In this document: positions 1-61,875 of the stretch, piece by piece | How positions within the stretch are numbered: position 1 is the first letter of the stretch | Layout of the letters: every line of letters begins with the position of its first letter | From: a virus | Strand: one strand, 5' to 3' | Length of the DNA stretch: 61,875 nucleotides | Virus genome (UHGV): UHGV-0856201 | The notes under the pieces: model-generated | Told to the model about the DNA's origin: nothing | Databases searched by the model: none | Seen by the model: the letters and a program-made list of their open reading frames with translations, nothing else | Made by a program: the position numbers and the translations under genes

Positions 1-139
1 TATTCAACAGGAAAACCACCTAATTAGAATTGCCGACCACAAACGGTCACTAACTTCCCTATGTTCTCTAACTTCCTCTTTACATCATTATTATTCATTA
101 GATACATTAGTAATCTGCGTCACAAGGAGGAGTGTCTTA

Positions 140-190
140 TGTGCTATATATTTGAAGACAGTGACGAATGGCTGAGTTTATGCCGCCAGA
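140..190 (+). promoter_or_regulatory. Anellovirus UTR core (TATA-like box plus conserved UTR motif)
   Basis: tatata at 145-150; cgaatggctgagtttatgccgc at 165-186, recognised as the conserved anellovirus UTR element. Confidence 0.6.
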
Positions 191-333
191 CGAAGACGGG
201 ATCACTTCAGTGACTCCAGGCTGAACTTGGGCGGGTGCCGAAGGTGAGTGAAACCACCGAAGTCAAGGGGCAATTCGGGCTAGTTCAGTCTGGCGGAACG
301 GGCAAGAAACTTAATATATATTATTTTACAGAT

Positions 334-618
334 ATGTTCCACAACCCAAACTATGGACACCACCGCCTACAATTGAAAATAACTAACACCTGCATCCAAG
401 TCCACGGATTAACCTGTTCCTGCAACAATCCAGGATTCCACTTACTACAAATTCTAACCACCCAAATAGGAAAAGAACTAAAACCAGAAGAAAAAAATCA
501 AATTAAACAATGCCTTGGAAACCAAGATACTACCGCCGCCGGTGGAGACGACGACCATATTTTTGGAGACCTAGAAGAACTTTTCGAAAAAGATTTTACA
601 GACGCCGATACTGGGTAA
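334..618 (+). CDS. Anellovirus ORF2-like protein
   Basis: ATG at 334 in frame of ORF 235-618; H-x3-C-x-C-x5-H signature (HGLTCSCNNPGFH); overlaps ORF1 start as in anelloviruses. Confidence 0.55.
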   Translation: MFHNPNYGHHRLQLKITNTCIQVHGLTCSCNNPGFHLLQILTTQIGKELKPEEKNQIKQCLGNQDTTAAGGDDDHIFGDLEELFEKDFTDADTG

Positions 619-1619
619 GCAGACGACGCTTTAAAAGAAAATTAAAAAAACTTTTAGTTAAAGAATATCAACCGCATTCTATAAGAAAATGTACTGTTAA
701 AGGACTACTATGTTTATTTCAGACTGATGTACAAAGAATAGGATTTAATTTTGATATGTATGAAGAATCTTTTGTACCAGATAAACTACCAGGTGGAGGA
801 GGCTTTAGCATAAAAAACTTATCATTATACAGTTTATATATAGAACACATAAACGGCCACAACATTTTTACACACTCCAACATCTATTACCCTCTGGTTA
901 GATACTTAGGATGCCAACTAAAATTTTACCAAAGTGCAAATGTAGACTACATAGTAACATACAGCAATACATGGCCATTAGAAAGCAACTTACAAATGTA
1001 CAACACCATGCAACCAGCCATTCACTCACTACAAAAAAACAAAATAATGATACCAGCAAAATCCACACAAAAAAGAAAAAGACCTTATAAAAAAGCATTT
1101 ATACCACCACCAACACAAATGAAATCACAATGGTACTTTGCCGCAGACATAGCAAAAAAACCACTACTAATGCTAAGAACCTCTAGCTGTTCTTTTGATC
1201 ACTGGTACATAGGCACAAGAATGATCAGCACAAACATAACTATATACACATTAAACTCATTAATGATTCAAAACAGACACTGGAATATATCAAACTATCA
1301 ATACTTCTCAAGATACTTAGGAACACAAAAATACTACCTATACAGCACAACACAAACATTTAATGTAATTACAGAACTAGAATTAAAACATGTTATATGT
1401 CTAGGAGACACAAAAAGAAATGTACCAGGAATTTCCTACTGGGACTTATATAAACAAGACCCCACAACAACAGAATTAGAAAAATACAAATCCCAAAAGA
1501 ACTGGGGAAACTGCTTTCATACTAATTATTTACAAGAACATGACCCTGTATTTGCAAGTCAAACAGACTGGGCAACAATAATCACAAAAATAGCAAGCAA
1601 AACCAAAAGACCACAGTAG
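510..1619 (+). CDS. Anellovirus ORF1 (capsid) N-terminal portion, interrupted
   Basis: Arg-rich N-terminus MPWKPRYYRRRWRRRPYFWRPRR; A-rich composition unlike rest of window; stops at 1617-1619, 61 nt before the phage junction. Confidence 0.75.
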   Translation: MPWKPRYYRRRWRRRPYFWRPRRTFRKRFYRRRYWVSRRRFKRKLKKLLVKEYQPHSIRKCTVKGLLCLFQTDVQRIGFNFDMYEESFVPDKLPGGGGFSIKNLSLYSLYIEHINGHNIFTHSNIYYPLVRYLGCQLKFYQSANVDYIVTYSNTWPLESNLQMYNTMQPAIHSLQKNKIMIPAKSTQKRKRPYKKAFIPPPTQMKSQWYFAADIAKKPLLMLRTSSCSFDHWYIGTRMISTNITIYTLNSLMIQNRHWNISNYQYFSRYLGTQKYYLYSTTQTFNVITELELKHVICLGDTKRNVPGISYWDLYKQDPTTTELEKYKSQKNWGNCFHTNYLQEHDPVFASQTDWATIITKIASKTKRPQ

Positions 1620-1684
1620 CAGATTTACCATACACATTTACAGACATACAACTAGTGGAACAAGTAAGATACAACCCATTCCTG

Positions 1685-2029
1685 TCAGTTAACATACTTC
1701 GCGATCAGTTTATCACAGTCCTCGCGACAGGTAGCATACTTAAACAGGTCACTTGCTGCTTCTGCCCGGTAGTCAGTATCAATAGTGTAATGTTCATTGA
1801 CATAGTTATAGGCTGCAAGGTAATTGCTGAACATCCCACTGGTTACCACTTTCGGTTGTCCCCTTACGACCTTACCGTTAAACAGATATGCTATTAGCAA
1901 AATCAGACCACCGATCACAGGACTTGTGAGAAATGCGATAAAGAACCATACACCAGAGTTACGACCTGTTTGTTTGGCAACACCCGCGACAACCAGAGAG
2001 AAAAGAATCCATAAAATAGTGAATAGCAT
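1685..2029 (-). CDS. small membrane protein (phage)
   Basis: 114-aa ORF with hydrophobic segments; RBS aaggagg; first gene downstream of promoter copy at 2050-2100. Confidence 0.5.
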   Translation of the reverse strand: MLFTILWILFSLVVAGVAKQTGRNSGVWFFIAFLTSPVIGGLILLIAYLFNGKVVRGQPKVVTSGMFSNYLAAYNYVNEHYTIDTDYRAEAASDLFKYATCREDCDKLIAKYVN

Positions 2030-2049
2030 GATTATGTCCTCCTTTGTTT

Positions 2050-2100
2050 TGATGTTTGTAGGTTACACGTCCTTGTGTAATCCGTCAAGAATTATTTTAA
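2050..2100 (-). promoter_or_regulatory. conserved phage early promoter (copy 1)
   Basis: plus-strand gtcaagaattatttta at 2084-2099; -35 TTGACG on minus strand with AT-rich upstream element. Confidence 0.6.
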
Positions 2101-2340
2101 ATTATCGTAGACAGGCGGTAAGCCCATTGCAGCCTGTACAGACCGTTTTTCGTATTCCTCCCGAAGTTTCTGAAGTCGTTCAATACCGATGTCACAACCA
2201 CGTATTATATCAGCGCACAGGTCGTTGTAGGTCGCTTCAGATTGCTTGCTGTGTGGGTAATCAACACAGGATGGATCTGCAATAATGACTTTCGGCAGAT
2301 ACGCGACAGTATCGCCCATTGCGTTTTTAAATATCGTCAT
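2092..2340 (-). CDS. hypothetical protein
   Basis: 82-aa ORF in compact minus-strand operon; no recognised motif. Confidence 0.4.
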   Translation of the reverse strand: MTIFKNAMGDTVAYLPKVIIADPSCVDYPHSKQSEATYNDLCADIIRGCDIGIERLQKLREEYEKRSVQAAMGLPPVYDNLK

Positions 2341-2666
2341 AAATACGACCCCACAATTGCAGCACAGTTGACGATCGCTAAACGCGTTGCTTTTTCACGG
2401 TCTTCCCCGTGGCTAACTGGTTGCTTATAACTAACGCCAGTGTCAGGGTTATTAACCGTCACTTCGTTGTCACGAACATCCAGATCCATGTACATGTTAA
2501 CCATCAGACTGAAAGCATCCTCATTACGTGTAAGAGGGTTCCACAGGCGACCATTACCTATATCAATACCTTCGTTTATGTAACGTTCGTCGTACGCGAC
2601 GTAATATTTACCCTGGATTTCAGCAGCCCGTGCTGCGTTGACTAATAAATCACGATTGTTCATCAC
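2337..2666 (-). CDS. hypothetical protein
   Basis: 109-aa ORF, start/stop overlap with neighbours; no confident family. Confidence 0.4.
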   Translation of the reverse strand: MMNNRDLLVNAARAAEIQGKYYVAYDERYINEGIDIGNGRLWNPLTRNEDAFSLMVNMYMDLDVRDNEVTVNNPDTGVSYKQPVSHGEDREKATRLAIVNCAAIVGSYL

Positions 2667-3022
2667 ATGTTCCCCGTTGTACGTTTATATTCTTGAACAC
2701 AGTAATCAAAGTATTCACCATGTGTTTTAACATAATTAATTAGTTCAATTATTACGTCACCGTGGCATGGTTTAGGAGAACAGAAACAAACTAAATCTTT
2801 ACCGTCTAAAGATAAAATATCAGATTTAGTTATGTTTCCTTTCAAACATTCATTCCACAACCATGTTTTATAACGAAATAATGTCGCACCTCGTTCTTCA
2901 TTTTCCGAAAGTTTAAAAGGGTTTGCGAATTTACTTTGTGTTAACCCTTTACCACCGCGACCAATATAAACAGCACCTTCTGGGATTTGTTTACCAATAT
3001 GGTAGAAGTTTAACACTTTCAT
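2663..3022 (-). CDS. DUF4326-family protein
   Basis: Start at internal Met (MKVLNFYHIG); motifs VYIGRGGKG, FANPF, CFCSPKPCHGDV match my recollection of DUF4326. Confidence 0.6.
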   Translation of the reverse strand: MKVLNFYHIGKQIPEGAVYIGRGGKGLTQSKFANPFKLSENEERGATLFRYKTWLWNECLKGNITKSDILSLDGKDLVCFCSPKPCHGDVIIELINYVKTHGEYFDYCVQEYKRTTGNM

Positions 3023-3023
3023 G

Positions 3024-3527
3024 TTACATGTCCCCCGTTGATCCAAACCCGCCATTACGCTGACTATCAACATCTGGTAATTCTTCCACTTCAACCAGGT
3101 TAACAGGTTCGACACGTTCAACCATAAGCTGACAAACACGTTCACCGTCTGCGATAGTCTGTAATTTCTGCCCGTGGTTAGTCAGCGAAACGTAGTATTC
3201 TTCTTTGTAATCACGATCACCGATACCCACACAGTTGATCAGTGATAAACCGTATTTAAGACTCATGCCGGAACGTGGGTAAATTTTAATGCAATATCCG
3301 CTATCAACTGACATTTTCAGACCAGTGGGGATCATAGCGCGGTCGCCGGGCCATAATGCGATTGTTCCTGCAACAACCGGACGTTCCACTTTAGCGCCTG
3401 ATTCTGTGAATATAGTTACCGATTCTTCCCACAGGCAAGCACGAACGTCTAACCCTGCGCTGTCTGGTGTTGCACGTGTCGGAAGTTCAGCGTGGGGTGT
3501 TAGTTTTTTGATATACAGGTTAGTCAT
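3024..3527 (-). CDS. dut: dUTP diphosphatase (dUTPase)
   Basis: Canonical dUTPase motifs: DSAGLDVRA, PRSGMSLKYG, GIGDRDYKEE, RNGGFGSTG. Confidence 0.9.
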   Translation of the reverse strand: MTNLYIKKLTPHAELPTRATPDSAGLDVRACLWEESVTIFTESGAKVERPVVAGTIALWPGDRAMIPTGLKMSVDSGYCIKIYPRSGMSLKYGLSLINCVGIGDRDYKEEYYVSLTNHGQKLQTIADGERVCQLMVERVEPVNLVEVEELPDVDSQRNGGFGSTGDM

Positions 3528-3554
3528 TGTTTGATTCCTCAGTGTGTTTCGTTC

Positions 3555-3605
3555 GTGACAAATGTTAGTGTGACCGCTTGCAATGTGTCAAGAATTATTT
3601 TAAAC
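3555..3605 (-). promoter_or_regulatory. conserved phage early promoter (copy 2)
   Basis: tgtcaagaattattttaaa; -35 TTGACA at 3586-3591 (minus); drives dut operon. Confidence 0.6.
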
Positions 3606-3634
3606 TTCTGTCAACGTTAACCAATGAGGAATAA

Positions 3635-4453
3635 ATGATGTTTGAACATCCGTGGAATATACCTGCATATGATGCTGAAAGTGAAAAACAATCACTTGAC
3701 TATCGAATGAAAACACAACAAGTAGACTGGAGTGAAGCGCCAGACTGGGCTACATGTGTTGTTCTTAATAAGACAACAAACACTTTTGCATGGTCTGACG
3801 GTTCAATGTACGCACCAATTTTAAGAAATCCACCACAAATTATGGAGAATGCTGATGACTTTGAAATCTTTGAAAAACGCTCTTGTGGTCCAGCAACACC
3901 TGTCAAAACAAAACTGTTAATGACACCGAAAGCCCGTGGTAATACTTACGAAGAATTCATTGCGACCGGGTGGAATGACGACCAGTTAGTCGAACATGGT
4001 TATGCTGTTCGCACCAATGATGAAATGACAAAATATAAACAACAGTCATTAGCAGACTTACACCTGGCGCATCTATTCACACCTGTTCAACAACCATCAA
4101 CAGTAACCCGTGCACCTAGACCAACACCACCTTCAAATTGTCGGTGTACATTCACACCTGTTCAACAACCATCAACAGCGTCTGACTTGCTGAAACAGGC
4201 TGAACAGCTACTGACTGAACGTGGTAAGCAGTACGACACGTCTGGTCAGGAACGTTCGTCAGCTAAAATCGTTGCTGCGTTTAACACAATTACCGGGCGC
4301 GACTTAACACCGGGTGAAGGGTGGTTGTTTCTGATGTTGTTAAAAGCGGTTCGTTTCTATTCCAACACTGAAACACTACATCGTGACAGTCTGGAAGACC
4401 TGATTAGCTACGCTGCATTACACGCAGAGGAATATCTTAACGATGAACGGTGA
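3635..4453 (+). CDS. hypothetical protein with internal direct repeat and conserved C-terminal domain
   Basis: 272 aa; repeat FTPVQQPST twice; motif TYEEFIATGWNDDQLVEHGYAV shared with ORF 33970-34881. Confidence 0.5.
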   Translation: MMFEHPWNIPAYDAESEKQSLDYRMKTQQVDWSEAPDWATCVVLNKTTNTFAWSDGSMYAPILRNPPQIMENADDFEIFEKRSCGPATPVKTKLLMTPKARGNTYEEFIATGWNDDQLVEHGYAVRTNDEMTKYKQQSLADLHLAHLFTPVQQPSTVTRAPRPTPPSNCRCTFTPVQQPSTASDLLKQAEQLLTERGKQYDTSGQERSSAKIVAAFNTITGRDLTPGEGWLFLMLLKAVRFYSNTETLHRDSLEDLISYAALHAEEYLNDER

Positions 4454-4625
4454 ACAGGCATTCGACCTTCTGGTTAAATACGACATTATTGTTATTCACT
4501 GTGACCGTGAACAAATCGTTTTCACAGACGATCTTCGTTATGAAGAACCTTATGACGGTGATAAACGGTCTGCCACGATTCGATTAATCGAACGTGTGGC
4601 ACGTGACAGAGGGGAACTATTATAA
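4443..4625 (+). CDS. hypothetical protein
   Basis: 60-aa ORF overlapping neighbours by a few nt (coupled). Confidence 0.35.
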   Translation: MNGEQAFDLLVKYDIIVIHCDREQIVFTDDLRYEEPYDGDKRSATIRLIERVARDRGELL

Positions 4626-4819
4626 TGGCTCAAACTATTTCTGAATTACTACCCACCGTTTATGGCAACGTGACAGAACTTGCCAGGCGGATTGGGTGTA
4701 ACAAAGCGACAGTTTATAAATATATGGATGACACCAACGGTGAATTTCACGCGGTGGTGAATGGTAAGTTGATGGTCAGACCAGGTTTTAAAGGACGTTA
4801 TACTCGTGACAAAAGATGA
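4625..4819 (+). CDS. small helix-turn-helix DNA-binding protein
   Basis: 64 aa; HTH-like segment TELARRIGCNKATVYKY. Confidence 0.45.
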   Translation: MAQTISELLPTVYGNVTELARRIGCNKATVYKYMDDTNGEFHAVVNGKLMVRPGFKGRYTRDKR

Positions 4820-4963
4820 AAAATTATTACGTGAACTTGAAATAGACTACGAACGAGCACAAAAAGCGTTACAGTTTCTGGAAGAACAGATCCGCGAAGT
4901 TAAGAACCGCATTCAGGGAACTGAAAAACGTAATCTTCCACGCCCGTAACACGTGATATAATC

Positions 4964-4992
4964 GGCCTCAGTGTGTTAACTGAGGCTTTTTT
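4964..4992 (+). terminator. rho-independent terminator
   Basis: hairpin ggcctcag...ctgaggc followed by TTTTTT. Confidence 0.7.
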
Positions 4993-5952
4993 ATGGCTAC
5001 TAAAGACCCATACCCGGATATTTCAGACAAGTATGACGCTCGCATTCGCGAAGCACTTGACGTTGTGTGGGAAAACGTGCGTCGTAGTGAGTCGTTAGCT
5101 AACCTGGAATACATCATTGAAACTCAGGGTATTGCCGGGCTACTCCCCATTCTTGAAACACTCCCTGATGAACTTAGTGCACAGTTGCGCCCGGTTATTG
5201 AAGACGCGATCGCCGAATCAGGTCGTGTAGTCGTTCAGGTTTTACCGAAAGCGGCTGTGACAGGTCCGGTTGTGTTCAGTCTGGTCACCCCACAGGTCAG
5301 TACATACATCAACAACTATGTCGGACAACTGATCCGTGAAGTCAGTGACGAAACAGTCAAAGCTGTTCAGATTGCTGTTAACCAGGGTGTGGTAACCGGA
5401 CGAAATCCGCGTCAGATAGCCCGTGATTTTCGATCATCAATAGGGTTAACCACACGGCAGGAAATGACGGTTCAACGTCTGCGATCAGCACTGGAAAAAG
5501 GTGAAGCAGGTTATGTGAACAGTCTGACCACTGTTACAGACAGTGCAAAGAACGCTGTAAGTGCCGGGAAACTATCACAGGCGAAGATTGACCAGATAAT
5601 CGAACAGACACGCTTGCGTTACGTAAAACAGCGTACAGAGACAATAGCGCGTACTGAATCACTTCGTGCTGTATCAGTTGGTCAGGATCAGGCAATACGT
5701 CAGGGACAGATTACCGGGGCTATTAGTAATGAATTGCTGAAGCGCTGGTTATATAGAAAGGATGGTCGGACACGTGATGCGCATATTTCCACGGGTGAAA
5801 CGAACGGTTGGATACCAATGGACAGACCGTTTTCAACGCCGTTAGGACCACTCATGTTTCCTCGTGATCCTAACGGTAGTGCCGCGAACGTGATTAATTG
5901 TCGTTGCAGGGTTGCTTATTCTCTCCCTCAAGATATAAATGTTATCCCGTGA
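4993..5952 (+). CDS. head morphogenesis protein (Mu F-like / SPP1 gp7-like)
   Basis: 319 aa; C-terminal NVINCRCRV motif and overall pattern typical of Mu-F family minor head proteins. Confidence 0.65.
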   Translation: MATKDPYPDISDKYDARIREALDVVWENVRRSESLANLEYIIETQGIAGLLPILETLPDELSAQLRPVIEDAIAESGRVVVQVLPKAAVTGPVVFSLVTPQVSTYINNYVGQLIREVSDETVKAVQIAVNQGVVTGRNPRQIARDFRSSIGLTTRQEMTVQRLRSALEKGEAGYVNSLTTVTDSAKNAVSAGKLSQAKIDQIIEQTRLRYVKQRTETIARTESLRAVSVGQDQAIRQGQITGAISNELLKRWLYRKDGRTRDAHISTGETNGWIPMDRPFSTPLGPLMFPRDPNGSAANVINCRCRVAYSLPQDINVIP

Positions 5953-6865
5953 TTATACGTATTAGAGTGGTTATATTTGGATTCCATTTTAACCACTCTG
6001 TACAACCATCGAACCCGGTTAATCCTGCAGATTCAAAATGAGAATGAAAATCTTTTTCAAGTGAACGAATGGTTTTACCATCAGAATTATATATTTCAAT
6101 AACATTGAATTCAAAAGGTGTTCTTTTCTTCAATATTTTTATTCTATTTTCAACATTGTTGCTAATACCTATTTTAACATAACTACCGCATAGAGATCTT
6201 AAAACATATAAGCTAGCTTTGTTTTTGATTTTAAAACCTGTTGCAGCGCAACCTGCACAACGTCTGTCAGTATGTAATAATGTTGTAGGTGTTGTTATAA
6301 ATTCACCATGTTTTTGACATTTAATTTTTATCTTACTGTATTGATTAACATACCCATTGACCCAACCCAAAAATTCATAATTTAATGACAAACATTTTTC
6401 ATTTATCTCTTTTTCTCTTATATGTAATGGTGTCTTTTTATTTTCAAAATAACATTTCTTACAGAAACTTTTATTTATAGTAATGTTGTTACCGGAAGAC
6501 ACCCACTGACCATGTTTAGTACATTCTATTAATGCTTTTGTGCGAACACCATGATAATTTTCAATCCATTTTACAAATTTATAACCTCGCGAGTTACAAA
6601 TATTAGTGATACGTTTTTCATATTCTTTTTGGTCTATACTATTTTTTAGTGCTATGTTCTCATTACTACATTTCTTACAAAAATTTCTACCATTCACTAT
6701 CAAATCAGAGGATGTTTCCCACTCACCATGTTTTTGACAATGCATTATTAGTCTACTTGATGCATTCTTGTAACCATTTAAGAATCTGACAAAATGATAA
6801 ATAGTACCTTTGCAAATTTCTGAAATCTCTGAAAGTCTTTCATGTTCTGTTTTTCGTTTAGTCAA
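5942..6865 (-). CDS. T5orf172-domain protein with Zn-ribbon repeats (homing-endonuclease-like), paralog 1
   Basis: Repeated CxKHGxW...CKKC modules; C-terminal YVLRS...KIGIS...GFDGCTEWL typical of T5orf172 domain. Confidence 0.65.
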   Translation of the reverse strand: MTKRKTEHERLSEISEICKGTIYHFVRFLNGYKNASSRLIMHCQKHGEWETSSDLIVNGRNFCKKCSNENIALKNSIDQKEYEKRITNICNSRGYKFVKWIENYHGVRTKALIECTKHGQWVSSGNNITINKSFCKKCYFENKKTPLHIREKEINEKCLSLNYEFLGWVNGYVNQYSKIKIKCQKHGEFITTPTTLLHTDRRCAGCAATGFKIKNKASLYVLRSLCGSYVKIGISNNVENRIKILKKRTPFEFNVIEIYNSDGKTIRSLEKDFHSHFESAGLTGFDGCTEWLKWNPNITTLIRIITG

Positions 6866-6941
6866 AATAAAACCTCCTGTTGTTTAACTCAATATTAGCA
6901 ACAGGAGGTTAAGTGGTCAAGCAAGATATTGGTTCGTTGGG

Positions 6942-7208
6942 TTAATCAGGTTCACGCCAGTCAAGAGGTCGCACATCACATAACAGACGAACATTATCTT
7001 CAAATTTTATGTTTACCCTGTGATGTGCCGTATCATTTTCATAAACAGAGGGCCATATTTCATAACCCTGAACAGTTCGTGCCACCCACTTGTTAATGCT
7101 TGCCAGATGGATCAACACTTCACAACCAACGGGAGGAAGGTTTTTACCATCCCAAATCTGTTTCATTCCCATAGCGGTTACTCCTGTTTCTCCCCGCAGA
7201 ACGGACAA
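6942..7208 (-). CDS. hypothetical protein
   Basis: 88-aa ORF; no recognised motif. Confidence 0.4.
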   Translation of the reverse strand: MSVLRGETGVTAMGMKQIWDGKNLPPVGCEVLIHLASINKWVARTVQGYEIWPSVYENDTAHHRVNIKFEDNVRLLCDVRPLDWREPD

Positions 7209-7453
7209 TAAGACATTTTGATGTTGGTTTCCAGGCGTGTGAAGTTCTTCGCCAGTTCACCGTTTTTCTTTTTAGCGCGGTATGTAAGACGATATTTCAA
7301 CATGACGTGTGTTTTACCAGACGTCAGACCGAAACACTGATTATCCCAGCCAACTTTATCAAACAGGTTAGTGCTGACTTCCGAACCTACTGGTACTTTT
7401 TCCATCAGACGTTTTTGAAGTTCGTCACCAACTTTTTTCATGCAATCACACAT
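7178..7453 (-). CDS. hypothetical protein with C-terminal Zn-binding motif
   Basis: 91 aa; CDC near N-term and CPFCG at C-term. Confidence 0.4.
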   Translation of the reverse strand: MCDCMKKVGDELQKRLMEKVPVGSEVSTNLFDKVGWDNQCFGLTSGKTHVMLKYRLTYRAKKKNGELAKNFTRLETNIKMSYCPFCGEKQE

Positions 7454-7617
7454 TATGCATACCTCGATAGGCGTTTTAATTTAACGATCAACCTTGTGAC
7501 TTTACTCCAGTCAGATTCAGTAAAGTCGTCCACATCTTTAGCCCATAACTCATTAACATGTCGTGGGTTATATGGTTCTTTCTTGACGGGCGGTTTCCTT
7601 TTCTTTTTACCCATAGG

Positions 7618-8169
7618 TTATAATCCAAGTAAAAGTTTAAGCGCACGTTTACGAACATCATCCTGTTTACGCAAAGCAGTTAATTCTTTTTGCAGATTTT
7701 CTTTCTCTTCCCGTAACTTTTTCATGTCTACCAACAACAAATCATAGGTCTTACGATCGACTTCAATTTCGTTACGTAGTTCGTCATTTTGTTTGTGCAA
7801 TTCTCCGATTTCACACTGTAGTTGCAGTAATGGCTGTGGTTGATGCGTCTGTTGCAACTTCTTTAATTTGGCTAATACAGCTTTGCGAACGGCTTTAGAT
7901 TCACGCATACCCACAAGAAGCATTTGATCCATGTTTAGATCGACCACTTCAAACGGTTTTCTATTACCACCTCTTCCCTGAAGTTTGGGTGTGAAAAGTT
8001 TCGTAACCAAAACTTGACCTTCTAATTCATCCTTAACTCTGGCTAAGAAATCATTATGACGAACCCAGACTTCCTCACCTGCAGCCACACGTGCTGGGTT
8101 GATAAAATTCTTCAAGAAATCCAGACTGGATATTGTGAATTCGTCATCAACATTCATAACTTCAAACAT
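7618..8169 (-). CDS. hypothetical protein with coiled-coil C-terminus
   Basis: Start at MFEVMN (8169), just after leader peptide; heptad-rich C-terminus. Confidence 0.45.
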   Translation of the reverse strand: MFEVMNVDDEFTISSLDFLKNFINPARVAAGEEVWVRHNDFLARVKDELEGQVLVTKLFTPKLQGRGGNRKPFEVVDLNMDQMLLVGMRESKAVRKAVLAKLKKLQQTHQPQPLLQLQCEIGELHKQNDELRNEIEVDRKTYDLLLVDMKKLREEKENLQKELTALRKQDDVRKRALKLLLGL

Positions 8170-8174
8170 AACCG

Positions 8175-8243
8175 TCAACCTCTTACTATTCCTACAATTA
8201 CAGGTACTGCGAAAATCATGAAAGCCAGTATGTAGTAAATCAT
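8175..8243 (-). CDS. small hydrophobic leader peptide (22 aa)
   Basis: MIYYILAFMIFAVPVIVGIVRG; RBS aaggag 8 nt upstream; directly downstream of promoter copy 3. Confidence 0.3.
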   Translation of the reverse strand: MIYYILAFMIFAVPVIVGIVRG

Positions 8244-8264
8244 CGCGTATCTCCTTTTTTCTTC

Positions 8265-8316
8265 CCGTTAACCACAAGATAGTCGTGTCGGTGTAATCCG
8301 TCAAGAATTATTTTAA
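8265..8316 (-). promoter_or_regulatory. conserved phage early promoter (copy 3)
   Basis: ccgtcaagaattattttaaag; -35 TTGACG 8299-8304 (minus), 17-nt spacer, -10 tatctt. Confidence 0.6.
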
Positions 8317-8319
8317 AGA

Positions 8320-8600
8320 TACAGCTAATACAGAACGTGTACTAACTATACATGGTTTTACATAGGTTTCATGATTTTGAGTTACAGCTAATACAGATTC
8401 TGTATTAGTAGATCATAGATTCATAGATTTCGTCATGTTTATTTTTTAACCAACCCCTTTCTATCTTATTCTTTTTATTATCTTTTTATAGATAACATAG
8501 AAAACATAGATAAATAGAAGAGTAGTATAAGTAGTAAAAGTTGCTGCAAGTAGGAGAGGTTTAAAAGGTATAGGGGGTCGCATACTTCCCATGAATCTAT
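8320..8600. other. AT-rich divergent intergenic region with repeats (candidate origin/regulatory hub)
   Basis: Flanked by outward-facing promoters; repeated acagctaataca; ~90-bp block also present at 47697-47785. Confidence 0.4.
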
Positions 8601-8645
8601 ACGTAAAATAATTCTTGACGGATTACACCGACACAACTACCCTGT
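8600..8645 (+). promoter_or_regulatory. conserved phage early promoter (copy 4)
   Basis: aaaataattcttgacggattacaccgac; -35 TTGACG at 8615-8620. Confidence 0.6.
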
Positions 8646-8673
8646 GGTTAAGAAAACAAGAAGGGATGAATGT

Positions 8674-9189
8674 ATGGATCCGAACATCAGAGTTGCTACA
8701 GACGAATTCATTCGTCGCGCCCGTAAAATTCACGGTGATCGTTACGACTACTCATTCAGCATTGTTGAAGATAGTTCCAGCACCGTGGTTATTATTGATC
8801 GTGAAACTAACACAGTGTTCTTTCAGGTCGTCTCTGAACATCTGGACGGTGTTGAACCAGTAACCACTGCTGTTGAACCAGTAACCACTGCTGTTGAACC
8901 AGTAACCACTGCTGTTGAACCAGTAACGACTACTGTTGAACCAGTAACGACTACTGTTGAACCGGTAACGACTGCTGTTGAACCAGTAACCACTGCTGTT
9001 GAACCAGTAACGACTACTGTTGAACCGGTAACGACTGCTGTTGAACCGGTAACGACTGCTGTTGAACCGATCAAGAATCTTTCTGAGATATTCGGTAACG
9101 TTGTAAACAGCGTGTATCACCAGTGCAATTATTCATCTGAAATGTTAGAATTTAGTCATGTTAAAACAATACGAGGACAATCCCCGTGA
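8674..9189 (+). CDS. repeat-containing protein (VEPVTTA x ~10)
   Basis: N-terminal FIRRARKIHGDRYDYS shared with T5orf172 paralogs; central 21-bp in-frame tandem repeats. Confidence 0.5.
   Translation: MDPNIRVATDEFIRRARKIHGDRYDYSFSIVEDSSSTVVIIDRETNTVFFQVVSEHLDGVEPVTTAVEPVTTAVEPVTTAVEPVTTTVEPVTTTVEPVTTAVEPVTTAVEPVTTTVEPVTTAVEPVTTAVEPIKNLSEIFGNVVNSVYHQCNYSSEMLEFSHVKTIRGQSP
8851..9070 (+). repeat. 21-bp tandem repeat (~10 units) inside CDS
   Basis: gttgaaccagtaac(c/g)act(g/a)ct repeated head to tail. Confidence 0.9.
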
Positions 9190-9596
9190 TTAACGTAAAA
9201 GTTAATAAGGTTGACAACTCACTACGTATGGTATTCGGTTGGGGTAGCATCTGTAAAAAACGTAATCAGGAGACAGGCCAGTTAGAAATTTACACAGACA
9301 CGGATAACGAGCAATTTCCCGAGGATGTCACTCTGAAAGCATGGTTGGACTTCATGAATTCTGATCAGCGCATTATGGATAATATGCACAATGAACAACC
9401 TGTTGGGAAAGTTGTGTTTGCGTTTCCGATGACTGAAGACATTGCGGCAAGTTTTGGGCTGGTTGATAAACTGGATCAGACAGGCGTCATTGTTGGTACG
9501 TTGATAACTGATGACGAAGTTTTGAAAAAGTTTCAGACTGGTGAATATACGGGATATAGTATCGGTGGGACTGCATATTATGAGGATGTGGAATAA
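9186..9596 (+). CDS. putative prohead protease
   Basis: 136 aa; position before scaffold/capsid genes; weak resemblance to XkdF-like proteases. Confidence 0.35.
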   Translation: MINVKVNKVDNSLRMVFGWGSICKKRNQETGQLEIYTDTDNEQFPEDVTLKAWLDFMNSDQRIMDNMHNEQPVGKVVFAFPMTEDIAASFGLVDKLDQTGVIVGTLITDDEVLKKFQTGEYTGYSIGGTAYYEDVE

Positions 9597-10861
9597 TGCG
9601 TACAGATGGTACTAATCATTTACGCCGCGCTAAATCGATGAAGATCGGTTTTCTGTCCGGCGTGACAAAACCTGCTCACGAGGGAGCAAATGCTCTTGTT
9701 CTTAAATCACATTCAGAACCGCCTGCTGTTGTTCTTTTAAAGTCAACATTTAGTGCAGCACTGGCTGAAAAAGAACTTGAACAGAAAGTTCGCGATTTCC
9801 TCTCTAATTCGTGGATGTTGAACGATGCGCTTTATGAAGCAGCAGAGGATATTGCAAAAGATGATTCTATTACCGATAAACAAGCAGCATTGCGTGACGC
9901 GGTAAATGAATATATTATAACGTTGCAACAGGCCGCTGGTATTTCGATGAATAAAGCGAAAGGTGGTAAAACTGAAGACGGTGAAGTTTTCCCGGCATCT
10001 GATTATGCATATGTACCAGATCCAGAAAAACCTTCAACCTGGAAACTTCGTTTAACAGCCACCCCTGGCGGTGAACCTGATGCGCGTATTGTAGGCGCTG
10101 CACTTGCTGCATTAGGTCCGGGTTATCGCGGTAACAAAGTTGAAATCCCTGAAGCCGATTTAGCAGGTGTGAAAAACAAAGTCCGATCCGCGTGGAAAAA
10201 ATTACACCCGGACCAGGAAGTACCTCAAGTTTTAAAAACGGCAGAGGAAATCGAAATGTCCGAACTGGAACTGGAAAAATACAAAGCCCTGGCTGAGATG
10301 AACGACGTCCATAAGGCGTATCATAATTCTCTGCCTGAATCTGATCAGGAAGCATTCCGTAAAATGGATGCGACTGCTCGCGATGTCCTCGTGACGATGG
10401 CTAAACAGGCTGATGAATCGTTTACCACGATTGCGGGTCAGGTTGTTCAGAAATCTGTAGCTGGTCCGATGTATGACGTTCTGAAATCTCAGGACGAACA
10501 ACTTCGCAAAGCACAGACTGAAGCGGCACTGGCGAAAGCTAAAGAAACCGTGAACGCTGATTTCGCACACATTCCGGGTGAAATGGTACAGAAAACCCAG
10601 ATGGTCATGACTCTTGAGCGTTTGCCGGAAGCGGATCGTAACTTCCTGGTTGAAAAACTCAAACAGGCCGATGAACTCTGGAAAGCACGTAAAGAGCCAG
10701 CAGCGCCGAATGGCAGTGGTAAAGGTTCCAGTGCACTGGAAGACATGATCAACGAATGGCTGAAAGCAAATCCGGGTAAAACACGCACCCAGGCTATGCA
10801 GGCAGTTTCTGCAACTAAAAAAGGTCAGGAAGCAATCGAAGCGATGCGAGGTGACGAATAA
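9596..10861 (+). CDS. putative scaffolding protein
   Basis: 421 aa, A/E/K-rich and coiled-coil-like; upstream of decoration and major capsid genes. Confidence 0.45.
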   Translation: MRTDGTNHLRRAKSMKIGFLSGVTKPAHEGANALVLKSHSEPPAVVLLKSTFSAALAEKELEQKVRDFLSNSWMLNDALYEAAEDIAKDDSITDKQAALRDAVNEYIITLQQAAGISMNKAKGGKTEDGEVFPASDYAYVPDPEKPSTWKLRLTATPGGEPDARIVGAALAALGPGYRGNKVEIPEADLAGVKNKVRSAWKKLHPDQEVPQVLKTAEEIEMSELELEKYKALAEMNDVHKAYHNSLPESDQEAFRKMDATARDVLVTMAKQADESFTTIAGQVVQKSVAGPMYDVLKSQDEQLRKAQTEAALAKAKETVNADFAHIPGEMVQKTQMVMTLERLPEADRNFLVEKLKQADELWKARKEPAAPNGSGKGSSALEDMINEWLKANPGKTRTQAMQAVSATKKGQEAIEAMRGDE

Positions 10862-11271
10862 TGGCTAAGAACAGCAAAATCTACTGGAACTATGAGCGCC
10901 CGACCCGTGCCGTTGCATCGGTGGCTATTTCGGCAGGTGTTGGTCTTGTTCTGGATACCAGTTTAGGTGACACTAATCAGTGTGTACCTAAATACAAACT
11001 CCCAACAGCTGGCGGTCGCATCGACGGTGTAGCTGTTGACGATGCCACTGCTGGTGTATTCTTCGACCTGGTAAACGAAAAAGAAAAATTTGTACCAGTA
11101 AAAGCATCTGCAGCGTTCGGTACAGGTGTCGAACTTGCTGTTGGTGCTGACGGACGATTCCAGACCGCTACTGCTGAACAACTGGTCGTGGCTATTTCTC
11201 AAACTGGTGCCACTGCTGAAAACCAGGTAGCTACCGCATTACTTATTGCACCGTATTCTAAAGGAGCATAA
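10861..11271 (+). CDS. putative head decoration protein
   Basis: 136 aa Gly/Ala/Val-rich; between scaffold and major capsid, as for lambda D. Confidence 0.4.
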   Translation: MAKNSKIYWNYERPTRAVASVAISAGVGLVLDTSLGDTNQCVPKYKLPTAGGRIDGVAVDDATAGVFFDLVNEKEKFVPVKASAAFGTGVELAVGADGRFQTATAEQLVVAISQTGATAENQVATALLIAPYSKGA

Positions 11272-11274
11272 CCG

Positions 11275-12294
11275 ATGAGTTACAAACAGAATTTTCGCGA
11301 CGTTGGCGCACCAGATACATTCCTGTCTAACTTTTCTGTAAGTTACTGGCAGGATACGTCACTGTTTGTCGGTACTCGTTATTTCCCGGTAGTTCCTGTT
11401 AACCAGGCTGCTGGTAAATTCCTGACTTACCCGAAAGGTTATTTCGGTCGTCCGGTTAACTCCAAACGTGCCGAAGATGGTGTTGCTAATACTATTGGTT
11501 ACAAAACCAAAAACCAGGGTTACACCGTTGATGACGATGCGATCCGCATCTTTATTTCTGACAAAAAACGTGCAAACGTTCAAAATGGTCAGCAACTGGA
11601 TATGGAAGCGTCAGCAGTAACCACAGATGCGTTGCTGATCAACAAAGAAGTGGATTTTGCTGAAAAATTCCTGACCGCTGGTAAATGGGGTCTTGATTTC
11701 AAGGGTAAAGACGCGTCTCCGTCCACGGGCGAATTCCTGAAATGGTCTAATGCGAATGCCGATCCGATTGGTGATATCCTGTCACGTCGTGTTGCGTTCT
11801 CTCTGGCATCCGGTGGTCGTCGCTGGAACAAAGCGCTGATGACGCTGGACGTGTATGACGCACTGACCCGTAGCCCGGCTGTTATTGACCGCATTAACGG
11901 TGGTTCTACCACTCAGAATCCGGGGATCGTGACTAAACAGGCACTGGCTGCACTGCTGGAAGTTGACGAATTGGAAATCATGCAGTCCGTGGTCAACATG
12001 GCTGCTGATGGCGTTGAAGACAGTAACGGCAATCCGCTGTCAGACTTCCAGTTTGCTAAAACTGGTGTACTGATGCTCAACTATGTTGAACCGACTGTTG
12101 GCAATATGAAACCTGTTGCGGCTGCGGGCTTCGTGTGGAACGAGTTCATCGGTCTGGGCGTTAACAACGGTCCGTCTATCCGTACCTATCCGGGTGTCGA
12201 AGGCCGTCGTGGTAATTTCGTTGAAGCGGAATTTGCCATTGATGTTCAGATGGTTGCACCTGACCTGGGCGTTCTGTTCTACGACGCGGTTTAA
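11275..12294 (+). CDS. major capsid protein
   Basis: 339 aa; gene order protease-scaffold-decoration-capsid; followed by terminator. Confidence 0.65.
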   Translation: MSYKQNFRDVGAPDTFLSNFSVSYWQDTSLFVGTRYFPVVPVNQAAGKFLTYPKGYFGRPVNSKRAEDGVANTIGYKTKNQGYTVDDDAIRIFISDKKRANVQNGQQLDMEASAVTTDALLINKEVDFAEKFLTAGKWGLDFKGKDASPSTGEFLKWSNANADPIGDILSRRVAFSLASGGRRWNKALMTLDVYDALTRSPAVIDRINGGSTTQNPGIVTKQALAALLEVDELEIMQSVVNMAADGVEDSNGNPLSDFQFAKTGVLMLNYVEPTVGNMKPVAAAGFVWNEFIGLGVNNGPSIRTYPGVEGRRGNFVEAEFAIDVQMVAPDLGVLFYDAV

Positions 12295-12313
12295 TAACAA
12301 CTGTGGTATCATT

Positions 12314-12341
12314 AAGGGGTGGCTTATGCTGCCCCTTTTTT
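12314..12341 (+). terminator. putative rho-independent terminator after capsid gene
   Basis: aagggg...cccctt stem followed by T-run. Confidence 0.5.
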
Positions 12342-12356
12342 CATGAGGTTAAAATC

Positions 12357-12710
12357 ATGCGTAATTCATATGATCCGTCACTGAAATATGTTTTCACCCG
12401 TCCGATACTGTGGAACGGTAAACAGATGTCCGCTGGCGATAAAGTATCAACATCAAAAGCTACCCCGGCTGTTTTAAATGCCCTTGTGCGTATGCGCCAC
12501 ATTGAACCAGCTACTGCGACTGTTGAAGAACCAGTGATTGTAGCAACCGAAGAATCGGCATCAACCACATCTGCTGAAATCCGACGTGACGCGCCAAAAA
12601 CCTATAACGTTTATGTTATGGGTATGCCGATGAATTCAGAATCGTTTAGTAGTAAAAGTGCCGCTGCTGAATGGTGTGAATCACAAGGCTTGACATATAA
12701 CTATTCTTGA
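12357..12710 (+). CDS. hypothetical protein
   Basis: ATG at 12357 with RBS gaggt; 117 aa. Confidence 0.45.
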   Translation: MRNSYDPSLKYVFTRPILWNGKQMSAGDKVSTSKATPAVLNALVRMRHIEPATATVEEPVIVATEESASTTSAEIRRDAPKTYNVYVMGMPMNSESFSSKSAAAEWCESQGLTYNYS

Positions 12711-13392
12711 CCTATTGTTAGTTGTAGATAGTTTTCGTGGCGACTTTGCGGACTTTTTAGAAACTGACCACAAAGATAAATGCAAACGAAGAACGTTTTC
12801 TGATGGCGGCGTAATAGCCTGTAAGTCAGCAAGGTCTTCCGATTCCTTGTAAATAAATTCGGCGCACTGGCCCGGTGTGATTAATAATGGGCACCCACGA
12901 ATGAGAGTACTGTGATTGATCGTCGTTCTTGCGCGCAAAGTCTGCTCGAAGACAGTATTCTCATTCGTGGGTAACAACGGGCATATCGCCTTAGTAAATC
13001 CCTCAAGGGTGCGGCGAATAATCCGGTAATGTCGTTGCCGTAAGCCACACGAAACGTGGCACACAACAGGTAAGAGCATTGGGTAATGTAAAGCTGTGCT
13101 GCGACGATTACCATACATCTCAGTGCTCTTATCGTTGTGGTGAATTGCAGTTCTCAGAAACAACCAGAAGATAAGCGCCTGGCACTGCAACCAAACACTC
13201 GCTGATAAGGAGGTGATCCTTATCTTGCTGGCGGGAAAGCCGCAAATCGTGGGTAAAGCATGTTGTGAAACATCCTGAACTGCGTGTCGTTTTACATAAC
13301 TGGTTATTCACGTGTCACGCATAGGGGTATGTTGGGACGTCAGGTGTGGATGACCAGTTATGTAAAACCCTCATTATCACCCAGAGCCATTT
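12711..13392. other. long non-coding structured region inside structural module
   Basis: No convincing ORF on either strand; 19-bp inverted repeat 12894-12912/12952-12970; hairpin gataagga-ggtga-tccttatc. Confidence 0.4.
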
Positions 13393-13418
13393 GCCGTCTG
13401 TTTAAGACGGCTTTTTTT
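13393..13418 (+). terminator. rho-independent terminator
   Basis: gccgtctgtttaagacggc followed by TTTTTTT. Confidence 0.65.
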
Positions 13419-13457
13419 CGTGCTAATATAACGAAAACATTTCTCACAGGTGATCAC

Positions 13458-13868
13458 ATGGCTATTACAGTTGAAGGTATTCGTTATTTGATCAGTGTCC
13501 CTGATGTTACTGATGAACAAATTCAGTGGTACATTGACAACGGTTATACAAATCCTCTCAGTATTTGCGTCGCTCTCTGTGATTATATGGCGTCTATTGC
13601 CAGCAACGATACTGACATTAAAGTAGGTCCGATCTCACTCAGCAGTAGTCAGTCAGCAGACGCCTGGAATAAACTTAAAAAAGATTTTATTTTACGTATT
13701 AATACTGGCGCTGATTCAGGTGGCGGTTTGTTAGGTGGTTTTATGGGTGTCGGTGGAGCTACATTAACTGGCGCTGGTATGCAACCTGCTATTCAGCGTG
13801 GTCAGTTCGACAACCCACCTGTAACACTTGAAAGCGGTGGTCGTGCACTTAACGAAGGTGAACGGTGA
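13458..13868 (+). CDS. hypothetical structural protein (head-tail region)
   Basis: ATG 13458 after terminator; 136 aa, Gly-rich C-terminus. Confidence 0.4.
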   Translation: MAITVEGIRYLISVPDVTDEQIQWYIDNGYTNPLSICVALCDYMASIASNDTDIKVGPISLSSSQSADAWNKLKKDFILRINTGADSGGGLLGGFMGVGGATLTGAGMQPAIQRGQFDNPPVTLESGGRALNEGER

Positions 13869-14242
13869 TGACAGACAAACGTCAAAGTGTCCTGAATGGT
13901 GTTACTCGTGCACTTGCTGAAGTAGGTGAGGATTTGACGGTAAAACGTGTGACAACAGTTCCCAACCCGTCTAATCCTACATTACCGGGTACAACCGTTA
14001 CTGAATCACACACCTGCCGTGGTTATATTTACCCATTAGAAAAGTGGGATCCGACTACTATGACCCGAATAGCCACAACGATGGTAATTATGGATAGTCA
14101 GAGTTTTGAACCACGATTTGTTCCTGATCGGGGTGATGTTGTGGTTGATGAACGTGGTAAAGAATATCGCCTTCTTGATCGTCAAAACCCACGATTGTTA
14201 GGGGATGATATGGCATTTATTCACCCTGTTGGAGCGGTATAA
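13865..14242 (+). CDS. hypothetical structural protein (head-tail region)
   Basis: 125 aa; ATGA overlap with upstream gene. Confidence 0.4.
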   Translation: MMTDKRQSVLNGVTRALAEVGEDLTVKRVTTVPNPSNPTLPGTTVTESHTCRGYIYPLEKWDPTTMTRIATTMVIMDSQSFEPRFVPDRGDVVVDERGKEYRLLDRQNPRLLGDDMAFIHPVGAV

Positions 14243-15214
14243 CTATAACATCCGTATCAGAGTGGTTATATTTGGATTCCATTTTAACCACTCTGTACAA
14301 CCATCGAACCCTGTTAATCCTGCAGATTCAAAATGAGAATGAAAATCTTTTTCAAGTGAACGAATGGTTGCCCCGTGTCCATTCAATTTTTCTATTACTT
14401 GAAAATCAAATGGTGTTTTTCTACGAAGTGTATTAATTCTTTGCTCTACACAATTACTGATACCTATTTTAACGTAACGACCGCATGTGGACCGCAAGAC
14501 ATAAAGTGTTGCATACTTACCAGCTTTAAACCCTGTTTTACTACAGTTTGGACAACCTTTTTGTTTACTAAGAAAAGAATTAATTGTTGTAACAAAATCA
14601 CCATGCGTTGAACACTTTAATGATATTTTAGATTTCCATGTCGGATGTTCGTCGAATATCTTATTAAAAAACAACCCTGTTTCTTTACATCTATTTGTTA
14701 TTTCAATTTCTCGTTCTTGTTTAGTTTTCTGTCTATTCGTTATACACAATGGACAATCAACAGATGTAAAGATTAGTCTATTGACTGTTGTCTCCCATCC
14801 ACCATGATCAATACAGCTCAGCAAACAAACAGAATTTCCATTTTGAAAATTAGTTTTAAATTTAATAAACTTTGATTTAGAATCTGTTAAACTGTTTTTA
14901 ATCTGTGCAATTCTTAACCCTTTTGTGGTTCGTGTTCCACCACAGATTGGACAACCAGAACCATTCAAAAAATGATAACATTTAGTGTCCCATTCCCCGT
15001 GTGTAACACAAGATAAAATAATTCGTGATTCTTTGTTTTTAAACCCGTCTTTCCATTTTATAAATTTGTAATTTTTTGATTGACAAATATCTTTTATGTT
15101 ATGCTCTAGTTGTTCTTTGGTTAGTCTTTTACCGCCCATTTTTCTACCTTTAGGTTTGTCAATGACTAGCAAAATCAATGATATAAATCGTATTACTGGA
15201 GTGTTTAAAGACAT
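14243..15214 (-). CDS. T5orf172-domain protein with Zn-ribbon repeats, paralog 2
   Basis: C-terminus nearly identical to paralog 1 (GFDGCTEWLKWNPNITTLIR); repeated C..HGxW..C modules. Confidence 0.65.
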   Translation of the reverse strand: MSLNTPVIRFISLILLVIDKPKGRKMGGKRLTKEQLEHNIKDICQSKNYKFIKWKDGFKNKESRIILSCVTHGEWDTKCYHFLNGSGCPICGGTRTTKGLRIAQIKNSLTDSKSKFIKFKTNFQNGNSVCLLSCIDHGGWETTVNRLIFTSVDCPLCITNRQKTKQEREIEITNRCKETGLFFNKIFDEHPTWKSKISLKCSTHGDFVTTINSFLSKQKGCPNCSKTGFKAGKYATLYVLRSTCGRYVKIGISNCVEQRINTLRRKTPFDFQVIEKLNGHGATIRSLEKDFHSHFESAGLTGFDGCTEWLKWNPNITTLIRML

Positions 15215-15590
15215 AAAAGCCGACTTACAAGATTTTACGGATCGTCAAGTCATTAGATATGTTTTAACACTACGTAACATACTCATAAGTGAGCCTCCTG
15301 ATGGTACACCAATATTGAGTGGCTGGGCAAGCAACAACTGGTGGTTCGATCAGGGGCAACCCGCTAATAGTCCTGATACACCAACAGGTAATGTTGAAGC
15401 CAGTAAAGCACGTATCGAACAGGATACGGTCACTATCAGCAGTATTAAAGTTAATGGTCAGGAACTGCATATTACTAACAACGTTCCTTACATTGGGGTT
15501 CTCAATGGTGGTAGCAGTACACAGACACCTTCCGGGTTTGTCGAACGTGCTATATTAAAAGCCGGAATAATGGTGAGGTTTAATCAGTGA
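15162..15590 (+). CDS. putative neck / tail-completion protein
   Basis: Start at internal Met 15162 (MTSKINDINR); position between head and tail genes. Confidence 0.35.
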   Translation: MTSKINDINRITGVFKDIKADLQDFTDRQVIRYVLTLRNILISEPPDGTPILSGWASNNWWFDQGQPANSPDTPTGNVEASKARIEQDTVTISSIKVNGQELHITNNVPYIGVLNGGSSTQTPSGFVERAILKAGIMVRFNQ

Positions 15591-16012
15591 TGACACTCTC
15601 AGATGTTTCAGGAATTGTTTATAATCGCGTTCTGGCGAATCTCCCCGTGGAAATTACGCCTGACAGATTTACAATCGCTTCTGGTCAACTTCCTGACGAC
15701 ACTACAGAAAAACCAGGTCTGATTCTGACACACAATCCCGGTCCGTGGACAATAACCACGCTGGGTGGGGAAGGTGTTTGTCGCCGTCGTTTAAGAACAG
15801 GAAACGTTTTTTTACAGGTACGCACACCTGCTCAGTATGGTATGGACACTTTGAGTATTGATATTGCGGATCGGCTTGCAAAATTATTTGAAGGTGTCTG
15901 GCAGGATCGCCCGTTAATTTACACGAGTGTTGATATTCGTCATCAGGGTCGTGATAACGCGTGGTTTTTAACGAACGTCGTACTTAGTTACGAATACGAA
16001 GAAATATATTAA
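15587..16012 (+). CDS. putative tail-completion protein
   Basis: 141 aa; coupled to upstream gene; precedes major tail gene. Confidence 0.35.
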   Translation: MMTLSDVSGIVYNRVLANLPVEITPDRFTIASGQLPDDTTEKPGLILTHNPGPWTITTLGGEGVCRRRLRTGNVFLQVRTPAQYGMDTLSIDIADRLAKLFEGVWQDRPLIYTSVDIRHQGRDNAWFLTNVVLSYEYEEIY

Positions 16013-16048
16013 ACTACGAATGATTGCAATCAAACGAGGCTTAGAACA

Positions 16049-17506
16049 ATGGCTGAATCAATTTTTAAATGTTCGCAAACACCTGCGGCTGATGTAAACG
16101 CAACACGACTCAGTGTAGCAAAAGTCTGTGAACCTGTTTCTGGTACACCCTGGACGGTTCAACAACCGAATGAAATCAGTTCTTACAGTGCTGATATTAC
16201 AAAGACTCAGCGTACACCGATCAGTACGGACCGATCTGCACGTAAAGGCACGGTAACTAACGTTGAAGTTGCACCGGGCTTTCAGACAGACCTGACACTT
16301 GATGCGTTCCGCTACTGGGGTGACGGATTCCTTTATAGTAAATGGGTCGGTGCTGGTGCAATTGATATCGACGTTACCAGTGTTGACGCTGACGCTTATA
16401 ACGTTACTACTCTTGATGCGGCATTACCTGAAGGTGCTCTTGTTTATGCGACAGGTTTTACACTGGCTGCAAACAACGGTTTGAAAACTGTAGGTACTGA
16501 TAGTACCACTACTGCTATCAACGTGTCAGGGCTTAGTGCCGAAGCGTCACCGCCTGCTGAAGCTCGTTTATATCTCGTGGGGTATGCTGCAGCGTCTGGT
16601 GACATCGCTGTTAACAGTAATGGTCAGTTGACGTCTACCACCCTGGATTTTTCCACACTGGGTTTAGTACCGGGACAGTATATTTATATTGATGGTCTAA
16701 CACAGTCTGTAACCAGTAAAATGGCCCGTGTGACTATGGTTGGCGATCATGTTCTGACTCTCGCTAACAGTGAATTCACCACTGAAGAAGGTACGGGTAA
16801 AACTGTACGTTTATTTGTTTCCAGTTTTGTTCGAAACGTTCCTGTTGACTCTGCAGAGTTCGTTAAAACTGAATACACAATGGAAGCACGTTACAACACG
16901 ACACCTGTCATTTATGAATATGCGCGTGCTGTAGCTGCAAATCAGATGACGATCAACGCGCCGTTGACTGAAAAAATGACAATGGATCTGACGTTTGTCG
17001 CACAAGACTTGTCAGCACCGTCAGAAACCGCGTTACCGGGTTCCGGGTATATTGAATTCGTGGCTAACGAAGCGTACAACACCGTAACGAACCTGAACCG
17101 TGTACGACTGACCGGTATTGATGATAGTGGCCTCAGTACGTTCCTGAAAGACGTTACTGTCACCGTGAATAACAACGTGTCAGGTGAAAACGTGCTGGGC
17201 GTGATGGGTGCTGCGTTTACCAACATCGGTAACCTGGAAATCACGATGGAAACTGAAACGGTGATGACGGACGGTACTGTATTGGCTGCGATCCGTAACA
17301 ACGCGACCGTTAACTTCGAACTTGCTGGGGTAAACGGTGATGGTGCAATCGTGGTTAACATTCCTGCGATGACACTGGGCGACGGTTCTAAGAACCTGGC
17401 AACTGGCGAAAAAGTGAAAGTTACTGTCAGTGGTAACGCTCACGAAGAAGAATCGATCGGCTTTATGATTGGTTTCAGCTTGTTCCCGTACTTGCCTACA
17501 GCATGA
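16049..17506 (+). CDS. major tail protein (large, possibly with Ig-like extension)
   Basis: 485 aa, Thr/Val-rich; directly upstream of G/GT chaperone and tape measure genes. Confidence 0.5.
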   Translation: MAESIFKCSQTPAADVNATRLSVAKVCEPVSGTPWTVQQPNEISSYSADITKTQRTPISTDRSARKGTVTNVEVAPGFQTDLTLDAFRYWGDGFLYSKWVGAGAIDIDVTSVDADAYNVTTLDAALPEGALVYATGFTLAANNGLKTVGTDSTTTAINVSGLSAEASPPAEARLYLVGYAAASGDIAVNSNGQLTSTTLDFSTLGLVPGQYIYIDGLTQSVTSKMARVTMVGDHVLTLANSEFTTEEGTGKTVRLFVSSFVRNVPVDSAEFVKTEYTMEARYNTTPVIYEYARAVAANQMTINAPLTEKMTMDLTFVAQDLSAPSETALPGSGYIEFVANEAYNTVTNLNRVRLTGIDDSGLSTFLKDVTVTVNNNVSGENVLGVMGAAFTNIGNLEITMETETVMTDGTVLAAIRNNATVNFELAGVNGDGAIVVNIPAMTLGDGSKNLATGEKVKVTVSGNAHEEESIGFMIGFSLFPYLPTA

Positions 17507-17526
17507 CATGGTGGTTGGTAGTGGTT

Positions 17527-17549
17527 GCCCGGTTAACGCCGGGCTTTTT
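17527..17549. terminator. bidirectional rho-independent terminator
   Basis: gcccggttaacgccgggc followed by TTTTT. Confidence 0.65.
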
Positions 17550-17550
17550 G

Positions 17551-17718
17551 TTAGCGTTTGGCGAGATAGTCACAACGGGCGATTGCTAAATCTGCAGTCT
17601 TGTACGAAGACTCACTTGTTGAATGGGTTGTTCCAATAACCATTACATGATATCCGTCTTTGTTTTTTAGAACCCAAAACTTACCGTTTTCATGAATAAT
17701 ATTTTTCTCTTTGGTCAT
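17551..17718 (-). CDS. small hypothetical protein (55 aa)
   Basis: MTKEKNIIHENGKFWVLKNKDGYHVMV...; downstream of promoter copy 5. Confidence 0.35.
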   Translation of the reverse strand: MTKEKNIIHENGKFWVLKNKDGYHVMVIGTTHSTSESSYKTADLAIARCDYLAKR

Positions 17719-17739
17719 CGTCTTATCCTCAGTTCGTTT

Positions 17740-17792
17740 CGTTGAGTTAAAGATACCTTAACAGGTGTAATTCGTCAAGAATTATTTTAAAT
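17740..17792 (-). promoter_or_regulatory. conserved phage early promoter (copy 5)
   Basis: ttcgtcaagaattattttaaat; -35 TTGACG 17773-17778 (minus). Confidence 0.6.
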
Positions 17793-17855
17793 ATCTTGCG
17801 TAATTTGTACAGAACTATTACTATCTAATCGTCTACTACATAAAAGGTAAAAACC

Positions 17856-18278
17856 ATGTCAAAGTTTGACCATCTGAAAAAAGCACTTTCTCCATTAGTG
17901 CTGAAGTCTTCTGCTGAACTGATTTTAAATGAAAATTTCAGTATCACCGTGTTGAACCTGAACACCGCTAACCAGGTATATAACGTAACAGTTGCGGACT
18001 ATGTAAAACAGAACGGTGTGTTGTCTGAAAACTTCTTTGAAAAACTGTGGAATCAGGAATATACACCAGAAGGTGTTAAGTTCGTGGCTAACGTTCTTAT
18101 GCTGGACTGGAAACTGATTGGTGAAGATGACAAACCGGAACCATTCAGTGTTGAAGAAGCTATTGAACTGTTAAGTGATGAACGTTTTGGTCAGGTGATC
18201 TACAGCCGTGTTATTCAGTTCGCAATTAATTCCGCATTCTTCCAGGACGAATGGGAGAAACAGATTGAAAAAAACTGA
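17856..18278 (+). CDS. tail assembly chaperone (G-like)
   Basis: 140 aa between major tail and tape measure genes; ends at slippery heptamer A_AAA_AAC. Confidence 0.6.
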   Translation: MSKFDHLKKALSPLVLKSSAELILNENFSITVLNLNTANQVYNVTVADYVKQNGVLSENFFEKLWNQEYTPEGVKFVANVLMLDWKLIGEDDKPEPFSVEEAIELLSDERFGQVIYSRVIQFAINSAFFQDEWEKQIEKN

Positions 18279-18574
18279 TCGACTTCCTCTTGTGGAACGA
18301 TAAGACAGACGGGGACGACCTGGACTGGGTTACACAAGGGGCGGCTGCACGTGGTATATCTGTTCCGGTTGTTGTACAGAAACGTCCTGAATTGCGACCT
18401 GATGCTATCTTTTACTGGAATGCTTATTTGGATCTGATGGAAGCTGATTGGGTTGCTTGTGAGCGTTATGCACGGGTGTATAACGTTGATGTACAATTCT
18501 TGTGGAAATTATTGGTAGCATTGCGGTCTGCACGTGTTGTCGAGATGAAGAAAAATAAACAAAAGCCCGGTTAG
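17856..18574 (+). CDS. tail assembly chaperone frameshift product (G-T-like fusion via -1 frameshift)
   Basis: Zero-frame gaa aaa aac tga; -1 frame opens at 18275 and runs to 18574 (..LIDFLLWNDKTDGDD..). Confidence 0.5.
18269..18275 (+). other. -1 programmed frameshift slippery heptamer A_AAA_AAC
   Basis: Heptamer in X_XXY_YYZ register just before the G stop codon. Confidence 0.55.
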
Positions 18575-18588
18575 TTCCGGGCGTTTTC
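18564..18588. terminator. putative bidirectional terminator
   Basis: gcccggttagttccgggc then gttttc, between convergent genes. Confidence 0.45.
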
Positions 18589-19485
18589 ATTTATGTAGTC
18601 GAGGATTGCAGGAGAGTATTTAAACCACTCTGTAGCACCGTCAAAGCCTTTGAGACGCGCATTAAGTTCACGGAAGACCTTGTGTACCTCTTGTTCCAGT
18701 TTGTAAGCATCAGCGCCGTGTGGAAACAGGTACGACACGAGTTTAACCACTGGGTGTGTTGTTTCGCGTTGTAGTTGTCGTAGTCGCCGTTTTAAGTCGT
18801 TTGTGATACCGACTTTAAGCAGAGTAGGGCACTTTTTATCGTCAGCTAACACGTAGAGTGTACCGGGTTCTGACGGGTTAAAACCTGTTTGTGAACACTG
18901 AGGACAACCATGTTTTTTATGCAAATGCATGGCTGGACGTTGTTCAAACACTCCATGCTCTGGGCAGATGATTTTTATTCGAGTGAAATTGTTAATATAC
19001 GCCACCAACGAATAGTCGTAACGGTCCCCATGAACTTCGCGAGCACGAGTAATGAAATCTTCGGCGCCTAAGCGTTTTTGTTCAGACGACTGTTTACGAG
19101 CACATTGTGGGCAACCTTTCCCGTGAACATGATTGCCCGGTGTCTGTTCAAACACATCATGTATCGGACAGATAATCTTCACAGGTGTGCACCAATTCAC
19201 ATACTCCACCAGCGAATAGTCATACTTGTCACCATGAACTTCACGAGCACGAGTGATAAACTCTTCTGTGGTTAAACGTTTTTGTTCAACAGTACATTGG
19301 GTACAACCTGCTTTCATTGAAGTGTGATTGTTCGGAGTCTGTTCAAATACCCCGTGTTCGGGGCAGATAATTTTTACTTTGGTGTTAGCACCTTCATACT
19401 CCACTAGCGAGTAATCGTATTTGTGCCCATGAACTTCACGGGCACGCGTGATAAACTCTTCTGTGGTTAAACGTTTCCTACTCAT
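18571..19485 (-). CDS. T5orf172-domain protein with three Zn-ribbon repeats, paralog 3
   Basis: Three repeats of FITRAREVHGxKYDYSLV..KIICPEHGVFEQ; C-terminal GTLYVL..LKVGIT..GFDGATEWF. Confidence 0.65.
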   Translation of the reverse strand: MSRKRLTTEEFITRAREVHGHKYDYSLVEYEGANTKVKIICPEHGVFEQTPNNHTSMKAGCTQCTVEQKRLTTEEFITRAREVHGDKYDYSLVEYVNWCTPVKIICPIHDVFEQTPGNHVHGKGCPQCARKQSSEQKRLGAEDFITRAREVHGDRYDYSLVAYINNFTRIKIICPEHGVFEQRPAMHLHKKHGCPQCSQTGFNPSEPGTLYVLADDKKCPTLLKVGITNDLKRRLRQLQRETTHPVVKLVSYLFPHGADAYKLEQEVHKVFRELNARLKGFDGATEWFKYSPAILDYINENARN

Positions 19486-19486
19486 C

Positions 19487-19666
19487 TTATTTGTCGCTTT
19501 TTAACACAGACCAGATTAACGCACCTAACCAACCGACGAATGTCCAACCCGCAAAGATGTTAAGTAAAATAATTGCTGTTTGTTGTTTATGTTTAACGTT
19601 AATCGCGATGAGTGCTGGGATCAGATATACAGCAGCGATTAAGAAAAGAATGATGAAAGTAGCCAT
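19487..19666 (-). CDS. small membrane protein, superinfection-immunity-like
   Basis: 59 aa MATFIILFLIAAVYLIPALIAINVKHKQQTAIILLNIFAGWTFVGWLGALIWSV; resembles Imm_superinfect family. Confidence 0.45.
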   Translation of the reverse strand: MATFIILFLIAAVYLIPALIAINVKHKQQTAIILLNIFAGWTFVGWLGALIWSVLKSDK

Positions 19667-19689
19667 TTTGTAACCCTCCTTTGTTTTGA

Positions 19690-19738
19690 TGTTTGTAGGT
19701 TACACGTCCTTGTGTAATCCATCAAGAATTATTTTAAA
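19690..19738 (-). promoter_or_regulatory. conserved phage early promoter (copy 6)
   Basis: ccatcaagaattattttaaacg; -35 TTGATG; upstream segment near-identical to copy 1. Confidence 0.55.
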
Positions 19739-19800
19739 CGTTTGTCGCTTTTTAGACCCGTGTTAAACTGTGTACATGCTTCACGAAAAGGTTAACCAAC

Positions 19801-22703
19801 ATGGCACAATATCCTATTGATATTAAGATTGACACCGGTTCGGCTGACCGCAATCTTAATAATCTTAACAGTCAGTTAGATCAGACTGAAAAATCAACCA
19901 TAGCGGCAACACAGGCTGCTAATCAGTTATCTGTGGCTGAACAGCAGGTTGCAAAAGCAGCACAGCAACTGGCACAACAACAAGCTAATCAGGCTGCGCG
20001 TACTATAGCAACTGCTCGCGCTACTCGTGAAGCGGCACAGGAACAATCACGCCTGTTAGCAACACAGGGTGCTGCTGCTCGTGCGGCTGGTCAGACTGTT
20101 AATAATCAACAGAAATTTGCTGAATTAGCCAAAATTATCAAACAAGCAACTGCTGATGAAAAGAAAGCAATTGACGATCTGACTAACAGTCTTAAAAAAC
20201 TTGATAATCAGCAGAATAACACTAACCAATCAACACAAAAAACTAAGGGCGCTCTTGAAACACTTGTCACTGGTGCAAAAGCGTTTGTCGGTTTACAGAT
20301 TGCAGGATCGCTTTACGACTGGGGTAAAGCCTTTGTAGATACTGCAACGAAAGTCGAACTGCTACAAAGTCGTATCAATCTGTACACATCAACGTCTGTC
20401 GAATCACAACAGATATTTGCGCAATTAGTACAACAAGCTAACCGTGCTGGTACAGATATTGACGCTGTGGCAAACAGTTTTCAGCGTTTTGCCGCTGCTG
20501 GTAAAGATGCCGGGATTAGTAATCAGGTTATTTTACAGTTTACCGACAACCTGCAAAAAATGGCCCGTGTATCTGGTGCATCCAGTGCTGAAGCATCTGC
20601 GGCTATTTATCAATTGTCACAGGCATTTGCATCTGGTCTTTTGCAGGGGGATGAATTCCGATCTGTGTCAGAACAGTTACCAACTGTTCTTCAGGTGCTG
20701 GCTAAACAGATGGGTGTTACCACGGATGAACTTAAACAGTTAGGTTCTGATGGCGAAATTACCCGTGATAAACTGTTATTGTTAAACAACGCGACTGATG
20801 AAATCAGCGCACAGTTCGATAAACTTCCTCGTTCTGTAGATCAGTCTGCCACTGCGTTACGTAACAACCTGTCCGTGGCTATCGCTGAACTCGATCAGCA
20901 GATTGGCGCATCTAAATTCCTGGCTAAATTCCTGGACCTGTTAGCAGGTGGTGTATCGGGTACAACAGAGTTAATAAAAGCCGCTGCAGGTGCTGACAAA
21001 CTGGCACAAGCCACTAACAATCTGAATAGTGTTACCGCAAAACGTGAAGCCAATCTGAAAGAAATTGCAGATCTGGAAGCACAAATTCAGCGTGGGTATA
21101 CAACACAGTCAATTGGTGGGTATACAAAATTTGTTGGTGACACCAGTGCTGCACAGAAGAAATTAAACGAACTTAAAAAACTTGATGTTCAGTTAACAAA
21201 ACAACAAGCAGAAGCACAACGAGGGGTTGTTCAGGCTACTCCGTTGGGTAAGGGTGTTGCTGAAAATCTTGCAAATCAGGCAAGCACTTTACAGGCGAGT
21301 ATTACGGCTGCTCAGGCTGCCGGACGTCCTGATGCCGAATCTGCAAAACAGATTAAAAACCTGAAAGAACAGATCACCTACACCCAGGCGCTTGCTGACG
21401 GTAACTATGAACTGGCAGCAAGTCAGAAACTGGGTAATAAAGCAACTAAGGAACAGATTGCAGACTATGCTGCATTGTTGAAACAACAGGCAGAATATAA
21501 AGAAAACCAAAAAAACAGAAGGAATCAGCGAGTGCTGCTAAACGTGCACAGAAAGAACTGGAACGTAATCAGGCTGCTAACCAGAAATACCTGAAAACGC
21601 TTCAGGATAAAATCAATGCTGGTAATTATGATGTTCAGTTAGCCCGCGAACAGGTTCAGATTGCTTTAACACAGGGGTCGTCTGTTGAACAACTTACAGC
21701 AACGTATCAGAAAGAATATCAGGTACGTCAACAGTTAACGCTGGCTTCACAACAAGCAGAAGCACAGTCACGACTGAATAAAGACGCGACAGATGCTGAA
21801 CGTGCTGCTGTTGATGCACATGTGGCTGCATTGCAACGTCAACAGCAGATAGCACAGTTAAGCGCAGATGTAAAACAAGTTGACATTGATGTGAAAGCAC
21901 AGTTGAACCCGTATCAATCACAAATTGATCAGGTTAATCAACAGGAAGCAACACGTCTTAGTATTATCCAAGCTGCCCGTGAACAAGATTTAATCAACGA
22001 ACAACAATACCAGGATATGAAAACGCAGATTCAACAGGCTGGGGAACAAGCCCGTACGAATCTTGCAAACGCTAACTACAGCTTGTTGCTACAATCCAGT
22101 GCTGATTTTTTGGGTCAAATGGCTGCTGGTCTGGCACAATCTAAAGGTGAGCAATCAAACGCGTATAAAGCGATGTTTGCACTGTCTAAAGCCTTTAGTA
22201 TCGCACAGGCGAGTATTAACCTGTGGACAGCCGTTAGTCAGGCTATGGCGTTGCCGTTCCCGGCGAATATTCCGTTCATTGCACAGGCTTTATCATACGG
22301 GACAAGTGTGTTAGGTAACATTCAGTCTGTGGCTGCAACAGGTTTTGCAACGGGTGGTTATGTTAAAGGTCCGGGTACAGGTCAGAGTGACAGTATAAAC
22401 GCACGTTTGAGTAATGGTGAGTTTGTCAGTACCAAACAGGCTACCAGTCGTTATCGTAGCACTCTGGAAGCAATGAATCGTGGCACATATACACCAGGAT
22501 CTGAAGGTGGTTCATCACCTAATATTCAGGTTCATAACTACGGTGGTGAACGTGTTCAGGTGAAACAAGGATTAACACGAGATGACGTAGTGCTTATCAT
22601 AGGTGAAGAATTCCCACGACAATCAGCGGCACAATGGAATGACCCGTACAGTCAGACGAATAAAGCGTTCAGGTCTAACTATGATGCGAACAGGAAAATA
22701 TAA
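19801..22703 (+). CDS. tape measure protein, split by a -1 frame change at an A7 run
   Basis: ORFs 19801-21594 and 21501-22703 are both TMP-like; frames overlap 21501-21594. Confidence 0.7.
21510..21516 (+). other. A_AAA_AAC heptamer at the tape measure frame change
   Basis: Same heptamer and register as the chaperone site; a -1 slip here continues the ORF to 22703. Confidence 0.4.
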
Positions 22704-23206
22704 TGAGCAATACAGATGATTTACCACGACTTGAGTACGGCGCGAAAATGGTGTTACCTGAGCGTGATAATTACAGTTATAACCCGCCGTGGGGTGTAAC
22801 TAAATCTGATATTTCCGGGACGCTATCACGGTTAGGTCGTAGCGCCTTTGGTGGTCCTGCTCAGGTATCGTGTACAATTCAGTTATATAGTCCTGCGATG
22901 CTTCAGTGGTGGGACGATTTTTATAATCTGGAAATCGCTGAAGGTAGTAAGCGGTTTGTGATGCAACTGTTTGTGAACGGTTTGATTCAGGAACACGTTG
23001 TTCAGATTGTCAGTAACCCGTCATCCTCTGTTGTAGGATGGAAAGGATCTGTCGATCTACAGTTGCAAGCTGTTCCGGTAATCGACCGTTGCGCAATGGC
23101 ATCACGATTGTTAATCACTAAATGCCAGGGTGATTACGCTGCTTGTTACCTTAAAGAAATTATTGATACTGGCCTACTCTTAAATAACGCGTGGACACCA
23201 GAATGA
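22703..23206 (+). CDS. minor tail protein
   Basis: 167 aa immediately after tape measure gene. Confidence 0.4.
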   Translation: MSNTDDLPRLEYGAKMVLPERDNYSYNPPWGVTKSDISGTLSRLGRSAFGGPAQVSCTIQLYSPAMLQWWDDFYNLEIAEGSKRFVMQLFVNGLIQEHVVQIVSNPSSSVVGWKGSVDLQLQAVPVIDRCAMASRLLITKCQGDYAACYLKEIIDTGLLLNNAWTPE

Positions 23207-23709
23207 AAGACGAACTACGTGAATTATTAACGGTCGCAACAACTGGTAAAGGTGTTGTTGACGGTGTGAAACTGAATCATAGTTCATGGCCCAATCCGCT
23301 ATACATCACCAGTGTTTATCCGGGATTTATCGCTGTGCATGAAGACGGTAAGGAATACGAGTATGAGTACGTTCCTATGTCCGTCAAGAAGGCGAATAAA
23401 CAAAACGATTTATCACAGGATTATTCATTCACCATTCAGGATCTGAATGAAGTTGTCGGTGTATATCTGGACTTAATTCCACTTGACAGCAATGAAAAAC
23501 CATCTGTTGAGTTACGAACGTTTGTTTATCGTGAAGATGGTTCCATGTCTGATATTCAGGATGGGCCATATCTTCTGGAATCTGGTGACATTACTACCGA
23601 ACCACAGGGTTGTACGTTCACAGCATCACCACCTATTACGAACTTTGCCGGGACAGGTGAATTATATACGTTTGAACGTTTTCCCACTCTACTGGCGTAT
23701 GCAACATGA
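23191..23709 (+). CDS. minor tail protein
   Basis: 172 aa; coupled in tail-tip operon. Confidence 0.4.
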   Translation: MDTRMKDELRELLTVATTGKGVVDGVKLNHSSWPNPLYITSVYPGFIAVHEDGKEYEYEYVPMSVKKANKQNDLSQDYSFTIQDLNEVVGVYLDLIPLDSNEKPSVELRTFVYREDGSMSDIQDGPYLLESGDITTEPQGCTFTASPPITNFAGTGELYTFERFPTLLAYAT

Positions 23710-24065
23710 TCGGTGACCGCTACGATATTGACAAATGGAATTGTACACACGAGGTTAGTCAGTGGTATCAGGTCCACAACTACCCATACGTATTGAAAAC
23801 TGTTTCAGGTGATGAATGGGATATTGCGTTTGTCAGATGGATGCGAAAACGTTTTTCACCAATTACCACACCGGAACAAGGCGCACTTGTACTGATGAAG
23901 AACCGATATTCAGGCGGTTTTCATGTCGGCGTGTGGGATTGTGGAATGGTTCATCATTGTTATCAACCACCGGGTGATTCACCAGGACAGACAATCAGAT
24001 CACCTTTAAGTATAATCAAGACAGCACATAAAGAAATCACGTTCTGGAGAATGAAAAGTGTCTAA
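23706..24065 (+). CDS. tail assembly protein, NlpC/P60-like
   Basis: 119 aa; candidate Cys/His residues (WNCTH, GGFHVGV, VHH); position as lambda K. Confidence 0.4.
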   Translation: MIGDRYDIDKWNCTHEVSQWYQVHNYPYVLKTVSGDEWDIAFVRWMRKRFSPITTPEQGALVLMKNRYSGGFHVGVWDCGMVHHCYQPPGDSPGQTIRSPLSIIKTAHKEITFWRMKSV

Positions 24066-26586
24066 AGTCATCTATCACACTAACCCTGTTGAACACGCTG
24101 ATAACGTTGACTTTGGTGAATGGATGCTGAAACGCTGGCCCGTGGGTACAGTTCGTCCGCGTGGGTTACTGATTTATAAAAACGACGAAAACATTACCCA
24201 AAAGTGGGTTACTGACCCCAGCGTATTGACTGATCCTGACGCTGTTTATCATATTTATGAACTACCAAAAGGAGGAGTGGTTAGTGCAATAACGAAAGTT
24301 ATTAGCACAATTCTAAACCCCATTTTAAAATTGTTTATGCCGAACACCAGTGCGTCGGCTAATCTTAAGAACTCACGTTCAGCGTCGTCTAACAACGCGC
24401 TTCAGGGGCGTACTAATGCTTCACGACCGGGTGAACGTATTTCTGATATCCGTGGTCGTGTACTGGCATATCCTGACCTGTTAATGGACTACCGAATCTT
24501 CATTGACCGAACAGAATACGAAGTTCAGTTTCTGTGTCTGGGTGCTGGTGAATACGAAGTCGAAGACGTTCGTGATGGTATTACACCTGCTGTAAACATC
24601 AGCGGTGAAAAATTAGACTTTTATAAAAAAGGTAATGCACCAGGGTATGGTTCTCCATATATGAATATCGGTGGTGCAATTGATATTAACACTTTTCCGA
24701 TCATGGTTGCTAAGTCATCGAACGAAGCAGACGGATCTGAAGTCAAGCCACCAAACTATGCTGATATCAGCAAAGCGAGTTTTAAAATTTACAGCACAGG
24801 TGAAATTGATACTACGATTTCCAGCGACGATAATACTACAATCGACTGGTCAGAACGTGCACCAATCGGTAGTAAAATTCGTTTATCACAATTTTACAGT
24901 TTTACACCTAATACGTTACCGTTAAACACGTATGTACGCAATGACCTGTCCGGTGAATATGATGTTATTTATGCAGGTGAGAATACGTTAATCATTGATA
25001 CTAATGGTCATGATGGTTGGGATGCTCTATCTGAAAGTGGTCAGGCTGCGTATACACAGGCTTATTTGCGAAACGATGGTTACTGGGAACTTGAAACCAC
25101 TGAAGGAAGTGGAAGTATTTTATACAAGTTTTCACCGTCTCTTGACAGTACCACGCCGTATATTGTCGGGCCTTATCTGATTGATAGTGCGGATAAGTTG
25201 ATGATTAACCTTTATGCACAAAATGGCGTGTATAAAACTGATGGCGACATTTATCCGTTTACCTGTGATTTCCAGGTAATCTTGTCAGACCCGAACGGTG
25301 TAAAAGCGAATGTGACACACTCTATGTCTGTCCGCGGTCGTTATACAGAAGCTGTAGGTAATTCATTAATTGTGGACAACCCTTTTGACGGTCCTGTCAA
25401 CGTGTCTGTAAGACGACTGTCAAATACAGACAAAGACTTCGAAGGGTCTGTTGTTGACAACATCAAGTGGCGCGATTTGTACGCTATCACGAACGTTTCC
25501 CCGCGTTCCTATGGTGATGTGACATTGATCCATACAGTGACGAAAGCAACAAATGCGGCACTGAAACAAAAAGAACGTAAATTAAACATGATTGCAACCC
25601 GTGTGTATAACGGTGTTGCAAGTAGTAATTTTGCAGACGTTGTATTGTCAATGCACACAGATCCTTTATTTGGTCGTCGCACATTAGACACCATTGATCG
25701 TGATGCTTTATATGCTGTTCAGGCACAAATTCTTGAATATTTTGGTGACCAACGAGCAATTGAAGTTGGCTATACATTTGATAACAACAGTACGACGTAC
25801 GAAGAAGGATTGGACACTATCTGTAACACGGTGAACATTAAACCGTATCAGATCGGTAGTGTATTGTATTTCTGGCCTGAATTACCGCAAGACCAGTCCG
25901 CAATGCAGTTTGGTCATGCGTTTAAAATTCCTGACAGTGACAAACGCACACGTTCTTTCGCACCACCTAAAGAATACACTGGTGTTCAGGTTAAATACTT
26001 CGACCACGATGAAAAATCATATTTGTATGTAACCAAAGGTGAAGAAACAAACCTTAATAAGATAGACCTTGTTGCGTGTCAGTCGCGATATCTTGCAAAC
26101 ATTCGCGCTAATCGTGAGATGAATAAGTTACGTTATCAACGTATCACCCATGAATGTACAGCGCTTAGTATCGGGTTACAGGCTACCCCGGGTATGCGCG
26201 TGGACATGATTGATAACACCCGTATGAAACAACACGAAGGTGTCGTAGTTGACGTTGACGGTTTAACGCTTATTCTCAGCGATCCTGTTACGTTCACCAC
26301 GGGTAATACATACAGCATAACGTTAACACACCGACTGGGAACACTTGAAAATATTCCTATAACTGCCGGGGATAATGAATTTTCAGTGGTAATGGCTTAT
26401 CAACCGTCTGAAGAAATTTATACAGGATGGTTGCGTGACCGTACAGCATATGTGATCCGTGCTGATGATGAAAGAAGTAAATTAGCGATGCTTGTTCAGA
26501 GTATGGAACCGTCAGGAAGGAATAATAACTATCAGGTAGGTTTAACGTGCATCAATTACGATGCACGTTATTATCAGGATGATTAA
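24058..26586 (+). CDS. tail tip / central fiber protein (J-like)
   Basis: 842 aa; last large gene of tail operon. Confidence 0.45.
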   Translation: MSKVIYHTNPVEHADNVDFGEWMLKRWPVGTVRPRGLLIYKNDENITQKWVTDPSVLTDPDAVYHIYELPKGGVVSAITKVISTILNPILKLFMPNTSASANLKNSRSASSNNALQGRTNASRPGERISDIRGRVLAYPDLLMDYRIFIDRTEYEVQFLCLGAGEYEVEDVRDGITPAVNISGEKLDFYKKGNAPGYGSPYMNIGGAIDINTFPIMVAKSSNEADGSEVKPPNYADISKASFKIYSTGEIDTTISSDDNTTIDWSERAPIGSKIRLSQFYSFTPNTLPLNTYVRNDLSGEYDVIYAGENTLIIDTNGHDGWDALSESGQAAYTQAYLRNDGYWELETTEGSGSILYKFSPSLDSTTPYIVGPYLIDSADKLMINLYAQNGVYKTDGDIYPFTCDFQVILSDPNGVKANVTHSMSVRGRYTEAVGNSLIVDNPFDGPVNVSVRRLSNTDKDFEGSVVDNIKWRDLYAITNVSPRSYGDVTLIHTVTKATNAALKQKERKLNMIATRVYNGVASSNFADVVLSMHTDPLFGRRTLDTIDRDALYAVQAQILEYFGDQRAIEVGYTFDNNSTTYEEGLDTICNTVNIKPYQIGSVLYFWPELPQDQSAMQFGHAFKIPDSDKRTRSFAPPKEYTGVQVKYFDHDEKSYLYVTKGEETNLNKIDLVACQSRYLANIRANREMNKLRYQRITHECTALSIGLQATPGMRVDMIDNTRMKQHEGVVVDVDGLTLILSDPVTFTTGNTYSITLTHRLGTLENIPITAGDNEFSVVMAYQPSEEIYTGWLRDRTAYVIRADDERSKLAMLVQSMEPSGRNNNYQVGLTCINYDARYYQDD

Positions 26587-26648
26587 CCAACTATCAAGTA
26601 GGGTTAACGTGCATCAATTACGATGCACGTTATTACCAGGATGATTAA
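26527..26648 (+). repeat. tandem ~60-bp duplication at the 3' end of the tail tip gene
   Basis: 26527-26586 and 26589-26648 near-identical, each with palindrome cgtgcatc..gatgcacg. Confidence 0.85.
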
Positions 26649-28652
26649 CTAACCATCATACCATGTTCCGTTTAAAAATTGAGTAACTCTATTCCTTGAT
26701 AGTTCAAATAGCTGAGTGCCGTTTTGTACGCCTGTTAAGTCCGTCCTGCTATTTTTGGTTAACATATCCCATCCCGTGGCAGATGGTGATACATATATTT
26801 TGGTTGTAGCATTATAAATTATGTTGCCACGGAGACTAATGTCTGAAATAGAACCTGAACCTGTTACTTCCAGTGAAATTCCTATGTTGGATGCCGGACA
26901 TAAAATAGTGTTGCCAGAAGCAATAAAACCAGTCATGGAACCTGACGTTAGCATATTTATTCCATCTGAAAGAGTGGAGATGTTATTATTAGTGACCTTC
27001 ACATTTGATGTCGTACCTGCGTCACCTGACTTAATGAAATTGGTTGTGTTGCTTGACCGGTTGTAGTCAACATTAAGCCCTGCTATTGTTGACGCTCTCA
27101 GGAAATAACTATCATTAGAACTATTGCCAGAGAATACATTTTCAGAAATATAAACATCTTCAGACATATATACATCTGCAAATGATTTACACGTCCCTTT
27201 TGCCCTGTTGCGGTTTATTTTGATGTGTTTACTACCACTACCATCATATGTCTTGATGAATAATGGGATTACAACAGCACCGCCGATCAGGTCGTTATCC
27301 GTAATTTCAATCTCATCCGCATGGTTTCCTATATGAAATGCTTCTGTGCCGTATTGCCCGGCGGACAGGGTATTGCCATAGACCTTAATGTAAGAGGTGT
27401 TAGCGTGTATATCAATACCAAAGGTTTGACCTACACCAGCACCTTCCGTGAAGTAACGTGATGCAAATCCTACAATGGTATTATTGTAAACCTTACCATT
27501 ACTGGTTGTGTAAACAGAATCAGGTTCAATGTCTATAGCGGCCAATAGAGTATCACCAATGTAATTATTATGTACTTTAAAGTGGATACAATCACTACCT
27601 ATTGAGATACCCATACGGTTAGTAGTAACAGTGTTGTTGTTTCGGATAGTGAAGTTTTTCGCGTTATAAACCAGGATGCCATCACCACGCTGCATCCCTA
27701 CACCGCCAATATTGTTAATGCGGCAATTTTGGATTAATAGTCCATCAGTTTGATTCTCATAGTGTGCGTAGTCTCCGAACCAGATCCCCATGCCGCACTC
27801 GCCAGTCAATGCTGAAACCCCGATGTCGTGAACACTCACTCCGTCAATAACGATATTGCTGCCACCGTACCCACGAATGCCACCGTCCAGGGTTCCGGTT
27901 ATATCAACATCAATCACTTTGGCATTAGCGATGTTAGCCATAAGTATCCCGGATTTCTCTTGCTGAGTTCCACCAACAAACTGAAAATTCAGGGAACCAC
28001 TATGTATCACTTTATTGCTTTTGTGGTTAATGGTATCGGAAACCTTGGAAACAAATCCTCTTCCGCCGAGCTTTATACTCGGTGAATCAGAGTTTAGAGC
28101 CGCTAAAATGGCTGAATCATTGAATCCACCGTCTACAGCCCCCCACCCTCTAATGTCACCCTCATCTCTCCATTGCTGAATTTTAATATGCTGATCCATC
28201 GATGGGATTAGAAGATATCCGTTTGGACCAGCTAATTGTGCTCTCAATGTCAAATCAGTTTGGTTTACCCATCCTGTAGGACTAATACCACCTGTTGTTG
28301 CAGGTGTTGAACCAACCGGGACAACTTTAGGTAGTGTGCCCATCCATTGATAATAATTACCTTCTGCTTCGTATATTAATACTTCCCAGCGATGATTAAT
28401 CGTACCACCGCCTTCAAATGAACCATCCGTAGGTTTAAATCCAATAGAACCAAAAAAACCATCTAGTGTTTTGTTAGTAACTGATTCACCACGGATAGTA
28501 TCTGTTACTTCCAGTGCGGGATTGCCAGCAGCATCACGACTTTTTGCAACGTGTTCAATATGTAAAATCGCTTGTTTGCCTGTTTTTAAATCATCAGCAC
28601 TGATATAATCGTTACAGTTAGCCATCTTTAAGTCTCCAGGAGTGTAGAACAA
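26649..28652 (-). CDS. tailspike / tail fiber protein with beta-helix
   Basis: 667 aa; repetitive N/G/I-rich beta-solenoid-like pattern; convergent to tail operon. Confidence 0.55.
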   Translation of the reverse strand: MFYTPGDLKMANCNDYISADDLKTGKQAILHIEHVAKSRDAAGNPALEVTDTIRGESVTNKTLDGFFGSIGFKPTDGSFEGGGTINHRWEVLIYEAEGNYYQWMGTLPKVVPVGSTPATTGGISPTGWVNQTDLTLRAQLAGPNGYLLIPSMDQHIKIQQWRDEGDIRGWGAVDGGFNDSAILAALNSDSPSIKLGGRGFVSKVSDTINHKSNKVIHSGSLNFQFVGGTQQEKSGILMANIANAKVIDVDITGTLDGGIRGYGGSNIVIDGVSVHDIGVSALTGECGMGIWFGDYAHYENQTDGLLIQNCRINNIGGVGMQRGDGILVYNAKNFTIRNNNTVTTNRMGISIGSDCIHFKVHNNYIGDTLLAAIDIEPDSVYTTSNGKVYNNTIVGFASRYFTEGAGVGQTFGIDIHANTSYIKVYGNTLSAGQYGTEAFHIGNHADEIEITDNDLIGGAVVIPLFIKTYDGSGSKHIKINRNRAKGTCKSFADVYMSEDVYISENVFSGNSSNDSYFLRASTIAGLNVDYNRSSNTTNFIKSGDAGTTSNVKVTNNNISTLSDGINMLTSGSMTGFIASGNTILCPASNIGISLEVTGSGSISDISLRGNIIYNATTKIYVSPSATGWDMLTKNSRTDLTGVQNGTQLFELSRNRVTQFLNGTWYDG

Positions 28653-28975
28653 TGTCTGATAACCCAGTGTTGAGGTATTGGCCTATAATAGCATTTGTTG
28701 CCACGGGGTTGGTAGGTTACGGGGTAACTCAAAACCAAATCAATTCTAATGAAAAAGATATTACAGATGCAAAAACCTATGCGCATGAGGCGCTTAATCT
28801 GGCAAAACGAGTGGAATCCCGTGTGGATGTTCATGATATCAAAATCGAATATCAGGCGACACAGAACGCTGAAATTCTCACCAGTGTTAAAGAGCTAACA
28901 CAGTCAACAAATGACCTGAAAGTTGTTATTGAAGGTTTAAAAGCGGAACAACGTAAAACCGGGGGTAAGCAATGA
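28652..28975 (+). CDS. putative holin (single TMD plus coiled coil)
   Basis: 107 aa; TMD YWPIIAFVATGLVGYGV; directly upstream of endolysin. Confidence 0.4.
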   Translation: MSDNPVLRYWPIIAFVATGLVGYGVTQNQINSNEKDITDAKTYAHEALNLAKRVESRVDVHDIKIEYQATQNAEILTSVKELTQSTNDLKVVIEGLKAEQRKTGGKQ

Positions 28976-29361
28976 GTAACTTTAAATTCAGTCAGAGAAG
29001 TGAAAATAATCTGAAAAAGGTTAACCCGGATCTTGTGAAAATCGTGCGTCGGGCACTTCAGTTATCACCCGTTGATTTCGGTATCACAGAAGGTTTACGA
29101 ACTGTTGAACGACAACGACAACTGGTTGCTGCAGGTAAAAGTCAGACAATGAACAGTCGTCATATTTCGGGTCACGCCGTGGATGTATTTGCTTACCCTA
29201 CATCTGCCGGGTCGTGGGAGTGGAAGTATTACGAACAAATTGCCACTGCATTTAAACAGGCTGCAAAAGAACTGAATATTCCTGTTGAATGGGGCGGTGA
29301 CTGGAAAACACTGAAAGATGGTCCACACTTCCAGTTACCACATGAGAAATATCCCGCGTGA
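28972..29361 (+). CDS. endolysin, L-alanyl-D-glutamate peptidase (M15-type)
   Basis: SRHISGHAVDV and DGPHFQL metal-binding motifs; N-terminus resembles T5-type endolysin. Confidence 0.85.
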   Translation: MSNFKFSQRSENNLKKVNPDLVKIVRRALQLSPVDFGITEGLRTVERQRQLVAAGKSQTMNSRHISGHAVDVFAYPTSAGSWEWKYYEQIATAFKQAAKELNIPVEWGGDWKTLKDGPHFQLPHEKYPA

Positions 29362-29371
29362 GATAACAATC

Positions 29372-29602
29372 ATGGACAAATTCAGCATATTACGTAACAC
29401 AACCGGGGGGATCTCTTTAAGCCGCGCACAAGCGGCTTTAGGCTTCCTCGTGGTAACAGGGATTCTGATTTATCAGGCCGTGGACCGCACACTTGATGAT
29501 ACAGTGCTGTTAACCTATTTCGGTTTCTGTATAGGTCAGTATGTTGGTGCTAAAAAAATCGCTGTAGATAAACAACGAGGTACGCCAAATGACAACCCGT
29601 AG
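29372..29602 (+). CDS. small membrane protein (holin/antiholin candidate)
   Basis: Start at MDKFSIL; TMD ALGFLVVTGILIY; between endolysin and spanins. Confidence 0.35.
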   Translation: MDKFSILRNTTGGISLSRAQAALGFLVVTGILIYQAVDRTLDDTVLLTYFGFCIGQYVGAKKIAVDKQRGTPNDNP

Positions 29603-29987
29603 CGTGTTAATCACCGTTGTTGCAACTGTTCTGGTATTAGGCGCTGGTGCGTATACGTGTTACCACGCGGGATATAAAGCACGGGTAAATGAAGAACGTC
29701 AGGAACGTTTAGACGATGCACAACGGGAACAACAACGGTTAAAGGCACAACAGGAACTGGCGGATGATGTACTCCGTGGTTTAGCTGACTGGTCACAGAA
29801 TACTAAAATCGTGGAAATACGACATGAAAAGACTAATACTGTTTTTCGTAATGAGTGTCTTACTTCTGAATATCAACGCCTGTACAACGAACGAGTTACC
29901 GAAGCAGAAGCCCGTTTATCAGGCCGCATTAGTTCAGAAGTGTCAGACCGAAAACCTTCCACGGCTGAACGGTCTGACAGGAAATGA
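29589..29987 (+). CDS. i-spanin (Rz-like)
   Basis: N-terminal TMD then charged coiled-coil region; lysis cassette context. Confidence 0.5.
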   Translation: MTTRSVLITVVATVLVLGAGAYTCYHAGYKARVNEERQERLDDAQREQQRLKAQQELADDVLRGLADWSQNTKIVEIRHEKTNTVFRNECLTSEYQRLYNERVTEAEARLSGRISSEVSDRKPSTAERSDRK

Positions 29988-30072
29988 TTCAACAGATGTT
30001 AACGACCAGTGGTTAGATATTTATTTCAAATGTGCAACTATTCACAACGCATTAGTAGACAGTCTTCAGTAA
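29824..30072 (+). CDS. o-spanin (Rz1-like lipoprotein), overlapping i-spanin in +1 frame
   Basis: Signal peptide with lipobox-like LLNINAC; overlapped architecture typical of Rz/Rz1. Confidence 0.45.
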   Translation: MKRLILFFVMSVLLLNINACTTNELPKQKPVYQAALVQKCQTENLPRLNGLTGNDSTDVNDQWLDIYFKCATIHNALVDSLQ

Positions 30073-30285
30073 ATCTTCAACTGATACTTCAATCCACGAT
30101 GCAGGAACCGGATATTCAGTCCTGTACATAAACAAGGATGTTCCTATCAACCCGTGTGGGTCTGTTTTAATCCCTCGCATGTTCAACAACGGAAAAAACT
30201 GTTCACGCGTTTGTGGTAATCGTGCAAAGCGTCCTGTCGGGCGTTTAGCAGGATCCATAGGGTTGAATTCAACGATTGTGGACAT
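30052..30285 (-). CDS. hypothetical protein
   Basis: 77-aa ORF at the end of the minus-strand replication operon. Confidence 0.35.
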   Translation of the reverse strand: MSTIVEFNPMDPAKRPTGRFARLPQTREQFFPLLNMRGIKTDPHGLIGTSLFMYRTEYPVPASWIEVSVEDLLKTVY

Positions 30286-30790
30286 AACAATAACTCCTGT
30301 ACGCTTGTCTTTTTATTTTCTGATAGTCGGAAACTTTTACAGATCTTGTTTTACATTCACCAATACGATGTGGGTCGAAAATAAACATCATCTGTGAACG
30401 GTCATTTCCTCCTGCTGGTAACCCGGTGTCAGGGTCTACAAATGCTATACGGCCTTTAAACACCCATAGTTCCGAACAATGTGTCAGTGCTTTGTGAAAC
30501 CAGTCTGCAGACGTCATAGCGTTCACGAGTAATAACGAACCAGTTCCCTGATGAACAGTGGTTATTATTTTATTAACCCAGGGAGACGGATCGCTGTACG
30601 GTGGGTTACACCAGATGAACCCACCACCATTATTTTGAACAATCGAATGCCAGTCTTTATTCAGACTATCAGTGATAAATAACGAACATTTAGCGTTAGA
30701 ACCATCGGTACACACATCAAGAACAAGTGGGAATTCACGAGAAACGTTATCAATAAAATCCCACGGTGTTTCCCAGTTGTCTTTAGCCAT
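30269..30790 (-). CDS. DNA N6-adenine methyltransferase (phage Dam-type)
   Basis: Start at MAKDNWETPW; motifs WETPWDF, LDVCTDGSNAKC, WCNPPYS. Confidence 0.7.
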   Translation of the reverse strand: MAKDNWETPWDFIDNVSREFPLVLDVCTDGSNAKCSLFITDSLNKDWHSIVQNNGGGFIWCNPPYSDPSPWVNKIITTVHQGTGSLLLVNAMTSADWFHKALTHCSELWVFKGRIAFVDPDTGLPAGGNDRSQMMFIFDPHRIGECKTRSVKVSDYQKIKRQAYRSYCYVHNR

Positions 30791-31136
30791 GTTCAGGTAC
30801 ACTCTCCACGCTGTAATACACAGGAATACCCAGACGTTCAGCTTCTGCAATTTCTGCAATAGTCCCGGACGAACGACGATAATCAGGAAGCACCAGAACA
30901 GCGTCACAGCGGCGCATAATTTCTAACGTGCCTGACAGGTAGTATTCAGGTTGTATATTGCGTAAACCGCCGTCAAAGTCCCACAATTCGGTGTTCTTGT
31001 GAGGGATAACCGGGAACCACCCCGGACGTTGTAAAGCAAGTCGTTTACCCGCCTGTTCAGCACGTGACACGTTACGGGATGTTTTAAGCGCACAGTCAGC
31101 ACGATAAGGCCCTGCAATGTAACAGAGTTTAATCAT
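30783..31136 (-). CDS. DUF4406 / nucleoside 2-deoxyribosyltransferase-like protein
   Basis: Start MIKLCYIAGPYRA; later DAVLVLPDY..SSGTIAEIAEAERLGIPV. Confidence 0.5.
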   Translation of the reverse strand: MIKLCYIAGPYRADCALKTSRNVSRAEQAGKRLALQRPGWFPVIPHKNTELWDFDGGLRNIQPEYYLSGTLEIMRRCDAVLVLPDYRRSSGTIAEIAEAERLGIPVYYSVESVPEHG

Positions 31137-31464
31137 GGTTGTTTTCCTGCATCTGTAAGAACACAATCATTGCTGCACGGAGTGGATTAGCGTGAGAACA
31201 ATAAATTGTAGGTTCGTTAATCATATCCCAACCACATTGATCAAATTCAAAATCACCCCAGGCTAACCATTCGTTTTCATTAGTGTCAAACGCAATGCTA
31301 ATCTTATTTTCAACAATAATCGGCATTGCGTCTGTAGGGTTATTGCAGTAATCAACTACTTGATTCACCAGTTCCAGACGATGTTCGTGTGATGGTTCAC
31401 CGTATAATTTACGACTAACCATTGCGTTGATTGAAATATCACTTAAAACGCTGTAATCAGTCAT
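31129..31464 (-). CDS. hypothetical protein
   Basis: 111-aa ORF, coupled. Confidence 0.4.
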   Translation of the reverse strand: MTDYSVLSDISINAMVSRKLYGEPSHEHRLELVNQVVDYCNNPTDAMPIIVENKISIAFDTNENEWLAWGDFEFDQCGWDMINEPTIYCSHANPLRAAMIVFLQMQENNHD

Positions 31465-31993
31465 GACGATTCATTCCTTCTAACATATCCCAGATAAGTG
31501 CAACACGACGCGGATCCGTGCTGATAGTGTGTAAAGTTTCACATCCGTAATGCCACCCCCAACGAACGGATAATTCTGACAATAGATAACCACGGGAATT
31601 AGCCAGTTCAGCCAGTTCACCGGGTTTAAACGTCGTTGTATTAGGTTCTGTAAGAACACGAGTACCACAGATAGCGTCACTGATGCGCCACGGTTTCATC
31701 AGGTCATCAACTTTGTACCAGTTACTGATACTGATTTCAGATGTTCCCCAGCGTGCAGCCAGTTTCAGACGTTCCTGACGGGCCGGGAACATTGGCATTT
31801 GTGGTAAACGCAGTTGGATCTGTTCTGCAGGTTCGAACATGTCATCATCTGTTAAACGGAATTCACCACGGTCATCAATATAAAAACCACGGGAACGACC
31901 ATCACGGGTGAACCCGTCAACACGGTTGTAAATTTTACCGGGAGTAAAGACACCAATCGGTGAACCAGCTACAAATTTGTGTGAAGTATGCAT
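31457..31993 (-). CDS. hypothetical protein
   Basis: 178-aa ORF downstream of polymerase gene. Confidence 0.4.
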   Translation of the reverse strand: MHTSHKFVAGSPIGVFTPGKIYNRVDGFTRDGRSRGFYIDDRGEFRLTDDDMFEPAEQIQLRLPQMPMFPARQERLKLAARWGTSEISISNWYKVDDLMKPWRISDAICGTRVLTEPNTTTFKPGELAELANSRGYLLSELSVRWGWHYGCETLHTISTDPRRVALIWDMLEGMNRHD

Positions 31994-32032
31994 TGTTATC
32001 GCCTCAATAAGTTTTAAATAATTCTATACGGT

Positions 32033-33889
32033 TTACCGAAGTGGTGCAACGAGTTTTTCAGCTTCTTTGATGTAAAAATCATAATTGAGTGTTGCCCGGT
32101 TAAAACGTTTCATGTCGTTGCACTCAGTGGTCAACCAACCTTTACACACTGACATACGGCGTTCAGGCGCATCAGGGTTCAGTTTCAGTGATTTTGCCAG
32201 TGGTGGCATGACTTTTGTCAACGGCGCACCATCTGTACTGACGTAATAACGGGTAATGTTCTGAACCTGTTTATCACCCCATAGTAATTTGCTGTTACGC
32301 GGTACTTTCGTCACTAACATGAAATCGTGAATATCTTCGTGTGATGTTATAAAATCACGAATATCTTTATTGTGTACCAGTGCTGCTTCAGCCGCTTTTG
32401 CGACAACCTGCATACTGTGGTTTTGATGCCAACCAAGGTCAACGCTGTGACAATAAGCGCCTTTACGTTTAACTTTCTTACCACCTTCGTAAACAGCGAT
32501 GTAGTTGTTTACGTCGCGAATAAACATCACGTCATAAATCGCTTCTTCAAGCTGGAGTCTGGTTAATTTTTCCCACGCGTGACGAACCTGTTCTACTTGT
32601 CCGGTAAACACTCGTGGTACGTAAACCGTAAGACCATCTGTGTTAGCCTGGATCATGGACAAACCAGGGATTTTCAGAAGTTCTTCAGCCAACATGCACA
32701 AAAGTAACTGTCCATTAATCGTAATAGCCATTGTATAAGCAGGATCGTAGAATGGACTGTATATGTTATTACTGTCACCATACACACCGTTTAACGCCAG
32801 TTTTAACATTGCATTTTCTGGTGTACCTTTCGGGTAACTGGAACGCATGTCGTAAACATTTTTATAAATGGTGCAAAATTGTTTTCCCAGATGTGCCGGG
32901 TAAAGTTCATTACTGATCGCAAGGTTCGGGTAAAAACTGGCAACGTCCAGATCGATGATCACATAATTTTCAGTGGACCTGATAGTTTGAGACTCAATAG
33001 ACCCGTGGATACCACCCGTACCAAAATCAAACGAGAACCCGTTAATGTCTGCGCTTAAATCTGTGAATACACCTTTTGTTTCAGTGATGACCTGTTGACG
33101 TAACCAGTTAAGAACACGATTAAATTCAGGTTGTTCAAAACGGACATAAGGGAAAATCACACTGTTTAATGCGATTGATGGTCTGTGCGTCTGCCGTGGT
33201 TTTCTGCTACCCGGTTCGAAACATTGAATACCTGATTTTTCAAGTTCCATGATGAAATAGTCTTTACCGATTTTCGTGTCGTTATGGTTCATGAAATTAC
33301 GACCGTATTTAGCAGAAAGTTCACGACGAAAATCGATCAGCTTTTTACTGTGTTTATAAAACATCAAAGTCGCTTTCAAATCGTGCATCAGATATTGACG
33401 AAGCGTATCAATTTGAGAATCGGTTAAATAAGTCCCTGGGATAAACGGAAGGTCTTCAATGTTTTCCATTCTCATGTTGAACTCAAGTGTTTTCAGACTT
33501 GTTCGTTTTGCCTGATTGTCGAAATGATGAATTTTGTACAAATCAAGCTGGGGAACTATCCAGTCTTTTTCCCACACCATATGAGCAAAACGATTTTCAT
33601 CACCGGCGTTAATTATCGAATCGCCTTTTTTGTAAATGTCTGCGTTGGTGATATACATGATGTTGTTCAAAATAGAATGCTGAACAGGATAGTCGTAACC
33701 CAGATTGTTATAACCAACTTCTTCAGCACGATGTTCACGCAAATATTCCGTGAAGAAGTAAAAAGCCTGACGATCATCGCGACGATGTGAAATCTCAAAA
33801 ATATAAGGCGTTTCAGTTAACGCGTGAATAGCACCGAACAGGAAAACATTAGGATAGTTTTCAATATCGTGAACGTAAGCATCTGACAT
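32033..33889 (-). CDS. DNA polymerase (compact; PolB-like motifs)
   Basis: Exo-like DIE near N-term; DLDVASFYPN, KLALNGVYGDSNN, NTDGL resemble polymerase motifs A/B/C; family uncertain. Confidence 0.6.
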   Translation of the reverse strand: MSDAYVHDIENYPNVFLFGAIHALTETPYIFEISHRRDDRQAFYFFTEYLREHRAEEVGYNNLGYDYPVQHSILNNIMYITNADIYKKGDSIINAGDENRFAHMVWEKDWIVPQLDLYKIHHFDNQAKRTSLKTLEFNMRMENIEDLPFIPGTYLTDSQIDTLRQYLMHDLKATLMFYKHSKKLIDFRRELSAKYGRNFMNHNDTKIGKDYFIMELEKSGIQCFEPGSRKPRQTHRPSIALNSVIFPYVRFEQPEFNRVLNWLRQQVITETKGVFTDLSADINGFSFDFGTGGIHGSIESQTIRSTENYVIIDLDVASFYPNLAISNELYPAHLGKQFCTIYKNVYDMRSSYPKGTPENAMLKLALNGVYGDSNNIYSPFYDPAYTMAITINGQLLLCMLAEELLKIPGLSMIQANTDGLTVYVPRVFTGQVEQVRHAWEKLTRLQLEEAIYDVMFIRDVNNYIAVYEGGKKVKRKGAYCHSVDLGWHQNHSMQVVAKAAEAALVHNKDIRDFITSHEDIHDFMLVTKVPRNSKLLWGDKQVQNITRYYVSTDGAPLTKVMPPLAKSLKLNPDAPERRMSVCKGWLTTECNDMKRFNRATLNYDFYIKEAEKLVAPLR

Positions 33890-33969
33890 AATAAAACCCT
33901 GATAAGTAAATGGGGCACTATGGCCCCATGTCTGTTTAAAGCGGTATGTCGTCCCAGTTCCAGTAACTA

Positions 33970-34881
33970 TCAGTAACCGTTACCGTTGAGAAAATTCGGG
34001 GCCGGGGTGGTCATTACCATATAACCGTTAGCGATCAGTTGTTCATCGTTCCAACCTTGCGTAATAAACTGTTCGTAAGTTGCACCACCTGCTTTTTCAG
34101 TCATTACCTTCACAGGTGCTGCCGCTGCTACAGGTGCTGCCGCTGGTGTAGGCGCTGCTACAGGTGCTGCCGCTGGTGTAGGCGCTGCTACAGGTGCTGC
34201 CGCTGGTGTAGGCGCTGCTACAGGTGCTGCCGCTGGTGTAGGCGCTGCTACAGGTGCTGCCGCTGGTGTAGGCGCTGGTGTTACGCCGATCGGACGTGCA
34301 CCTTCAGGCATTGCAGGAGCCGCACCGAACACAGAGGCAGGGGCCGGACCGGAAATGATTTCTTCACCTGCATAAAGCAATTGCGCCATTTCCATGTTGA
34401 TATATACACCAGCCTGATTACCTGTACGACCGTTTGCAACAGATGATCCGCTGATACGGTAGTAATAACCTTTTTTCGCCAGATTTTTATCAATAACTGG
34501 CTGGTACGCTGCGTTATAAACCGGACACGCGTCAATAGCCACGTTGCGTGAGAAACCAATTACCCAGTGACCAGCATAACCAGTTTTACTCGCATGTTTC
34601 GGATCGTCACCGTTAATAATTTTCCATGCGAAAGTAGGTTGTTGTGGTTCGCCGTTCACATAGTGTGAGTTAGCCGCTCGCATGATGGCCTGGAACACCG
34701 CACCAAGTTCACCTTGTTCTTCCCACCAGTTCGCAGCTGTTTTAGGAAATGCCAGACCAACCCACCAGTTATGTTTTTCAGGTGCTAACGGTTTATTTTC
34801 GTGGTCATGAGTGTTGATATCGAAAAAAGAACCGCCAACCAGACGACCAACCGGAGTTACAAAAGATTCTTTCTGTGCCAT
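33970..34881 (-). CDS. putative ssDNA-binding / replication accessory protein with Pro/Ala repeat linker
   Basis: 303 aa; between nuclease and polymerase; AAPVAAPTPA x5; C-terminal YEQFITQGWNDEQLIANGY. Confidence 0.4.
   Translation of the reverse strand: MAQKESFVTPVGRLVGGSFFDINTHDHENKPLAPEKHNWWVGLAFPKTAANWWEEQGELGAVFQAIMRAANSHYVNGEPQQPTFAWKIINGDDPKHASKTGYAGHWVIGFSRNVAIDACPVYNAAYQPVIDKNLAKKGYYYRISGSSVANGRTGNQAGVYINMEMAQLLYAGEEIISGPAPASVFGAAPAMPEGARPIGVTPAPTPAAAPVAAPTPAAAPVAAPTPAAAPVAAPTPAAAPVAAPTPAAAPVAAAAPVKVMTEKAGGATYEQFITQGWNDEQLIANGYMVMTTPAPNFLNGNGY
34115..34280 (-). repeat. 30-bp tandem repeat (5 units) inside CDS
   Basis: ggtgctgccgctggtgtaggcgctgctaca repeated in frame. Confidence 0.9.
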
Positions 34882-34896
34882 GTTATTAACCTTCTT

Positions 34897-36042
34897 TTAA
34901 AGTGGACGTGCGCCAGTCGGCATCGTCACGGGTTTATTAAAAACAGATTCTGCCAGTGTGCTGTGACCTTTACGTGGGTCACTGTCAGGTACTAAAACTG
35001 GCTGACCTTCTGGTTTTGTCGTACACATGTCAACAAGTGCCGGAGGCAGTGATTTTTCCAATGTTGACAACGGTTTTAATTTACGTTCGTACAATGTTTC
35101 AGGGTTTACACCAAACATGGGTGCAGCACCGATCAATTTTCCTTCGTCCGTAAGTTGACGTCGGGTTTGCTTTGTTGCAAGTTTAAAACCCGGTAAAGCC
35201 TTACCCATGCGAACAAAATGTAACCCCTGAGTATGTAAAGCTGTTTTTGCTTCAGAAGAACGCGTATACAGTTCTTCAAGAAGTGCCAGACGACGCGCTA
35301 CTTCTTCTGGCGTAAGTGATGGTGGTGCATCAAGAACAGTAGCCAATTCTAAAATCCTCTCATACATCGCCGGACACATACCACGCGCCGGACAGTAATG
35401 ACAATGACTACCAACATTTAACGGTGCGTCTGGTTTATGTGCCTCGTTAAACCCGTGTTTAAATCGTTCAGCCCATTCCATCAATGTTGCCCGGTTAAAC
35501 TCCCATCGTCTTACAGGTCCGAGTGGGTGATAAGCCCGTGGCTGAACAATTGTGAACACAACGCGCTTAACAGTATCAATACAACGTTGGTCCAGTGCGT
35601 AATAGACCCCCTGTGAGTTATCAACTGCTTCAACTGCAACACGACCATATTTATAATCCCATACGTAAAGCGTATCAGTAATAAAGTCATACCAGCGATA
35701 ATCACAGGTTCCGTACTGACCGGGTAATAACCAGTCAATGTGAATGCGAACTTCTGAAAACAGCGGATCAAGTTTCGCACCAACTGAAAGAACATCTGCT
35801 ATAAAGTCATCCGCGTAAATATGCATGTCTTCAGTAACCTGAACACCGTTAGGAGCAAGACACGGCATTAATGGCGGTTCACCTTTAATCTTCTGTTCTA
35901 ACACCCAGTGTCCGGCTGTACCTTCTTCAGCACTGGGTGATGATGGTTCTACATAGTCAATCTGCTGTGACAGTTGAACGCTACCCGGACAAGCTAACCA
36001 ACGTTTTGATCCACTGGCACTAAAGGTAGCGTGACTGGTCAT
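34897..36042 (-). CDS. PD-(D/E)xK-type nuclease with C-terminal Cys cluster (DUF2800-like)
   Basis: N-terminus SHATFSASGSKRWLACPGS; cluster CHYCPARGMC. Confidence 0.55.
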   Translation of the reverse strand: MTSHATFSASGSKRWLACPGSVQLSQQIDYVEPSSPSAEEGTAGHWVLEQKIKGEPPLMPCLAPNGVQVTEDMHIYADDFIADVLSVGAKLDPLFSEVRIHIDWLLPGQYGTCDYRWYDFITDTLYVWDYKYGRVAVEAVDNSQGVYYALDQRCIDTVKRVVFTIVQPRAYHPLGPVRRWEFNRATLMEWAERFKHGFNEAHKPDAPLNVGSHCHYCPARGMCPAMYERILELATVLDAPPSLTPEEVARRLALLEELYTRSSEAKTALHTQGLHFVRMGKALPGFKLATKQTRRQLTDEGKLIGAAPMFGVNPETLYERKLKPLSTLEKSLPPALVDMCTTKPEGQPVLVPDSDPRKGHSTLAESVFNKPVTMPTGARPL

Positions 36043-36803
36043 CAGAATGCCCCACCCATTTGTTTAACAGATTCAGCCTGACCAACAATGTTTTCAGCAT
36101 CAGCCGGGGCTGCGTTAATGCGTTCAATCAGTTCGATGATAGATTTCAGTTTTACTGGGTCGTCAATCTGCATCACGTTCTGAGTTTCATACAGTCCCAT
36201 GATTCGCTGACTTAATGGCGCAGCACGGTCACCCGTAATTTGTCCAAACATCTGCATCAGTGCTGACTGAAGAACCTGTGTGTTATAAACTTTAGCCGGA
36301 TCCGTGGTTACAGGTTGCTCGACTGGTGCAGCCGGTGCTGCTGGTACAACTGGAGCTACCGGAGCGGCAGGAACCGCTGGAGCAGGATCAACAGGTGCTA
36401 CATAACCCGGTGCAAGTTCTGCAGGTCCGGTATAACGCCCTGCTTCAACTGCTTCAGCAATAAGTTCACGTTTAACACCGTCAACAAACGCTTCATCCAG
36501 TTTTTTCTTCTGACGCCACAGACCATCACCTTTGTTCAGGGATTTACTGTCAATGTGGATACGCGGATCGTGACGCAAACCCCATTTGTCGAACTCTTCA
36601 GTGCTGGTTTCGTTATCGTCAACATCTTCAGTTGGTGCAGATACAACAGGCAGTGATTCAGCAACGACAGTCACAGTTTCTTTAGTGATACCATCACCCT
36701 GAGCAGTCATGAGTGGTGCAGCACCAGTCGCAATCGCTGCTGCCAGATTGTTGATCGCAGTTTCCAGACCCGGAGCAGTTACAAGTAATTTAACTTCGAA
36801 CAT
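36042..36803 (-). CDS. hypothetical protein (first gene of replication operon)
   Basis: 253 aa; Pro/Ala-rich linker; start coupled to promoter copies 7/8. Confidence 0.4.
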   Translation of the reverse strand: MFEVKLLVTAPGLETAINNLAAAIATGAAPLMTAQGDGITKETVTVVAESLPVVSAPTEDVDDNETSTEEFDKWGLRHDPRIHIDSKSLNKGDGLWRQKKKLDEAFVDGVKRELIAEAVEAGRYTGPAELAPGYVAPVDPAPAVPAAPVAPVVPAAPAAPVEQPVTTDPAKVYNTQVLQSALMQMFGQITGDRAAPLSQRIMGLYETQNVMQIDDPVKLKSIIELIERINAAPADAENIVGQAESVKQMGGAF

Positions 36804-36824
36804 TACGTTTTCCTCTTGTTGTTT

Positions 36825-36876
36825 GGTTGTCGCTAACTTTAAAAGGTGTTGTGTAATCTGTCAAGAATTATTTTAC
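36825..36876 (-). promoter_or_regulatory. conserved phage early promoter (copy 7)
   Basis: ctgtcaagaattattttacac; -35 TTGACA 36859-36864 (minus). Confidence 0.6.
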
Positions 36877-36889
36877 ACTCACCTTTCGT

Positions 36890-36940
36890 TGATGCAGATG
36901 TTAGAGGAATGAGTTGCAATACGTCAAGAACTATTTTAAA
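36890..36940 (-). promoter_or_regulatory. conserved phage early promoter (copy 8, tandem)
   Basis: acgtcaagaactattttaaac; -35 TTGACG 36922-36927 (minus). Confidence 0.5.
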
Positions 36941-36973
36941 CTTTTTTCACGATTCGATATTACAGGGTAGAAA

Positions 36974-38635
36974 ATGAAAGCTCGTTATTATCAGACTGAA
37001 GCTATCAATAACGTATGTCAGGCATGGTCAAGCGGTGCTGACGACGTGATTCTTGTGCTTCCCACGGGGGCAGGAAAAACGTTCTGTATGTCTGAACTGG
37101 TAAAAACAAGAGACGGTGTAAAAGTCATCCAGGCACACCGTAAAGAACTGGTTAGTCAAATAGCAATGGCTGTTGCTCGCCAGGGGTTAGCACACAGATT
37201 TATAGCGCAAAAAGATACTGTTAAGTTTGCAACTAATCAGCAGATGAAAACGCTTGGTTACAGTACCTATTCCCCCGGTGCTGACATCGTTATTACCAGT
37301 TCACAAACGTTAAGAACAAAACAGTACGAACGATGGTACAACGACGTGTCTCTTGTATTCAGCGATGAAGCGCATCACCTGGTGCGTGGAACACAGTGGG
37401 GAGACTGCCGGGAAAAATTCCCTAACGCTAAAGGTCTGGGTGTTACAGCTACACCGATCCGTGCTGACGGTAAAGGCTTGGGTCGTCATGCGTCAGGTTA
37501 CGCAGATCAGATGATCATTGGTCCGTCAATGCGTGAGTTAATCAGTCAACAACATCTGGCTGATTATCGTCTGATTATGGCTGAAACAGACCTGGAATTA
37601 ACCGCAGAAATGATTTCCCATACCACGGGTGATTACAAACCTTCTGCATTAAAAAAAGCGATGGAAGATTCAAACATCGTTGGTGATACCGTCAGTACGT
37701 GGAAAACGTACGCAGACGGTTTGCTCACTGTTGTGTTTACGTGTGATGTGGATTCTGCAGAAGCACTGGCAAAAGAATTTCGCGATGCTGGCATTCCTGC
37801 AGAGGCAATCAGTTCACGAAACAGTAATCAGGAACGAGCGGATATTCTGGAACGTTTTGAACGACGTAAAACACTCGTGCTGTGTAACAACGATTTATTC
37901 GGTGAAGGATACGACTGTCCTGCAATGGAATGTGCTGTAATGGACCGTCCAACAGAATCTTACTCTTTGTTTGTACAACAAATGGGTCGTCCGTTGCGTT
38001 TCAAACCGGGTAAAAAAGCACTGATTATTGATAAAGTCGGTAATGTTCGTCGATTTCTGGCCCGTGGTTTTCCACTTCCCGATCAGCATTACAACTGGTC
38101 TTTAGATGACCGTGACCGTCGTTCATCTAACAGCAGTGGGAACAGTAACACAACATGCACAAACAAGGGTGATCCTGATAACGGTATTCCACCGTGTCTG
38201 AAGCCTTATCCGTCTGGTCTTCCGTGCTGCCCGTATTGTGGTCATATTCCTGAAAAAGCCGAACGCTCAGGACCGGATCGTGTAGAAGGTAATTTACGTG
38301 AACTGACACCTGAAGAACTGGAAGAATTACGCCGGGCAGTTGTGATAATCGACCGTGATCCTGTTGCGGTAAAAGAACAAATGTTGAATGCTGGTGCACC
38401 ACCTGTTGCAGCTTACAGTGCAATGAAAAACATTCAGGCAATGAACGATGCACAGCGTAAATTACGTAGCATGATTACCACATGGGCCGGTATTCAGCGT
38501 GATAAAGGTATACCCGTTGATGACGCTTACAAGATGTTTTACAGGGTGTTTGGTGTTGATGTACTTAGTGCACAGGGCTTACGTACTCGTGAAGCTAATG
38601 AACTCGCCGCAAGGGTTGCAAGTTCATTAATCTGA
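36974..38635 (+). CDS. SF2 DEAD/DEAH-box DNA helicase
   Basis: Walker A LPTGAGKT, DEAH box FSDEAHH, C-terminal CCPYCGH zinc finger. Confidence 0.8.
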   Translation: MKARYYQTEAINNVCQAWSSGADDVILVLPTGAGKTFCMSELVKTRDGVKVIQAHRKELVSQIAMAVARQGLAHRFIAQKDTVKFATNQQMKTLGYSTYSPGADIVITSSQTLRTKQYERWYNDVSLVFSDEAHHLVRGTQWGDCREKFPNAKGLGVTATPIRADGKGLGRHASGYADQMIIGPSMRELISQQHLADYRLIMAETDLELTAEMISHTTGDYKPSALKKAMEDSNIVGDTVSTWKTYADGLLTVVFTCDVDSAEALAKEFRDAGIPAEAISSRNSNQERADILERFERRKTLVLCNNDLFGEGYDCPAMECAVMDRPTESYSLFVQQMGRPLRFKPGKKALIIDKVGNVRRFLARGFPLPDQHYNWSLDDRDRRSSNSSGNSNTTCTNKGDPDNGIPPCLKPYPSGLPCCPYCGHIPEKAERSGPDRVEGNLRELTPEELEELRRAVVIIDRDPVAVKEQMLNAGAPPVAAYSAMKNIQAMNDAQRKLRSMITTWAGIQRDKGIPVDDAYKMFYRVFGVDVLSAQGLRTREANELAARVASSLI

Positions 38636-38676
38636 TGGTAATCTGCATAGAAATATTTTAAACGTAAGGAACTGTA

Positions 38677-39183
38677 ATGCGTGATTTGATGGTTGACATT
38701 GAAACGTGTGGTACTAAACCGGGTTGTGCAGTGCTGTCAATTGGCGCTGTTTATTTTGATCGTCAGGGTAATATTGGTGAAACGTTTTACGCATCAATGG
38801 GTTTTAATGCACTTGCTTATGGTCACACGGACCCTGACACTATGAAGTGGTGGTCGCAGCAGTCAGAACAAGCACAAAAAGATGCTTTTGGTGGTACTGC
38901 CGATCCTGTTCAGGTTGCTAAAGATTTTGCCAAATTCATCTGGCACGATGCTAAACCGTGGGGAAATGGTTCCACATTCGATATCACTATTCTGGAAGCA
39001 TGGTTTAATGCTGTTGGGGTTCGTTGCCCGTGGAAGTTCTGGAATGTTCGTGATGTTCGTACAGCTGTTGATTTGCTGGGTATTAACCCGAAAGAATTTA
39101 CCCGTGACGGTACTTACCACAATGCGTTAGACGACTGTTTACACCAGATTAAATATCTTACTAGTGGGACTAAAACATTATGA
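38677..39183 (+). CDS. 3'-5' exonuclease (DnaQ-like fold)
   Basis: MVDIETCG (DxE) and YHNALDD motifs. Confidence 0.65.
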   Translation: MRDLMVDIETCGTKPGCAVLSIGAVYFDRQGNIGETFYASMGFNALAYGHTDPDTMKWWSQQSEQAQKDAFGGTADPVQVAKDFAKFIWHDAKPWGNGSTFDITILEAWFNAVGVRCPWKFWNVRDVRTAVDLLGINPKEFTRDGTYHNALDDCLHQIKYLTSGTKTL

Positions 39184-39671
39184 CAACGCTTGAACAATGG
39201 GCGATTCGTCACGGTATTAGTCAGATGGCGTTGTACGAGTTATACGCGCTTTATCAGCCTGATGGAACACCACACGAAGACGGTGTAAGTGAAAGCGCCA
39301 CCAGTAAAGAGTGTGAACTGATTGCGGCACGTGCCGGGCAACGTATCTGGCGTAATAACTCAGGTGCTCTGAAAAACGAAAAAGGAATGATGGTTCGTTA
39401 TGGTCTTGGTAACACCAGTGCGAAAATCAACGCTGTTATGAAGTCAAGCGACTACATCGGAATTAAAACCAAAATCGTTACACCGGATATGATCGGTTCG
39501 AAAGTGGGCGTCTTTATTGCTGCCGAAATGAAACGCCCTGACTGGCACATGATCCCCAGTGATAAACGTGCACAAGCACAGGCCACTTTCGGTGCGATTG
39601 TTGAAAACGCAGGTGGTGAATTTCGTTTCATTACTCACCCTTCACAATTTGAAAAATGGATTAAACAATGA
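39180..39671 (+). CDS. VRR-NUC domain nuclease
   Basis: IWRNNSGA ... DYIGI ... GVFIAAEMK pattern. Confidence 0.6.
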   Translation: MTTLEQWAIRHGISQMALYELYALYQPDGTPHEDGVSESATSKECELIAARAGQRIWRNNSGALKNEKGMMVRYGLGNTSAKINAVMKSSDYIGIKTKIVTPDMIGSKVGVFIAAEMKRPDWHMIPSDKRAQAQATFGAIVENAGGEFRFITHPSQFEKWIKQ

Positions 39672-39841
39672 ATACTGAACGCATTGAACGTCTGCAAAAA
39701 CTGATTGATAACCACGGTATTGAAGCTGTTGCCAAACGTCTGAACGTTACTGAAATTCATGTTAAACGTAATCTGCTTACCGGGCGATCTGCTATCAACC
39801 TGGTCAAACTGATGGCTGCTGAACGTCAGTTCGGAGCGTAA
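39668..39841 (+). CDS. small DNA-binding protein (57 aa)
   Basis: ATGA overlaps with both neighbours; HTH-like; below ORF-track size cutoff. Confidence 0.4.
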   Translation: MNTERIERLQKLIDNHGIEAVAKRLNVTEIHVKRNLLTGRSAINLVKLMAAERQFGA

Positions 39842-39844
39842 ATT

Positions 39845-42199
39845 ATGAAAGGGTTACTGAACCGTAAACAGTGGGTCATGTGGCGACTTGAGACAGTCGC
39901 CGATCGTCCAAAACCAACGAAAGTACCATACAGCCCGGTACACGGTTATAAAGCCAGTACCACTAACCCTAACGACTGGTCTGACTATCACACCGCGTTA
40001 GGTATGGCGCAAATGTACGGTATGTCCGGTGTTGGTTTTGTATTCACAGAAAACGACCCTTATTTCTTTATCGATGTTGATAACTGTCTGGTAGATCAGG
40101 CAACAGCTACGTGGTCACCACTGGCGCATGAATTCGTAAACCGTTTCCCAAATGCTTACACTGAAGTAAGTCAGTCAGGAACAGGTTTACATATCATCTG
40201 TGCTTATACCAGCATACCGGAAGGTTTTAACAGTCTTAACGACCAGAAAACCGGACTGGAAATGTACTGGCGTGATCGTTTCGTCGCGATGACGCTCACG
40301 GGTAATGGTGATGTTGATATTGATTATACCCAGGGTATTCATGATTCTATTGCCCGGTATGGTCGCATCCGTTCAGACCGTTCCGCACGCTGGACAACAG
40401 CACCCTGTGATGACTGGTCAGGCCCAGCAGACGATGATGAACTGATTAAAATGGCGTTAAATTCGTCCAGTGCTGCTTCAGTATTTGGTAATAAAGCATC
40501 ATTTGCGGATCTGTGGAATGCAAACGTTGAACGCCTGTCTGTGTCATATCCCAGCGACCAGGGAAAAGACTACAATGCATCTGCCGCTGATGCTGCCCTG
40601 TGCTCACACCTTGCTTTCTGGACCGGGAAAGATTGCGAACGCATTGAACGGTTGTTTAACCGTTCCGGGCTGGTTCGTGGTAAATGGACAGACCGTCAGG
40701 ATTACCGTGAGAATACGATTCTGGGCGCTGTGGAACGTTGTGATACGGTTTATTGTAGTCAACCGACACTGACACCAGAACTGATGAAAGCAGTCACACC
40801 AGCACCTACCGTTGTTCCTAACGGTGGAACACCTGCGTACATGAGTGTGAAACCCGGTGAAGGTGCGTATGGTTCAAACCACACGGTTAACGCATCCACG
40901 TTCGTTAATAACTATTATCCGAACAACACATTGATTTTCGTCCAGCAACAGCCGTACCGGTTCAACGGTCGCGTATGGGAACGTGTCAGTGAAGATGAAC
41001 TGAAACATCAGATATCTATGGCAATGCTCGCCAGCGAACCAAAAGCCGATGTGATTAATGGTACGTACAAGGTATTGTCGTATTTATTCACGCGGGCTGA
41101 TCGTGAGCTTGGAACATGGCCCGGTGTTGATGTATCGCACTATATTGTTTGTCAGAACGGAATACTGGATGTACACACGGGTAAATGTGATGCACATAAC
41201 CCGGATTTCTTTACGACCAGTATTTTACCGTATAGCTACGATCCGTTTGCCCGTGCGCCAGCATTTGAACAGTTTTTAAATACAACTCTGGAAGGTGATC
41301 AGGAACGTATTGCATTGTTGCAGGAATGGCTGGGTTACATGCTTGTCAACTCGTATGACTATCAGAAAGCAATGCTGTTGATTGGTGCACCACGTTCCGG
41401 TAAAGGTACGATTGGTCGCATCATTCAGGCACTGGTAGGTGATGAAGCGTATGCAGGGATCACACTGGAGGGTTTAGCAAGTGATGCGGTACTTGAAACT
41501 GTGCTGGATAAATCTGTGCTGTTTATCGGTGATGCTCACAGTGTGTCCGGGCCTGATCGCAACCGAATTCTGGACCGTTTCAAATCTATTACAGGTTGTG
41601 ATGCGATTCCGGTTAATCGTAAGTATAAAGGTGCATGGAACGGTCGTTTACCTGGACGTATGACACTGGCTGCTAACAACATCCCGGCATTTGCTGATGA
41701 TTCCGGTGCAATGGCTAACCGTTTGCTGATCCTACCATTCAACATTTCGTTCCTGGGTCGTGAAGATACCACTCTGGAAGCACGACTGATGAAAGAACTA
41801 CCGGGGATCTGTAACTGGGCGATTGAAGGTTTACAACGATTACGTGCAAACGGACGGTTTACTGAACCAAAAGCAAGTATGGAAGAACGTCAGGAAATTA
41901 TGGATCAACAATCACCACTTAGAAGTTTTATCAGAGATTGTTGCGAATTGGTATCTGATGGTGAGGTGCATACTGAAGAACTATATGGTCGTTATCGTCT
42001 CTGGAAAACACAGGAAGGTGGTCCAGCAATGACTAAAACTGCATTTAGTCGGGCGTTTAAATCCACCCTTCGTGGTAAAGTGAAAAAAGACGTTGTTAAT
42101 ATAAATAACGTACGACTAAACGGTTTCAGGGGTGTTCGTCTTCTCCCTTTTCAGTCAACAGCTAATGTAGTGCCTTTCCCACCTGCGAGTAACGGTTAG
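39845..42199 (+). CDS. primase / D5-like helicase-primase (P4-type)
   Basis: 784 aa; Walker A GAPRSGKGT; Walker B-like VLFIGDAH; N-terminal primase-like region. Confidence 0.75.
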   Translation: MKGLLNRKQWVMWRLETVADRPKPTKVPYSPVHGYKASTTNPNDWSDYHTALGMAQMYGMSGVGFVFTENDPYFFIDVDNCLVDQATATWSPLAHEFVNRFPNAYTEVSQSGTGLHIICAYTSIPEGFNSLNDQKTGLEMYWRDRFVAMTLTGNGDVDIDYTQGIHDSIARYGRIRSDRSARWTTAPCDDWSGPADDDELIKMALNSSSAASVFGNKASFADLWNANVERLSVSYPSDQGKDYNASAADAALCSHLAFWTGKDCERIERLFNRSGLVRGKWTDRQDYRENTILGAVERCDTVYCSQPTLTPELMKAVTPAPTVVPNGGTPAYMSVKPGEGAYGSNHTVNASTFVNNYYPNNTLIFVQQQPYRFNGRVWERVSEDELKHQISMAMLASEPKADVINGTYKVLSYLFTRADRELGTWPGVDVSHYIVCQNGILDVHTGKCDAHNPDFFTTSILPYSYDPFARAPAFEQFLNTTLEGDQERIALLQEWLGYMLVNSYDYQKAMLLIGAPRSGKGTIGRIIQALVGDEAYAGITLEGLASDAVLETVLDKSVLFIGDAHSVSGPDRNRILDRFKSITGCDAIPVNRKYKGAWNGRLPGRMTLAANNIPAFADDSGAMANRLLILPFNISFLGREDTTLEARLMKELPGICNWAIEGLQRLRANGRFTEPKASMEERQEIMDQQSPLRSFIRDCCELVSDGEVHTEELYGRYRLWKTQEGGPAMTKTAFSRAFKSTLRGKVKKDVVNINNVRLNGFRGVRLLPFQSTANVVPFPPASNG

Positions 42200-42214
42200 T
42201 CATTGCACAAGGAT

Positions 42215-42260
42215 GTGTAAAATAATTCTTGACGAATTACAGATGTGTGCGCTATAGTCT
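42215..42260 (+). promoter_or_regulatory. conserved phage early promoter (copy 9)
   Basis: aaaataattcttgacgaattac; -35 TTGACG 42229-42234; -10 tatagt. Confidence 0.6.
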
Positions 42261-42289
42261 GTACATCAAGTGAACAAGGAGTGATTGTT

Positions 42290-42502
42290 ATGAAACCACG
42301 CTACCGATTAATGAGACTTTCACAGTGTCCTAACGGAACACGGTTTTATTTTTATCGTCTGAAGCAACTATTACCTTTCACGTTAATTGCTAACAGTTTT
42401 AAGAAATACGAAAGTATTTATCACGAAGGTCACGATTTTAATATAACCGCGCGAAAATACAGAACGTCTATTCATAAACTTGTGTGGGCTAAGGTGAACT
42501 AA
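42290..42502 (+). CDS. hypothetical protein
   Basis: Start MKPRYRL with RBS aaggag. Confidence 0.4.
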   Translation: MKPRYRLMRLSQCPNGTRFYFYRLKQLLPFTLIANSFKKYESIYHEGHDFNITARKYRTSIHKLVWAKVN

Positions 42503-42504
42503 TA

Positions 42505-42744
42505 ATGGGTGGTCGTGGGTCATGTCGTCGAACTCGTTCGTTACGTTGTAGCAAATGTTATGAGCGAAATCTACGTGATTATTTATTAGGGTTTGGTACA
42601 CGCAACTGGGAAAACGTTGATGTAACAGGTAAAAACGGAAACGCTTACACCTGTCGTTGTAAATCCTGTGGTCACACTTATCAAACAACATCAGCGGCTG
42701 CACGTCGCGAATGGAACTGGAGAAAGAACCATGTTATTAACTAG
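42505..42744 (+). CDS. Cys4 zinc-ribbon protein
   Basis: C..C...CRCKSCGH arrangement; 79 aa. Confidence 0.4.
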   Translation: MGGRGSCRRTRSLRCSKCYERNLRDYLLGFGTRNWENVDVTGKNGNAYTCRCKSCGHTYQTTSAAARREWNWRKNHVIN

Positions 42745-42988
42745 TATTTTCATACTTGTATTTTGGATAATTATCGTTATACGTATAATTATTTGTGCTG
42801 TCATACAAAGAAAAATGATTGATTTTTATTACTCTGATGAAAGTGGTTGGGACACACATCAACAGAGTATGTTTGATGCTTACCCACAATTAGATACTTT
42901 CAAAATGATTTTTAAATTCTGGGTATGGCCTATGTCAAAATTCTATCCTGAATACAGGAAAGGTAAAAACCATGAAAAACATATTTGA
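42731..42988 (+). CDS. small membrane protein
   Basis: Start MLLTSIFILVFWIIIVIRIIICAV, strongly hydrophobic. Confidence 0.35.
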   Translation: MLLTSIFILVFWIIIVIRIIICAVIQRKMIDFYYSDESGWDTHQQSMFDAYPQLDTFKMIFKFWVWPMSKFYPEYRKGKNHEKHI

Positions 42989-43169
42989 CCGTTTAATCAC
43001 TGTTATCGTGTTCCTTGTGTCCGTAACACTAGCGTCTTGTATTGTCGGACTAATGACCCGTGGTAATCATGCGGAAACTCCGTGGTGGTTCCTGGCGGGT
43101 ATTGGATTATTAGCGGCTGCGGCATCAATTGGTGCTTGCATGTGGGGAGTGAAAAACGATCATGACTGA
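42972..43169 (+). CDS. small membrane protein (two TMDs)
   Basis: LITVIVFLVSVTLASCIVGL and WWFLAGIGLLAAAASIGA. Confidence 0.4.
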   Translation: MKNIFDRLITVIVFLVSVTLASCIVGLMTRGNHAETPWWFLAGIGLLAAAASIGACMWGVKNDHD

Positions 43170-43377
43170 GTTCGGTGCTGTAATCAAAAAAGAAGACCGT
43201 TATGCACATATTGATACCCGGATTACCTGGGTTGATATCAGTGAAGCTACTCTATTCAGTTCAACTTACATGGCTGGTGTTGCACTTAAAGCACTTCGTG
43301 ATCAAGGTTTCAATTGCAGAAAAGTAACAATCGCGCCTGTTAAAATCACGCGGATCGTCGAGGAGACAGAAGGATGA
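43162..43377 (+). CDS. hypothetical protein
   Basis: 71-aa ORF, coupled. Confidence 0.35.
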   Translation: MTEFGAVIKKEDRYAHIDTRITWVDISEATLFSSTYMAGVALKALRDQGFNCRKVTIAPVKITRIVEETEG

Positions 43378-43769
43378 TAATAGTCGTCACAGGTGGTCGT
43401 GACTTTAACGACAGAACAGCAGTGTTTTCCGCGTTAGGACTACTTCACAAACAATTCCCCATTACCGAACTAATTGAAGGAGGTGCGTCAGGTGTTGATA
43501 ACCTGTGTAAGCAATGGGCGCAATTACACGGTATTCCTGTGCGTAGTTGTCCGGCAGCGTGGGACGATCTGACTGTACCGGGTGCGGTTGTAAAACAAGG
43601 TAAGCATGGGCCTTATAACGCTGTTGCAGGTCATCAACGTAATCAGGCAATGTTAGAGGGCGAACCACGCCCTACATACGGTGTTGTGTTCCCCGGTGGG
43701 CGTGGTACTGCCGACATGCATCGTCGTATGTTGAAAGCTGGTTTAACTGTGTGGGTTCCGTATCCTTAA
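43374..43769 (+). CDS. SLOG-family (DUF2493-like) protein
   Basis: IVVTGGRDFND ... IEGGASGVD resembles DprA/LOG-like SLOG Rossmann motifs. Confidence 0.5.
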   Translation: MIIVVTGGRDFNDRTAVFSALGLLHKQFPITELIEGGASGVDNLCKQWAQLHGIPVRSCPAAWDDLTVPGAVVKQGKHGPYNAVAGHQRNQAMLEGEPRPTYGVVFPGGRGTADMHRRMLKAGLTVWVPYP

Positions 43770-43810
43770 AATAATTCTTGACAGATTACCAACCCTCCCC
43801 GATAATCAGC
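43762..43810 (+). promoter_or_regulatory. conserved phage early promoter (copy 10, near-consensus)
   Basis: -35 TTGACA 43778-43783, 17-nt spacer, -10 gataat 43801-43806. Confidence 0.7.
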
Positions 43811-43840
43811 CTCAGTTAACACACATGAGGCTGAACACAA

Positions 43841-44071
43841 ATGGCTAACAAGATTCATAGAGTCGATGACACTTTTGTCATTTCAGACGATGGCGGTTGG
43901 TTGCCTGGCTGTTATGACAGTTTTGAAACAGCAGAAAAAGCACATGCTGTTAAACATTTGGAAAACTGGAATTTCCTCCAGCGTCTTCAGAATGAAGTAA
44001 ACACCCGTAACGGTGGCGTAGACGGTGTAATCACTCTTAATGATATTGAAAACAAATCTGCACGGAGCTAA
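43841..44071 (+). CDS. hypothetical protein
   Basis: 76-aa ORF after promoter copy 10. Confidence 0.4.
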   Translation: MANKIHRVDDTFVISDDGGWLPGCYDSFETAEKAHAVKHLENWNFLQRLQNEVNTRNGGVDGVITLNDIENKSARS

Positions 44072-44076
44072 TAACC

Positions 44077-44844
44077 ATGAGCAACATTAACTCACTTCGC
44101 AAGCTATCTGATACCGATAAAACCAACGTAAAACGTGGTAACGCATATCGCATTGATCCGCGTATTATCAAGATTCGTCCAGGACATAACCCACGCGGTG
44201 TGTTTACCGACAACTACTGGGAAACTGAAGCAGCACTGACACACATTGAAAACTTTCGTCAGGCTTATACTAACGGTGATTTCGTTCCACCGATCGTGGT
44301 ACAGGTTGTTGACGGTGTTCCGTATGTTCAGGATGGTGAACATCGTTTACGTGGTGTATTGGCAGCTATTGAAGCCGGGACGCCGATTCTGACAGTAGAT
44401 GTTGTTGAATCGTCCGGTGACGAACTACAACAGACCCTGACACTGTTAAAAGGTAATGAAGGTAAACCGTGGTCGCCTGTTGAACGTGCTGTTATTTACG
44501 GTCGTTTCCGTTCATATGGGATGAGTGTTGAGCAGATCGCTACACAGGTTGGTAAAACCGTTCAGCATGTTTACGAACAACTGAATATTCTTGATATGCC
44601 GCTGGAACTTAAACGTCGTATTCAGAACGGTGAAATCAGCGCATCAGCAGCCATTCGCCAGTTTAAAGCAGGTGATAAAGAACCAATAATCACACGTCGC
44701 CCGCCTGCTAAACTGGTACGGTCTGCAGTGGAAGCAATCCGCGGTGAATGGTCTGTAACCCGTTCGGAAGGTGGTAAAGTCCTGGTTGAACTCACTGCTG
44801 AACAGTTCGAAGCGTTAAAAGCACTGAAGGATCACCAGTTATGA
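44077..44844 (+). CDS. ParB-like nuclease domain protein
   Basis: ParB N-terminal-like region (VDGVPYVQDGEHRLRGVLAA) plus HTH-like segment. Confidence 0.55.
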   Translation: MSNINSLRKLSDTDKTNVKRGNAYRIDPRIIKIRPGHNPRGVFTDNYWETEAALTHIENFRQAYTNGDFVPPIVVQVVDGVPYVQDGEHRLRGVLAAIEAGTPILTVDVVESSGDELQQTLTLLKGNEGKPWSPVERAVIYGRFRSYGMSVEQIATQVGKTVQHVYEQLNILDMPLELKRRIQNGEISASAAIRQFKAGDKEPIITRRPPAKLVRSAVEAIRGEWSVTRSEGGKVLVELTAEQFEALKALKDHQL

Positions 44845-45032
44845 AAAACCGTAAAGCTAAGATGCTTATCTCCCGTGTATACAGACTTTGCTATCCCAGC
44901 CAGTGGTTGAGAGTTAGCAATCGTCGTGTGGTGTTGTTTTCATTTTCTGGAATTGCCAGAGAGGGAGTCCAAGATAAGCCCAGCGCGGCACAAAACCGCT
45001 GGAAAAACCACCTGCGCACTAAAGGAGACTAG
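44841..45032 (+). CDS. hypothetical protein
   Basis: 63-aa ORF, coupled. Confidence 0.3.
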   Translation: MKNRKAKMLISRVYRLCYPSQWLRVSNRRVVLFSFSGIAREGVQDKPSAAQNRWKNHLRTKGD

Positions 45033-45035
45033 TTT

Positions 45036-45197
45036 ATGTCAGACAACTTAACATCAATTTACGGTACATTGACCTGTCGTTCTAAATTTAAACCGTTGAC
45101 AAAAGAAGAAGAACGTCAGTGTAAATTCAATAATAGTTTCACCAGCGTTAATGAAAATCGTTGGATTGCTAAACTAACCGGGAGTAAAAAGAAATGA
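45036..45197 (+). CDS. small hypothetical protein (53 aa)
   Basis: RBS aaggag before ATG 45036; ATGA overlap with next gene. Confidence 0.3.
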   Translation: MSDNLTSIYGTLTCRSKFKPLTKEEERQCKFNNSFTSVNENRWIAKLTGSKKK

Positions 45198-45418
45198 ATA
45201 TCCGACTGATGAATCCAACCGTTGCCCGTGATATTAAACCGGGTGATAAGATTGAAGTGTTTAACGATTGGTATTGGGTGCGTTATATCAATTACCACGG
45301 GTCACAGATTACGCTTCGTTTACAGCCGGAAGAGGAACCGCTATCACCATTTTGCGAAAACGACCGCGTTGTGGTGACAGTACCAGAAGATTTAATGATT
45401 GATGTCGAGGTGCGTTAA
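45194..45418 (+). CDS. hypothetical protein
   Basis: 74-aa ORF. Confidence 0.35.
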   Translation: MNIRLMNPTVARDIKPGDKIEVFNDWYWVRYINYHGSQITLRLQPEEEPLSPFCENDRVVVTVPEDLMIDVEVR

Positions 45419-45853
45419 ATGACTGTATATGAAATGGAAGGTTTTCTTCGTGGTAAATGTCTTCCGGGTGATCTGAAAGTTAACGAAACAAACGCTGAAT
45501 ATCTGGTGCGTAAATTTGCTGAACTTGAAAATAAATGCGCGTCGCTGGCGGCGGAGAATGCTGGGCTGAAACATGCAATGGCTGTAACTCTTGAGCATGT
45601 GTCGGTCACGGATGCAGGTCAGGCCGGAGTTGCTGCAATGATTATCAACGATGCCCTGCACCACAGCGAAACCCCAGATACCGACGCTCTCCTGGCTGAA
45701 GTACGTGCGCAGGGGGTGGATATGGCTCGTAACGCGATGATTGATTTTGTTGATGGTGAAGTTGGGCCAAACAAGAACGTTCCGGGGCTGATTAGAGGCG
45801 CAGAGATATGCGTAAGTATTGCCGCACAGCTTCGCAAAGGAGGCAACCAGTGA
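45419..45853 (+). CDS. hypothetical protein
   Basis: 144-aa ORF; GTGA overlap with next gene. Confidence 0.4.
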   Translation: MTVYEMEGFLRGKCLPGDLKVNETNAEYLVRKFAELENKCASLAAENAGLKHAMAVTLEHVSVTDAGQAGVAAMIINDALHHSETPDTDALLAEVRAQGVDMARNAMIDFVDGEVGPNKNVPGLIRGAEICVSIAAQLRKGGNQ

Positions 45854-46233
45854 GCAAGATTGACTATCAGGCACTGCGTGAAAAGGCAGAGAAAGCAACA
45901 AGTGGTGTGTGGTCGCTCGAATATGGAGAGGAGAGATTTGATGCTGATGATGCGCTAATTCATCGTGAAGTTGCTGGATATATTCCTATTTGCAGAATTG
46001 AAGGAGCGCATCCAGAAAGCTGTTTCGATGAAGATTTCCAAATGGAACAGCAGGCCAATGCTGAATTCATCTCCGCAGCCAATCCGGCTACCGTGCTTGC
46101 TCTTCTTGATGAAATGGAAGCTCAAAACAAACGCATTGCAGAGCTTGAGTCTGCATTAAATCGCCATTATGAGTTGCCTGACGTTTATGATATGGCGATA
46201 AAGCAATTCGAAAACCTGGCTAAAAGTGAATAG
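45850..46233 (+). CDS. Ea22/Ead-like protein
   Basis: GTG start with RBS ggagg; motif NAEFISAANPATVLALLDEMEAQN resembles lambda Ea22 C-terminus. Confidence 0.45.
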   Translation: MSKIDYQALREKAEKATSGVWSLEYGEERFDADDALIHREVAGYIPICRIEGAHPESCFDEDFQMEQQANAEFISAANPATVLALLDEMEAQNKRIAELESALNRHYELPDVYDMAIKQFENLAKSE

Positions 46234-46296
46234 CTACCCGTTCATATTAATTATCAGTGCGCTCTATGTGGCGCACGTTTTCTGGGAGATGTACCG

Positions 46297-46635
46297 ATGA
46301 GTTTATTTCAATGTGAAAACTGTGGATGTGTTGAAAATACCGCTCTGTCTTCTCAGGGGTTTAACGGTTTCTTTGAAAAATTATACGACTGGTCATATGC
46401 GCCTGAAAGGAAAGGTAAACGATTATGTTCAGCGTGTGGTCCCGTTAAATACAAAAATGGAAAAGATACCGAATACGGTAAATGGCATAACGTTTTTCCA
46501 CGTCAGTATTTACCATTGGGTAAGTTTAAAACGAATCGTCAGGGTAATCTGGAACATGTTGAAACGGGTGAAACAGATTATCAACCTTACATACTTAAAC
46601 AGGATGGTGACTGGAAAAACGAACCCTTCTGTTAA
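46297..46635 (+). CDS. hypothetical Cys-rich protein
   Basis: CENCGC ... CSACG arrangement; 112 aa. Confidence 0.4.
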   Translation: MSLFQCENCGCVENTALSSQGFNGFFEKLYDWSYAPERKGKRLCSACGPVKYKNGKDTEYGKWHNVFPRQYLPLGKFKTNRQGNLEHVETGETDYQPYILKQDGDWKNEPFC

Positions 46636-46640
46636 CAAAA

Positions 46641-46660
46641 AGCGGGGTAATTACCCCGCT
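46641..46660. terminator. putative bidirectional terminator hairpin
   Basis: agcggggtaattaccccgct between convergent genes. Confidence 0.45.
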
Positions 46661-46664
46661 ATCT

Positions 46665-47468
46665 TTATTGACCCATCATATCTTTATACATCATCAAAAC
46701 AACATCATCCGGCATATTATCTACATCGCAATGCGGGTTGTGTGATAACGCATACAACCTGATTTTCTCCTTCAAATCGCTGACATCGACTACAGGTGCT
46801 TCCACTCGTGCTACAGGTGCTTCCACTCGTGCTACAGGTGCTTCCACTCGTGCTACAGGTGCTTCCACTCGTGCTACAGGTGCTTCCACTCGTGCTACAG
46901 GTGCTTCACAAACCATCACGTTAAACGGTGTCCCGGTGTCTTCGTATTTTTCAAGCAAATCGACCATTACATTTACACATTCCGGGATCCATCCCCGGCG
47001 CAAACCATTCTGAATCCAACTGTCAGTAATTGTGTGTTCATTTAAATTCCTGCGTAACACGTATCTTGCACATTCAAAATTACCACACATCGCCTCAAAC
47101 CGTGTCCACACGTCGTGACCGTGAACAGCTTCCAGGATCTGTGAATCAACGTATCTGACACGTTGCCAGTAGTTATTAGCAAAACGCCTGTGTGGTAATT
47201 TCTGACGCAGTTCGGTAACCGGTATTGTGTGTTTAAGAACAATGTTTTCGTCAGAATGTTGTACTGACAAGGGTGACAGTGTGAAGTCAGTAATCTCTTC
47301 AAGAATAATACTGATCGTTTCATATTTAGGATGAAACCTACCGCTTAACCATTGGTTGTAACGACCAACAGTTACCTTAACACCTCGACGATTAAGGTAT
47401 TCAACAGCATTTTGTACCCCGCCTTTTAAATCTATCAATTCGTCTAAAAGGTTCTTTTTCATTATCAC
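46665..47468 (-). CDS. hypothetical protein with EAPVARV x6 repeat
   Basis: 267 aa; HTH-like N-terminus; adjacent to iteron-rich region. Confidence 0.5.
   Translation of the reverse strand: MIMKKNLLDELIDLKGGVQNAVEYLNRRGVKVTVGRYNQWLSGRFHPKYETISIILEEITDFTLSPLSVQHSDENIVLKHTIPVTELRQKLPHRRFANNYWQRVRYVDSQILEAVHGHDVWTRFEAMCGNFECARYVLRRNLNEHTITDSWIQNGLRRGWIPECVNVMVDLLEKYEDTGTPFNVMVCEAPVARVEAPVARVEAPVARVEAPVARVEAPVARVEAPVVDVSDLKEKIRLYALSHNPHCDVDNMPDDVVLMMYKDMMGQ
46788..46915 (-). repeat. 21-bp tandem repeat (6 units) inside CDS
   Basis: tccactcgtgctacaggtgct repeated head to tail. Confidence 0.9.
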
Positions 47469-47479
47469 CCCTCCTTATT

Positions 47480-48050
47480 TAACCACGGGTAAATCATAAC
47501 TCGTGTTAGCAGCTAGTGCAAGATGTGCTTTATATGTTAGTGTATTTACACCTAATGCATGTTGTGCTTTAGCAGCTAGTGCAAGATGCACGTTGTGTAT
47601 TAGCTGTTAGTGCACGTTGTGTATCTATGTTGGTACAGCTAATGCATGTTGTGCTTTATATAGTGCATATTGTGCATTAAAGTTATACTTAACATAGATT
47701 TCGTCATGTTTATTTTTTAACCAACCTCTCTCTATCTTATTCTTTTTATTATCTTTTTATAGATAACATAGAAAACATAGATATAAAGAAGAAGTAGTAT
47801 AGAAAGATAGAGATAGTGCATATAGTGTATTAGCTGTAAATAGAGCTAAAATAAAAGTCTGGGAGATACCTATTGTAATCTATGTTTTTATGCAAGTCTT
47901 TGAAATGATTGTGATTATGGGTTACGTATTTATGTATGTGGTCGAAAATTAGTGCATGTTGTGCACTAACTGTAAACTTAATACTAACATTGTATTAGCT
48001 GTAAAACAGGCCGTGTAGACAACCCGCGGGTATCTGTGGGAAACTAATTT
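47480..48050. other. iteron-rich AT-rich intergenic region (candidate origin / pac / operator array)
   Basis: Multiple agctagtgcaagatg and tgcatgttgtgc copies; second copy of the ~90-bp block at 8421-8510. Confidence 0.45.
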
Positions 48051-48072
48051 AAAATTTATGGGAGACAAATTT

Positions 48073-48708
48073 ATGAAAATTTCAGACCGGGCTAAAAGGG
48101 CTGCTCTGGAGTTAACAACAGATCAACTCCGTTTCGCTAACCTGTGGTTAGATCGTGTCAATAACGGCTTCAGCAACGCTCAGTGCGTCTTACACGCTTA
48201 TCCGGGGCATAAAGACCCTGACGCAGCTAAAGTCACCGCACACCGCCTCCTGTCGAATACAAAGGTGTTGAACTATCTGGACGCGATGGGGAGTCATGCG
48301 CTTGAGTCTGTCGGGGAATCGTTAACGAGTCGTGTCGAGTGGTGGAAACGAGCGGCAAGCACGGCTGAAGAATTACTGGAACCGTATTGTCAGCGCGTTA
48401 TCGTCCCTGGCGAAGACGACACAGAAGCGAAACACCTGTGGGTGAACAGTACCGACGATATCCCCAGCCATCTGCAACAGTACGTAGTTTGCTACAAACG
48501 TTACATGCTGGGCGGATATATTCTGGTGACGCGTGAATTGTTCGATCCGAAAACTCGTGCAAAAGCGTCTGAACAACTGGATAAGATCACCGGGAACAGT
48601 ATCGACCGTGTGGAATTGTCTGGCGTGGTTGGTAACGTGGTTCAGAGTGTTCCTGAAGGTGCAACTATCGACGACATCGCGCAACTGTACCAGAAAGCAC
48701 TTAAATAA
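48073..48708 (+). CDS. terminase small subunit
   Basis: Start MKISDRAK; N-terminal DNA-binding-like region (LTTDQLRFANLW...NAQCVLHAY) resembles Terminase_2 family. Confidence 0.55.
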   Translation: MKISDRAKRAALELTTDQLRFANLWLDRVNNGFSNAQCVLHAYPGHKDPDAAKVTAHRLLSNTKVLNYLDAMGSHALESVGESLTSRVEWWKRAASTAEELLEPYCQRVIVPGEDDTEAKHLWVNSTDDIPSHLQQYVVCYKRYMLGGYILVTRELFDPKTRAKASEQLDKITGNSIDRVELSGVVGNVVQSVPEGATIDDIAQLYQKALK

Positions 48709-48800
48709 CGCCGGAAACCGTTTGCGTTTTCGATAAACAGGGTTGAGTGGCACAAGTGTACTGGTGAGAGTATTAAATTCGTCAGAGAGCGTTTTAGAAA

Positions 48801-48818
48801 GCCGGGTTAATTCCCGGC
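48801..48818. terminator. putative bidirectional terminator hairpin
   Basis: gccgggttaattcccggc between convergent genes. Confidence 0.45.
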
Positions 48819-48826
48819 GATGTTTG

Positions 48827-49033
48827 TTACTGTGCTACAACTTCAAAAACTGTCCGTTCTGTACCGTTATCAAAACGACCTAAAGCAAAACGACCATCTT
48901 CACGCTTGTGAACGTTCCATGCCAGACCCTGGTGATATACAATCATGTCATCAACATCCAGTGAAACAACAGCGCCGATTTTAAAAGCGCCTGACATCAT
49001 ATCTTTAGCGCGTTTGATTACTTTCAGTTCCAT
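48827..49033 (-). CDS. hypothetical protein
   Basis: 68-aa ORF at end of island operon. Confidence 0.35.
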   Translation of the reverse strand: MELKVIKRAKDMMSGAFKIGAVVSLDVDDMIVYHQGLAWNVHKREDGRFALGRFDNGTERTVFEVVAQ

Positions 49034-49059
49034 TTTTCAGTTCCTCACAATTCGTTGTC

Positions 49060-49112
49060 TATGTAAGTAATTTACACGTCCTTGTGTAATCCGTCAAGAA
49101 TTATTTTAAACT
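49060..49112 (-). promoter_or_regulatory. conserved phage early promoter (copy 11)
   Basis: ccgtcaagaattattttaaactg; -35 TTGACG 49092-49097 (minus). Confidence 0.6.
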
Positions 49113-49348
49113 GCAATTAACCAATCATCAGCTAAAATATCAGTTTGACTTGCAAGCCACGGAACAAACTTGTTATCGGCGGTTTTCATACCGATCCACG
49201 GGAGAGCATCCGGGGCTTCATACTCAAAGGCCACTTTGTCAGCGATGTCTGCTGGCACCAGTTTTAACCACATGCCTTTTCCATTCCACCCGGAACGGCA
49301 AACGCGCTTACCTTCTTTCATCATTGTAACTGCTTCGCCAAAATTCAT
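49106..49348 (-). CDS. DUF2829-family protein (Tad2-like, candidate anti-Thoeris sponge)
   Basis: Likely start MNFGEAVTMMKEGKRVCRSGWNGKGMWL; later KTADNKFVPWLASQTDILADDW; pattern matches my recollection of DUF2829. Confidence 0.55.
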   Translation of the reverse strand: MNFGEAVTMMKEGKRVCRSGWNGKGMWLKLVPADIADKVAFEYEAPDALPWIGMKTADNKFVPWLASQTDILADDWLIAV

Positions 49349-49349
49349 A

Positions 49350-49508
49350 CTATTCACCTTTTAAATATTCGTCATTACCTGCAACCCAGAAACGATCACC
49401 AACATCAGGTGACGATTCCCAGGGCATTTTTTCAGTTACTTCAATTTCAACTTCCCCGTGTTCATTACGGTTAATAATTTTCACGGGTACACCGTCATAG
49501 GTTTTCAT
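49350..49508 (-). CDS. small hypothetical protein (52 aa)
   Basis: [52 protein letters not shown]; coupled between rdgC and DUF2829 gene. Confidence 0.3.
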
Positions 49509-50419
49509 CGTTTCGCTTCCCCACCCAAAGCCGTGATAAGTTGTTTAATCAGCGCCTGAAGTTCACCTGTCATTAGTACAAAATCAGCGTCAAATCGTGC
49601 CAGTCCATCTTCAAGGTCAATATCGTCGTTCTGGTCGAGCAACCCGTCGCAGAATTTCACACGGTTTAACGTCATGCTGTCAGTTAGTGTAAACGTTACC
49701 CGCTGCTGCCAGTCCATCGCCAGCTTTGTAACGACTTTCCCTGCTTCAATATGTGTGGCTATTTCATCACTGGTTAAATCCTGTTTTTTAACGCGTGCAA
49801 CACCGCCATCAGTCAGGATCGCTTTCAGTTCCGCAGAATCACCCATTGTAAAACCTGTTGGCGCGTTTCCTGAACGTACCCACTCCGTTGTTGTCAGTTC
49901 AACAGGGTTTTCCATCGTCAGCGGGACGACTGGCAGACTACCCAGGGATTTACGCAACAGCGCTAACGCATCTTCAGCCCGTTTAGCACTGGGCGCATCA
50001 ACCACGATCAACCCGCTAGTGATATCAATCCACAACTGTGTACGACTGTTTTTAACGAACGCCCGTGGTAACAGACTGTGCAACACTTCGTCTTTCAGCG
50101 CGTCTTTCTCTGTTTTCTTCAGCTTACGCGCCTGTTCAGTTTCCAGTTTGGCGATTCGCGCGTTCAGATGCTGTTTAATGACCGGACCAGGAATAATCTT
50201 TTCCTGTTTCTGGATGGTCAGCAGATATTGCCCGTTAGCCTGGTGAACCAGTGTATAATGTTGTTCGGTTGCCGGAACCCAACCAGTACGCGCCATATCC
50301 TGTGAACCGCAAGGATTGAATTGAAACGTACACAAGCTGTCTTCCAGCGTTGGCAACTGGGTCATTAATGCCATCGGGTTGGTCAGACGATAAATAATAG
50401 CGTTTTTAAAGAAGTTCAT
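49505..50419 (-). CDS. rdgC: recombination-associated protein RdgC homolog
   Basis: Full-length collinear similarity to E. coli RdgC ([79 protein letters not shown]). Confidence 0.85.
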
Positions 50420-50496
50420 AGTTGTTTTCCTGTTTAATTTATGAATGAGATAATCAACCGTTTTGGTTTACTTTTCACATAATCAACCAAAGCATT

Positions 50497-50730
50497 TCAT
50501 TTCCGGTTCCTTCTTTTCTTCGCCTCGCATCGGGCTTTTGCAATACTTGTTTTACGATGTGGTTGTTTACGGCCAGTAATAAGTCGTTGTGGTGGAACAC
50601 CCCATAAAGTATTGTTCAGACCATAATTATCTGCCGAATAATACAAACCGTTGGCGGTGATAATTACATTCGGATCGTACACAGTAACTTTCCGAAAACA
50701 GTTGATAATTGTTGTTTTCGTACTCATCAT
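50497..50730 (-). CDS. hypothetical protein
   Basis: 77 aa with basic C-terminus. Confidence 0.35.
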   Translation of the reverse strand: MMSTKTTIINCFRKVTVYDPNVIITANGLYYSADNYGLNNTLWGVPPQRLITGRKQPHRKTSIAKARCEAKKRRNRK

Positions 50731-50993
50731 ACGTTCACCACTTTTAAATCAGGTGTCAGACTACGATGGTCATGATGACCGTTCATAGTAAATGAGAAAG
50801 TGTAATTGCACTGTTCATCGTTGAACGTGAAGGGGGTTTGAAACCCTGTATCGTCAGCGATGCGAACTTTAACCGGGTATTCAGCTTGCGGATCGACTGC
50901 TACAACAGTACCAAACGGTTTAGATTTGCGACGTGCGAGAATTTCTAACAATCGTGGACTGGTGATTTCTACGTGTTGACCAGTTTTAAACAT
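50727..50993 (-). CDS. hypothetical protein
   Basis: Start MFKTGQHV with RBS ggag, first gene after promoter copy 12. Confidence 0.4.
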   Translation of the reverse strand: MFKTGQHVEITSPRLLEILARRKSKPFGTVVAVDPQAEYPVKVRIADDTGFQTPFTFNDEQCNYTFSFTMNGHHDHRSLTPDLKVVNV

Positions 50994-51014
50994 GGTAATA
51001 ACTCCAGTTGTTTT

Positions 51015-51066
51015 ACACAAACTGAAGTCTATCTGACAATGCGTAAACCGTCAAGAATTATTTTAA
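51015..51066 (-). promoter_or_regulatory. conserved phage early promoter (copy 12)
   Basis: ccgtcaagaattattttaaactg; -35 TTGACG 51049-51054 (minus); -10 tagact. Confidence 0.6.
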
Positions 51067-51235
51067 ACTGTCCGTCACTGCCTGCAGCGTAACAAATACC
51101 GTGACTGTAGATTGTCGCAGTTCGTGTAATGCGTTGATAGTCTGAGCATTGGTTACGAATACGCAGGTCATACCCGGACTGTATAATCAGCCAGGTTGCA
51201 ATGATGGCGAGTAATTTTAAAACGTATCTGAACAT
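51029..51235 (-). CDS. small hydrophobic protein (uncertain)
   Basis: MFRYVLKLLAIIATWLII with RBS aggag; 3' end overlaps promoter copy 12. Confidence 0.3.
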   Translation of the reverse strand: MFRYVLKLLAIIATWLIIQSGYDLRIRNQCSDYQRITRTATIYSHGICYAAGSDGQFKIILDGLRIVR

Positions 51236-51296
51236 GTTCCACACTCCTGTTTGATAGTTTCAGGGTAGTGTGGAACTGGTGAAGATGGTATAGGAT

Positions 51297-51695
51297 TTAC
51301 GATAATTTAACAGTTAACCCGGCGTTGGTCAGAACGTTAGCGACATCGCGCACACCAGCTTCATATCCGTCTATAGGTGTTGCGGATGATTTAATACAAA
51401 TGCCAGTATGCTTTGGTAATTCAATTACCAACTGTTCCCGGCTGGCTTTCCACATGTCCCACGCGCGATTCAAACGATCGCCTTCTTCCACGGTGTACTC
51501 GTCATCTTTCCTTAATTTTTCTAAGACGTTTTTTGGTGTTCCGTATTTGTCTGAATAACACGCTTCAAACTGTTCACGACTCTTATCCACTTTTTCAACC
51601 CTCCACCCATATTTGGCACGATTCATAGCGGTCCGTTCATCATTCGTGGTGAACAGTACGTACCCGGATTTATGACAAATGTTCCAAGTCGTCAT
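51297..51695 (-). CDS. hypothetical protein
   Basis: 132-aa ORF. Confidence 0.4.
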   Translation of the reverse strand: MTTWNICHKSGYVLFTTNDERTAMNRAKYGWRVEKVDKSREQFEACYSDKYGTPKNVLEKLRKDDEYTVEEGDRLNRAWDMWKASREQLVIELPKHTGICIKSSATPIDGYEAGVRDVANVLTNAGLTVKLS

Positions 51696-51747
51696 TTCGC
51701 TAATACACCAATAATGAAAATTAGCATGTAGAATAAAACATTACGGG

Positions 51748-51906
51748 TCATAATTTATAAACCTTAAAATTACCGCCTGAATAGCGATGTTTACCACACA
51801 ACTTACAACGGTGTTCCTGAGTGGCGTAATTACGTTCATCACCGTGGGTAGTACGATATAAATACCATTCGTGTTTACAGAATAATCGTTTGAGAAATAT
51901 CTTCAT
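51748..51906 (-). CDS. small zinc-ribbon protein (52 aa)
   Basis: MKIFLKRLFCKHEW...HRCKLCGKHRY; two Cys pairs; below ORF-track cutoff. Confidence 0.3.
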   Translation of the reverse strand: MKIFLKRLFCKHEWYLYRTTHGDERNYATQEHRCKLCGKHRYSGGNFKVYKL

Positions 51907-51909
51907 AGT

Positions 51910-52140
51910 TCAATAACCCCTCCTCGACTGGTAATCAATTTTCTTCAGTGATTGTTGCACAATCTGCCAGGACGACAACATGAATAATTGCGCGTATTGC
52001 CCCAGTGCTAAATTTCGTGGTTTATCCTGATAAGCGTAAATCGTTGCAACGTCATCACCATTTAAACGGATCCGCCACGGTGTCAGAGTTGGTTTATCAC
52101 CCATGTTCGACGCGCTCCAGTAGTTCACGAATGTTTTCAA
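51910..52140 (-). CDS. hypothetical protein
   Basis: 76-aa ORF. Confidence 0.35.
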   Translation of the reverse strand: MKTFVNYWSASNMGDKPTLTPWRIRLNGDDVATIYAYQDKPRNLALGQYAQLFMLSSWQIVQQSLKKIDYQSRRGY

Positions 52141-52420
52141 TTACACGTTGTTTTGTCTGAGTAGTGACACATGCACCATCGGTACGCCCAAAAGTTTCTA
52201 ACACGGTTTGAAGTGCTTGATACATTTCAGGACTGTTTAACATTAATGACAGGTTACCCCGGAGTTCCTGGAGTTTTTCTTGTTCTTCGTTTGGTAAGTA
52301 ACAAGGGTCTTCCATTTTAATAACCACTTGCGCGATTGCCCCGTGGTCTGGTGATGAAATGCTCACATGATTTTCAACCCACCCTTCATCTTTAAACCAC
52401 GGTAATTGTGAACATTTCAT
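52097..52420 (-). CDS. hypothetical protein
   Basis: Start at MKCSQLPW (52420) preferred over upstream Met. Confidence 0.4.
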   Translation of the reverse strand: MKCSQLPWFKDEGWVENHVSISSPDHGAIAQVVIKMEDPCYLPNEEQEKLQELRGNLSLMLNSPEMYQALQTVLETFGRTDGACVTTQTKQRVIENIRELLERVEHG

Positions 52421-52527
52421 AATATTTACCTTTTTGTTTAGTGACAAGATATCTCTTCAACCCGACATGCACCAAAATCTTTAAGTTCATTTTTAGTAAT
52501 TTTCATTCTGTATAACCCTCTGTTCAT

Positions 52528-52617
52528 TTACCGACTGATTTTAGACCCAACATATATACCTGCGAACACGGTTAAAGCACCCATGATAAAGCCTATTGCA
52601 AACGTATATTCTTCCAC
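52528..52617 (-). CDS. small hydrophobic leader peptide (29 aa, GTG start)
   Basis: RBS aggag then GTG; (V/M)EEYTFAIGFIMGALTVFAGIYVGSKISR; downstream of promoter copy 13. Confidence 0.25.
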   Translation of the reverse strand: MEEYTFAIGFIMGALTVFAGIYVGSKISR

Positions 52618-52639
52618 GATTCACTACTCCTGTTCATTT

Positions 52640-52692
52640 GATAACCAGATTCTAGTTGTTCACCTGTAATCTGTCAAGAATTATTTTAAATC
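52640..52692 (-). promoter_or_regulatory. conserved phage early promoter (copy 13)
   Basis: ctgtcaagaattattttaaatc; -35 TTGACA 52673-52678 (minus); -10 tagaat. Confidence 0.6.
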
Positions 52693-52753
52693 TCTGTTAC
52701 CACCCGTCACCCGTGGTAAACTGTACAGAACAATTACAAACGGACCGATAACC

Positions 52754-54517
52754 ATGAATAAGTTTACTGGAAATATTCATAATTACCCGCGCTGGCGTGA
52801 TGCCTACGCAAACGACGAACGTATCTGGCGAAAAGGTCAGCCACGACCGGATTACAAACAGTGTTACATTGACCGTATTAACCTGTTAAATCGTATGCGC
52901 ACGGATCGGGCAATTGTCCCGGTACTGAAAAAGTATTACGAAACAAACCCTGTAGCGTTCATTCTCGACTGGGCGTTTACTTATGACCCGCGTAACGTTG
53001 GTACTGAATACCCGCCAAACATGCCTTTCTGCCTTTTCGAACGTCAAATCGACATGGTTCAGTTTGTTTACGAAGCGCTTGAAGACAAAGAAAAGGGGCT
53101 TTGGGAAAAATCGCGAGATTATGGTGCGACCTGGGTAGCCTGTGGTTTGTCCGTGTGGGCGTGGTTGTATCGTCCTGGTTCGTCAGTCGGCTGGGGTTCA
53201 CGTAAAGAACAGCTTGTCGATAAACTGGGTGACCCGGATAGTATTTTTGAAAAGATTCGCCAGATTATCCGCGCATTACCACCGGAATTACGTCCTATTA
53301 GTCTGCGTGAAAAAGACCATCTGGTTTACACGAAATGTATCAACCCTGAAAACGGTGCGACAATTACTGGTGAAGCTGGCGATAACATCGGTCGTGGTGG
53401 TCGTAAATCTGTTTATTTTTTGGACGAAGCAGCACACGTAGATCGTCCTGAACTGATTGAAGCGTCGTTGTCAGCTAACACCAACGTTCGAATTGATATC
53501 AGTTCCGTTAACGGTGTTGGTAACGTTTTTTATCGCAACCGTAAAGCTGGTCTGGAATGGGAACCTGGCAAGAAATTACCCCGTGGTAAATTGCGTGTCA
53601 TGGTTCTGGACTGGCGTGATCACCCGGCTAAAGACGACGAATGGTATAAACGAGAAAAACAATCGTTCGCTGAAAAGGGTTTACAGCATATTTTCGCACA
53701 GGAAGTTGACCGCGATTATGCAGCTGCTGTCCAGGGTGTACTGATTAAAGCTGAATGGGTACGTGCTGCTTTTGACGCTTTCCGTGACACAGAATGGCGC
53801 AAAGCTAACGGACTACTTACACCAACAGGTCAACGTATCGCCGGACAGGACGCAGCAGACGGTGGTGAAGACGCAAGCGCACTGGTAATTGCTCACGGTG
53901 TATTCCTGACACATCTGCAACTTGACCACAGAGGCGCTGAACTGGCTGCACCAGGGATGTTGACGATGGCTAATATGCTGGGTGTTGATGAATACTGGTA
54001 CGAAGTTAACGGTGTTGGTACAGGCGTTAAAGTAGCGGCAAACGACCGGAAAGATACTTTACGCTTCCGTGTGCGCCCGTGGTTACCGAATGGAAAAGTT
54101 GTGGATCCGGGTGGTGATATTATTGGTGGTACAAAACCTGGTGACAAAGACCGTAAATCAAACAAAGATTATTTCTCAAATTATAAAGCACAAGCATCGT
54201 GGGCGTTACGCCTGCGTTGTCAGCGAATTTATAAATGGTATGTGGAAGGTCAACCACAGGATCCGGACGAAATCATTCTGATTGATCCGTCACTGGAAAA
54301 CGCACAACGGTTAGAAGCTGAGTTAAGTCAGCCAACGTATACCAGTAACGGTGCCGGGAAGATTGTGATCGACAAGAAACCAAACGGAAGTAAGTCACCA
54401 AACTTTTTCGATGCTGCGGTTATTGCACTATCACCAAAACGCACTGAATTTGTCGAAGAACCATTTACTGGTGGTGTGAACCCTGTTGGTACTCCTGAAT
54501 ACGGTGACATTTTTTAA
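52754..54517 (+). CDS. terminase large subunit
   Basis: 587 aa; Walker B-like VYFLDEAAH; size and position before portal; followed by strong terminator. Confidence 0.65.
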   Translation: MNKFTGNIHNYPRWRDAYANDERIWRKGQPRPDYKQCYIDRINLLNRMRTDRAIVPVLKKYYETNPVAFILDWAFTYDPRNVGTEYPPNMPFCLFERQIDMVQFVYEALEDKEKGLWEKSRDYGATWVACGLSVWAWLYRPGSSVGWGSRKEQLVDKLGDPDSIFEKIRQIIRALPPELRPISLREKDHLVYTKCINPENGATITGEAGDNIGRGGRKSVYFLDEAAHVDRPELIEASLSANTNVRIDISSVNGVGNVFYRNRKAGLEWEPGKKLPRGKLRVMVLDWRDHPAKDDEWYKREKQSFAEKGLQHIFAQEVDRDYAAAVQGVLIKAEWVRAAFDAFRDTEWRKANGLLTPTGQRIAGQDAADGGEDASALVIAHGVFLTHLQLDHRGAELAAPGMLTMANMLGVDEYWYEVNGVGTGVKVAANDRKDTLRFRVRPWLPNGKVVDPGGDIIGGTKPGDKDRKSNKDYFSNYKAQASWALRLRCQRIYKWYVEGQPQDPDEIILIDPSLENAQRLEAELSQPTYTSNGAGKIVIDKKPNGSKSPNFFDAAVIALSPKRTEFVEEPFTGGVNPVGTPEYGDIF

Positions 54518-54524
54518 ACAGTGT

Positions 54525-54556
54525 GGCGGGATTATTCCCGCCCGTTTTCTTTTTTT
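54525..54556 (+). terminator. rho-independent terminator after terL
   Basis: ggcgggattattcccgcc followed by gttttcttttttt. Confidence 0.7.
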
Positions 54557-54600
54557 AATTCTTGACAAATTACATTATAAATGTTTGTAAATTATCTGTT
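54548..54600 (+). promoter_or_regulatory. conserved phage early promoter (copy 14)
   Basis: ttaattcttgacaaattac; -35 TTGACA 54563-54568; -10 not clearly assigned. Confidence 0.5.
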
Positions 54601-54680
54601 AGGCTAATGTAACGCGTTTATACTCCTGTAGGTAACCGATCGGTTACAGTTAATTAACATTCTCTCACAGGAGTTTCAAC

Positions 54681-55376
54681 ATGTCTGACATGACTTTAGT
54701 TCCCACTGGCGGTTTCGGCGGTGAAGCTGGCGCGGCTGCACTTGGTGGTGGTATCGGCGGTCTTATCGGTTCCTGGTTCGGTAACGGCTGGGGTGGCGGT
54801 GGTGGCTGGGGTGGTCGCGGTAACTTTGGTGGTCCTGTAGAAGTTCAAGCCTCTGTAGATACCAACGCTATTCTGCAAGCCATCAATAACGGTGCTCTTC
54901 AGACCATTCAGGGTCAGAATGGTACAAACCTGACCGTTGAACGCGCTGCAGCTTCCACTTTTAACGGTATCACTCAACAGAACACACAAAACCTGCTGGC
55001 ATCTGTACAAGGTTTTGCAGGTCTGAACACGCAGATTCAACAGGGTACTAACACTGTGACCAATGCGATCTGTGCATCTGAAACTGCGGCACTGACTCGT
55101 TCTTTCCAGGCACAGTTAGCGGCTGAGAAGTGTTGTTGCGAAACCAACCTGAACATTGAACGTCAGGCAGAAGCAACTCGTGCACTGATCCGTGACCAGT
55201 TCGCACAGTCTCAGGCTGTTCTGATTTGTGACCTGAAATCTCAGATTCAAACCCGTGACTTCCAGTTGTCTCAATTATCACAAACGTCTCAGTTGGAGTG
55301 CAAAATTAACCAGGTCGATCAGCTTATTAACTTCAAGCTGCCTACTCCGCAAACTCCACCGACTGGCTGCTGCTAA
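54681..55376 (+). CDS. Gly-rich / Gln-Asn-rich protein with Cys motifs
   Basis: N-terminus GGFGGEAGAAALGGGIGGLIGSWFGNGWGGGGGWGGRGNFGG; CCC internal and C-terminal GCC; RBS aggag. Confidence 0.5.
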   Translation: MSDMTLVPTGGFGGEAGAAALGGGIGGLIGSWFGNGWGGGGGWGGRGNFGGPVEVQASVDTNAILQAINNGALQTIQGQNGTNLTVERAAASTFNGITQQNTQNLLASVQGFAGLNTQIQQGTNTVTNAICASETAALTRSFQAQLAAEKCCCETNLNIERQAEATRALIRDQFAQSQAVLICDLKSQIQTRDFQLSQLSQTSQLECKINQVDQLINFKLPTPQTPPTGCC

Positions 55377-55426
55377 TTGGTCAACTAAGCGCCTCTGTAC
55401 GGGGCGCTTTAACAGGAGATGAGAGT

Positions 55427-55786
55427 ATGCATTACAAACCGTATTACGTTATCAAAAAAGACGATGATGACGATGAAGAGGAAGATGTAGAAATTCATCA
55501 CCACCATCATTATCACCACGGGCATCACCCGGACACGATGGGAGTATTTCATCATGATAGCTCTGTTAGCGAACATGGTTCAGTTATGGCCCATGTTAAA
55601 GCACGTATGGATAACCCTCCTTCGACTTGGGCGTCGTACCACGATAAGCCCGGCGGGATGATGTCCATTGTTGAAATGGAATATCGCGAACTAATGGAAG
55701 AAAAAGCCGAAGGTTCGACGTCTGGTATTAAAAAAGAGCTAACAGATCTGGCTGCAGCCTGTATCAACGCGCTTAAAAAGATGTAA
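55427..55786 (+). CDS. His-rich acidic protein
   Basis: DDDDDEEEDVEIHHHHHYHHGHH near N-terminus; 119 aa. Confidence 0.45.
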   Translation: MHYKPYYVIKKDDDDDEEEDVEIHHHHHYHHGHHPDTMGVFHHDSSVSEHGSVMAHVKARMDNPPSTWASYHDKPGGMMSIVEMEYRELMEEKAEGSTSGIKKELTDLAAACINALKKM

Positions 55787-55802
55787 CTAACAGGAAACCG
55801 AC

Positions 55803-56306
55803 ATGCAGAATATTAACGCAGGTATGGGTGTCACCCAGTTTAACGGCATGAAACCGCGAAGCACTATTAACATTGGTGGTGTGGAGTGGTCATTACGTCG
55901 GGATGCCACTGACTCAACAACAATGTTTCCTCATCCGAAGGTAAGCTGGCTTAACGCTGGTTGTGAACCGATGGGTGATGGTCGTTTTCATTACTGTTGG
56001 ATTTTGGGTGTGATTCCCCCGACACCGGGGACAATCGAACGACCGGTTAATGTGATGTATGTTGGTTTCCATCAATTTAAAATTAATATTGCACCTAATT
56101 CAATTAGTCAGGCTGATTTGGACAGGATGCATGTTTATGTCAGCGACACTTCACATTTTGCTGGTGAATTTGTCAGTAAGTTTTTAGGTACAGAACCTGA
56201 ACCTGTGGAAACTCGTGAAAATATCAGCCCGTGGCCCCCGATGAATGATCCTCGTGAGCAACCAAAAGTAGCCAAAAATAAGGTAAACGAAGATGACGAA
56301 GAATGA
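55803..56306 (+). CDS. hypothetical protein
   Basis: 167 aa, acidic C-terminus. Confidence 0.4.
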   Translation: MQNINAGMGVTQFNGMKPRSTINIGGVEWSLRRDATDSTTMFPHPKVSWLNAGCEPMGDGRFHYCWILGVIPPTPGTIERPVNVMYVGFHQFKINIAPNSISQADLDRMHVYVSDTSHFAGEFVSKFLGTEPEPVETRENISPWPPMNDPREQPKVAKNKVNEDDEE

Positions 56307-56547
56307 AGGGGTAGACAAAGTAGTCGAAAGTCTGGGGTTACGCGCACACGTAATCGTAGACGAAGGTCACAGTCAAGAAGCGATCATGAAGTCGGCATTT
56401 AACGATTTTAAAGCGTTGGGTTCAATGAGTGGGATCATGGGAGTGATGGCTACCGGGAAATTAAGTCAGCAACAGTTAGATCTGGCACAACGTATCGCTG
56501 TGAAAGTAATTGCCGTTTTAGGTCTTAAAGAGTCAGAAAAAGCGTAA
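56293..56547 (+). CDS. hypothetical protein
   Basis: 84-aa ORF overlapping previous stop. Confidence 0.35.
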   Translation: MTKNEGVDKVVESLGLRAHVIVDEGHSQEAIMKSAFNDFKALGSMSGIMGVMATGKLSQQQLDLAQRIAVKVIAVLGLKESEKA

Positions 56548-56560
56548 AAAGGGGGTTATT

Positions 56561-56725
56561 ATGTGTTGTAGAACATCATGTTGTCTGGGAAGTCCTGCTA
56601 CGCAATTTGGTCTTCTTCAGTCACAGATTGCACATACTCAGGCCGTTTTCAGAGGGTTTACCAGTCCGTTCATAGTACCGTTACAGTTTTCCGCGTTCAC
56701 GTTTAGGCCTTTTGTATTTTACTGA
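56561..56725 (+). CDS. small Cys-rich peptide (54 aa)
   Basis: Strong RBS aaaaagggggt; MCCRTSCCLGSPATQFG...; ends at terminator. Confidence 0.3.
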   Translation: MCCRTSCCLGSPATQFGLLQSQIAHTQAVFRGFTSPFIVPLQFSAFTFRPFVFY

Positions 56726-56733
56726 TCGACTTT

Positions 56734-56759
56734 GCCCCGGAACTGTCCGGGGCTTTTTT
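56734..56759. terminator. bidirectional rho-independent terminator
   Basis: gccccggaactgtccggggc followed by TTTTTT. Confidence 0.7.
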
Positions 56760-57040
56760 CAACGTCTGAAAGATGAAAGAACAGCGAGGCTAGCAGAACC
56801 TAAACCGAATATGACGGCGTATGTTAGTTGATGTTGAAGTTTCACAAAACCGTAATAATCGCTTTGTAATTCCACGATGTCAAAAGCAATTGAAAAACTG
56901 GTTACCAGCAACATGATTGAAAGAACACGAATCAGAGCAACTGCTAACCCTATCACCCCTTGTTCTTTTTTCTCAGTTGTAATAACGACAACAATCATTA
57001 ACAGAAGTGAAAAAGCAATGTACATGTATTCCATAATCAT
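56759..57040 (-). CDS. small membrane protein
   Basis: 93 aa with two hydrophobic helices. Confidence 0.4.
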   Translation of the reverse strand: MIMEYMYIAFSLLLMIVVVITTEKKEQGVIGLAVALIRVLSIMLLVTSFSIAFDIVELQSDYYGFVKLQHQLTYAVIFGLGSASLAVLSSFRR

Positions 57041-57201
57041 TAGTCCCGATAAACTTCAGCACACCCGTAATTTTTACCAGGGTTGTAAGCCTGTTCAGCT
57101 TGTAAAGCACCCTGACACTGTTCGAACGTCATGATGCGTTCTGTCACAGGTTCAATAGCCACACCGTATAGAACAAGCACCAGTACATAACCAATTAACA
57201 T
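57040..57201 (-). CDS. small membrane/secreted protein (53 aa)
   Basis: MLIGYVLVLVLYGVAIEPV...; TAATG-type overlap with downstream gene. Confidence 0.3.
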   Translation of the reverse strand: MLIGYVLVLVLYGVAIEPVTERIMTFEQCQGALQAEQAYNPGKNYGCAEVYRD

Positions 57202-57530
57202 TCTCTTAGAGTCTCCGCCCAGTCCAGACCATGTAGGTTTACAGTTGCAAGCCTCACTTTTGGGATACCGTAACGACGATTATCCCAAAATTCATCACAG
57301 AGTTCTGGTTCACTAAAATACCCGTAAACAACCCCGTAACTATTCGTGGCTATATAGTCAATATCTTCAGGAACAGTTAAAGACAAACCAAAATAATTGA
57401 CCGTTTTATACACGTCTGCACTAGCCAGTGTCATTTTACAATCTGGTGCTTCTTCGTGGATATCCCACGATTTACCACAATGCGAACACTGATATTCATC
57501 ATTACAGCGAATAGCGTTTACATGATTCAT
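57195..57530 (-). CDS. hypothetical Cys-containing protein
   Basis: CNDEYQCSHCGKSWDIHEEAPDC; 111 aa. Confidence 0.4.
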   Translation of the reverse strand: MNHVNAIRCNDEYQCSHCGKSWDIHEEAPDCKMTLASADVYKTVNYFGLSLTVPEDIDYIATNSYGVVYGYFSEPELCDEFWDNRRYGIPKVRLATVNLHGLDWAETLREC

Positions 57531-57542
57531 GATTATTCTTCC

Positions 57543-57878
57543 TCAGTTACGGATGATACCGTTGATGGAATGTGAATTAGCACATGACTTTGTAGTAATA
57601 TTTCCATTAACTGTTTTGATATTACCGCTATCCCCAGTGACAGAAACATTACCATTAACCGTTTTGATATCTCCACTGTTTCCTGAAATGTTAACTTCAC
57701 CGTTAGTCGTTTCAATGGATTCGACATCACCATAAACACTGATCGATATGTTACCAACCAGATTACCATCAACCTGTATGCCATCAACAATTACTTTATC
57801 ACCGTTAATTTCAAATTTACGCCCTGTAAATTCACGACCGTCAATTATTACTTTACCATTACTCATATTTATTTTCAT
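57543..57878 (-). CDS. beta-solenoid repeat protein (bactofilin-like)
   Basis: Repeats VIVDGIQVDGNLVGNISISVYGDVESIETTNGEVNISGNSGDIKTVNGNVSVTGDSGNIKTVNGNI. Confidence 0.45.
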   Translation of the reverse strand: MKINMSNGKVIIDGREFTGRKFEINGDKVIVDGIQVDGNLVGNISISVYGDVESIETTNGEVNISGNSGDIKTVNGNVSVTGDSGNIKTVNGNITTKSCANSHSINGIIRN

Positions 57879-58195
57879 TTAACTGTCTCCGGTACAAACC
57901 ACATTGACGCAAGATATGCACACCCGGCAATTTTATGTTCGTGTTTAGGTTCGAAACTACCCAGGATCACTTTGATATGTGCGTGAGCATCTTTAAAGTT
58001 CACACCTTCAACAGCAACTGCGTATTCTTTCAGACCGTTGAAAAACCATTTGCTGATCCACTGATTCCACGGGTTAGAATTTTCGAAAAATTCTTTCGGA
58101 ATACTACCCATCGTCGGGAGGAATTCAGCAATGTTTTTAGGTCCAAAAGCAATATCCAGTTGTGTAATATTTTCATTCGGTTTCATAGTCATCAC
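57875..58195 (-). CDS. hypothetical protein
   Basis: 106 aa; first gene after promoter copy 15. Confidence 0.4.
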   Translation of the reverse strand: MMTMKPNENITQLDIAFGPKNIAEFLPTMGSIPKEFFENSNPWNQWISKWFFNGLKEYAVAVEGVNFKDAHAHIKVILGSFEPKHEHKIAGCAYLASMWFVPETVK

Positions 58196-58209
58196 CCTTC
58201 GTTCATTTG

Positions 58210-58260
58210 ATGACTAAAGCATAATCGCAAGTTTGCAATCCGTCAAGAATTATTTTAACA
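58210..58260 (-). promoter_or_regulatory. conserved phage early promoter (copy 15)
   Basis: ccgtcaagaattattttaacacc; -35 TTGACG 58241-58246 (minus). Confidence 0.6.
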
Positions 58261-58328
58261 CCGTGCAAAAAAACCATCACTGATATAACATACGTTAAGA
58301 ACCGTAAACCGTATGGAGCCTGTAAAAC

Positions 58329-59684
58329 ATGGCTGATCAACAATTCGAACAACTAGCCGTTGCCGGGTACAGTCGAACAGGCAACCAGGTAAACGACGAT
58401 TTCCTTCCTAAACTAAACGGTAAACAAGGCCGTCGTATTCTTCGTCAGATGGCTGAGAACGACGAAACTATTGGCGGTGTGTTGTTCGCCATGAGTAGCG
58501 TTTATCGTTCTGTACAGTGGATTTTTGACCCGTCTGACAAAGATGATCCAGAAGCTATCCGTTATTCAGAATGGTTACAGGATGCTATTGAAAATAAAAT
58601 GGGTGATCCGCGTGGTGCACTCCCGGATGATACCTGGTCTGCGTTCGTTCAGACATGGACAGACGTTGATGTATTCGGCTGGGGTTGGTATGACATCTGG
58701 GTCAAAGATCTTGATGACGGCACTGTGGGTATTGCCCGTCTGGTTCCTGTAGCACCTGAAACGCTTGCTGGCTGGGATATTGAAGAACCGACAGGTTATG
58801 TTCGTGGTATTTATCAACGTTCACCTAATCAGGGTACAACGACGTTAATCACACGTGACCGTTCGCTTCATTTGATTTCAAGTCCGAATAAAGGTAACCC
58901 GGAAGGTTTATCACTGCTGCGCACAGCTTATCGTCCGTGGTATTACAAAAAAGTGAATATGGAAATCGAATCCATACTTGCCGAACGTGGTACAGGGTTC
59001 CCGGTAATTACTGTTAACGCAGATATTAAGAAAGCGGCTAATGACCCTAATGTTCCTGAACAACAGCGTCAGGCAGCACAGGCGATGATTGATAACTATG
59101 AAAATATCGTTGCTAATATCAAACGCAATGAACAATCAGGACTGGTGATTTATTCTAAACCTTATATCACGGGTTACGATAACGAAACAGGTGTTACCAC
59201 GTACGGTGGTGAACAACAGGTGAAGCTGGAATTCGTTACACCTAACCAGACCAGTTCCGTGGATATTGACCGGACGATTAAACGCCTGGATACCAGTATT
59301 GCCCGTGCGTTACTGGCTGATTTCATGTTTTTCGGAACGGGTGGTAATACCGGGAATAACGCCAACCTGGGTAGTCGTACTGAATTATGGATCCGCGCAA
59401 TGCAATCACGTATTGACAGCATTGTAGAATGTGTTAATCGTCAGTTGATACCGCAGTTATGGTCGTTAAACGCATTTCCTGATGAATACCGCCCGTCGAT
59501 TCGCGCCGGATCGATCAGTAAAGACAGTATCGAAACGTTGACCACTGCACTTGCACGACTTGCACAAGCTGGCGCACCTGTATTCCCGGATCCAGACCTT
59601 CAGGAATACGTATATAAAGAGGCGGGTCTACCAATTACGGGGATTGATAAAGCAGGGGACGGATTACCGTCTATTGACGACTGA
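58329..59684 (+). CDS. putative portal protein
   Basis: 451 aa; downstream of terL and, across the circular join, upstream of the Mu-F-like gene. Confidence 0.5.
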   Translation: MADQQFEQLAVAGYSRTGNQVNDDFLPKLNGKQGRRILRQMAENDETIGGVLFAMSSVYRSVQWIFDPSDKDDPEAIRYSEWLQDAIENKMGDPRGALPDDTWSAFVQTWTDVDVFGWGWYDIWVKDLDDGTVGIARLVPVAPETLAGWDIEEPTGYVRGIYQRSPNQGTTTLITRDRSLHLISSPNKGNPEGLSLLRTAYRPWYYKKVNMEIESILAERGTGFPVITVNADIKKAANDPNVPEQQRQAAQAMIDNYENIVANIKRNEQSGLVIYSKPYITGYDNETGVTTYGGEQQVKLEFVTPNQTSSVDIDRTIKRLDTSIARALLADFMFFGTGGNTGNNANLGSRTELWIRAMQSRIDSIVECVNRQLIPQLWSLNAFPDEYRPSIRAGSISKDSIETLTTALARLAQAGAPVFPDPDLQEYVYKEAGLPITGIDKAGDGLPSIDD

Positions 59685-59690
59685 ATGAAA

Positions 59691-59712
59691 AAGGGACCGT
59701 TACTGGTCCCTT
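59691..59712. terminator. bidirectional terminator hairpin
   Basis: aagggaccgttactggtccctt between convergent genes. Confidence 0.55.
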
Positions 59713-59717
59713 AATTT

Positions 59718-60050
59718 TTACTTAGCTTCAGGTTGCACGATTGACAGTAATTTGCTCGCTTCATCAACCGCAGTCTGAATACGAGTCTGTAACGGATAAC
59801 TGTTGTTGATCGCACGTTCCAGCGTTTTATCAAGCAATTGCAGTTTGACTTCATCATCGCCAGTGAACGCGTACATGTCAGCAACGACTTCCTTAAACTG
59901 TGATGCTTTCTCAACGATAGTTGTGGTTACAATGTAGTTCCAGACTTTGTTGAGTAGTTTAAATTTCACTTCGTTGTCAGCAACTGCATCAACCAGAATT
60001 TCAGCAGCAGTCTTGTCATATTTAACAAGCTCAAGAATTTCAAAACGCAT
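59718..60050 (-). CDS. hypothetical protein
   Basis: 110-aa ORF; RBS ggagaagac; co-transcribed with 1685-2029 across the circular join. Confidence 0.4.
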   Translation of the reverse strand: MRFEILELVKYDKTAAEILVDAVADNEVKFKLLNKVWNYIVTTTIVEKASQFKEVVADMYAFTGDDEVKLQLLDKTLERAINNSYPLQTRIQTAVDEASKLLSIVQPEAK

Positions 60051-60060
60051 TTAAGTCTTC

Positions 60061-60187
60061 TCCTGTCAGTTAACATACTTCGCGATCAGTTTATCACAGT
60101 CCTCGCGACAGGTAGCATACTTAAACAGGTCACTTGCTGCTTCTGCCCGGTAGTCAGTATCAATAGTGTAATGTTCATTGACATAGT
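60061..60187. repeat. 127-bp exact repeat of phage start (1681-1807); circular-contig overlap
   Basis: 60061-60187 identical to 1681-1807; length 127 equals a common assembler k-mer size. Confidence 0.9.
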
Positions 60188-60287
60188 NNNNNNNNNNNNN
60201 NNNNNNNNNNNNNNNNNNNNNNNNNNNNNNNNNNNNNNNNNNNNNNNNNNNNNNNNNNNNNNNNNNNNNNNNNNNNNNNNNNNNNNN
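60188..60287. other. 100-N scaffold gap
   Basis: Run of exactly 100 N. Confidence 1.
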
Positions 60288-60414
60288 CGTGAATTGTTCG
60301 ATCCGAAAACTCGTGCAAAAGCGTCTGAACAACTGGATAAGATCACCGGGAACAGTATCGACCGTGTGGAATTGTCTGGCGTGGTTGGTAACGTGGTTCA
60401 GAGTGTTCCTGAAG
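60288..60414. repeat. 127-bp exact repeat of phage 48532-48658 (inside terS)
   Basis: Identical to terS internal segment; diverges into anellovirus sequence at 60415. Confidence 0.9.
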
Positions 60415-61454
60415 ACAAACAACAACTAGAGCAACACGCAGGAAACCCTTTTACATCAGAATATTTAACTAATCCAGAAGGACTATTCACAAGCACAAAA
60501 GACCCTACAAACTTTTTTCTACAATTTACAGAAAAAACACAAGCACTTGAAACACATAAAACAACATTAAACTACAATCACCTACAACACCCATTAATAT
60601 TAGAAACAAGATACAATCCAAATAAAGACCAAGGCCTACATAACAAAGCATATGTACTACCAGTAAACAAACCAGGAGTTAACTGGACACCACCAAATGA
60701 TGAAGACTTAATATTAGAAGGATTTCCAATATGGTTACTAATATTTGGATTTATAGACTACATTAAAAAAACTCAAAAGCTAATTAATGTAGACGAAAAA
60801 CATGTACTATGCATACAAACATCTAACACAAACCCAAAATGGGACCAACCTATTATACCACTCTCATATACATTTGAAGAAGGACACAGCCCTTACAGCA
60901 AACAATTAAACCCATATGACACAGACAAATGGTATCCACAAATACAATACCAAGAAGAAGCCATAAATGATATTATAAAATGTGGACCAGGAACAGCTAA
61001 AATAGGAGACAGACTTAGTGAAGAGATTAAATGTGAATATGAATTTTATTGGAAATGGGGAGGACATCCACCTAAAATGCTAACTATAGACAATCCTGCA
61101 CAACAGGGAACATATCCCATACCCCGTAACAGCATCACATCAAATTCGTTACAGAATCCAGCAACACCACCAGAGTACTTCTTATACAGCTTCGACGAAA
61201 GACAGGGACTGCTTACAAAAACAGCTGCAAAAAGAATTAGAAAAGACTGGGAATCTAAAGACTATGTATCTGACTTTACAGAATCAACAAAAGAAGTCCC
61301 AATGCAAACACTCCAAACATCATCCGACGAAACATCGGACTCGGAAAAAGAAGAGGAGACACTACTCCAGCAGCTCCACCGACAGCAACAGCACCAGAAG
61401 CAGCTCAAGCGCCGAATTCTCAGATTAATGCAGAAAAATCCAAATTTAGAATAA
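60415..61454 (+). CDS. Anellovirus ORF1 C-terminal portion (partial)
   Basis: A-rich, Thr/Asn/Lys-rich ORF ending in Ser/Glu-rich and basic tail; composition matches 510-1619. Confidence 0.65.
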
Positions 61455-61658
61455 TACAATGTACTCAATATGTTAAACTGTTTGATGATAAAACTGTAAA
61501 AAATAGACGCATGAATAAGTATGAAATGGAACATGAAAAAGATGTAGCTAAAGCCTTTTGTAGACCACCAAAAAAATTCTTACTTGATGTACCATACTAC
61601 CCATGGGTAGACATCCCAGAACCACTTGTAAACTTTCACCTGAGATATAACTTTGATG

Positions 61659-61664
61659 AATAAA
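61659..61664 (+). promoter_or_regulatory. polyadenylation signal (AATAAA)
   Basis: aataaa ~200 nt downstream of ORF1 stop, as in anelloviruses. Confidence 0.5.
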
Positions 61665-61749
61665 CAAGGCCAACAATATTCACTTAGTGGTGTCAGTTTA
61701 TATAAGTTAAAACCTAAATAAACATCCGTTACCAATTGAAATTTGTTGG

Positions 61750-61840
61750 CGCCAAAAGGGGGCTCCGCCCCCTTTAACCCCCAAGGGGGCTCCGCCCCCT
61801 TAAACCCCCAAAGGGGGCTCCGCCCCCTTAAACCCCCGGA
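61750..61840. repeat. Anellovirus GC-rich region with three ~27-bp repeats
   Basis: gggggctccgccccc at 61758, 61785 and 61813, each followed by ttaaaccccc. Confidence 0.8.
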
Positions 61841-61875
61841 AACCACAAAATTTGCATTGCCGACCACAAACGAAC

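What the first reader, a model, noticed from the sequence alone, without database searches (positions are those of the whole stretch)
1..61875. Chimeric scaffold: anellovirus genome split around a complete phage genome, with k=127 assembly signatures
Positions 1-1680 and 60415-61875 are A-rich anellovirus-like sequence, and 1681-60060 is a tailed-phage genome. The right junction is built from two exact 127-bp duplications (60061-60187 = 1681-1807; 60288-60414 = 48532-48658) separated by exactly 100 N. This is the signature of de Bruijn contig ends (k=127) joined by a scaffolder, not of a biological insertion. A eukaryote-infecting ssDNA virus carrying a 58 kb dsDNA enterobacterial phage inside its capsid gene is biologically implausible. 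The anellovirus ORF1 frame also has stops at 1617 and 1653 before the left junction, so the anellovirus part may itself be imperfect.
Basis: partly seen in the sequence, partly recalled or inferred. Interest (0 to 1): 0.8.

Follow-up and report, generated by a model that had tools for sequence, protein, structure and literature searches.

The report
Three-genome chimeric assembly scaffold
This window is an assembly artefact, not a biological insertion: a complete E. coli phage genome has been stitched between partial genomes of two different human anelloviruses, and it should be split into three records.

Summary
There is one run of exactly 100 N and two exact 127-bp duplications. One duplication is off by one: 60061-60187 equals 1680-1806, so the left junction is 1679|1680. 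Positions 1680-60060 (58,381 bp) form a complete, circularly closed Sashavirus (9NA-like E. coli siphophage) genome. Relatives run straight through both "junction" 127-mers. The flanks are not one anellovirus split in two. The left flank is 99% identical to contig CYGL01002811.1. The right flank is 92% (protein) identical to TTMV ORF1 UGV34857.1. The two flanks are about 67% identical to each other's lineage. They overlap by about 209 nt in ORF1 and about 48 nt in the UTR. The layout is what a k=127 de Bruijn path prints: entry edge, both arcs of the phage circle, an N gap, then the exit edge with its leading k-mer. The two direct joins have no microhomology and share no 16-mer, so they need rare chimeric reads. 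The left flank's only two indels, which break ORF1, lie within 88 nt of the join. Verdict: artefact, low interest, useful only for quality control.

The parts
1..1679 (+). Partial genome of betatorquevirus (TTMV) 'A': conserved UTR, ORF2 (ATG 334-618, same frame as the listed 235-618 ORF), and the N-terminal ~390 codons of ORF1 (from 510), ending at the RYNP motif.
   Evidence: Pfam TT_ORF1 E 4.8e-79, profile positions 3-301 of 525; the TT_ORF2-like match is just under its cut-off. It is 96.4% identical to CYGL01002811.1 over 1-1679 and about 99.2% over 201-1582. It is 91% identical to Logan contigs L001-L003. All four relatives continue past 1679 with their own ORF1.
1592..1610 (+). Two single extra A's (at 1592 and 1610). 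They shift ORF1 from frame 0 to frame 2 and create the stops at 1617 and 1653.
   Evidence: These are the only indels against L005 and L001-L003 in 1679 nt. Both lie within 88 nt of the junction, and removing them restores an open ORF1 through RYNP.
1679..1680 (.). Direct join of TTMV-A to phage, with no N and no microhomology.
   Evidence: Relatives of A continue with AYAAAGACGACGG, whereas the window continues with phage TCCTGTCAG. The phage's own upstream base differs. Anellovirus and phage share no 16-mer.
1680..60060 (+). Complete circularly closed genome unit (58,381 bp) of a Sashavirus / 9NA-like E. coli siphophage.
   Evidence: It is 94-97% identical and collinear with vB_EcoS_AVIO78A, KarinMuster_Bas82, PJ16, BDX09P1, Sasha and Sergei around the whole circle. 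Relatives are 57.8-58.5 kb. The closure point is contiguous as a single alignment piece in 4 records. Tetranucleotide correlation between thirds of the phage is 0.95-0.96.
60061..60187 (+). Exact 127-bp copy of 1680-1806. It is the k-mer vertex where the circle closes and where the TTMV-A edge enters.
   Evidence: D8, spacing 58,381.
60188..60287 (.). Scaffold gap of exactly 100 N.
60288..60414 (+). Exact 127-bp copy of 48532-48658, which lies inside the 3' end of the small-terminase gene (48058-48708). It is the k-mer vertex from which the edge leading to TTMV-B leaves the phage circle.
   Evidence: (D9). Bas82 aligns in one piece through 48658.
60414..60415 (.). Direct join of phage to TTMV-B, with no N and no microhomology detectable.
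60415..61875 (+). Partial genome of a second betatorquevirus, 'B': the C-terminal ~345 codons of ORF1 (60417-61454), the 3' UTR with three ~28-nt GC-rich repeats (61752-61837), and the start of the conserved UTR.
   Evidence: Pfam TT_ORF1 E 6e-39, profile positions 356-525. It is 92% identical to UGV34857.1 residues 319-670. It is only 67-70% nt identical to the relatives of A. GC-rich repeats are (D12).
13..45 (+). Conserved UTR block that recurs at 61840-61872 (88% identical). The two outer ends of the scaffold overlap homologously here by about 48 nt.
   Evidence: D15.

Best explanation
The window is one scaffold written out from a k=127 de Bruijn assembly graph, most likely metaSPAdes-type. 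In that graph a high-coverage, circularly closing Sashavirus genome had two spurious side branches. One edge came in from a partial TTMV-A contig at the vertex 1680-1806. One edge went out to a partial TTMV-B contig at the vertex 48532-48658.

The path builder walked the A edge, then arc 1 of the circle (1680-48658), then arc 2 (48532-60060 plus the closing k-mer). It could not continue without re-using arc 1, so it jumped with a fixed 100-N gap to the exit edge. That edge is printed with its leading 127-mer.

The two direct joins must come from a few chimeric reads. These could be in vitro fragment-to-fragment joins or template switches made during virome library preparation or amplification. 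The outer ends fall in the UTR block shared by co-occurring anelloviruses, where such graphs branch.

Shown: the anatomy, the identities of the three genomes, their non-contiguity, and the native continuity of the phage. Inferred: which assembler was used, the scaffolding rule, and that chimeric reads rather than molecules present in vivo made the joins.
For: 1. Both duplications are exactly 127 bp with no extension, and they are the only such repeats. 127 is SPAdes' maximum k, and SPAdes leaves overlapping sequence at contig ends (PMC5481147). JGI runs metaSPAdes with k=33,55,77,99,127.
2. The first 127-mer is the circle-closure point of a 58,381-bp unit. That unit matches the length of its relatives, and four Sashavirus records align in one piece across the closure point. 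9NA-type phages package by headful from a pac site and assemble as circles (PMC4153490).
3. The second 127-mer lies inside terS, and Bas82 reads straight through it. The phage is therefore intact at both attachment points.
4. The flanks are different viruses. The left flank is 99% identical to CYGL01002811.1. The right flank is 67% nt identical to that lineage and 92% aa identical to UGV34857.1. The homologous overlap is about 209 nt in ORF1 and about 48 nt in the UTR, and 3140-257 = 2883 nt, a normal TTMV length.
5. All four relatives of A continue with anellovirus sequence exactly where the window switches to phage.
6. The only two indels in the left flank, and 4 of its 15 differences from L005 downstream of position 200, lie in the last 97 nt before the join. 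That span is shorter than one read.
7. Tetranucleotide composition separates the flanks from the phage.
Against: No reads, coverage values or assembly graph are available, so the low support of the two direct joins is inferred and not seen.

The source scaffold was not found in any searchable collection, so the assembler is not documented.

The fixed 100-N rule is recalled from the SPAdes code and the NCBI unknown-gap convention. It is not verified here (searches found nothing usable).

Blunt joins with zero microhomology are atypical for MDA chimeras (PMC1855051), so the laboratory route that made the chimeric reads is open.
Confidence: 0.9

Rival explanations
1. A physical chimeric DNA molecule really existed in vivo: phage DNA (1680-48658, or more than one unit length) recombined between anellovirus fragments.
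For: The two joins are direct and base-precise, so sequence spanning them existed in at least one read or earlier-k contig. When 1679 is joined to 60415 the ORF1 frame stays open.
Against: The flanks are two different anelloviruses that overlap by about 209 nt, so there is no single target that was interrupted. The phage is intact and circular through both attachment points. The hosts are a human cell for the ssDNA virus and E. coli for a virulent dsDNA phage, so there is no shared replication compartment (established biology). An anellovirus capsid packages about 3 kb. The frame being open has a 1-in-3 chance by itself, and ORF1 is already broken upstream.
Confidence: 0.02
2. This is the first reader's picture: one anellovirus genome, cleanly split at one point, with the phage placed inside by the assembler.
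For: The flank lengths sum to 3140 nt, near an anellovirus genome. The left flank holds the 5' half and the right flank the 3' half. The frame is continuous if the flanks are rejoined.
Against: Against the same reference ORF1, the left flank is 40% identical (residues 54-368, with its frame-2 tail aligning to 376-393) and the right flank is 92% identical (residues 319-670). The two therefore cover the same ~69 codons with unrelated sequence. At the nt level, L001 position 1501 corresponds to window 1679, whereas window 60415 corresponds to about L001 1292. The rejoined 30-mer is absent from viral contigs.
Confidence: 0.03
3. A purely computational concatenation with no chimeric read. Examples are a gap closer or scaffolder joining unrelated contig tips, or records pasted together after assembly.
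For: The N gap shows that at least one join was made without sequence evidence.
Against: The other two joins carry no N and no overlap. The genomes share no 16-mer, so no k-mer or tip-overlap rule could have merged them. The printed layout obeys graph logic exactly, with each edge keeping its leading 127-mer, which post-hoc pasting would not reproduce.
Confidence: 0.05

Closest known systems
SPAdes/metaSPAdes-type circular-contig and edge-overlap signature (k=127) in metagenome scaffolds
   Same: The duplications are exact and k-length at the closure of a circular genome and at the start of an edge printed after a gap. 127 is the assembler's top k. N filler separates path pieces.
   Different: Here the circle also carries an entry edge and an exit edge from two unrelated viruses, so the scaffold contains three genomes. 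The assembler itself is not documented for this window.
Sashavirus (Salmonella phage 9NA / Sasha group; Escherichia phages vB_EcoS_AVIO78A, KarinMuster_Bas82, PJ16)
   Same: It is 94-97% nt identical over 57-87% of each third of the genome. It has the same gene order, the same ~58 kb size, and it assembles as a circle, as expected for pac headful packaging.
   Different: Mosaic gaps leave overall similarity well below 95% of full length, so it is probably a further species or strain of the genus. Nothing unusual was seen.
Betatorquevirus (TTV-like mini virus): CYGL01002811.1 and Logan contigs SRR16632900_418 etc. for the left flank; ORF1 UGV34857.1 for the right flank
   Same: ORF1 has the TT_ORF1 domain, ORF2 has the HX3CXCX5H motif, the conserved UTR is present, there are GC-rich repeats, and the implied unit is about 2.9 kb.
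   Different: Neither flank is a complete genome. The left ORF1 carries two frame-breaking extra A's next to the chimeric join.
In vitro chimeras of amplified virome DNA (MDA template switching; Lasken & Stockwell 2007)
   Same: They produce base-precise joins between unrelated sequences that assemblers then propagate.
   Different: More than 70% of MDA chimeras show 2-21 nt of microhomology, and most are intramolecular inversions. Here both joins are intermolecular with 0 nt of microhomology, which fits blunt fragment ligation at least as well.

Membership tests
k=127 de Bruijn scaffold artefact | Exact duplications whose length equals the assembler's k, located at edge or contig boundaries | tested here: met
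   There are two exact 127-bp repeats with no extension and no other such repeat. 127 is the maximum k of SPAdes and the final k of the JGI workflow.
k=127 de Bruijn scaffold artefact | The genome in the middle is natively continuous through the duplicated k-mers, so the joins are side branches and not breakpoints | tested here: met
   Relatives align in a single piece across 60060->1680 and across 48658.
k=127 de Bruijn scaffold artefact | Junctions supported by few or aberrant reads, with a coverage step between the segments | not testable with these tools
   No reads or coverage are available. The only hint is indirect: both indels of the left flank lie within 88 nt of the join.
Single anellovirus genome interrupted by an insertion | The two flanks are contiguous (or duplicated by a few bases) in one and the same genome | tested here: not met
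   The flanks overlap by about 209 nt in ORF1 and about 48 nt in the UTR with divergent sequence. They are 40% and 92% identical to one reference ORF1.
Biological insertion or integration of a mobile element | The insert ends coincide with the element's ends; a target-site duplication or att-like repeats are present | tested here: not met
   The attachment points lie in an intergenic spacer (1680) and inside terS (48658) of a circularly closed genome. No repeat flanks the joins.
Anelloviridae, genus Betatorquevirus (each flank) | ORF1 capsid protein with an Arg-rich N-terminus and the TT_ORF1 domain; closest relatives are TTMV | tested here: met
   Pfam PF02956 E 4.8e-79 and 6e-39. All best hits are TTV-like mini virus or Betatorquevirus ORF1 of 580-680 aa.
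Anelloviridae, genus Betatorquevirus (each flank) | Complete circular ~2.8-2.9 kb genome | tested here: not met
   Each flank is only about half a genome. The related contig L005 shows the full unit.
Sashavirus (9NA-like siphophages) | High nucleotide identity and synteny with genus members over the whole genome; ~53-58 kb; circular assembly | tested here: met
   terS, terL, portal, major capsid, tape measure, DNA polymerase, primase and helicase are annotated under the matches.

The most novel reading that the evidence does not exclude
The junction-spanning sequences reflect a real physical molecule in the sample, in which about 47 kb of Sashavirus DNA is covalently flanked by fragments of two different human anelloviruses. 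It would have formed in vivo or inside particles, not during library preparation.
Probability: 0.01. Interest if true: 0.7.

Novelty: not a real feature. Interest (0 to 1): 0.06.

Why it matters
It matters only as quality control. If left as one record, the scaffold would look like a 62-kb 'anellovirus-phage hybrid'. That would corrupt host prediction, taxonomy, genome-size statistics and protein clustering in viral databases. The fused ORF across the N gap, 60171-61454, is one example.

The correct treatment is to split it into three records:
- A complete circular Sashavirus genome, 1680-60060.
- A partial TTMV-A, 1-1679, best trimmed at about 1582.
- A partial TTMV-B, 60415-61875.

The case also gives a compact recipe for spotting such scaffolds from sequence alone: k-length exact repeats, an N gap, and native continuity of the middle genome in its relatives.

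Tried and rejected
1. Looking for the source or an independent copy of the joins.
- The junction 30-mer, the rejoined anellovirus 30-mer and the start of B all gave no hit in viral contigs.
- The A-end 22-mer in metagenome contigs found only an ordinary anellovirus contig.
- Exact-protein look-ups of ORF1-N and ORF2 found nothing.
- The terS look-up returned a different ~96% Sashavirus contig, not the source.

2. Microhomology between A's continuation and B's start. L001-L003 continue with ACAAAG, which shares 5 nt with B's ACAAAC. But the closest relative, L005, continues with ATAAAG (common prefix of 1), and 13 of 28 identities has p about 0.04 in this A-rich sequence. I rejected this as chance.

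3. The pac-site idea. 48658 lies 50 nt before the terS stop, and pac sites of headful phages often lie in terS (my own knowledge). However, the join uses the sequence to the left of the point, which does not fit a rightward-packaged virion end, and 1680 is unrelated to terS. This was left unresolved and does not affect the verdict.

4. Literature support for a fixed 100-N gap in SPAdes scaffolds. Two searches gave nothing usable, so this is stated as recollection only.

5. IMG/VR relatives of B via the search for related loci: none.

B's native sequence upstream of 60415 is therefore known only at the protein level.
Full report
**1. Checking the observation**

The window holds one N run, 60188-60287, of exactly 100 N. 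The second claimed duplication is exact: 60288-60414 equals 48532-48658, 127 bp, with no extension on either side.

The first claimed duplication fails at the stated coordinates. It is exact after a one-base shift: 60061-60187 equals 1680-1806 (D8). The left junction is therefore 1679|1680, and the phage unit is 1680-60060, which is 58,381 bp.

The repeat finder lists these two as the only 127-bp exact repeats in the window (D8 and D9). Base composition matches the description. The flanks are 40-41% A and 36-38% GC, and the middle is 43% GC. Tetranucleotide profiles correlate 0.87 between the flanks, 0.50-0.65 between the flanks and the phage, and 0.95-0.96 among thirds of the phage.

**2. The middle segment**

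Positions 1680-60060 are a Sashavirus, a 9NA-like siphophage of E. coli and Salmonella. The segment is 94-97% identical to, and collinear with, vB_EcoS_AVIO78A, KarinMuster_Bas82, PJ16, BDX09P1, Sasha and Sergei around the whole circle. Those genomes are 57.8-58.5 kb, which matches 58,381 bp.

I built a 2-kb query across the closure point (59061-60060 joined to 1680-2679). It aligns as a single piece at 96-97% in four records, running from the end of the portal gene into the small leftward genes. The 127-bp repeat is therefore simply the closure of a circular assembly.

A circular assembly is expected here. 9NA assembled as a circle and packages by headful from a pac site (PMC4153490).

The other duplicated 127-mer, 48532-48658, lies in the 3' end of the small-terminase gene, 48058-48708. 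Bas82 aligns straight through it. The phage is thus intact at both points where foreign sequence is attached.

**3. The flanks are two viruses, not one**

Both flanks carry TT_ORF1. The left flank matches profile positions 3-301 and the right flank 356-525, which at first looks like one split gene. Homologues show otherwise.

- The right flank is 92% identical to ORF1 UGV34857.1 (TTV-like mini virus, 670 aa) over residues 319-670.
- The left flank is only 40% identical to the same protein, over residues 54-368. Its frame-2 tail, LPYTFTDIQLVEQVRYNP, aligns to residues 376-393.
- The two flanks therefore cover the same ~69 codons with different sequence.

At the nucleotide level the picture is the same. 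The left flank is 91% identical to Logan contigs L001-L003. It is 96.4% identical to ENA contig CYGL01002811.1 (L005) overall, and about 99.2% over 201-1582. The right flank is only 67-70% identical to those contigs.

Window 1679 corresponds to L001 position 1501, and window 60415 to about L001 position 1292. That is an overlap of about 209 nt.

The outer ends also overlap, by about 48 nt, in the conserved UTR block: 13-45 against 61840-61872, 88% identical (D15). The arithmetic fits: 3140 - 209 - 48 = 2883 nt, an ordinary TTMV unit.

An alignment of the window with L001-L003 shows all three continuing past ...GATACAACCCAT with ACAAAGACGACGG (RYNPYKDDG). L005, the closest relative, continues with ATAAAGACGACGG at the same point. 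The window switches abruptly to phage there.

**4. The ORF1 'stops'**

Frame 0 does stop at 1617 and 1653. The cause is two extra A's, at 1592 and 1610. These are the only indels against L005 and L001-L003 in 1679 nt. Deleting them restores an open ORF1 through RYNP.

Both lie within 88 nt of the chimeric join. Downstream of position 200, 4 of the 15 differences from L005 fall in the last 97 nt, against 11 in the preceding 1382 nt.

This is an inference, not a demonstration: the stretch from about 1583 through the join may rest on one or a few aberrant reads, because that stretch is shorter than a typical read.

**5. The joins**

The joins at 1679|1680 and 60414|60415 are direct, with no N. 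The anellovirus and phage sequences share no 16-mer. There is no microhomology at either join. For the right join this rests on a T inferred from the Tyr codon of the B lineage.

A k-mer overlap therefore cannot have merged these sequences by itself. Sequence that spans each join must have existed in at least one read. SPAdes' re-use of lower-k contigs would then carry such a link up to k=127 (my own knowledge of the assembler).

MDA chimeras usually show 2-21 nt of microhomology and are mostly intramolecular inversions (PMC1855051). Blunt fragment-to-fragment ligation is therefore at least as likely a source. This cannot be decided without the reads.

**6. How the layout arises**

Treat the two 127-mers as graph vertices V1 (1680-1806) and V2 (48532-48658). 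The graph then has four edges:
- the circle's arc P1, from V1 to V2;
- the circle's arc P2, from V2 to V1;
- an in-edge from A into V1;
- an out-edge from V2 to B.

The window reads A, P1, P2 (ending with V1), 100 N, then the out-edge starting with V2. This is exactly how a path with a gap is printed when every edge keeps its leading k-mer.

127 is the largest k in SPAdes, and SPAdes leaves overlapping sequence at contig ends (PMC5481147). JGI's workflow uses metaSPAdes with k=33,55,77,99,127. The fixed 100-N filler fits my recollection of SPAdes and the NCBI unknown-gap convention, but I could not verify it.

The outer ends of the scaffold sit in the UTR block shared among co-infecting anelloviruses, where such graphs branch and contigs end.

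**7. Rivals**

- A true in vivo recombinant is implausible. The flanks are two viruses, so there is no interrupted target. The phage is intact and circular. The partners replicate in different cells.
- The 'one genome split' picture is refuted by the homologous overlap.
- A read-free computational paste is unlikely, because two of the joins lack N and the layout obeys graph logic.

**8. Verdict**

This is an artefactual three-genome scaffold with no biological novelty. The components are ordinary: a complete Sashavirus, probably a further species or strain, and two partial TTMVs. The record should be split. Interest is low, and the value lies in quality control.

Noticed in passing
window 2084-58257 (15 sites, e.g. 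2084-2099, 8604-8619, 49093-49108): A conserved 16-mer, TAAAATAATTCTTGAC, occurs 15 times in the phage against 0.09 expected. It reads as an AT-rich UP-like element plus a TTGAC -35 box, and it is embedded in a ~26-nt repeat, TTTAAAATAATTCTTGACGGATTACA. Most copies are on the minus strand upstream of the leftward gene blocks. It is probably a family of phage early or middle promoters (D4, D5 and I1-I7).
   Followed up: partly
window 48532-48658 / 48058-48708: The phage-to-TTMV-B attachment point (48658) lies 50 nt before the stop codon of the small-terminase gene. In several pac-type phages the pac site lies in this region, so a natural DNA end could have favoured chimera formation. However, the orientation does not obviously fit.
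   Followed up: partly
window 46-165: The left flank is about 99% identical to CYGL01002811.1 from about 166 onward, but it diverges strongly (about 45 differences) in the UTR stretch 46-165. This is either natural UTR recombination or variation, or a strain switch inside the anellovirus contig.
   Followed up: no
window 8808-9122; 46769-46928; 34085-34307: There are in-frame-looking tandem repeats in the phage. A 21-nt unit occurs about 15 times at 8808-9122, a perfect 21-nt unit about 6 times at 46790-46907, and a 30-nt Gly/Ala/Thr-type unit at 34085-34307 (D1-D3).
   Followed up: no
window 8422-8521 and 47693-47792; also 8268-8315 / 8604-8651: A 100-nt AT-rich segment is repeated at 96% identity upstream of terS and at 8.4 kb. 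A 48-nt inverted repeat flanks the 8.3-8.65 kb region. These may be regulatory or origin-like regions of the phage (D10 and I1).
   Followed up: no
window ~44850-46300: Short stretches (50-300 nt) are 85-100% identical to lambdoid and Stx-converting prophages in the ea22 / DUF4752 / EaE small-gene region. This gives about 470 hit records and looks like ordinary mosaic exchange of small accessory genes.
   Followed up: partly
window 60171-61454: A mechanical ORF of 427 aa runs from phage sequence, through the 100-N gap and the terS fragment, into anellovirus ORF1. Gene callers would emit a fused phage-X-anellovirus 'protein' from this scaffold.
   Followed up: yes
L005 (CYGL01002811.1, 3281 nt): This public anellovirus contig is longer than one genome unit. 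Its two ends both align to L001 positions 1661-2055, which gives about 395 nt of terminal redundancy. It is a circular TTMV genome printed with overlap.
   Followed up: partly

What the first reader, a model, noticed from the sequence alone, without database searches (positions are those of the whole stretch)
1..1680. Anellovirus-like circular genome (~3.1 kb) present as two pieces
Recognised elements are the conserved UTR motif cgaatggctgagtttatgccgc, an ORF2 with H-x3-C-x-C-x5-H, an ORF1 with Arg-rich N-terminus, an AATAAA signal and a GC-rich region with three gggggctccgccccc repeats. The window ends overlap (ttgccgaccacaaacg at 30-45 and 61857-61872), which implies a circular molecule of roughly 3.1 kb once 1681-60414 is removed. 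The genus cannot be assigned by eye.
Basis: partly seen in the sequence, partly recalled or inferred. Interest (0 to 1): 0.45.

Follow-up and report, generated by a model that had tools for sequence, protein, structure and literature searches.

The report
Chimeric scaffold: two anelloviruses plus coliphage
The two ends of this window are real human torque teno mini virus (anellovirus) DNA, but they come from two different viruses stuck onto a complete E. coli phage genome by an assembly artefact, so there is no single 3.1 kb split genome and nothing biologically unusual.

Summary
They match Pfam TT_ORF1 and TT_ORF2-like and the solved Betatorquevirus LY1 capsid.

The flanks are not two halves of one genome. 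Piece A (1-1679) is 99% identical in protein and 91% in DNA to one lineage. Piece B (60415-61875) is 100% identical to a different lineage. Full ORF1 genes of the two lineages share only 58-60% of their bases, below the 69% species limit. On nine reference ORF1s, B starts 56-68 residues before the point where A ends. The shared 16-mer at the window ends is a conserved UTR element, sometimes present twice in tandem. It is not a circular overlap.

The middle is a complete 58,381 bp Sashavirus-like coliphage. It is closed by a 127 bp overlap, followed by 100 N and a 127 bp phage k-mer. This is the signature of a k=127 de Bruijn scaffold. Both junctions are blunt. The phage and piece B both occur at 100% identity, on separate contigs, in run ERR975294, probably from the Malawian infant gut virome data set. 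There B continues natively across the junction.

Verdict: ordinary viruses in an artefactual arrangement. One oddity remains: the A|B join would be in frame, with 7-9 nt of microhomology.

The parts
1..1679 (+). Piece A: 5' part of a Betatorquevirus genome (UTR, ORF2, N-terminal 58% of ORF1). It starts a few bases after the point where the GC-rich block ends in relatives.
   Evidence: 91% DNA identity to L001 over 177-1679, ending exactly at 1679. The UTR aligns with L006/L007. Pfam TT_ORF1 E=4.8e-79. PDB 8CYG/8V7X LY1 capsid E about 1e-120.
30..45 (+). Conserved UTR 16-mer TTGCCGACCACAAACG (copy in piece A)
   Evidence: The same element occurs, with 0-1 mismatch, in L004, L006-L008 and L013. 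It is doubled in tandem, the second copy more diverged, in L004, L012 and L013.
145..186 (+). TATA-like TATATAT (145-151) and the conserved anellovirus UTR motif CGAATGGCTGAGTTTATGCCGC (165-186)
   Evidence: The motif is identical in L004 and L006-L008.
334..618 (+). ORF2 (94 aa) with H-x3-C-x-C-x5-H
   Evidence: translation. Pfam TT_ORF2-like scores 24.4 bits against a cut-off of 24.3.
510..1679 (+). ORF1 N-terminal part (Arg-rich arm, jelly roll, start of spike) up to the RYNP motif. It is broken by single-base insertions at 1592 and 1610, giving a stop at 1617-1619.
   Evidence: With the two A's removed it reads 99.3% identical to P0001 through ...VEQVRYNP.
1679..1680 (.). Junction J1: anellovirus A ...AACCCAT | TCCTGTCAG... 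phage. The join is blunt, with no shared bases.
   Evidence: A relatives continue ACAAAGACGAC. The phage natively has ...AGTCTTC before TCCTG.
1680..60187 (+). Complete Sashavirus-like (9NA-like) E. coli siphophage with a unit length of 58,381 bp. The last 127 bp (60061-60187) repeat the first 127 bp (1680-1806).
   Evidence: exact 127 bp repeat. (96-97% identity to vB_EcoS_AVIO78A, Sashavirus BDX09P1 and KarinMuster_Bas82). (collinear across the join). (100% identity to contigs of ERR975293/4).
60188..60287 (.). Scaffold gap of exactly 100 N
60288..60414 (+). Exact 127 bp copy of phage 48532-48658, inside the small terminase gene (48058-48708). It is the k-mer that anchors the exit edge.
60414..60415 (.). 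Junction J2: phage ...TTCCTGAAG | ACAAACAAC... anellovirus B. The join is blunt, with no shared bases.
   Evidence: Native B has ...CTAACACAAT before ACAAAC. The phage natively continues GTGCAAC.
60415..61875 (+). Piece B: 3' part of a second, different Betatorquevirus (C-terminal 52% of ORF1, downstream ORFs, poly(A) signals, GC-rich repeats, first UTR unit)
   Evidence: 100% identical over 1358 nt to L068 (ERR975294). 98% identical to CYGL01002366.1 and 95% to the B-type contig L014 (near-complete, 2661 nt). Pfam TT_ORF1 E=7.5e-39.
60415..61454 (+). ORF1 C-terminal part of virus B. It begins 56-68 residues upstream of the homologous point where piece A ends, and it has its own GNPF..YL and RYNPNKDQG motifs.
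61511..61663 (+). Conserved 50-aa 3' ORF. The exact product is on record in 10 other anellovirus contigs.
61659..61722 (+). Two AATAAA signals (61659-61664 and 61717-61722)
61755..61837 (+). GC-rich region: a 28-nt unit x3 carrying GGGGGCTCCGCCCCC
   Evidence: The same triple repeat is present in L004 and L006-L008.
61857..61872 (+). Conserved UTR 16-mer (copy in piece B). Its context, GGAAACCACAAAATTTGCA-, is of the B/L004/L013 type, not the A type.

Best explanation
The window is a chimeric assembly scaffold, not a biological molecule.

Its core is a complete 58,381 bp Sashavirus-like E. coli phage genome that assembles as a circle. Two tails are attached to that circle:
- an entry tail made of the 5' part of one torque teno mini virus (Betatorquevirus A, 1-1679);
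- an exit tail made of the 3' part of a second, different Betatorquevirus (B, 60415-61875).

Shown by the data:
- The phage circle closes on an exact 127 bp overlap. It is followed by exactly 100 N and then by an exact 127 bp phage segment taken from 48532-48658.
- Both phage-anellovirus junctions are blunt.
- Each of the four partner sequences is continuous across its junction point in independent genomes.
- A and B overlap in ORF1 coordinates and belong to different lineages.
- The phage and B occur at 100% identity on separate contigs of the same sequencing run.

Inferred:
- The assembler was a de Bruijn graph program with k=127 (SPAdes family).
- A few chimeric reads from an amplified infant gut virus-particle library linked the very abundant phage to abundant small circular anelloviruses.
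- The path-extension or loop-traversal step walked in through one chimeric branch, went round the phage cycle, and left through the other.
- Both tails stop at the GC-rich/UTR region, where anellovirus assemblies usually break.

The anellovirus pieces themselves work as ordinary TTMV genomes do. They have a UTR promoter region, ORF2, the ORF1 capsid protein with an Arg-rich arm, jelly roll and spike, poly(A) signals and a GC-rich region.
For: Scaffold structure:
- Exact 127 bp circular overlap, 100 N, and an exact 127 bp phage copy.
- The middle is 96-97% identical to Sashavirus-type coliphages and collinear across both junction sites.
- Both junctions are blunt.
- Two uncorrected 1-nt insertions lie within 88 nt of J1, so they sit on the same 127-mers as the junction.

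The flanks are anellovirus:
- Pfam TT_ORF1 covers profile positions 3-301 in A and 355-525 in B.
- On PDB LY1 capsid 8CYG, A aligns to residues 1-351 and B to 325-667. LY1 is a Betatorquevirus.

A and B are different viruses:
- A is 99.3% identical in protein and 91% in DNA to P0001/L001, while B is 43% and 67% to that same genome.
- B is 100% identical to L068 and 95% to L014. The 5' half of L014 is only about 66% identical to A.
- A-type and B-type ORF1 genes are 58-60% identical in DNA, against the ICTV species limit of 69%.
- A's end and B's start overlap by 56-68 residues on all nine references tested (alignment A1).

Independent assemblies keep the parts apart:
- Native B continues upstream of the junction in run ERR975294.
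- The same phage at 100% identity is on separate contigs of ERR975293, ERR975294 and CYGL01000636.1.
- The CYGL data set also holds other scrambled anellovirus contigs (L012).
Against: - No reads were available, so the low support of the junctions is inferred, not measured.
- The source record was not found in any searchable collection.
- The link between 127 bp overlaps, a 100 N gap and SPAdes behaviour rests on my memory of that software. A literature search did not confirm it.
- The two tails are co-oriented, complementary halves.
- If the insert is excised exactly, the tails join in frame at 7-9 nt of microhomology. Only 0.16% to 0.02% of random position pairs reach that. The artefact model does not predict this.
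Confidence: 0.85

Rival explanations
1. The two flanks belong to one hybrid anellovirus molecule of about 3.1 kb. It has an A-type 5' half and a B-type 3' half, a crossover at ATACAAA, and an in-frame duplication of about 65 aa in the ORF1 spike. It could be a natural recombinant or an amplification chimera. Only the phage insertion would be artefactual.
For: - Exact excision of 1680-60414 gives an in-frame join...VEQVRYNP-Y-KQQLEQHAGNPF....
- There are 7-9 nt of microhomology between the A and B break points (p about 0.002 to 0.0002).
- The pieces are co-oriented, complementary halves.
- In L012 a B-type UTR unit is followed directly by an A-like unit, so window end to window start could be contiguous.
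Against: - The 100%-identical B strain continues natively upstream of the break in ERR975294.
- A relatives continue natively past 1679.
- The phage junctions would have to fall exactly on the crossover, about 7 nt out of 3092.
- ORF1 would still be broken by the insertions at 1592 and 1610.
- The composite is 130-185 nt longer than relatives.
- No contig with the A|B join was found.
Confidence: 0.08
2. The juxtaposition was made after assembly. Contigs were merged or scaffolded by another pipeline step, or the record was deliberately concatenated. No chimeric reads would be needed.
For: There is a 100 N spacer of conventional length. The record is absent from every collection searched.
Against: The two exact 127 bp segments sit precisely at the first and last phage bases next to the junctions, as graph vertices would. 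A merger based on end overlaps needs shared sequence, and the junctions share none.
Confidence: 0.05
3. It is a real physical recombinant. For example, phage DNA in a virus particle has its 48659-60060 segment replaced by, or is joined to, anellovirus DNA.
For: Only the bare topology supports this: both junctions lie on the same phage strand, so a phage(...48658)-B...A-(1680...)phage molecule is conceivable. J2 lies in the small terminase gene, where pac sites often lie.
Against: - The scaffold itself contains the intact phage across both sites.
- The replaced segment would include the large terminase and the portal.
- J2 has the wrong polarity for a pac-initiated left end.
- The anellovirus parts come from two species and are not joined to each other in the window.
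- Anelloviruses replicate in human nuclei and the phage replicates in E. coli.
- Independent assemblies of the same run keep them apart.
Confidence: 0.02

Closest known systems
[quoted passage not shown]
   Same: - UTR motif, ORF2 zinc-finger-like motif, Arg-rich ORF1 with jelly roll and spike, RYNP motif, 3' ORFs, AATAAA signals and a triple GC-rich repeat.
- ORF1 of A scores 407 bits and ORF1 of B scores 243 bits against LY1.
- Relatives are 2.9-2.96 kb circles.
   Different: Neither genome is complete here. A lacks its 3' half and has two frame-breaking insertions. B lacks its 5' half. The two are different species-level lineages (58-60% ORF1 DNA identity between their full-length relatives).
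Sashavirus / 9NA-like E. coli and Salmonella siphophages (vB_EcoS_AVIO78A, KarinMuster_Bas82, vB_EcoS_PJ16, Sashavirus BDX09P1)
   Same: Genome size of 58.4 kb, matching gene order, and 96-97% identity over about 75% of the first 20 kb. It assembles as a circle, as expected of a circularly permuted phage (my inference from 9NA-type biology).
   Different: About a quarter of the sequence compared is not shared at megablast level (mosaic accessory genes). Nothing else is unusual.
Chimeric contigs from amplified (MDA) viromes assembled with de Bruijn graph assemblers
   Same: Unrelated abundant templates are joined at arbitrary points. The k-length overlaps mark graph vertices. Small circular ssDNA viruses are over-represented after MDA (PMC6819614). 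Other scrambled anellovirus contigs occur in the same public project (L012).
   Different: Junctions formed by polymerase template switching normally show microhomology, by my recollection of the MDA literature. Here both junctions share no bases, which fits end-to-end joining of fragments better. The mechanism of read chimerism is therefore not established.

Membership tests
Anelloviridae | ORF1 capsid protein with an Arg-rich N-terminus and the TT_ORF1 domain | tested here: met
   Pfam PF02956 E=4.8e-79 for A and 7.5e-39 for B. The homologues found are all TT_ORF1 proteins.
Anelloviridae | ORF2 with the conserved H-x3-C-x-C-x5-H motif | tested here: met
   The motif VHGLTCSCNNPGFH appears in the translation. 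Pfam TT_ORF2-like scores 24.4 bits against a cut-off of 24.3, only just above threshold. The W eight residues upstream of the full W-x7-H form is absent.
Anelloviridae | Conserved UTR block and GC-rich region | tested here: met
   CGAATGGCTGAGTTTATGCCGC and the triple GGGGGCTCCGCCCCC repeat are identical in related complete genomes.
Betatorquevirus (TTMV) | ORF1 groups with Betatorquevirus references; genome about 2.9 kb | tested here: met
   The best solved-structure match is the Betatorquevirus LY1 capsid. Named hits are 'TTV-like mini virus'. Related circles are 2907 nt (L006-L008) and about 2960 nt (L013). No phylogeny was built.
   B starts 56-68 ORF1 residues before A ends on nine references and on LY1. 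The doubly covered stretch is only 49% identical in DNA.
   A is 99% and B 43% identical to P0001. B is 53% and A 35% identical to P0057. B-type genomes have a 5' half about 66% identical to A. The native B 5' sequence occurs in the same run.
   Only a conserved 16-mer is shared and its flanks differ. The element is tandemly doubled in L004, L012 and L013. For comparison, real circular contigs show exact overlaps of 30-55 nt (L006-L008) and the phage here shows 127 nt.
   Insertions at 1592 and 1610 give a stop at 1617-1619.
Sashavirus-like (9NA-like) coliphage | High DNA identity and collinearity with described members; complete genome | tested here: met
   96-97% identity to E. coli Sashavirus-type phages, with the same order of portal, head, tail and terminase genes. 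The 58,381 bp unit is closed by a 127 bp overlap.
k=127 de Bruijn (SPAdes-type) scaffold with loop traversal | k-length exact overlaps at graph vertices and a fixed-length N spacer | tested here: met
   Two exact 127 bp segments sit flush with the junctions, with a 100 N run between them. That these values are SPAdes conventions is from memory and was not verified.
k=127 de Bruijn (SPAdes-type) scaffold with loop traversal | Junctions supported by only a few chimeric reads | not testable with these tools

The most novel reading that the evidence does not exclude
The scaffold reflects a real DNA molecule from a virus particle, in which coliphage DNA is covalently joined to human anellovirus DNA. 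The anellovirus part would itself be an A/B hybrid formed at ATACAAA microhomology. That would mean physical recombination between a eukaryotic ssDNA virus and a bacteriophage in the infant gut.
Probability: 0.02. Interest if true: 0.7.

Novelty: already known. Interest (0 to 1): 0.1.

Why it matters
The value is mainly for quality control. A 62 kb 'viral contig' that starts and ends with anellovirus sequence could be read as a giant or phage-interrupted anellovirus, as a phage carrying eukaryotic virus genes, or as a 3.1 kb novel genome after in-silico excision. Any of these would put a false hybrid ORF1 into databases.

The case gives a simple recognisable signature of such scaffolds: a circular genome with a k-length overlap, a fixed N spacer and a k-length anchor, flanked by blunt joins to unrelated abundant templates. 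Biologically, the parts are ordinary: two torque teno mini viruses and an E. coli phage, probably from an infant gut virome that has already been mined for anelloviruses.

Tried and rejected
- **Locating the source record.** I searched the two junction sequences in viral contigs, and J1 also in metagenome contigs and genome contigs. There were no hits.
- **Looking for a natural A|B hybrid.** The virtual junction AACCCATACAAASAACAAC gave 48 hits. None is anellovirus by blastn or tblastx, so they are chance 19-mers.
- **Third protein search.** A junction-spanning hybrid peptide returned nothing at all, not even the 99% relative. The result is uninformative.
- **The search for related loci.** Piece B in IMG/VR found no relatives.
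- **Anellovirus flank against GenBank phages.** No match.
- **Exact-protein look-ups for piece A.** Both ORF2 forms and the truncated ORF1 were tried. None is on record, so I could not show strain A in the same run.
- **Target-site duplication.** TTCCTG occurs at both junctions, but TCCTG is native phage sequence at both places and is absent from native A and B. I rejected this idea.
- **Junctions as natural phage DNA ends.** J2 lies in the small terminase gene, but the phage sequence retained is on the wrong side for a pac-initiated end. J1 is in an ordinary intergenic spot downstream of the portal gene. I rejected this idea.
- **Restriction or type IIS sites at the break points.** By eye, I found no convincing site.
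- **Literature.** I found no confirmation that SPAdes writes 100 N. The Reyes 2015 paper (PMC4586842) and PMC4710368, which I recalled as Lim et al. 2015, are not held.
- **Rfam and tRNA scans.** Nothing found.
Full report
**1. Observation**

- the UTR motif CGAATGGCTGAGTTTATGCCGC (165-186);
- an ORF2 (334-618) with H-GLT-C-S-C-NNPGF-H;
- an ORF1 starting at 510 with an Arg-rich N-terminus;
- AATAAA at 61659 and 61717;
- three GGGGGCTCCGCCCCC repeats at 61758, 61785 and 61813;
- the 16-mer TTGCCGACCACAAACG at 30-45 and 61857-61872. These are its only two copies in the window, with none expected by chance.

The boundaries are right to within a base.

**2. Anatomy of the window**

| Coordinates | Content |
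|---|---|
| 1-1679 | Anellovirus piece A |
| 1680-60187 | Phage. The last 127 bp (60061-60187) exactly repeat 1680-1806, giving a unit of 58,381 bp |
| 60188-60287 | Exactly 100 N |
| 60288-60414 | Exact 127 bp copy of phage 48532-48658 |
| 60415-61875 | Anellovirus piece B |

**3. The flanks are anellovirus, genus Betatorquevirus**

- Pfam TT_ORF1 matches A (E=4.8e-79, profile positions 3-301) and B (E=7.5e-39, profile positions 355-525). ORF2 just passes the TT_ORF2-like cut-off.
- Against all solved structures, the only hits are the capsid of anellovirus LY1 (8CYG, 8V7X). E is about 1e-120 for A and 4.5e-71 for B.
- LY1 is a Betatorquevirus with a 672-aa ORF1 and a genome of about 2.9 kb (PMC11341859).
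- The named database relatives are 'TTV-like mini virus'.
- Related complete contigs are circles of 2907 nt (L006-L008, closed by exact 30-55 nt overlaps) and about 2960 nt (L013).

**4. The flanks are not two halves of one genome**

(a) They belong to different lineages.
- A is 99.3% identical in protein and 91% in DNA to P0001/L001, right up to base 1679. B is only 43% and 67% identical to that same genome.
- B is 100.0% identical over 1358 nt to Logan contig ERR975294_39 (L068), 98% to CYGL01002366.1 (L013), and 95% to the near-complete (2661 nt) B-type contig L014.
- The 5' half of L014 is only about 66% identical to A where it aligns at all.
- Full ORF1 genes of the A type (L001) and B type (L014) are 58-60% identical in DNA. 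That is below the 69% ICTV species limit (PMC12721403).

(b) They overlap in ORF1 coordinates.
- On each of nine reference ORF1s, B starts 56-68 residues before the point where A ends. On P0001, for example, A ends at residue 307 and B starts at 242.
- The multiple alignment shows each piece with its own GNxF..YL and RYNP motifs.
- On LY1, B starts at residue 325 while A aligns to 351 and beyond.
- The doubly covered stretch is 49% identical in DNA.

(c) The composite is too long. Measured motif to motif it is 3092 nt, 130-185 nt longer than relatives. The excess is of the order of the duplicated ORF1 stretch, about 170-205 nt.

(d) The end 'overlap' is a conserved UTR element.
- It occurs once in L006-L008 and twice in tandem in L004, L012 and L013.
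- Its flank at the window end is of the B/L004/L013 type. Its flank at the window start is of the A/L007 type.
- In L013 the native B sequence continues past the window's last base with something different from the window's start.

(e) ORF1 of A is broken. Single-A insertions at 1592 and 1610, absent from three close relatives, shift the frame.

**5. The middle is an ordinary, complete coliphage**

- The first 20 kb is 96-97% identical over 73-76% of its length to Escherichia phages vB_EcoS_AVIO78A and KarinMuster_Bas82 and to Sashavirus BDX09P1. It is 92% identical to Salmonella phage Sasha.
- The entry point (1680) is an intergenic spot between two small minus-strand genes just downstream of the portal gene.
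- The exit point (48658) is 50 nt before the end of the small terminase gene at 48058-48708.
- Reference phages and JGI contig L018 run straight through both points, and so does the window's own phage copy.

**6. The junctions**

- J1 reads A ...AACCCAT | TCCTGTCAG... phage.
- J2 reads phage ...TTCCTGAAG | ACAAACAAC... B.

The native continuations are ACAAAGACGAC after A...AGTCTTC before the phage at J1, GTGCAAC after the phage at J2, and ...CACAAT before B. Comparison with these shows no shared bases at either junction.

**7. Provenance**

- Phage proteins looked up by exact sequence led to contigs of ERR975293 and ERR975294 that are 100.000% identical to the window over 4764, 2712 and 3104 nt. 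They also led to NCBI CYGL01000636.1, which is 99.95% identical over 7266 nt.
- Piece B at 100% identity is in ERR975294. There ORF1 runs on natively upstream of the junction (...INDLHIELTQ-YKQQLEQHAGNPF...).
- WGS project CYGL is the gut virome of Malawian infants with severe acute malnutrition (Reyes et al. 2015). It has already been mined for hundreds of anelloviruses (PMC12721403).
- The link from the ERR975 runs and the window to that data set is inferred only from shared sequence.
- That study used MDA-amplified virus-particle DNA. This is from my memory; the paper is not held.
- MDA favours small circular ssDNA genomes (PMC6819614).
- Another CYGL contig (L012, 7.3 kb) carries anellovirus UTR, ORF1 and ORF2 segments in both orientations. 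Scrambled anellovirus contigs therefore exist in that project.

**8. How the object most likely arose**

Shown:
- The repeated 127-mers begin at the first phage base after J1 and end at the last phage base before J2. Branching vertices of a k=127 de Bruijn graph would sit exactly there.
- The circle closes on itself.
- A fixed 100 N spacer separates the closed loop from the exit edge.

Inferred:
- The assembler was a SPAdes-family program. By my recollection, 127 is its largest k and 100 N is its spacer when it traverses a loop with one entrance and one exit.
- It started from the long, deep phage edges. After closing the cycle it could only extend through two side branches created by chimeric reads.
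- It then followed those branches along anellovirus A backwards and anellovirus B forwards. Both stopped at the GC-rich/UTR region, where anellovirus assemblies usually break.
- The two uncorrected insertions lie within 88 nt of J1, on the same 127-mers as the junction. That fits a branch supported by very few reads.

I put 0.85 on this explanation.

**9. What the artefact model does not explain**

- Excising 1680-60414 exactly gives an in-frame join, ...VEQVRYNP-Y-KQQLEQHAGNPF....
- The native A and B genomes share ATACAAA (window B and L068) to ATACAAAGA (L001 against L014) at the two break points. Only 0.16% to 0.02% of random A/B position pairs reach that. This test was made post hoc.
- The tails are also co-oriented, complementary halves.

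I rate it at 0.08 for four reasons:
- native B exists in the same run;
- the phage junctions would have to coincide with the crossover;
- the hybrid ORF1 would carry a 65-aa duplication and two frameshifts;
- no such join was found elsewhere.

A real phage-anellovirus recombinant molecule rates about 0.02, and post-assembly concatenation about 0.05.

**10. Comparison with what is known, and verdict**

- The flanks meet the tested defining features of Anelloviridae/Betatorquevirus.
- The middle meets those of Sashavirus-like coliphages.
- The claim of one circular genome fails four tested features: abutting coordinates, same lineage, terminal overlap and intact ORF1.
- Nothing here is a new kind of element. 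The viruses are ordinary members of known groups, probably from a data set already described, and their arrangement is an assembly artefact.

Interest is 0.1. The practical lesson is a recognisable signature for chimeric 'viral' scaffolds.

Noticed in passing
window 1592 and 1610: Two single-A insertions relative to three close relatives (L001-L003) break ORF1 of piece A 88 and 70 nt before the chimeric junction. They are probably read errors carried on the chimeric branch, but they could mark a defective genome.
   Followed up: partly
window 1679|60415 (virtual join): Exact excision of the phage gives an in-frame A|B ORF1 join at 7-9 nt of microhomology (ATACAAA / ATACAAAGA). Only 0.16% to 0.02% of random position pairs reach that. 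It is unexplained by the artefact model.
   Followed up: partly
window 8850-9068 and 46790-46907: The phage carries two arrays of 21-nt tandem repeats: 10.4 copies at 94% matches, and 5.6 perfect copies. They could be iteron-like or protein-binding arrays. Their function was not examined.
   Followed up: no
window 34123-34277 (also 26527-26658): There is a perfect 30-nt x5.2 tandem repeat in the phage. CYGL01000636.1 (L073) shows one indel somewhere in its 7.3 kb alignment spanning this region, and self-similar sub-alignments at the array, so the copy number may vary. There is also a 62-nt x2.1 repeat at 26527-26658.
   Followed up: no
window 6001-7000, 14001-15000, 47001-48000: The phage has low-GC islands (0.31-0.36) against a background of about 0.44. 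They are probably mosaic accessory genes.
   Followed up: no
L012 (NCBI CYGL01001062.1, 7.3 kb; first 5362 nt fetched): This public contig of the Malawian infant virome project holds at least three anellovirus UTR segments and several ORF1/ORF2 pieces in both orientations. It is another chimeric anellovirus contig. L013 (3671 nt) is longer than one genome unit and is built from two B-type variants 94-98% identical to piece B.
   Followed up: partly
L004, L012, L013 versus L006-L008 (UTR just after the GC-rich block): The roughly 35-nt UTR unit GGAAA(A)CCAC...ATTGCCGACCACAAAC is single in some betatorquevirus lineages and doubled in tandem in others. This can mimic a terminal overlap in partial contigs.
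   Followed up: partly
L018 (JGI 3300045988, Ga0495776_016607, 58,013 nt): A closely related phage (91-97% DNA identity, identical small terminase protein) is present in an unrelated JGI metagenome without any anellovirus flank.
   Followed up: partly
(tool behaviour): The word-indexed protein search missed B-type ORF1s that are 95-100% identical (found later by exact look-up of a neighbouring 50-aa ORF). It also returned nothing for a 224-aa query that is 99% identical to P0001 over half its length. Negative results from that tool should not be trusted for anelloviruses.
   Followed up: yes

What the first reader, a model, noticed from the sequence alone, without database searches (positions are those of the whole stretch)
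1681..60060. Complete circularly closed 58,380-bp siphovirus-type phage genome with heavily interrupted structural module
The 127-bp end repeat indicates a closed circular or terminally redundant assembly. Late genes (terS, terL, portal, Mu-F-like, protease, scaffold, decoration, capsid, tail) are in lambda-like order but are repeatedly interrupted by opposite-strand cassettes with their own early promoters. terS and terL are separated by ~4 kb. No integrase or repressor was recognised, so a virulent lifestyle is the default guess.
Basis: partly seen in the sequence, partly recalled or inferred. Interest (0 to 1): 0.5.

Follow-up and report, generated by a model that had tools for sequence, protein, structure and literature searches.

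The report
Known-type coliphage genome in chimeric scaffold
The region is a complete genome of a new species-level member of the already described 9NA-like (Sashavirus/Nonanavirus) virulent phages of E. coli and Salmonella, and its interrupted structural gene module is the published hallmark of that group; it is ordinary, except that the assembly has wrongly spliced it between pieces of two different anelloviruses (small DNA viruses of humans and other vertebrates).

Summary

The unit is a complete 9NA-like siphovirus genome. Identity times aligned fraction is 0.80 to Escherichia phage AVIO78A, 0.79 to KarinMuster_Bas82 and 0.70 to Salmonella phage Sasha. That puts it in the same genus-level cluster as a new species-level member.

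TerS, terL, portal, Mu-F-like protein, XkdF-type protease, capsid, tail tube, tape measure and J-like tip are confirmed by profile searches. They lie in canonical order. Seven minus-strand blocks interrupt them, six with their own copy of a conserved sigma-70-type promoter (16 hits against 0.28 expected). This layout, including the ~4 kb terS-terL gap, is shared with relatives and was published for 9NA in 2014. No integrase was found, and there is no match in 5,426 complete E. coli genomes or 72,556 plasmids. Virulence is therefore well supported.

New points:
- 127 is a typical assembler k-mer length.
- The flanks (1-1679, 60415-61875) are halves of two different anelloviruses, joined through 100 N and a second 127-mer copied from terS. 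The scaffold is a chimera.
- Three T5orf172 homing-endonuclease-like genes account for three interruptions.
- The tape-measure gene carries a frameshift seen in none of five relatives.

Interest is low.

The parts
1680..60060 (.). One non-redundant copy of the phage genome (58,381 bp), 9NA-like / Sashavirus-Nonanavirus cluster
   Evidence: Exact 127-nt overlap. blastn identity x aligned fraction is 0.80 AVIO78A, 0.79 Bas82, 0.78 BDX09P1, 0.73 536P12 and 0.70 Sasha.
60061..60187 (.). Second copy of the 127-nt closing overlap (= 1680-1806); assembler k-mer overlap of a cycle in the graph
   Evidence: 100% identical. It is followed directly by 100 N.
48058..48708 (+). Small terminase subunit (terS)
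   Evidence: phrog_51, E 3.4e-12. Syntenic with Sasha gp01 and AVIO78A_001.
48827..52447 (-). Minus-strand block between terS and terL, about 11 small genes including an RdgC-like protein (49505-50419). Three promoter copies at 49086, 51043 and 52666.
   Evidence: Pfam RdgC, E 2.7e-114. Promoters. AVIO78A has the same block.
52754..54517 (+). Large terminase subunit (terL)
   Evidence: phrog_2 and phrog_5989. Same length as Sasha gp05.
56759..58195 (-). Minus-strand block between the terL-distal + genes and the portal gene; promoter at 58235-58251
   Evidence: ORFs; promoter. Syntenic with Sasha gp11-16.
58329..59684 (+). Portal protein
   Evidence: phrog_113, E 5.5e-66. Pfam Portal_Mu, E 6.6e-24.
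1685..3527 (-). Minus-strand block after the portal gene; it continues across the closure to 59718-60050. Includes dUTPase 3024-3527. Promoters at 2077 and 3580.
   Evidence: Synteny with Sasha gp18-22 and AVIO78A_029-034. Promoters. Bidirectional terminator at 59691-59712.
4993..5952 (+). Head morphogenesis protein (Mu F-like)
   Evidence: phrog_2468, E 1.3e-69. Pfam Phage_Mu_F, E 7.6e-11.
5942..6865 (-). T5orf172/MUG113 + CapR-domain homing-endonuclease-like gene no. 1
   Evidence: Pfam. Absent from five relatives. 99% aa identity in the related phage PDP46, next to its head morphogenesis gene.
6942..8250 (-). Remainder of the minus-strand block between the Mu-F-like gene and the head operon; promoter at 8293-8309
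   Evidence: ORFs. Weak anti-repressor-like PHROG hit for 7618-8250. Promoter.
8610..8626 (+). Plus-strand copy of the conserved promoter, upstream of the head operon
   Evidence: Zero mismatches. 17-nt spacer, TACCCT -10 element, RBS and ATG downstream.
9186..9596 (+). Putative prohead protease (XkdF / Peptidase_S78_2 type)
   Evidence: Pfam, 32.6 bits against a cut-off of 24.
9596..11271 (+). 421-aa conserved head-operon protein of unknown role (scaffold-like by position) and a 136-aa head protein (scaffold or decoration)
   Evidence: phrog_19463, E 3.9e-262, function unknown; phrog_673 'head scaffolding'. Sasha gp35 is annotated 'major virion structural protein'.
11275..12294 (+). Major capsid protein
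   Evidence: phrog_1005, E 1.5e-82. Strong terminator at 12314-12337.
14243..15214 (-). T5orf172/CapR homing-endonuclease-like gene no. 2, inserted between two adjacent head-tail connector genes; no copy of the conserved promoter
   Evidence: Pfam. Paralogous to no. 1 (254 nt at 81%). Absent from all five relatives, where the flanking genes abut.
16049..17506 (+). Major tail tube protein
   Evidence: Pfam Phage_tube_2, E 9.1e-18. phrog_290.
17551..17718 (-). Single small minus-strand gene after the tail tube gene; promoter at 17767-17783
   Evidence: ORF. Promoter. AVIO78A_057 and Bas82_0044 sit at the same place.
17856..18574 (+). Tail assembly chaperones (G and G-T frameshift pair)
   Evidence: Synteny with the annotated frameshift pair in Sasha gp44/45 and AVIO78A_058/059.
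18571..19666 (-). T5orf172/DUF723 homing-endonuclease-like gene no. 3 (18571-19485) plus a 59-aa membrane protein (19487-19666); promoter at 19714-19730
   Evidence: Pfam. Bas82_0047 'endonuclease' and Bas82_0048 at the same site; absent from Sasha and AVIO78A. ORF.
19801..22703 (+). Tape measure gene, split by a 1-nt deletion at about 21516 (ORF 19801-21594, then the -1 frame to 22703)
   Evidence: Pfam TMP_3, E 6.1e-52. tblastn frame change. The deletion is absent from all five relatives.
24058..26586 (+). J-like tail tip protein
   Evidence: Weak Pfam FNIII-A_GpJ hit. Syntenic and equal in length to Sasha gp50 and AVIO78A_064.
26649..28652 (-). Tailspike. The N-terminal ~150 aa are of the 9NA-like type; the C-terminal beta-helix part has been exchanged.
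   Evidence: Pfam Tail_spike_N and Beta_helix. tblastn: aa 1-148 are 84.5% to AVIO78A; aa 76-665 are 87% to Salmonella phage STP55; aa 260-665 are 84% to an E. coli O111 phage.
28652..30072 (+). Lysis cassette (holin, endolysin, spanins)
   Evidence: Synteny with annotated genes of Sasha, AVIO78A and Bas82.
30052..36803 (-). Replication block on the minus strand (methyltransferase, DNA polymerase 32033-33889, Gp2.5-like SSB 33970-34881, exonuclease); promoters at 36853 and 36916
   Evidence: phrog_111. Annotations of relatives. Promoters.
36974..46635 (+). Helicase (36974-38635), primase (39845-42199), ParB-like protein (44077-44844) and small genes including Ea22/Eae-like genes; promoters at 42224 and 43773
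   Evidence: Pfam ResIII/Helicase_C, D5_N and HTH_ParB. Lambdoid matches for 45350-46300.
1..1679 (+). NOT phage: 5' part of anellovirus A (UTR, ORF2 235-618, ORF1 510 to 1679, cut after the RYNP motif)
   Evidence: Pfam TT_ORF1, E 4.8e-79, and TT_ORF2-like. 91% nt identity to Logan contig L011, ending exactly at 1679. No phage DNA match.
60188..60414 (.). Scaffold join: 100 N, then an exact 127-nt copy of phage 48532-48658 (inside terS)
60415..61875 (+). NOT phage: 3' part of a different anellovirus B (ORF1 C-terminal part to 61454, GC-rich repeats 61755-61837)
   Evidence: Pfam TT_ORF1, E 8.2e-39, profile positions 356-525. Only 44% aa identity to the relative of A, and it starts 63 residues upstream of the point where A ends. 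Tandem GC-rich repeat.

Best explanation
Positions 1680-60060 are the complete genome of a virulent siphovirus. It has a long non-contractile tail and infects E. coli or Salmonella-type enterobacteria. It belongs to the 9NA-like cluster (genera Sashavirus/Nonanavirus).

Why it assembles as a circle (inferred by homology to 9NA). The virion DNA is most likely linear, circularly permuted and terminally redundant, produced by headful packaging from a pac site. The 127-nt 'end repeat' is the k-mer overlap that a de Bruijn assembler leaves when it walks once around such a cycle.

Genome organisation (shown). All transcription must use host RNA polymerase, because no phage polymerase is encoded. The virion genes lie on the + strand in canonical order: terS, terL, portal, Mu-F-like, protease, head proteins, capsid, connectors, tail tube, chaperones, tape measure, tip. 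They are cut into short units by seven minus-strand blocks. These blocks take up about 32% of the terS-to-tip region.

Promoters and terminators (sequence shown, activity inferred). Six of the seven blocks start at a copy of one conserved strong sigma-70-type promoter: A/T-rich UP-like tract TTTAAAATAATTC, -35 TTGACG/A, GATTAC, 17-nt spacer, -10 TAnnnT, then an RBS and ATG about 30 nt downstream. Blocks end at hairpin terminators, several of them bidirectional, where they converge with the late genes. The blocks carry small accessory and nucleotide-metabolism or recombination genes such as dUTPase and an RdgC-like protein.

Mobile genes (mobility inferred from distribution). Three blocks contain T5orf172-family homing-endonuclease-like genes. 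Their patchy distribution among relatives marks them as mobile insertions.

Context (chimera inferred, no reads available). The phage contig is not free-standing. The scaffold joins it to the 5' half of one anellovirus and, through 100 N and a 127-mer from terS, to the 3' half of a different anellovirus. This is an assembly or library chimera, not biology.
For: Identity of the phage.
- Megablast and blastn find only 9NA-like phages as whole-genome relatives.
- Identity x aligned fraction is 0.70-0.80 to five of them.
- Gene-for-gene synteny with Sasha, AVIO78A and Bas82, including the minus-strand blocks and the ~4 kb terS-terL gap.
- Structural genes are confirmed by PHROG and Pfam profiles.

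Published description.
[quoted passage not shown] It also reports a circular assembly, a pac fragment, headful packaging, no lysogeny genes and clear plaques (PMC4153490).

Promoters and terminators.
- The promoter family gives 16 hits against 0.28 expected.
- 15 of the 16 have a 17-nt spacer, a -10 element, an RBS and an ATG.
- Each relative carries 8-13 copies at up to 2 mismatches.
- The strongest terminator hairpins sit at block boundaries: 12314, 17527, 18565 (bidirectional), 46641 (bidirectional), 48801, 54525, 56734 and 59691 (bidirectional).

Lifestyle.
- No match to the capsid region in 5,426 complete E. coli genomes or in 72,556 plasmids.
- No integrase or repressor among profile hits for ORFs in the unique segments.

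Homing-endonuclease-like genes.
- Pfam T5orf172/MUG113 plus CapR/DUF723 domains.
- Presence or absence varies among relatives.

Chimera.
- TT_ORF1 and TT_ORF2 hits on the flanks.
- The left flank aligns to an independent anellovirus contig up to exactly 1679.
- The right flank is a different anellovirus and overlaps the left one by 63 homologous residues.
- There are three exact 127-mers and 100 N.
Against: - No reads are available. Circular permutation, terminal redundancy and the pac site are inferred by homology only.
- Timing of the promoters (early or not) is untested. A copy of the same promoter type precedes the + strand head operon (8610) and other + strand genes (42224, 43773, 54557), so the motif does not by itself mark 'early'.
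- The generic promoter and terminator scans are not enriched over shuffles as a whole. Only the specific motif is.
- The tape-measure gene is frame-shifted. Either the consensus has an error or this genome is defective as written.
- A ParB-like gene is present, and Bas82's annotation includes an 'RDF' label. A carrier or pseudolysogenic state is therefore not formally excluded.
- Taxonomic assignment of the cluster is inconsistent in the records: AVIO78A is filed under Nonanavirus and Sasha under Sashavirus.
Confidence: 0.9

Rival explanations
1. The 58.4-kb unit is an integrated prophage or other integrative element, and the 127-nt direct repeats are its attL and attR sites.
For: Direct repeats flank the element, and the repeats are not at the window ends. 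Left-hand flanking DNA is joined without any gap.
Against: - The flanks are anellovirus, not bacterial DNA.
- No integrase or repressor was found (and the annotations of relatives).
- The right repeat is followed directly by 100 N, and a third feature of exactly 127 nt exists. 127 is a standard largest k of SPAdes-type assemblers (own knowledge).
- The sequence across the closure is collinear with free phage genomes.
- No copy is found in 5,426 complete E. coli genomes.
- 9NA is experimentally virulent.
Confidence: 0.01
2. The scaffold reflects real DNA molecules in which phage DNA is covalently joined to anellovirus DNA. Such molecules could be natural recombinants, or chimeras made during multiple-displacement amplification or library ligation.
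For: In a k = 127 graph, a direct join without N at 1679/1680 and at 60414/60415 requires reads that span each junction (inference from how de Bruijn assemblers work). Each junction is clean, with at most 1 nt of shared sequence.
Against: - The two anellovirus pieces come from different viruses: 44% aa identity between the right piece and the relative of the left piece. They overlap by 63 homologous residues, so this is not one anellovirus genome with an insertion.
- A vertebrate ssDNA virus of about 3 kb and a 58-kb coliphage share no host or replication compartment (established knowledge).
- The arrangement of a 5' half, then 100 N, then a 3' half is what reference-guided or paired-end scaffolding of chimeric contigs would give (inference).
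- In-vitro chimeras are plausible, but they are artefacts, not biology.
Confidence: 0.05
3. The genome as written is a defective or mis-assembled consensus rather than a viable complete phage. The tape-measure gene is broken, and other errors may exist.
For: A 1-nt deletion after an A7 run plus a 12-nt deletion in the tape-measure gene are found in none of five relatives. The anellovirus A ORF1 also carries two 1-nt insertions relative to a 91% identical contig.
Against: - All other long conserved genes have exactly the lengths of their homologues: terL 1764, portal 1356, capsid 1020, tail tube 1458, tip 2529, polymerase 1857, helicase 1662 and primase 2355 nt.
- Synteny is complete.
- A single indel does not change what the element is.
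Confidence: 0.35

Closest known systems
Escherichia phage vB_EcoS_AVIO78A (MZ726797, 57,811 bp; filed under Nonanavirus)
   Same: Best overall relative: 83.7% of the genome aligns at 95.4% identity. It has the same gene order, the same ~4.2 kb minus-strand block with an RdgC-like gene between terS and terL, the same lysis and replication modules, and 12 copies of the promoter motif.
   Different: - It lacks all three T5orf172 genes at the window's sites.
- Its tailspike C-terminal domain differs; only aa 1-148 match.
- Several small early genes differ.
- Its tape measure is intact at 971 aa.
- Identity x aligned fraction is 0.80, below the 95% species line (ICTV convention, own knowledge).
Escherichia phage KarinMuster_Bas82 (PQ850612, 58,508 bp; BASEL collection)
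   Same: 82.9% of the genome aligns at 95.8% identity. It carries the same T5orf172 endonuclease plus small membrane-protein cassette between the tail chaperones and the tape measure (Bas82_0047/0048). It is described as a relative of 9NA with about 10 kb more DNA than typical small siphoviruses and no recognisable extra functional locus (PMC11990801).
   Different: - Its tape measure is shorter at 855 aa.
- Its tailspike differs and depends on the O16 antigen.
- It lacks T5orf172 genes no. 1 and no. 2.
Salmonella phages 9NA (KJ802832), Sasha, Sergei, Solent
   Same: These are the founding members of the group. They share the same canonical-order virion genes with interspersed small genes. 9NA gives a circular assembly, shows pac headful packaging and is virulent (PMC4153490). 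Sasha aligns over 75% of the genome at 92.5%. 9NA matches at about 80-83% identity.
   Different: - Their genomes are shorter, at 52.9-56 kb.
- The terS-terL gap is only about 0.9 kb in Sasha.
- Their hosts are Salmonella, and their tailspikes differ.
T5orf172-family homing-endonuclease-like genes of phages (for example Vibrio phage ICP1; the domesticated relative CapR of the PLE satellite)
   Same: Same domain make-up: a C-terminal T5orf172/MUG113 nuclease-type domain with N-terminal CapR-homology or zinc-finger DNA-binding repeats. They are free-standing, sit between conserved genes and are patchy among close relatives. This fits the published pattern that such genes mark boundaries of genetic exchange (PMC10448857, PMC8096241; titles and abstracts seen).
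   Different: No cleavage or homing has been shown for these three genes. They lie on the strand opposite to the structural genes they interrupt.
Betatorquevirus-like anelloviruses (TTV-like mini virus)
   Same: The flanks have an ORF1 with an arginine-rich N-terminus and the TT_ORF1 domain, an ORF2 H-x3-C-x-C-x5-H motif and a GC-rich repeat. The closest database ORF1 is 98% identical over residues 83-366. More distant hits are named 'TTV-like mini virus'.
   Different: They are not part of the phage. The two flanks belong to two different anelloviruses, and neither is complete.

Membership tests
9NA-like phages (Sashavirus/Nonanavirus cluster) | At least ~70% nucleotide identity over the full genome length to members (ICTV genus convention, own knowledge) | tested here: met
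   Identity x aligned fraction is 0.80 AVIO78A, 0.79 Bas82, 0.78 BDX09P1, 0.73 536P12 and 0.70 Sasha. All are below 0.95, so this is a separate species-level genome.
9NA-like phages (Sashavirus/Nonanavirus cluster) | Virion assembly genes in canonical order with many small genes interspersed among them | tested here: met
   Gene order. Seven minus-strand blocks lie between terS and the tail tip. The layout is syntenic with Sasha, AVIO78A and Bas82.
9NA-like phages (Sashavirus/Nonanavirus cluster) | pac-site headful packaging giving circularly permuted, terminally redundant virion DNA | not testable with these tools
   Only the circular assembly (127-nt overlap) and terminase homology are available. 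This needs read-start analysis or restriction mapping of virion DNA.
9NA-like phages (Sashavirus/Nonanavirus cluster) | Virulent: no lysogeny module, no prophage copies | tested here: met
   No integrase or repressor in profile hits or in the annotations of relatives. No match in complete E. coli genomes or plasmids.
Siphovirus morphotype (long non-contractile tail) | Tail tube, tape measure with chaperone pair and J-like tip; no sheath or baseplate wedge genes | tested here: met
   Phage_tube_2 and TMP_3. Chaperone pair by synteny. FNIII-A_GpJ is weak. No sheath is annotated in any relative. Morphology itself was not observed here.
Integrated prophage with att repeats | Integrase/recombinase gene and bacterial flanking DNA | tested here: not met
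   No integrase was found. The flanks are anellovirus. The repeat length equals the assembler k, and the right copy abuts 100 N.
T5orf172-family homing endonuclease genes | T5orf172/MUG113 nuclease-type domain plus DNA-binding repeats | tested here: met
   Pfam hits above cut-off for 5942-6865, 14243-15214 and 18571-19485.
T5orf172-family homing endonuclease genes | Mobility: presence/absence polymorphism at otherwise conserved sites | tested here: met
   No. 1 and no. 2 are absent from five relatives whose flanking genes are conserved. No. 1 is 99% identical in PDP46. No. 3 is present in Bas82 and absent from Sasha and AVIO78A.
T5orf172-family homing endonuclease genes | Site-specific DNA cleavage of the endonuclease-free allele | not testable with these tools
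   Requires biochemistry or co-infection crosses.
Anelloviridae (flanks only) | ORF1 with arginine-rich N-terminus and TT_ORF1 domain; ORF2 motif; GC-rich untranslated region | tested here: met
   TT_ORF1 at E 4.8e-79 (left) and 8.2e-39 (right). TT_ORF2-like scores 24.0 bits, just under the 24.3 cut-off. The HGLTCSCNNPGFH motif is visible. GC-rich 28-nt repeat x3.

The most novel reading that the evidence does not exclude
The joins between phage DNA and anellovirus DNA (1679/1680 and 60414/60415) could represent real covalent molecules present in the sample before any amplification. That would mean natural recombination, or co-packaging, between a coliphage and a vertebrate ssDNA virus.

A more modest alternative concerns the tape-measure gene. 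Its 1-nt deletion sits exactly on an in-phase A_AAA_AAC heptamer, so full-length tape measure might be made by -1 ribosomal slippage. That would be an unusual recoding event inside a tape-measure gene. I put this at about 0.05-0.1, because no downstream structure is present (z = -0.73).
Probability: 0.02. Interest if true: 0.8.

Novelty: new member of a known kind. Interest (0 to 1): 0.12.

Why it matters
Scientifically it matters little. The window adds one more species-level genome to a small, described cluster of virulent enterobacterial siphoviruses. It also confirms that the cluster's odd layout is conserved, with late genes chopped up by divergently transcribed accessory cassettes that share one promoter type.

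It has practical value as a warning. The scaffold would be mis-scored by any pipeline that takes it at face value, for three reasons:
- The contig is not 61.9 kb of phage.
- It would count as an 'anellovirus-containing' or 'eukaryotic-virus-containing' phage contig.
- Terminal-repeat tests for circularity would miss the closure, because the repeat is internal.

The three homing-endonuclease-like insertions and the exchanged tailspike domain are textbook examples of how these genomes diversify.

Tried and rejected
- Source of the window. I looked for the junction string GTAAGATACAACCCATTCCTGTCAGTTAACATAC in IMG/VR, JGI metagenome contigs and GTDB genomes and found nothing. Exact-protein look-ups of the anellovirus ORF1 and of T5orf172 no. 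2 also found nothing. The source remains unknown.
- Key reference. Zeng et al. 2019 (J Virol, 9NA-like phages) is not held in the library. What it says about promoters and the pac site could not be checked, so I rely on Casjens 2014.
- att-site/prophage reading: rejected (see rival explanations).
- Pac ends. I asked whether the phage breakpoints (1680, and 48658 inside terS) could be pac ends. This is rejected by inference. The sequence retained at 48658 lies on the upstream side of the break, which is not the side packaged from a pac cut made in or near terS and read in the late-gene direction. Position 1680 lies in an unrelated minus-strand gene. Without reads this is not proven.
- Programmed -1 frameshift in the tape measure. 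The heptamer is in phase, but there is no significant downstream structure and no upstream Shine-Dalgarno-like element is visible. I treat it as an indel.
- Generic scans. The sigma-70 and terminator scans are not enriched overall. Only the specific conserved motif and the strongest hairpins at block boundaries are informative.
- The ORF at 12681-13190 (-) has no family hit, and no gene is annotated in the corresponding AVIO78A interval. It is probably not a gene.
- tRNA search: none found.

Full report
**1. Observation**

A self-comparison of the window finds an exact 127-nt direct repeat at 1680-1806 and 60061-60187. The period is 58,381 nt, so one genome copy is 1680-60060.

Two further facts change how the repeat should be read.
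- The right copy is followed directly by exactly 100 N (60188-60287).
- After the N run comes a second exact 127-mer, 60288-60414. It is a copy of 48532-48658, inside the small-terminase gene.

Three features of exactly 127 nt, plus an N-filled join, are what a de Bruijn assembly with largest k = 127 followed by scaffolding leaves behind. That 127 is a usual largest k of SPAdes-type assemblers is my own knowledge. The pattern reads as follows:
- one edge enters a cycle at the vertex 1680-1806;
- the path runs once round the cycle and stops when it meets that vertex again;
- another edge leaves the cycle at the vertex 48532-48658.

The repeat therefore does show that the phage sequence closes on itself in the assembly graph. 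It is not a physical terminal repeat.

**2. The flanks are not phage**

Positions 1-1679 have no DNA match in 50,697 phage records. In 60188-61875 only the 127-mer matches.

The left flank encodes an arginine-rich ORF1 (Pfam TT_ORF1, E 4.8e-79) and an ORF2 with the H-x3-C-x-C-x5-H motif. The right flank encodes the C-terminal part of a TT_ORF1 protein (E 8.2e-39) and ends in a GC-rich 28-nt triple repeat. Both flanks are anellovirus.

The left flank is 91% identical in DNA to an independent 2.7-kb anellovirus contig (L011). The alignment stops exactly at 1679, where that contig continues with ...YKDDG... and the window switches to phage.

The right flank is a different anellovirus. It shares 44% protein identity with the close relative of the left flank. 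It begins at the position homologous to residue 243 of that protein, 63 residues before the point where the left flank ends. The short UTR motif shared by the two window ends is only 88% identical.

So the scaffold is: anellovirus A (5' half) | phage cycle | 100 N | phage 127-mer | anellovirus B (3' half). One anellovirus with a phage inserted is excluded. A chimeric assembly, library chimera or scaffolding artefact is by far the most likely reading. It cannot be proven without reads.

**3. What the phage is**

Megablast of the three thirds of the genome finds, as whole-length relatives, only 9NA-like phages:
- Escherichia phages AVIO78A, KarinMuster_Bas82, PJ16 and PDP46;
- 'Sashavirus' BDX09P1 and 536P12;
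- Salmonella phages Sasha, Sergei, Solent, 9NA and SP069.

I fetched five full genomes and ran local blastn.

| Relative | Aligned fraction | Identity over aligned part | Product |
|---|---|---|---|
| AVIO78A | 0.837 | 95.4% | 0.80 |
| Bas82 | 0.829 | 95.8% | 0.79 |
| BDX09P1 | 0.823 | 94.8% | 0.78 |
| 536P12 | 0.784 | 93.4% | 0.73 |
| Sasha | 0.753 | 92.5% | 0.70 |

By the usual conventions (70% for genus, 95% for species; own knowledge) this is a new species-level genome inside a known genus-level cluster.

Only 5.2 kb has no blastn match in any of the five. That DNA comprises:
- two T5orf172 genes;
- the receptor-binding part of the tailspike;
- a few small genes.

**4. Gene calls**

| Gene | Coordinates | Evidence |
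|---|---|---|
| terS | 48058-48708 | phrog_51 |
| terL | 52754-54517 | phrog_2 / phrog_5989 |
| portal | 58329-59684 | Portal_Mu |
| head morphogenesis | 4993-5952 | Phage_Mu_F |
| small protease | 9186-9596 | XkdF-type, Peptidase_S78_2, above cut-off |
| 421-aa cluster-specific protein | 9596-10861 | phrog_19463, function unknown |
| 136-aa head protein | 10861-11271 | PHROG 'scaffolding'; Sasha record 'major virion structural protein' |
| capsid | 11275-12294 | phrog_1005 |
| tail tube | 16049-17506 | Phage_tube_2 |
| tape measure | 19801-22703 | TMP_3 |
| J-like tip | 24058-26586 | weak FNIII-A_GpJ; synteny |

Downstream come:
- the tailspike on the minus strand (Tail_spike_N + Beta_helix);
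- a lysis cassette;
- a minus-strand replication block (polymerase, Gp2.5-like SSB, exonuclease);
- a plus-strand block with helicase, primase and a ParB-like protein.

'Scaffold' and 'decoration' remain positional guesses. The rest is solid.

**5. The interrupted structural module**

Seven minus-strand blocks interrupt the plus-strand virion genes between terS and the tail tip:
- 48827-52447;
- 56759-58195;
- 59718-60050 continuing across the closure to 1685-3527;
- 5942-8250;
- 14243-15214;
- 17551-17718;
- 18571-19666.

Together they cover about 11.8 kb of the 36.9-kb region, or 32% (my arithmetic from the ORF coordinates).

The motif AATTCTTGACGGATTAC occurs 16 times at up to 3 mismatches, against 0.28 expected, and none of 100 shuffles reached 16. 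Aligned with their flanks, 15 of the 16 show the same build:
- an A/T-rich TTTAAAAT tract;
- AATTC;
- -35 TTGACG/A;
- GATTAC;
- a 17-nt spacer;
- a -10 of the form TAnnnT;
- an RBS and ATG about 30 nt downstream.

Eleven hits are on the minus strand, at the head of six of the seven blocks and of the replication block. Some blocks have two or three copies. Of the five plus-strand hits, four are credible:
- 8610, ahead of the head operon;
- 42224 and 43773, ahead of small genes;
- 54557, after terL.

The fifth, at 32020, lacks a credible -10 element.

The strongest hairpin terminators lie at block boundaries, and three are bidirectional, at 18565, 46641 and 59691.

Calling the promoters 'early' goes beyond the evidence, because the same promoter type also heads the capsid operon.

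**6. This is not new**

The layout is shared gene for gene with Sasha, AVIO78A and Bas82. AVIO78A has the same ~4.2 kb minus-strand block with an RdgC-like gene between terS (ends 911) and terL (starts 5131). Each relative carries 8-13 copies of the promoter motif at up to 2 mismatches.

The 2014 announcement of the 9NA genome already states several of these points (PMC4153490):
- the sequence assembles as a circle;
- no lysogeny genes are present;
- plaques are clear.

The BASEL paper notes that Bas82 and its relatives are about 10 kb larger than typical small siphoviruses, with no recognisable extra functional locus (PMC11990801). The fuller 2019 study of the group is not in the library.

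**7. Lifestyle**

No integrase or repressor appears among the profile hits for ORFs in the unique segments, nor in any relative's annotation.

The capsid region has no megablast match in 5,426 complete E. coli genomes or in 72,556 plasmids. That argues against prophage or phage-plasmid forms. The guess of a virulent lifestyle is well supported.

**8. What is particular to this genome**

(a) Three paralogous minus-strand genes carry a T5orf172/MUG113 domain with CapR-homology or DUF723 zinc-finger repeats: 5942-6865, 14243-15214 and 18571-19485.
- No. 2 sits exactly between two connector genes that abut in the relatives.
- No. 1 is absent from the five relatives but 99% identical in PDP46 at the same site.
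- No. 3 is shared with Bas82 only.
- This is the pattern described for T5orf172 homing-endonuclease genes in other phages (PMC10448857, PMC8096241).
- These genes explain three of the interruptions as selfish insertions.

(b) The tailspike is mosaic.
- Residues 1-148 are of the cluster type.
- Residues 76-665 are 87% identical to a tail fibre of the 158-kb Salmonella phage STP55.
- Residues 260-665 are 84% identical to a phage of E. coli O111.

(c) Positions 45.4-46.2 kb carry Ea22/Eae-like genes shared with lambdoid and Stx phages.

(d) The tape-measure gene is split.
- Relative to all five relatives the window lacks one C after an A7 run (about 21516) and 12 further nt.
- The break lies on an in-phase A_AAA_AAC heptamer.
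- The downstream RNA has no significant structure (z = -0.73).
- An assembly error or a defective variant is therefore more likely than recoding.
- All other long genes have the exact lengths of their homologues.

**9. Verdict**

The finding is real and correctly interpreted, but ordinary. It is a complete genome of a new member of a known phage cluster, and its striking layout is already published.

The most useful result of the second look is negative. The scaffold around the phage is a chimera with two anelloviruses, and the '127-bp end repeat' is an assembler signature.

Noticed in passing
window 1-1679 and 60415-61875: The flanks are the 5' half of one anellovirus and the 3' half of a different one (TT_ORF1 and ORF2 domains, GC-rich repeats). 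They overlap by about 63 homologous ORF1 residues but share only about 44% aa identity through a common relative. The scaffold is a phage-anellovirus chimera.
   Followed up: yes
window 60188-60414: There are exactly 100 N, followed by an exact 127-nt copy of phage 48532-48658 (inside terS). This is a scaffold join plus a k-mer vertex where an edge leaves the phage cycle.
   Followed up: yes
window 21505-21545 (tape measure gene 19801-22703): A 1-nt deletion after an A7 run and a 12-nt deletion, found in none of five relatives, split the tape-measure ORF. The break lies on an in-phase A_AAA_AAC slippery heptamer, but no stimulatory downstream structure was found.
   Followed up: yes
window 5942-6865, 14243-15214, 18571-19485 (all minus strand): Three paralogous T5orf172/MUG113 + CapR/DUF723 homing-endonuclease-like genes sit inside the structural module. 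Their presence varies among close relatives.
   Followed up: yes
window 1592-1612: Anellovirus A carries two 1-nt insertions relative to the 91% identical contig L011. They break ORF1 at a TAG (1617-1619) before it resumes in another frame up to RYNP. This could be real hypervariable-region variation or a sequencing error.
   Followed up: partly
window 8850-9068, 34123-34277, 46790-46907: Perfect or near-perfect in-frame tandem repeats lie inside genes: 21 nt x 10.4 (VEPVTTA heptads in the first gene of the head operon), 30 nt x 5.2 (APTPAAAPVA in the Gp2.5-like SSB) and 21 nt x 5.6 (VEAPVAR in the minus-strand gene upstream of terS). The last two are annotated as tandem repeat regions in Sasha.
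   Followed up: partly
window 8422-8521 and 47693-47792: A 100-nt A/T-rich direct repeat (96% identical) lies in two intergenic regions. One is upstream of the head operon and the other upstream of terS. It contains reiterated ATAGA/CATAGA words and the start of a tiny minus-strand ORF. It may be a shared regulatory region for late units; this was not tested.
   Followed up: no
window 26512-26635: A 62-nt tandem duplication (85-92% identical) lies between the tail tip gene and the end of the tailspike gene. Each copy carries the hairpin AACGTGCATC...GATGCACGTT. It is probably a duplicated bidirectional terminator.
   Followed up: no
window 45350-46300: Ea22/Eae-like genes match lambdoid, P22-like and Stx-converting phages at 88-99% DNA identity but match none of the five 9NA-like relatives. 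This indicates recent exchange with temperate phages.
   Followed up: partly
window 26649-28652 (minus strand): The tailspike has a cluster-type N-terminus and a C-terminal beta-helix domain. That domain is 87% identical to a tail fibre of the 158-kb Salmonella phage STP55 and 84% identical to a phage of E. coli O111. This hints at the host O-antigen type.
   Followed up: partly
window 47555-47614: A 31-nt imperfect tandem repeat (x1.9) of GCAC/GTGC-rich words lies in the long non-coding stretch upstream of terS (47469-48057). Its role is unknown.
   Followed up: no
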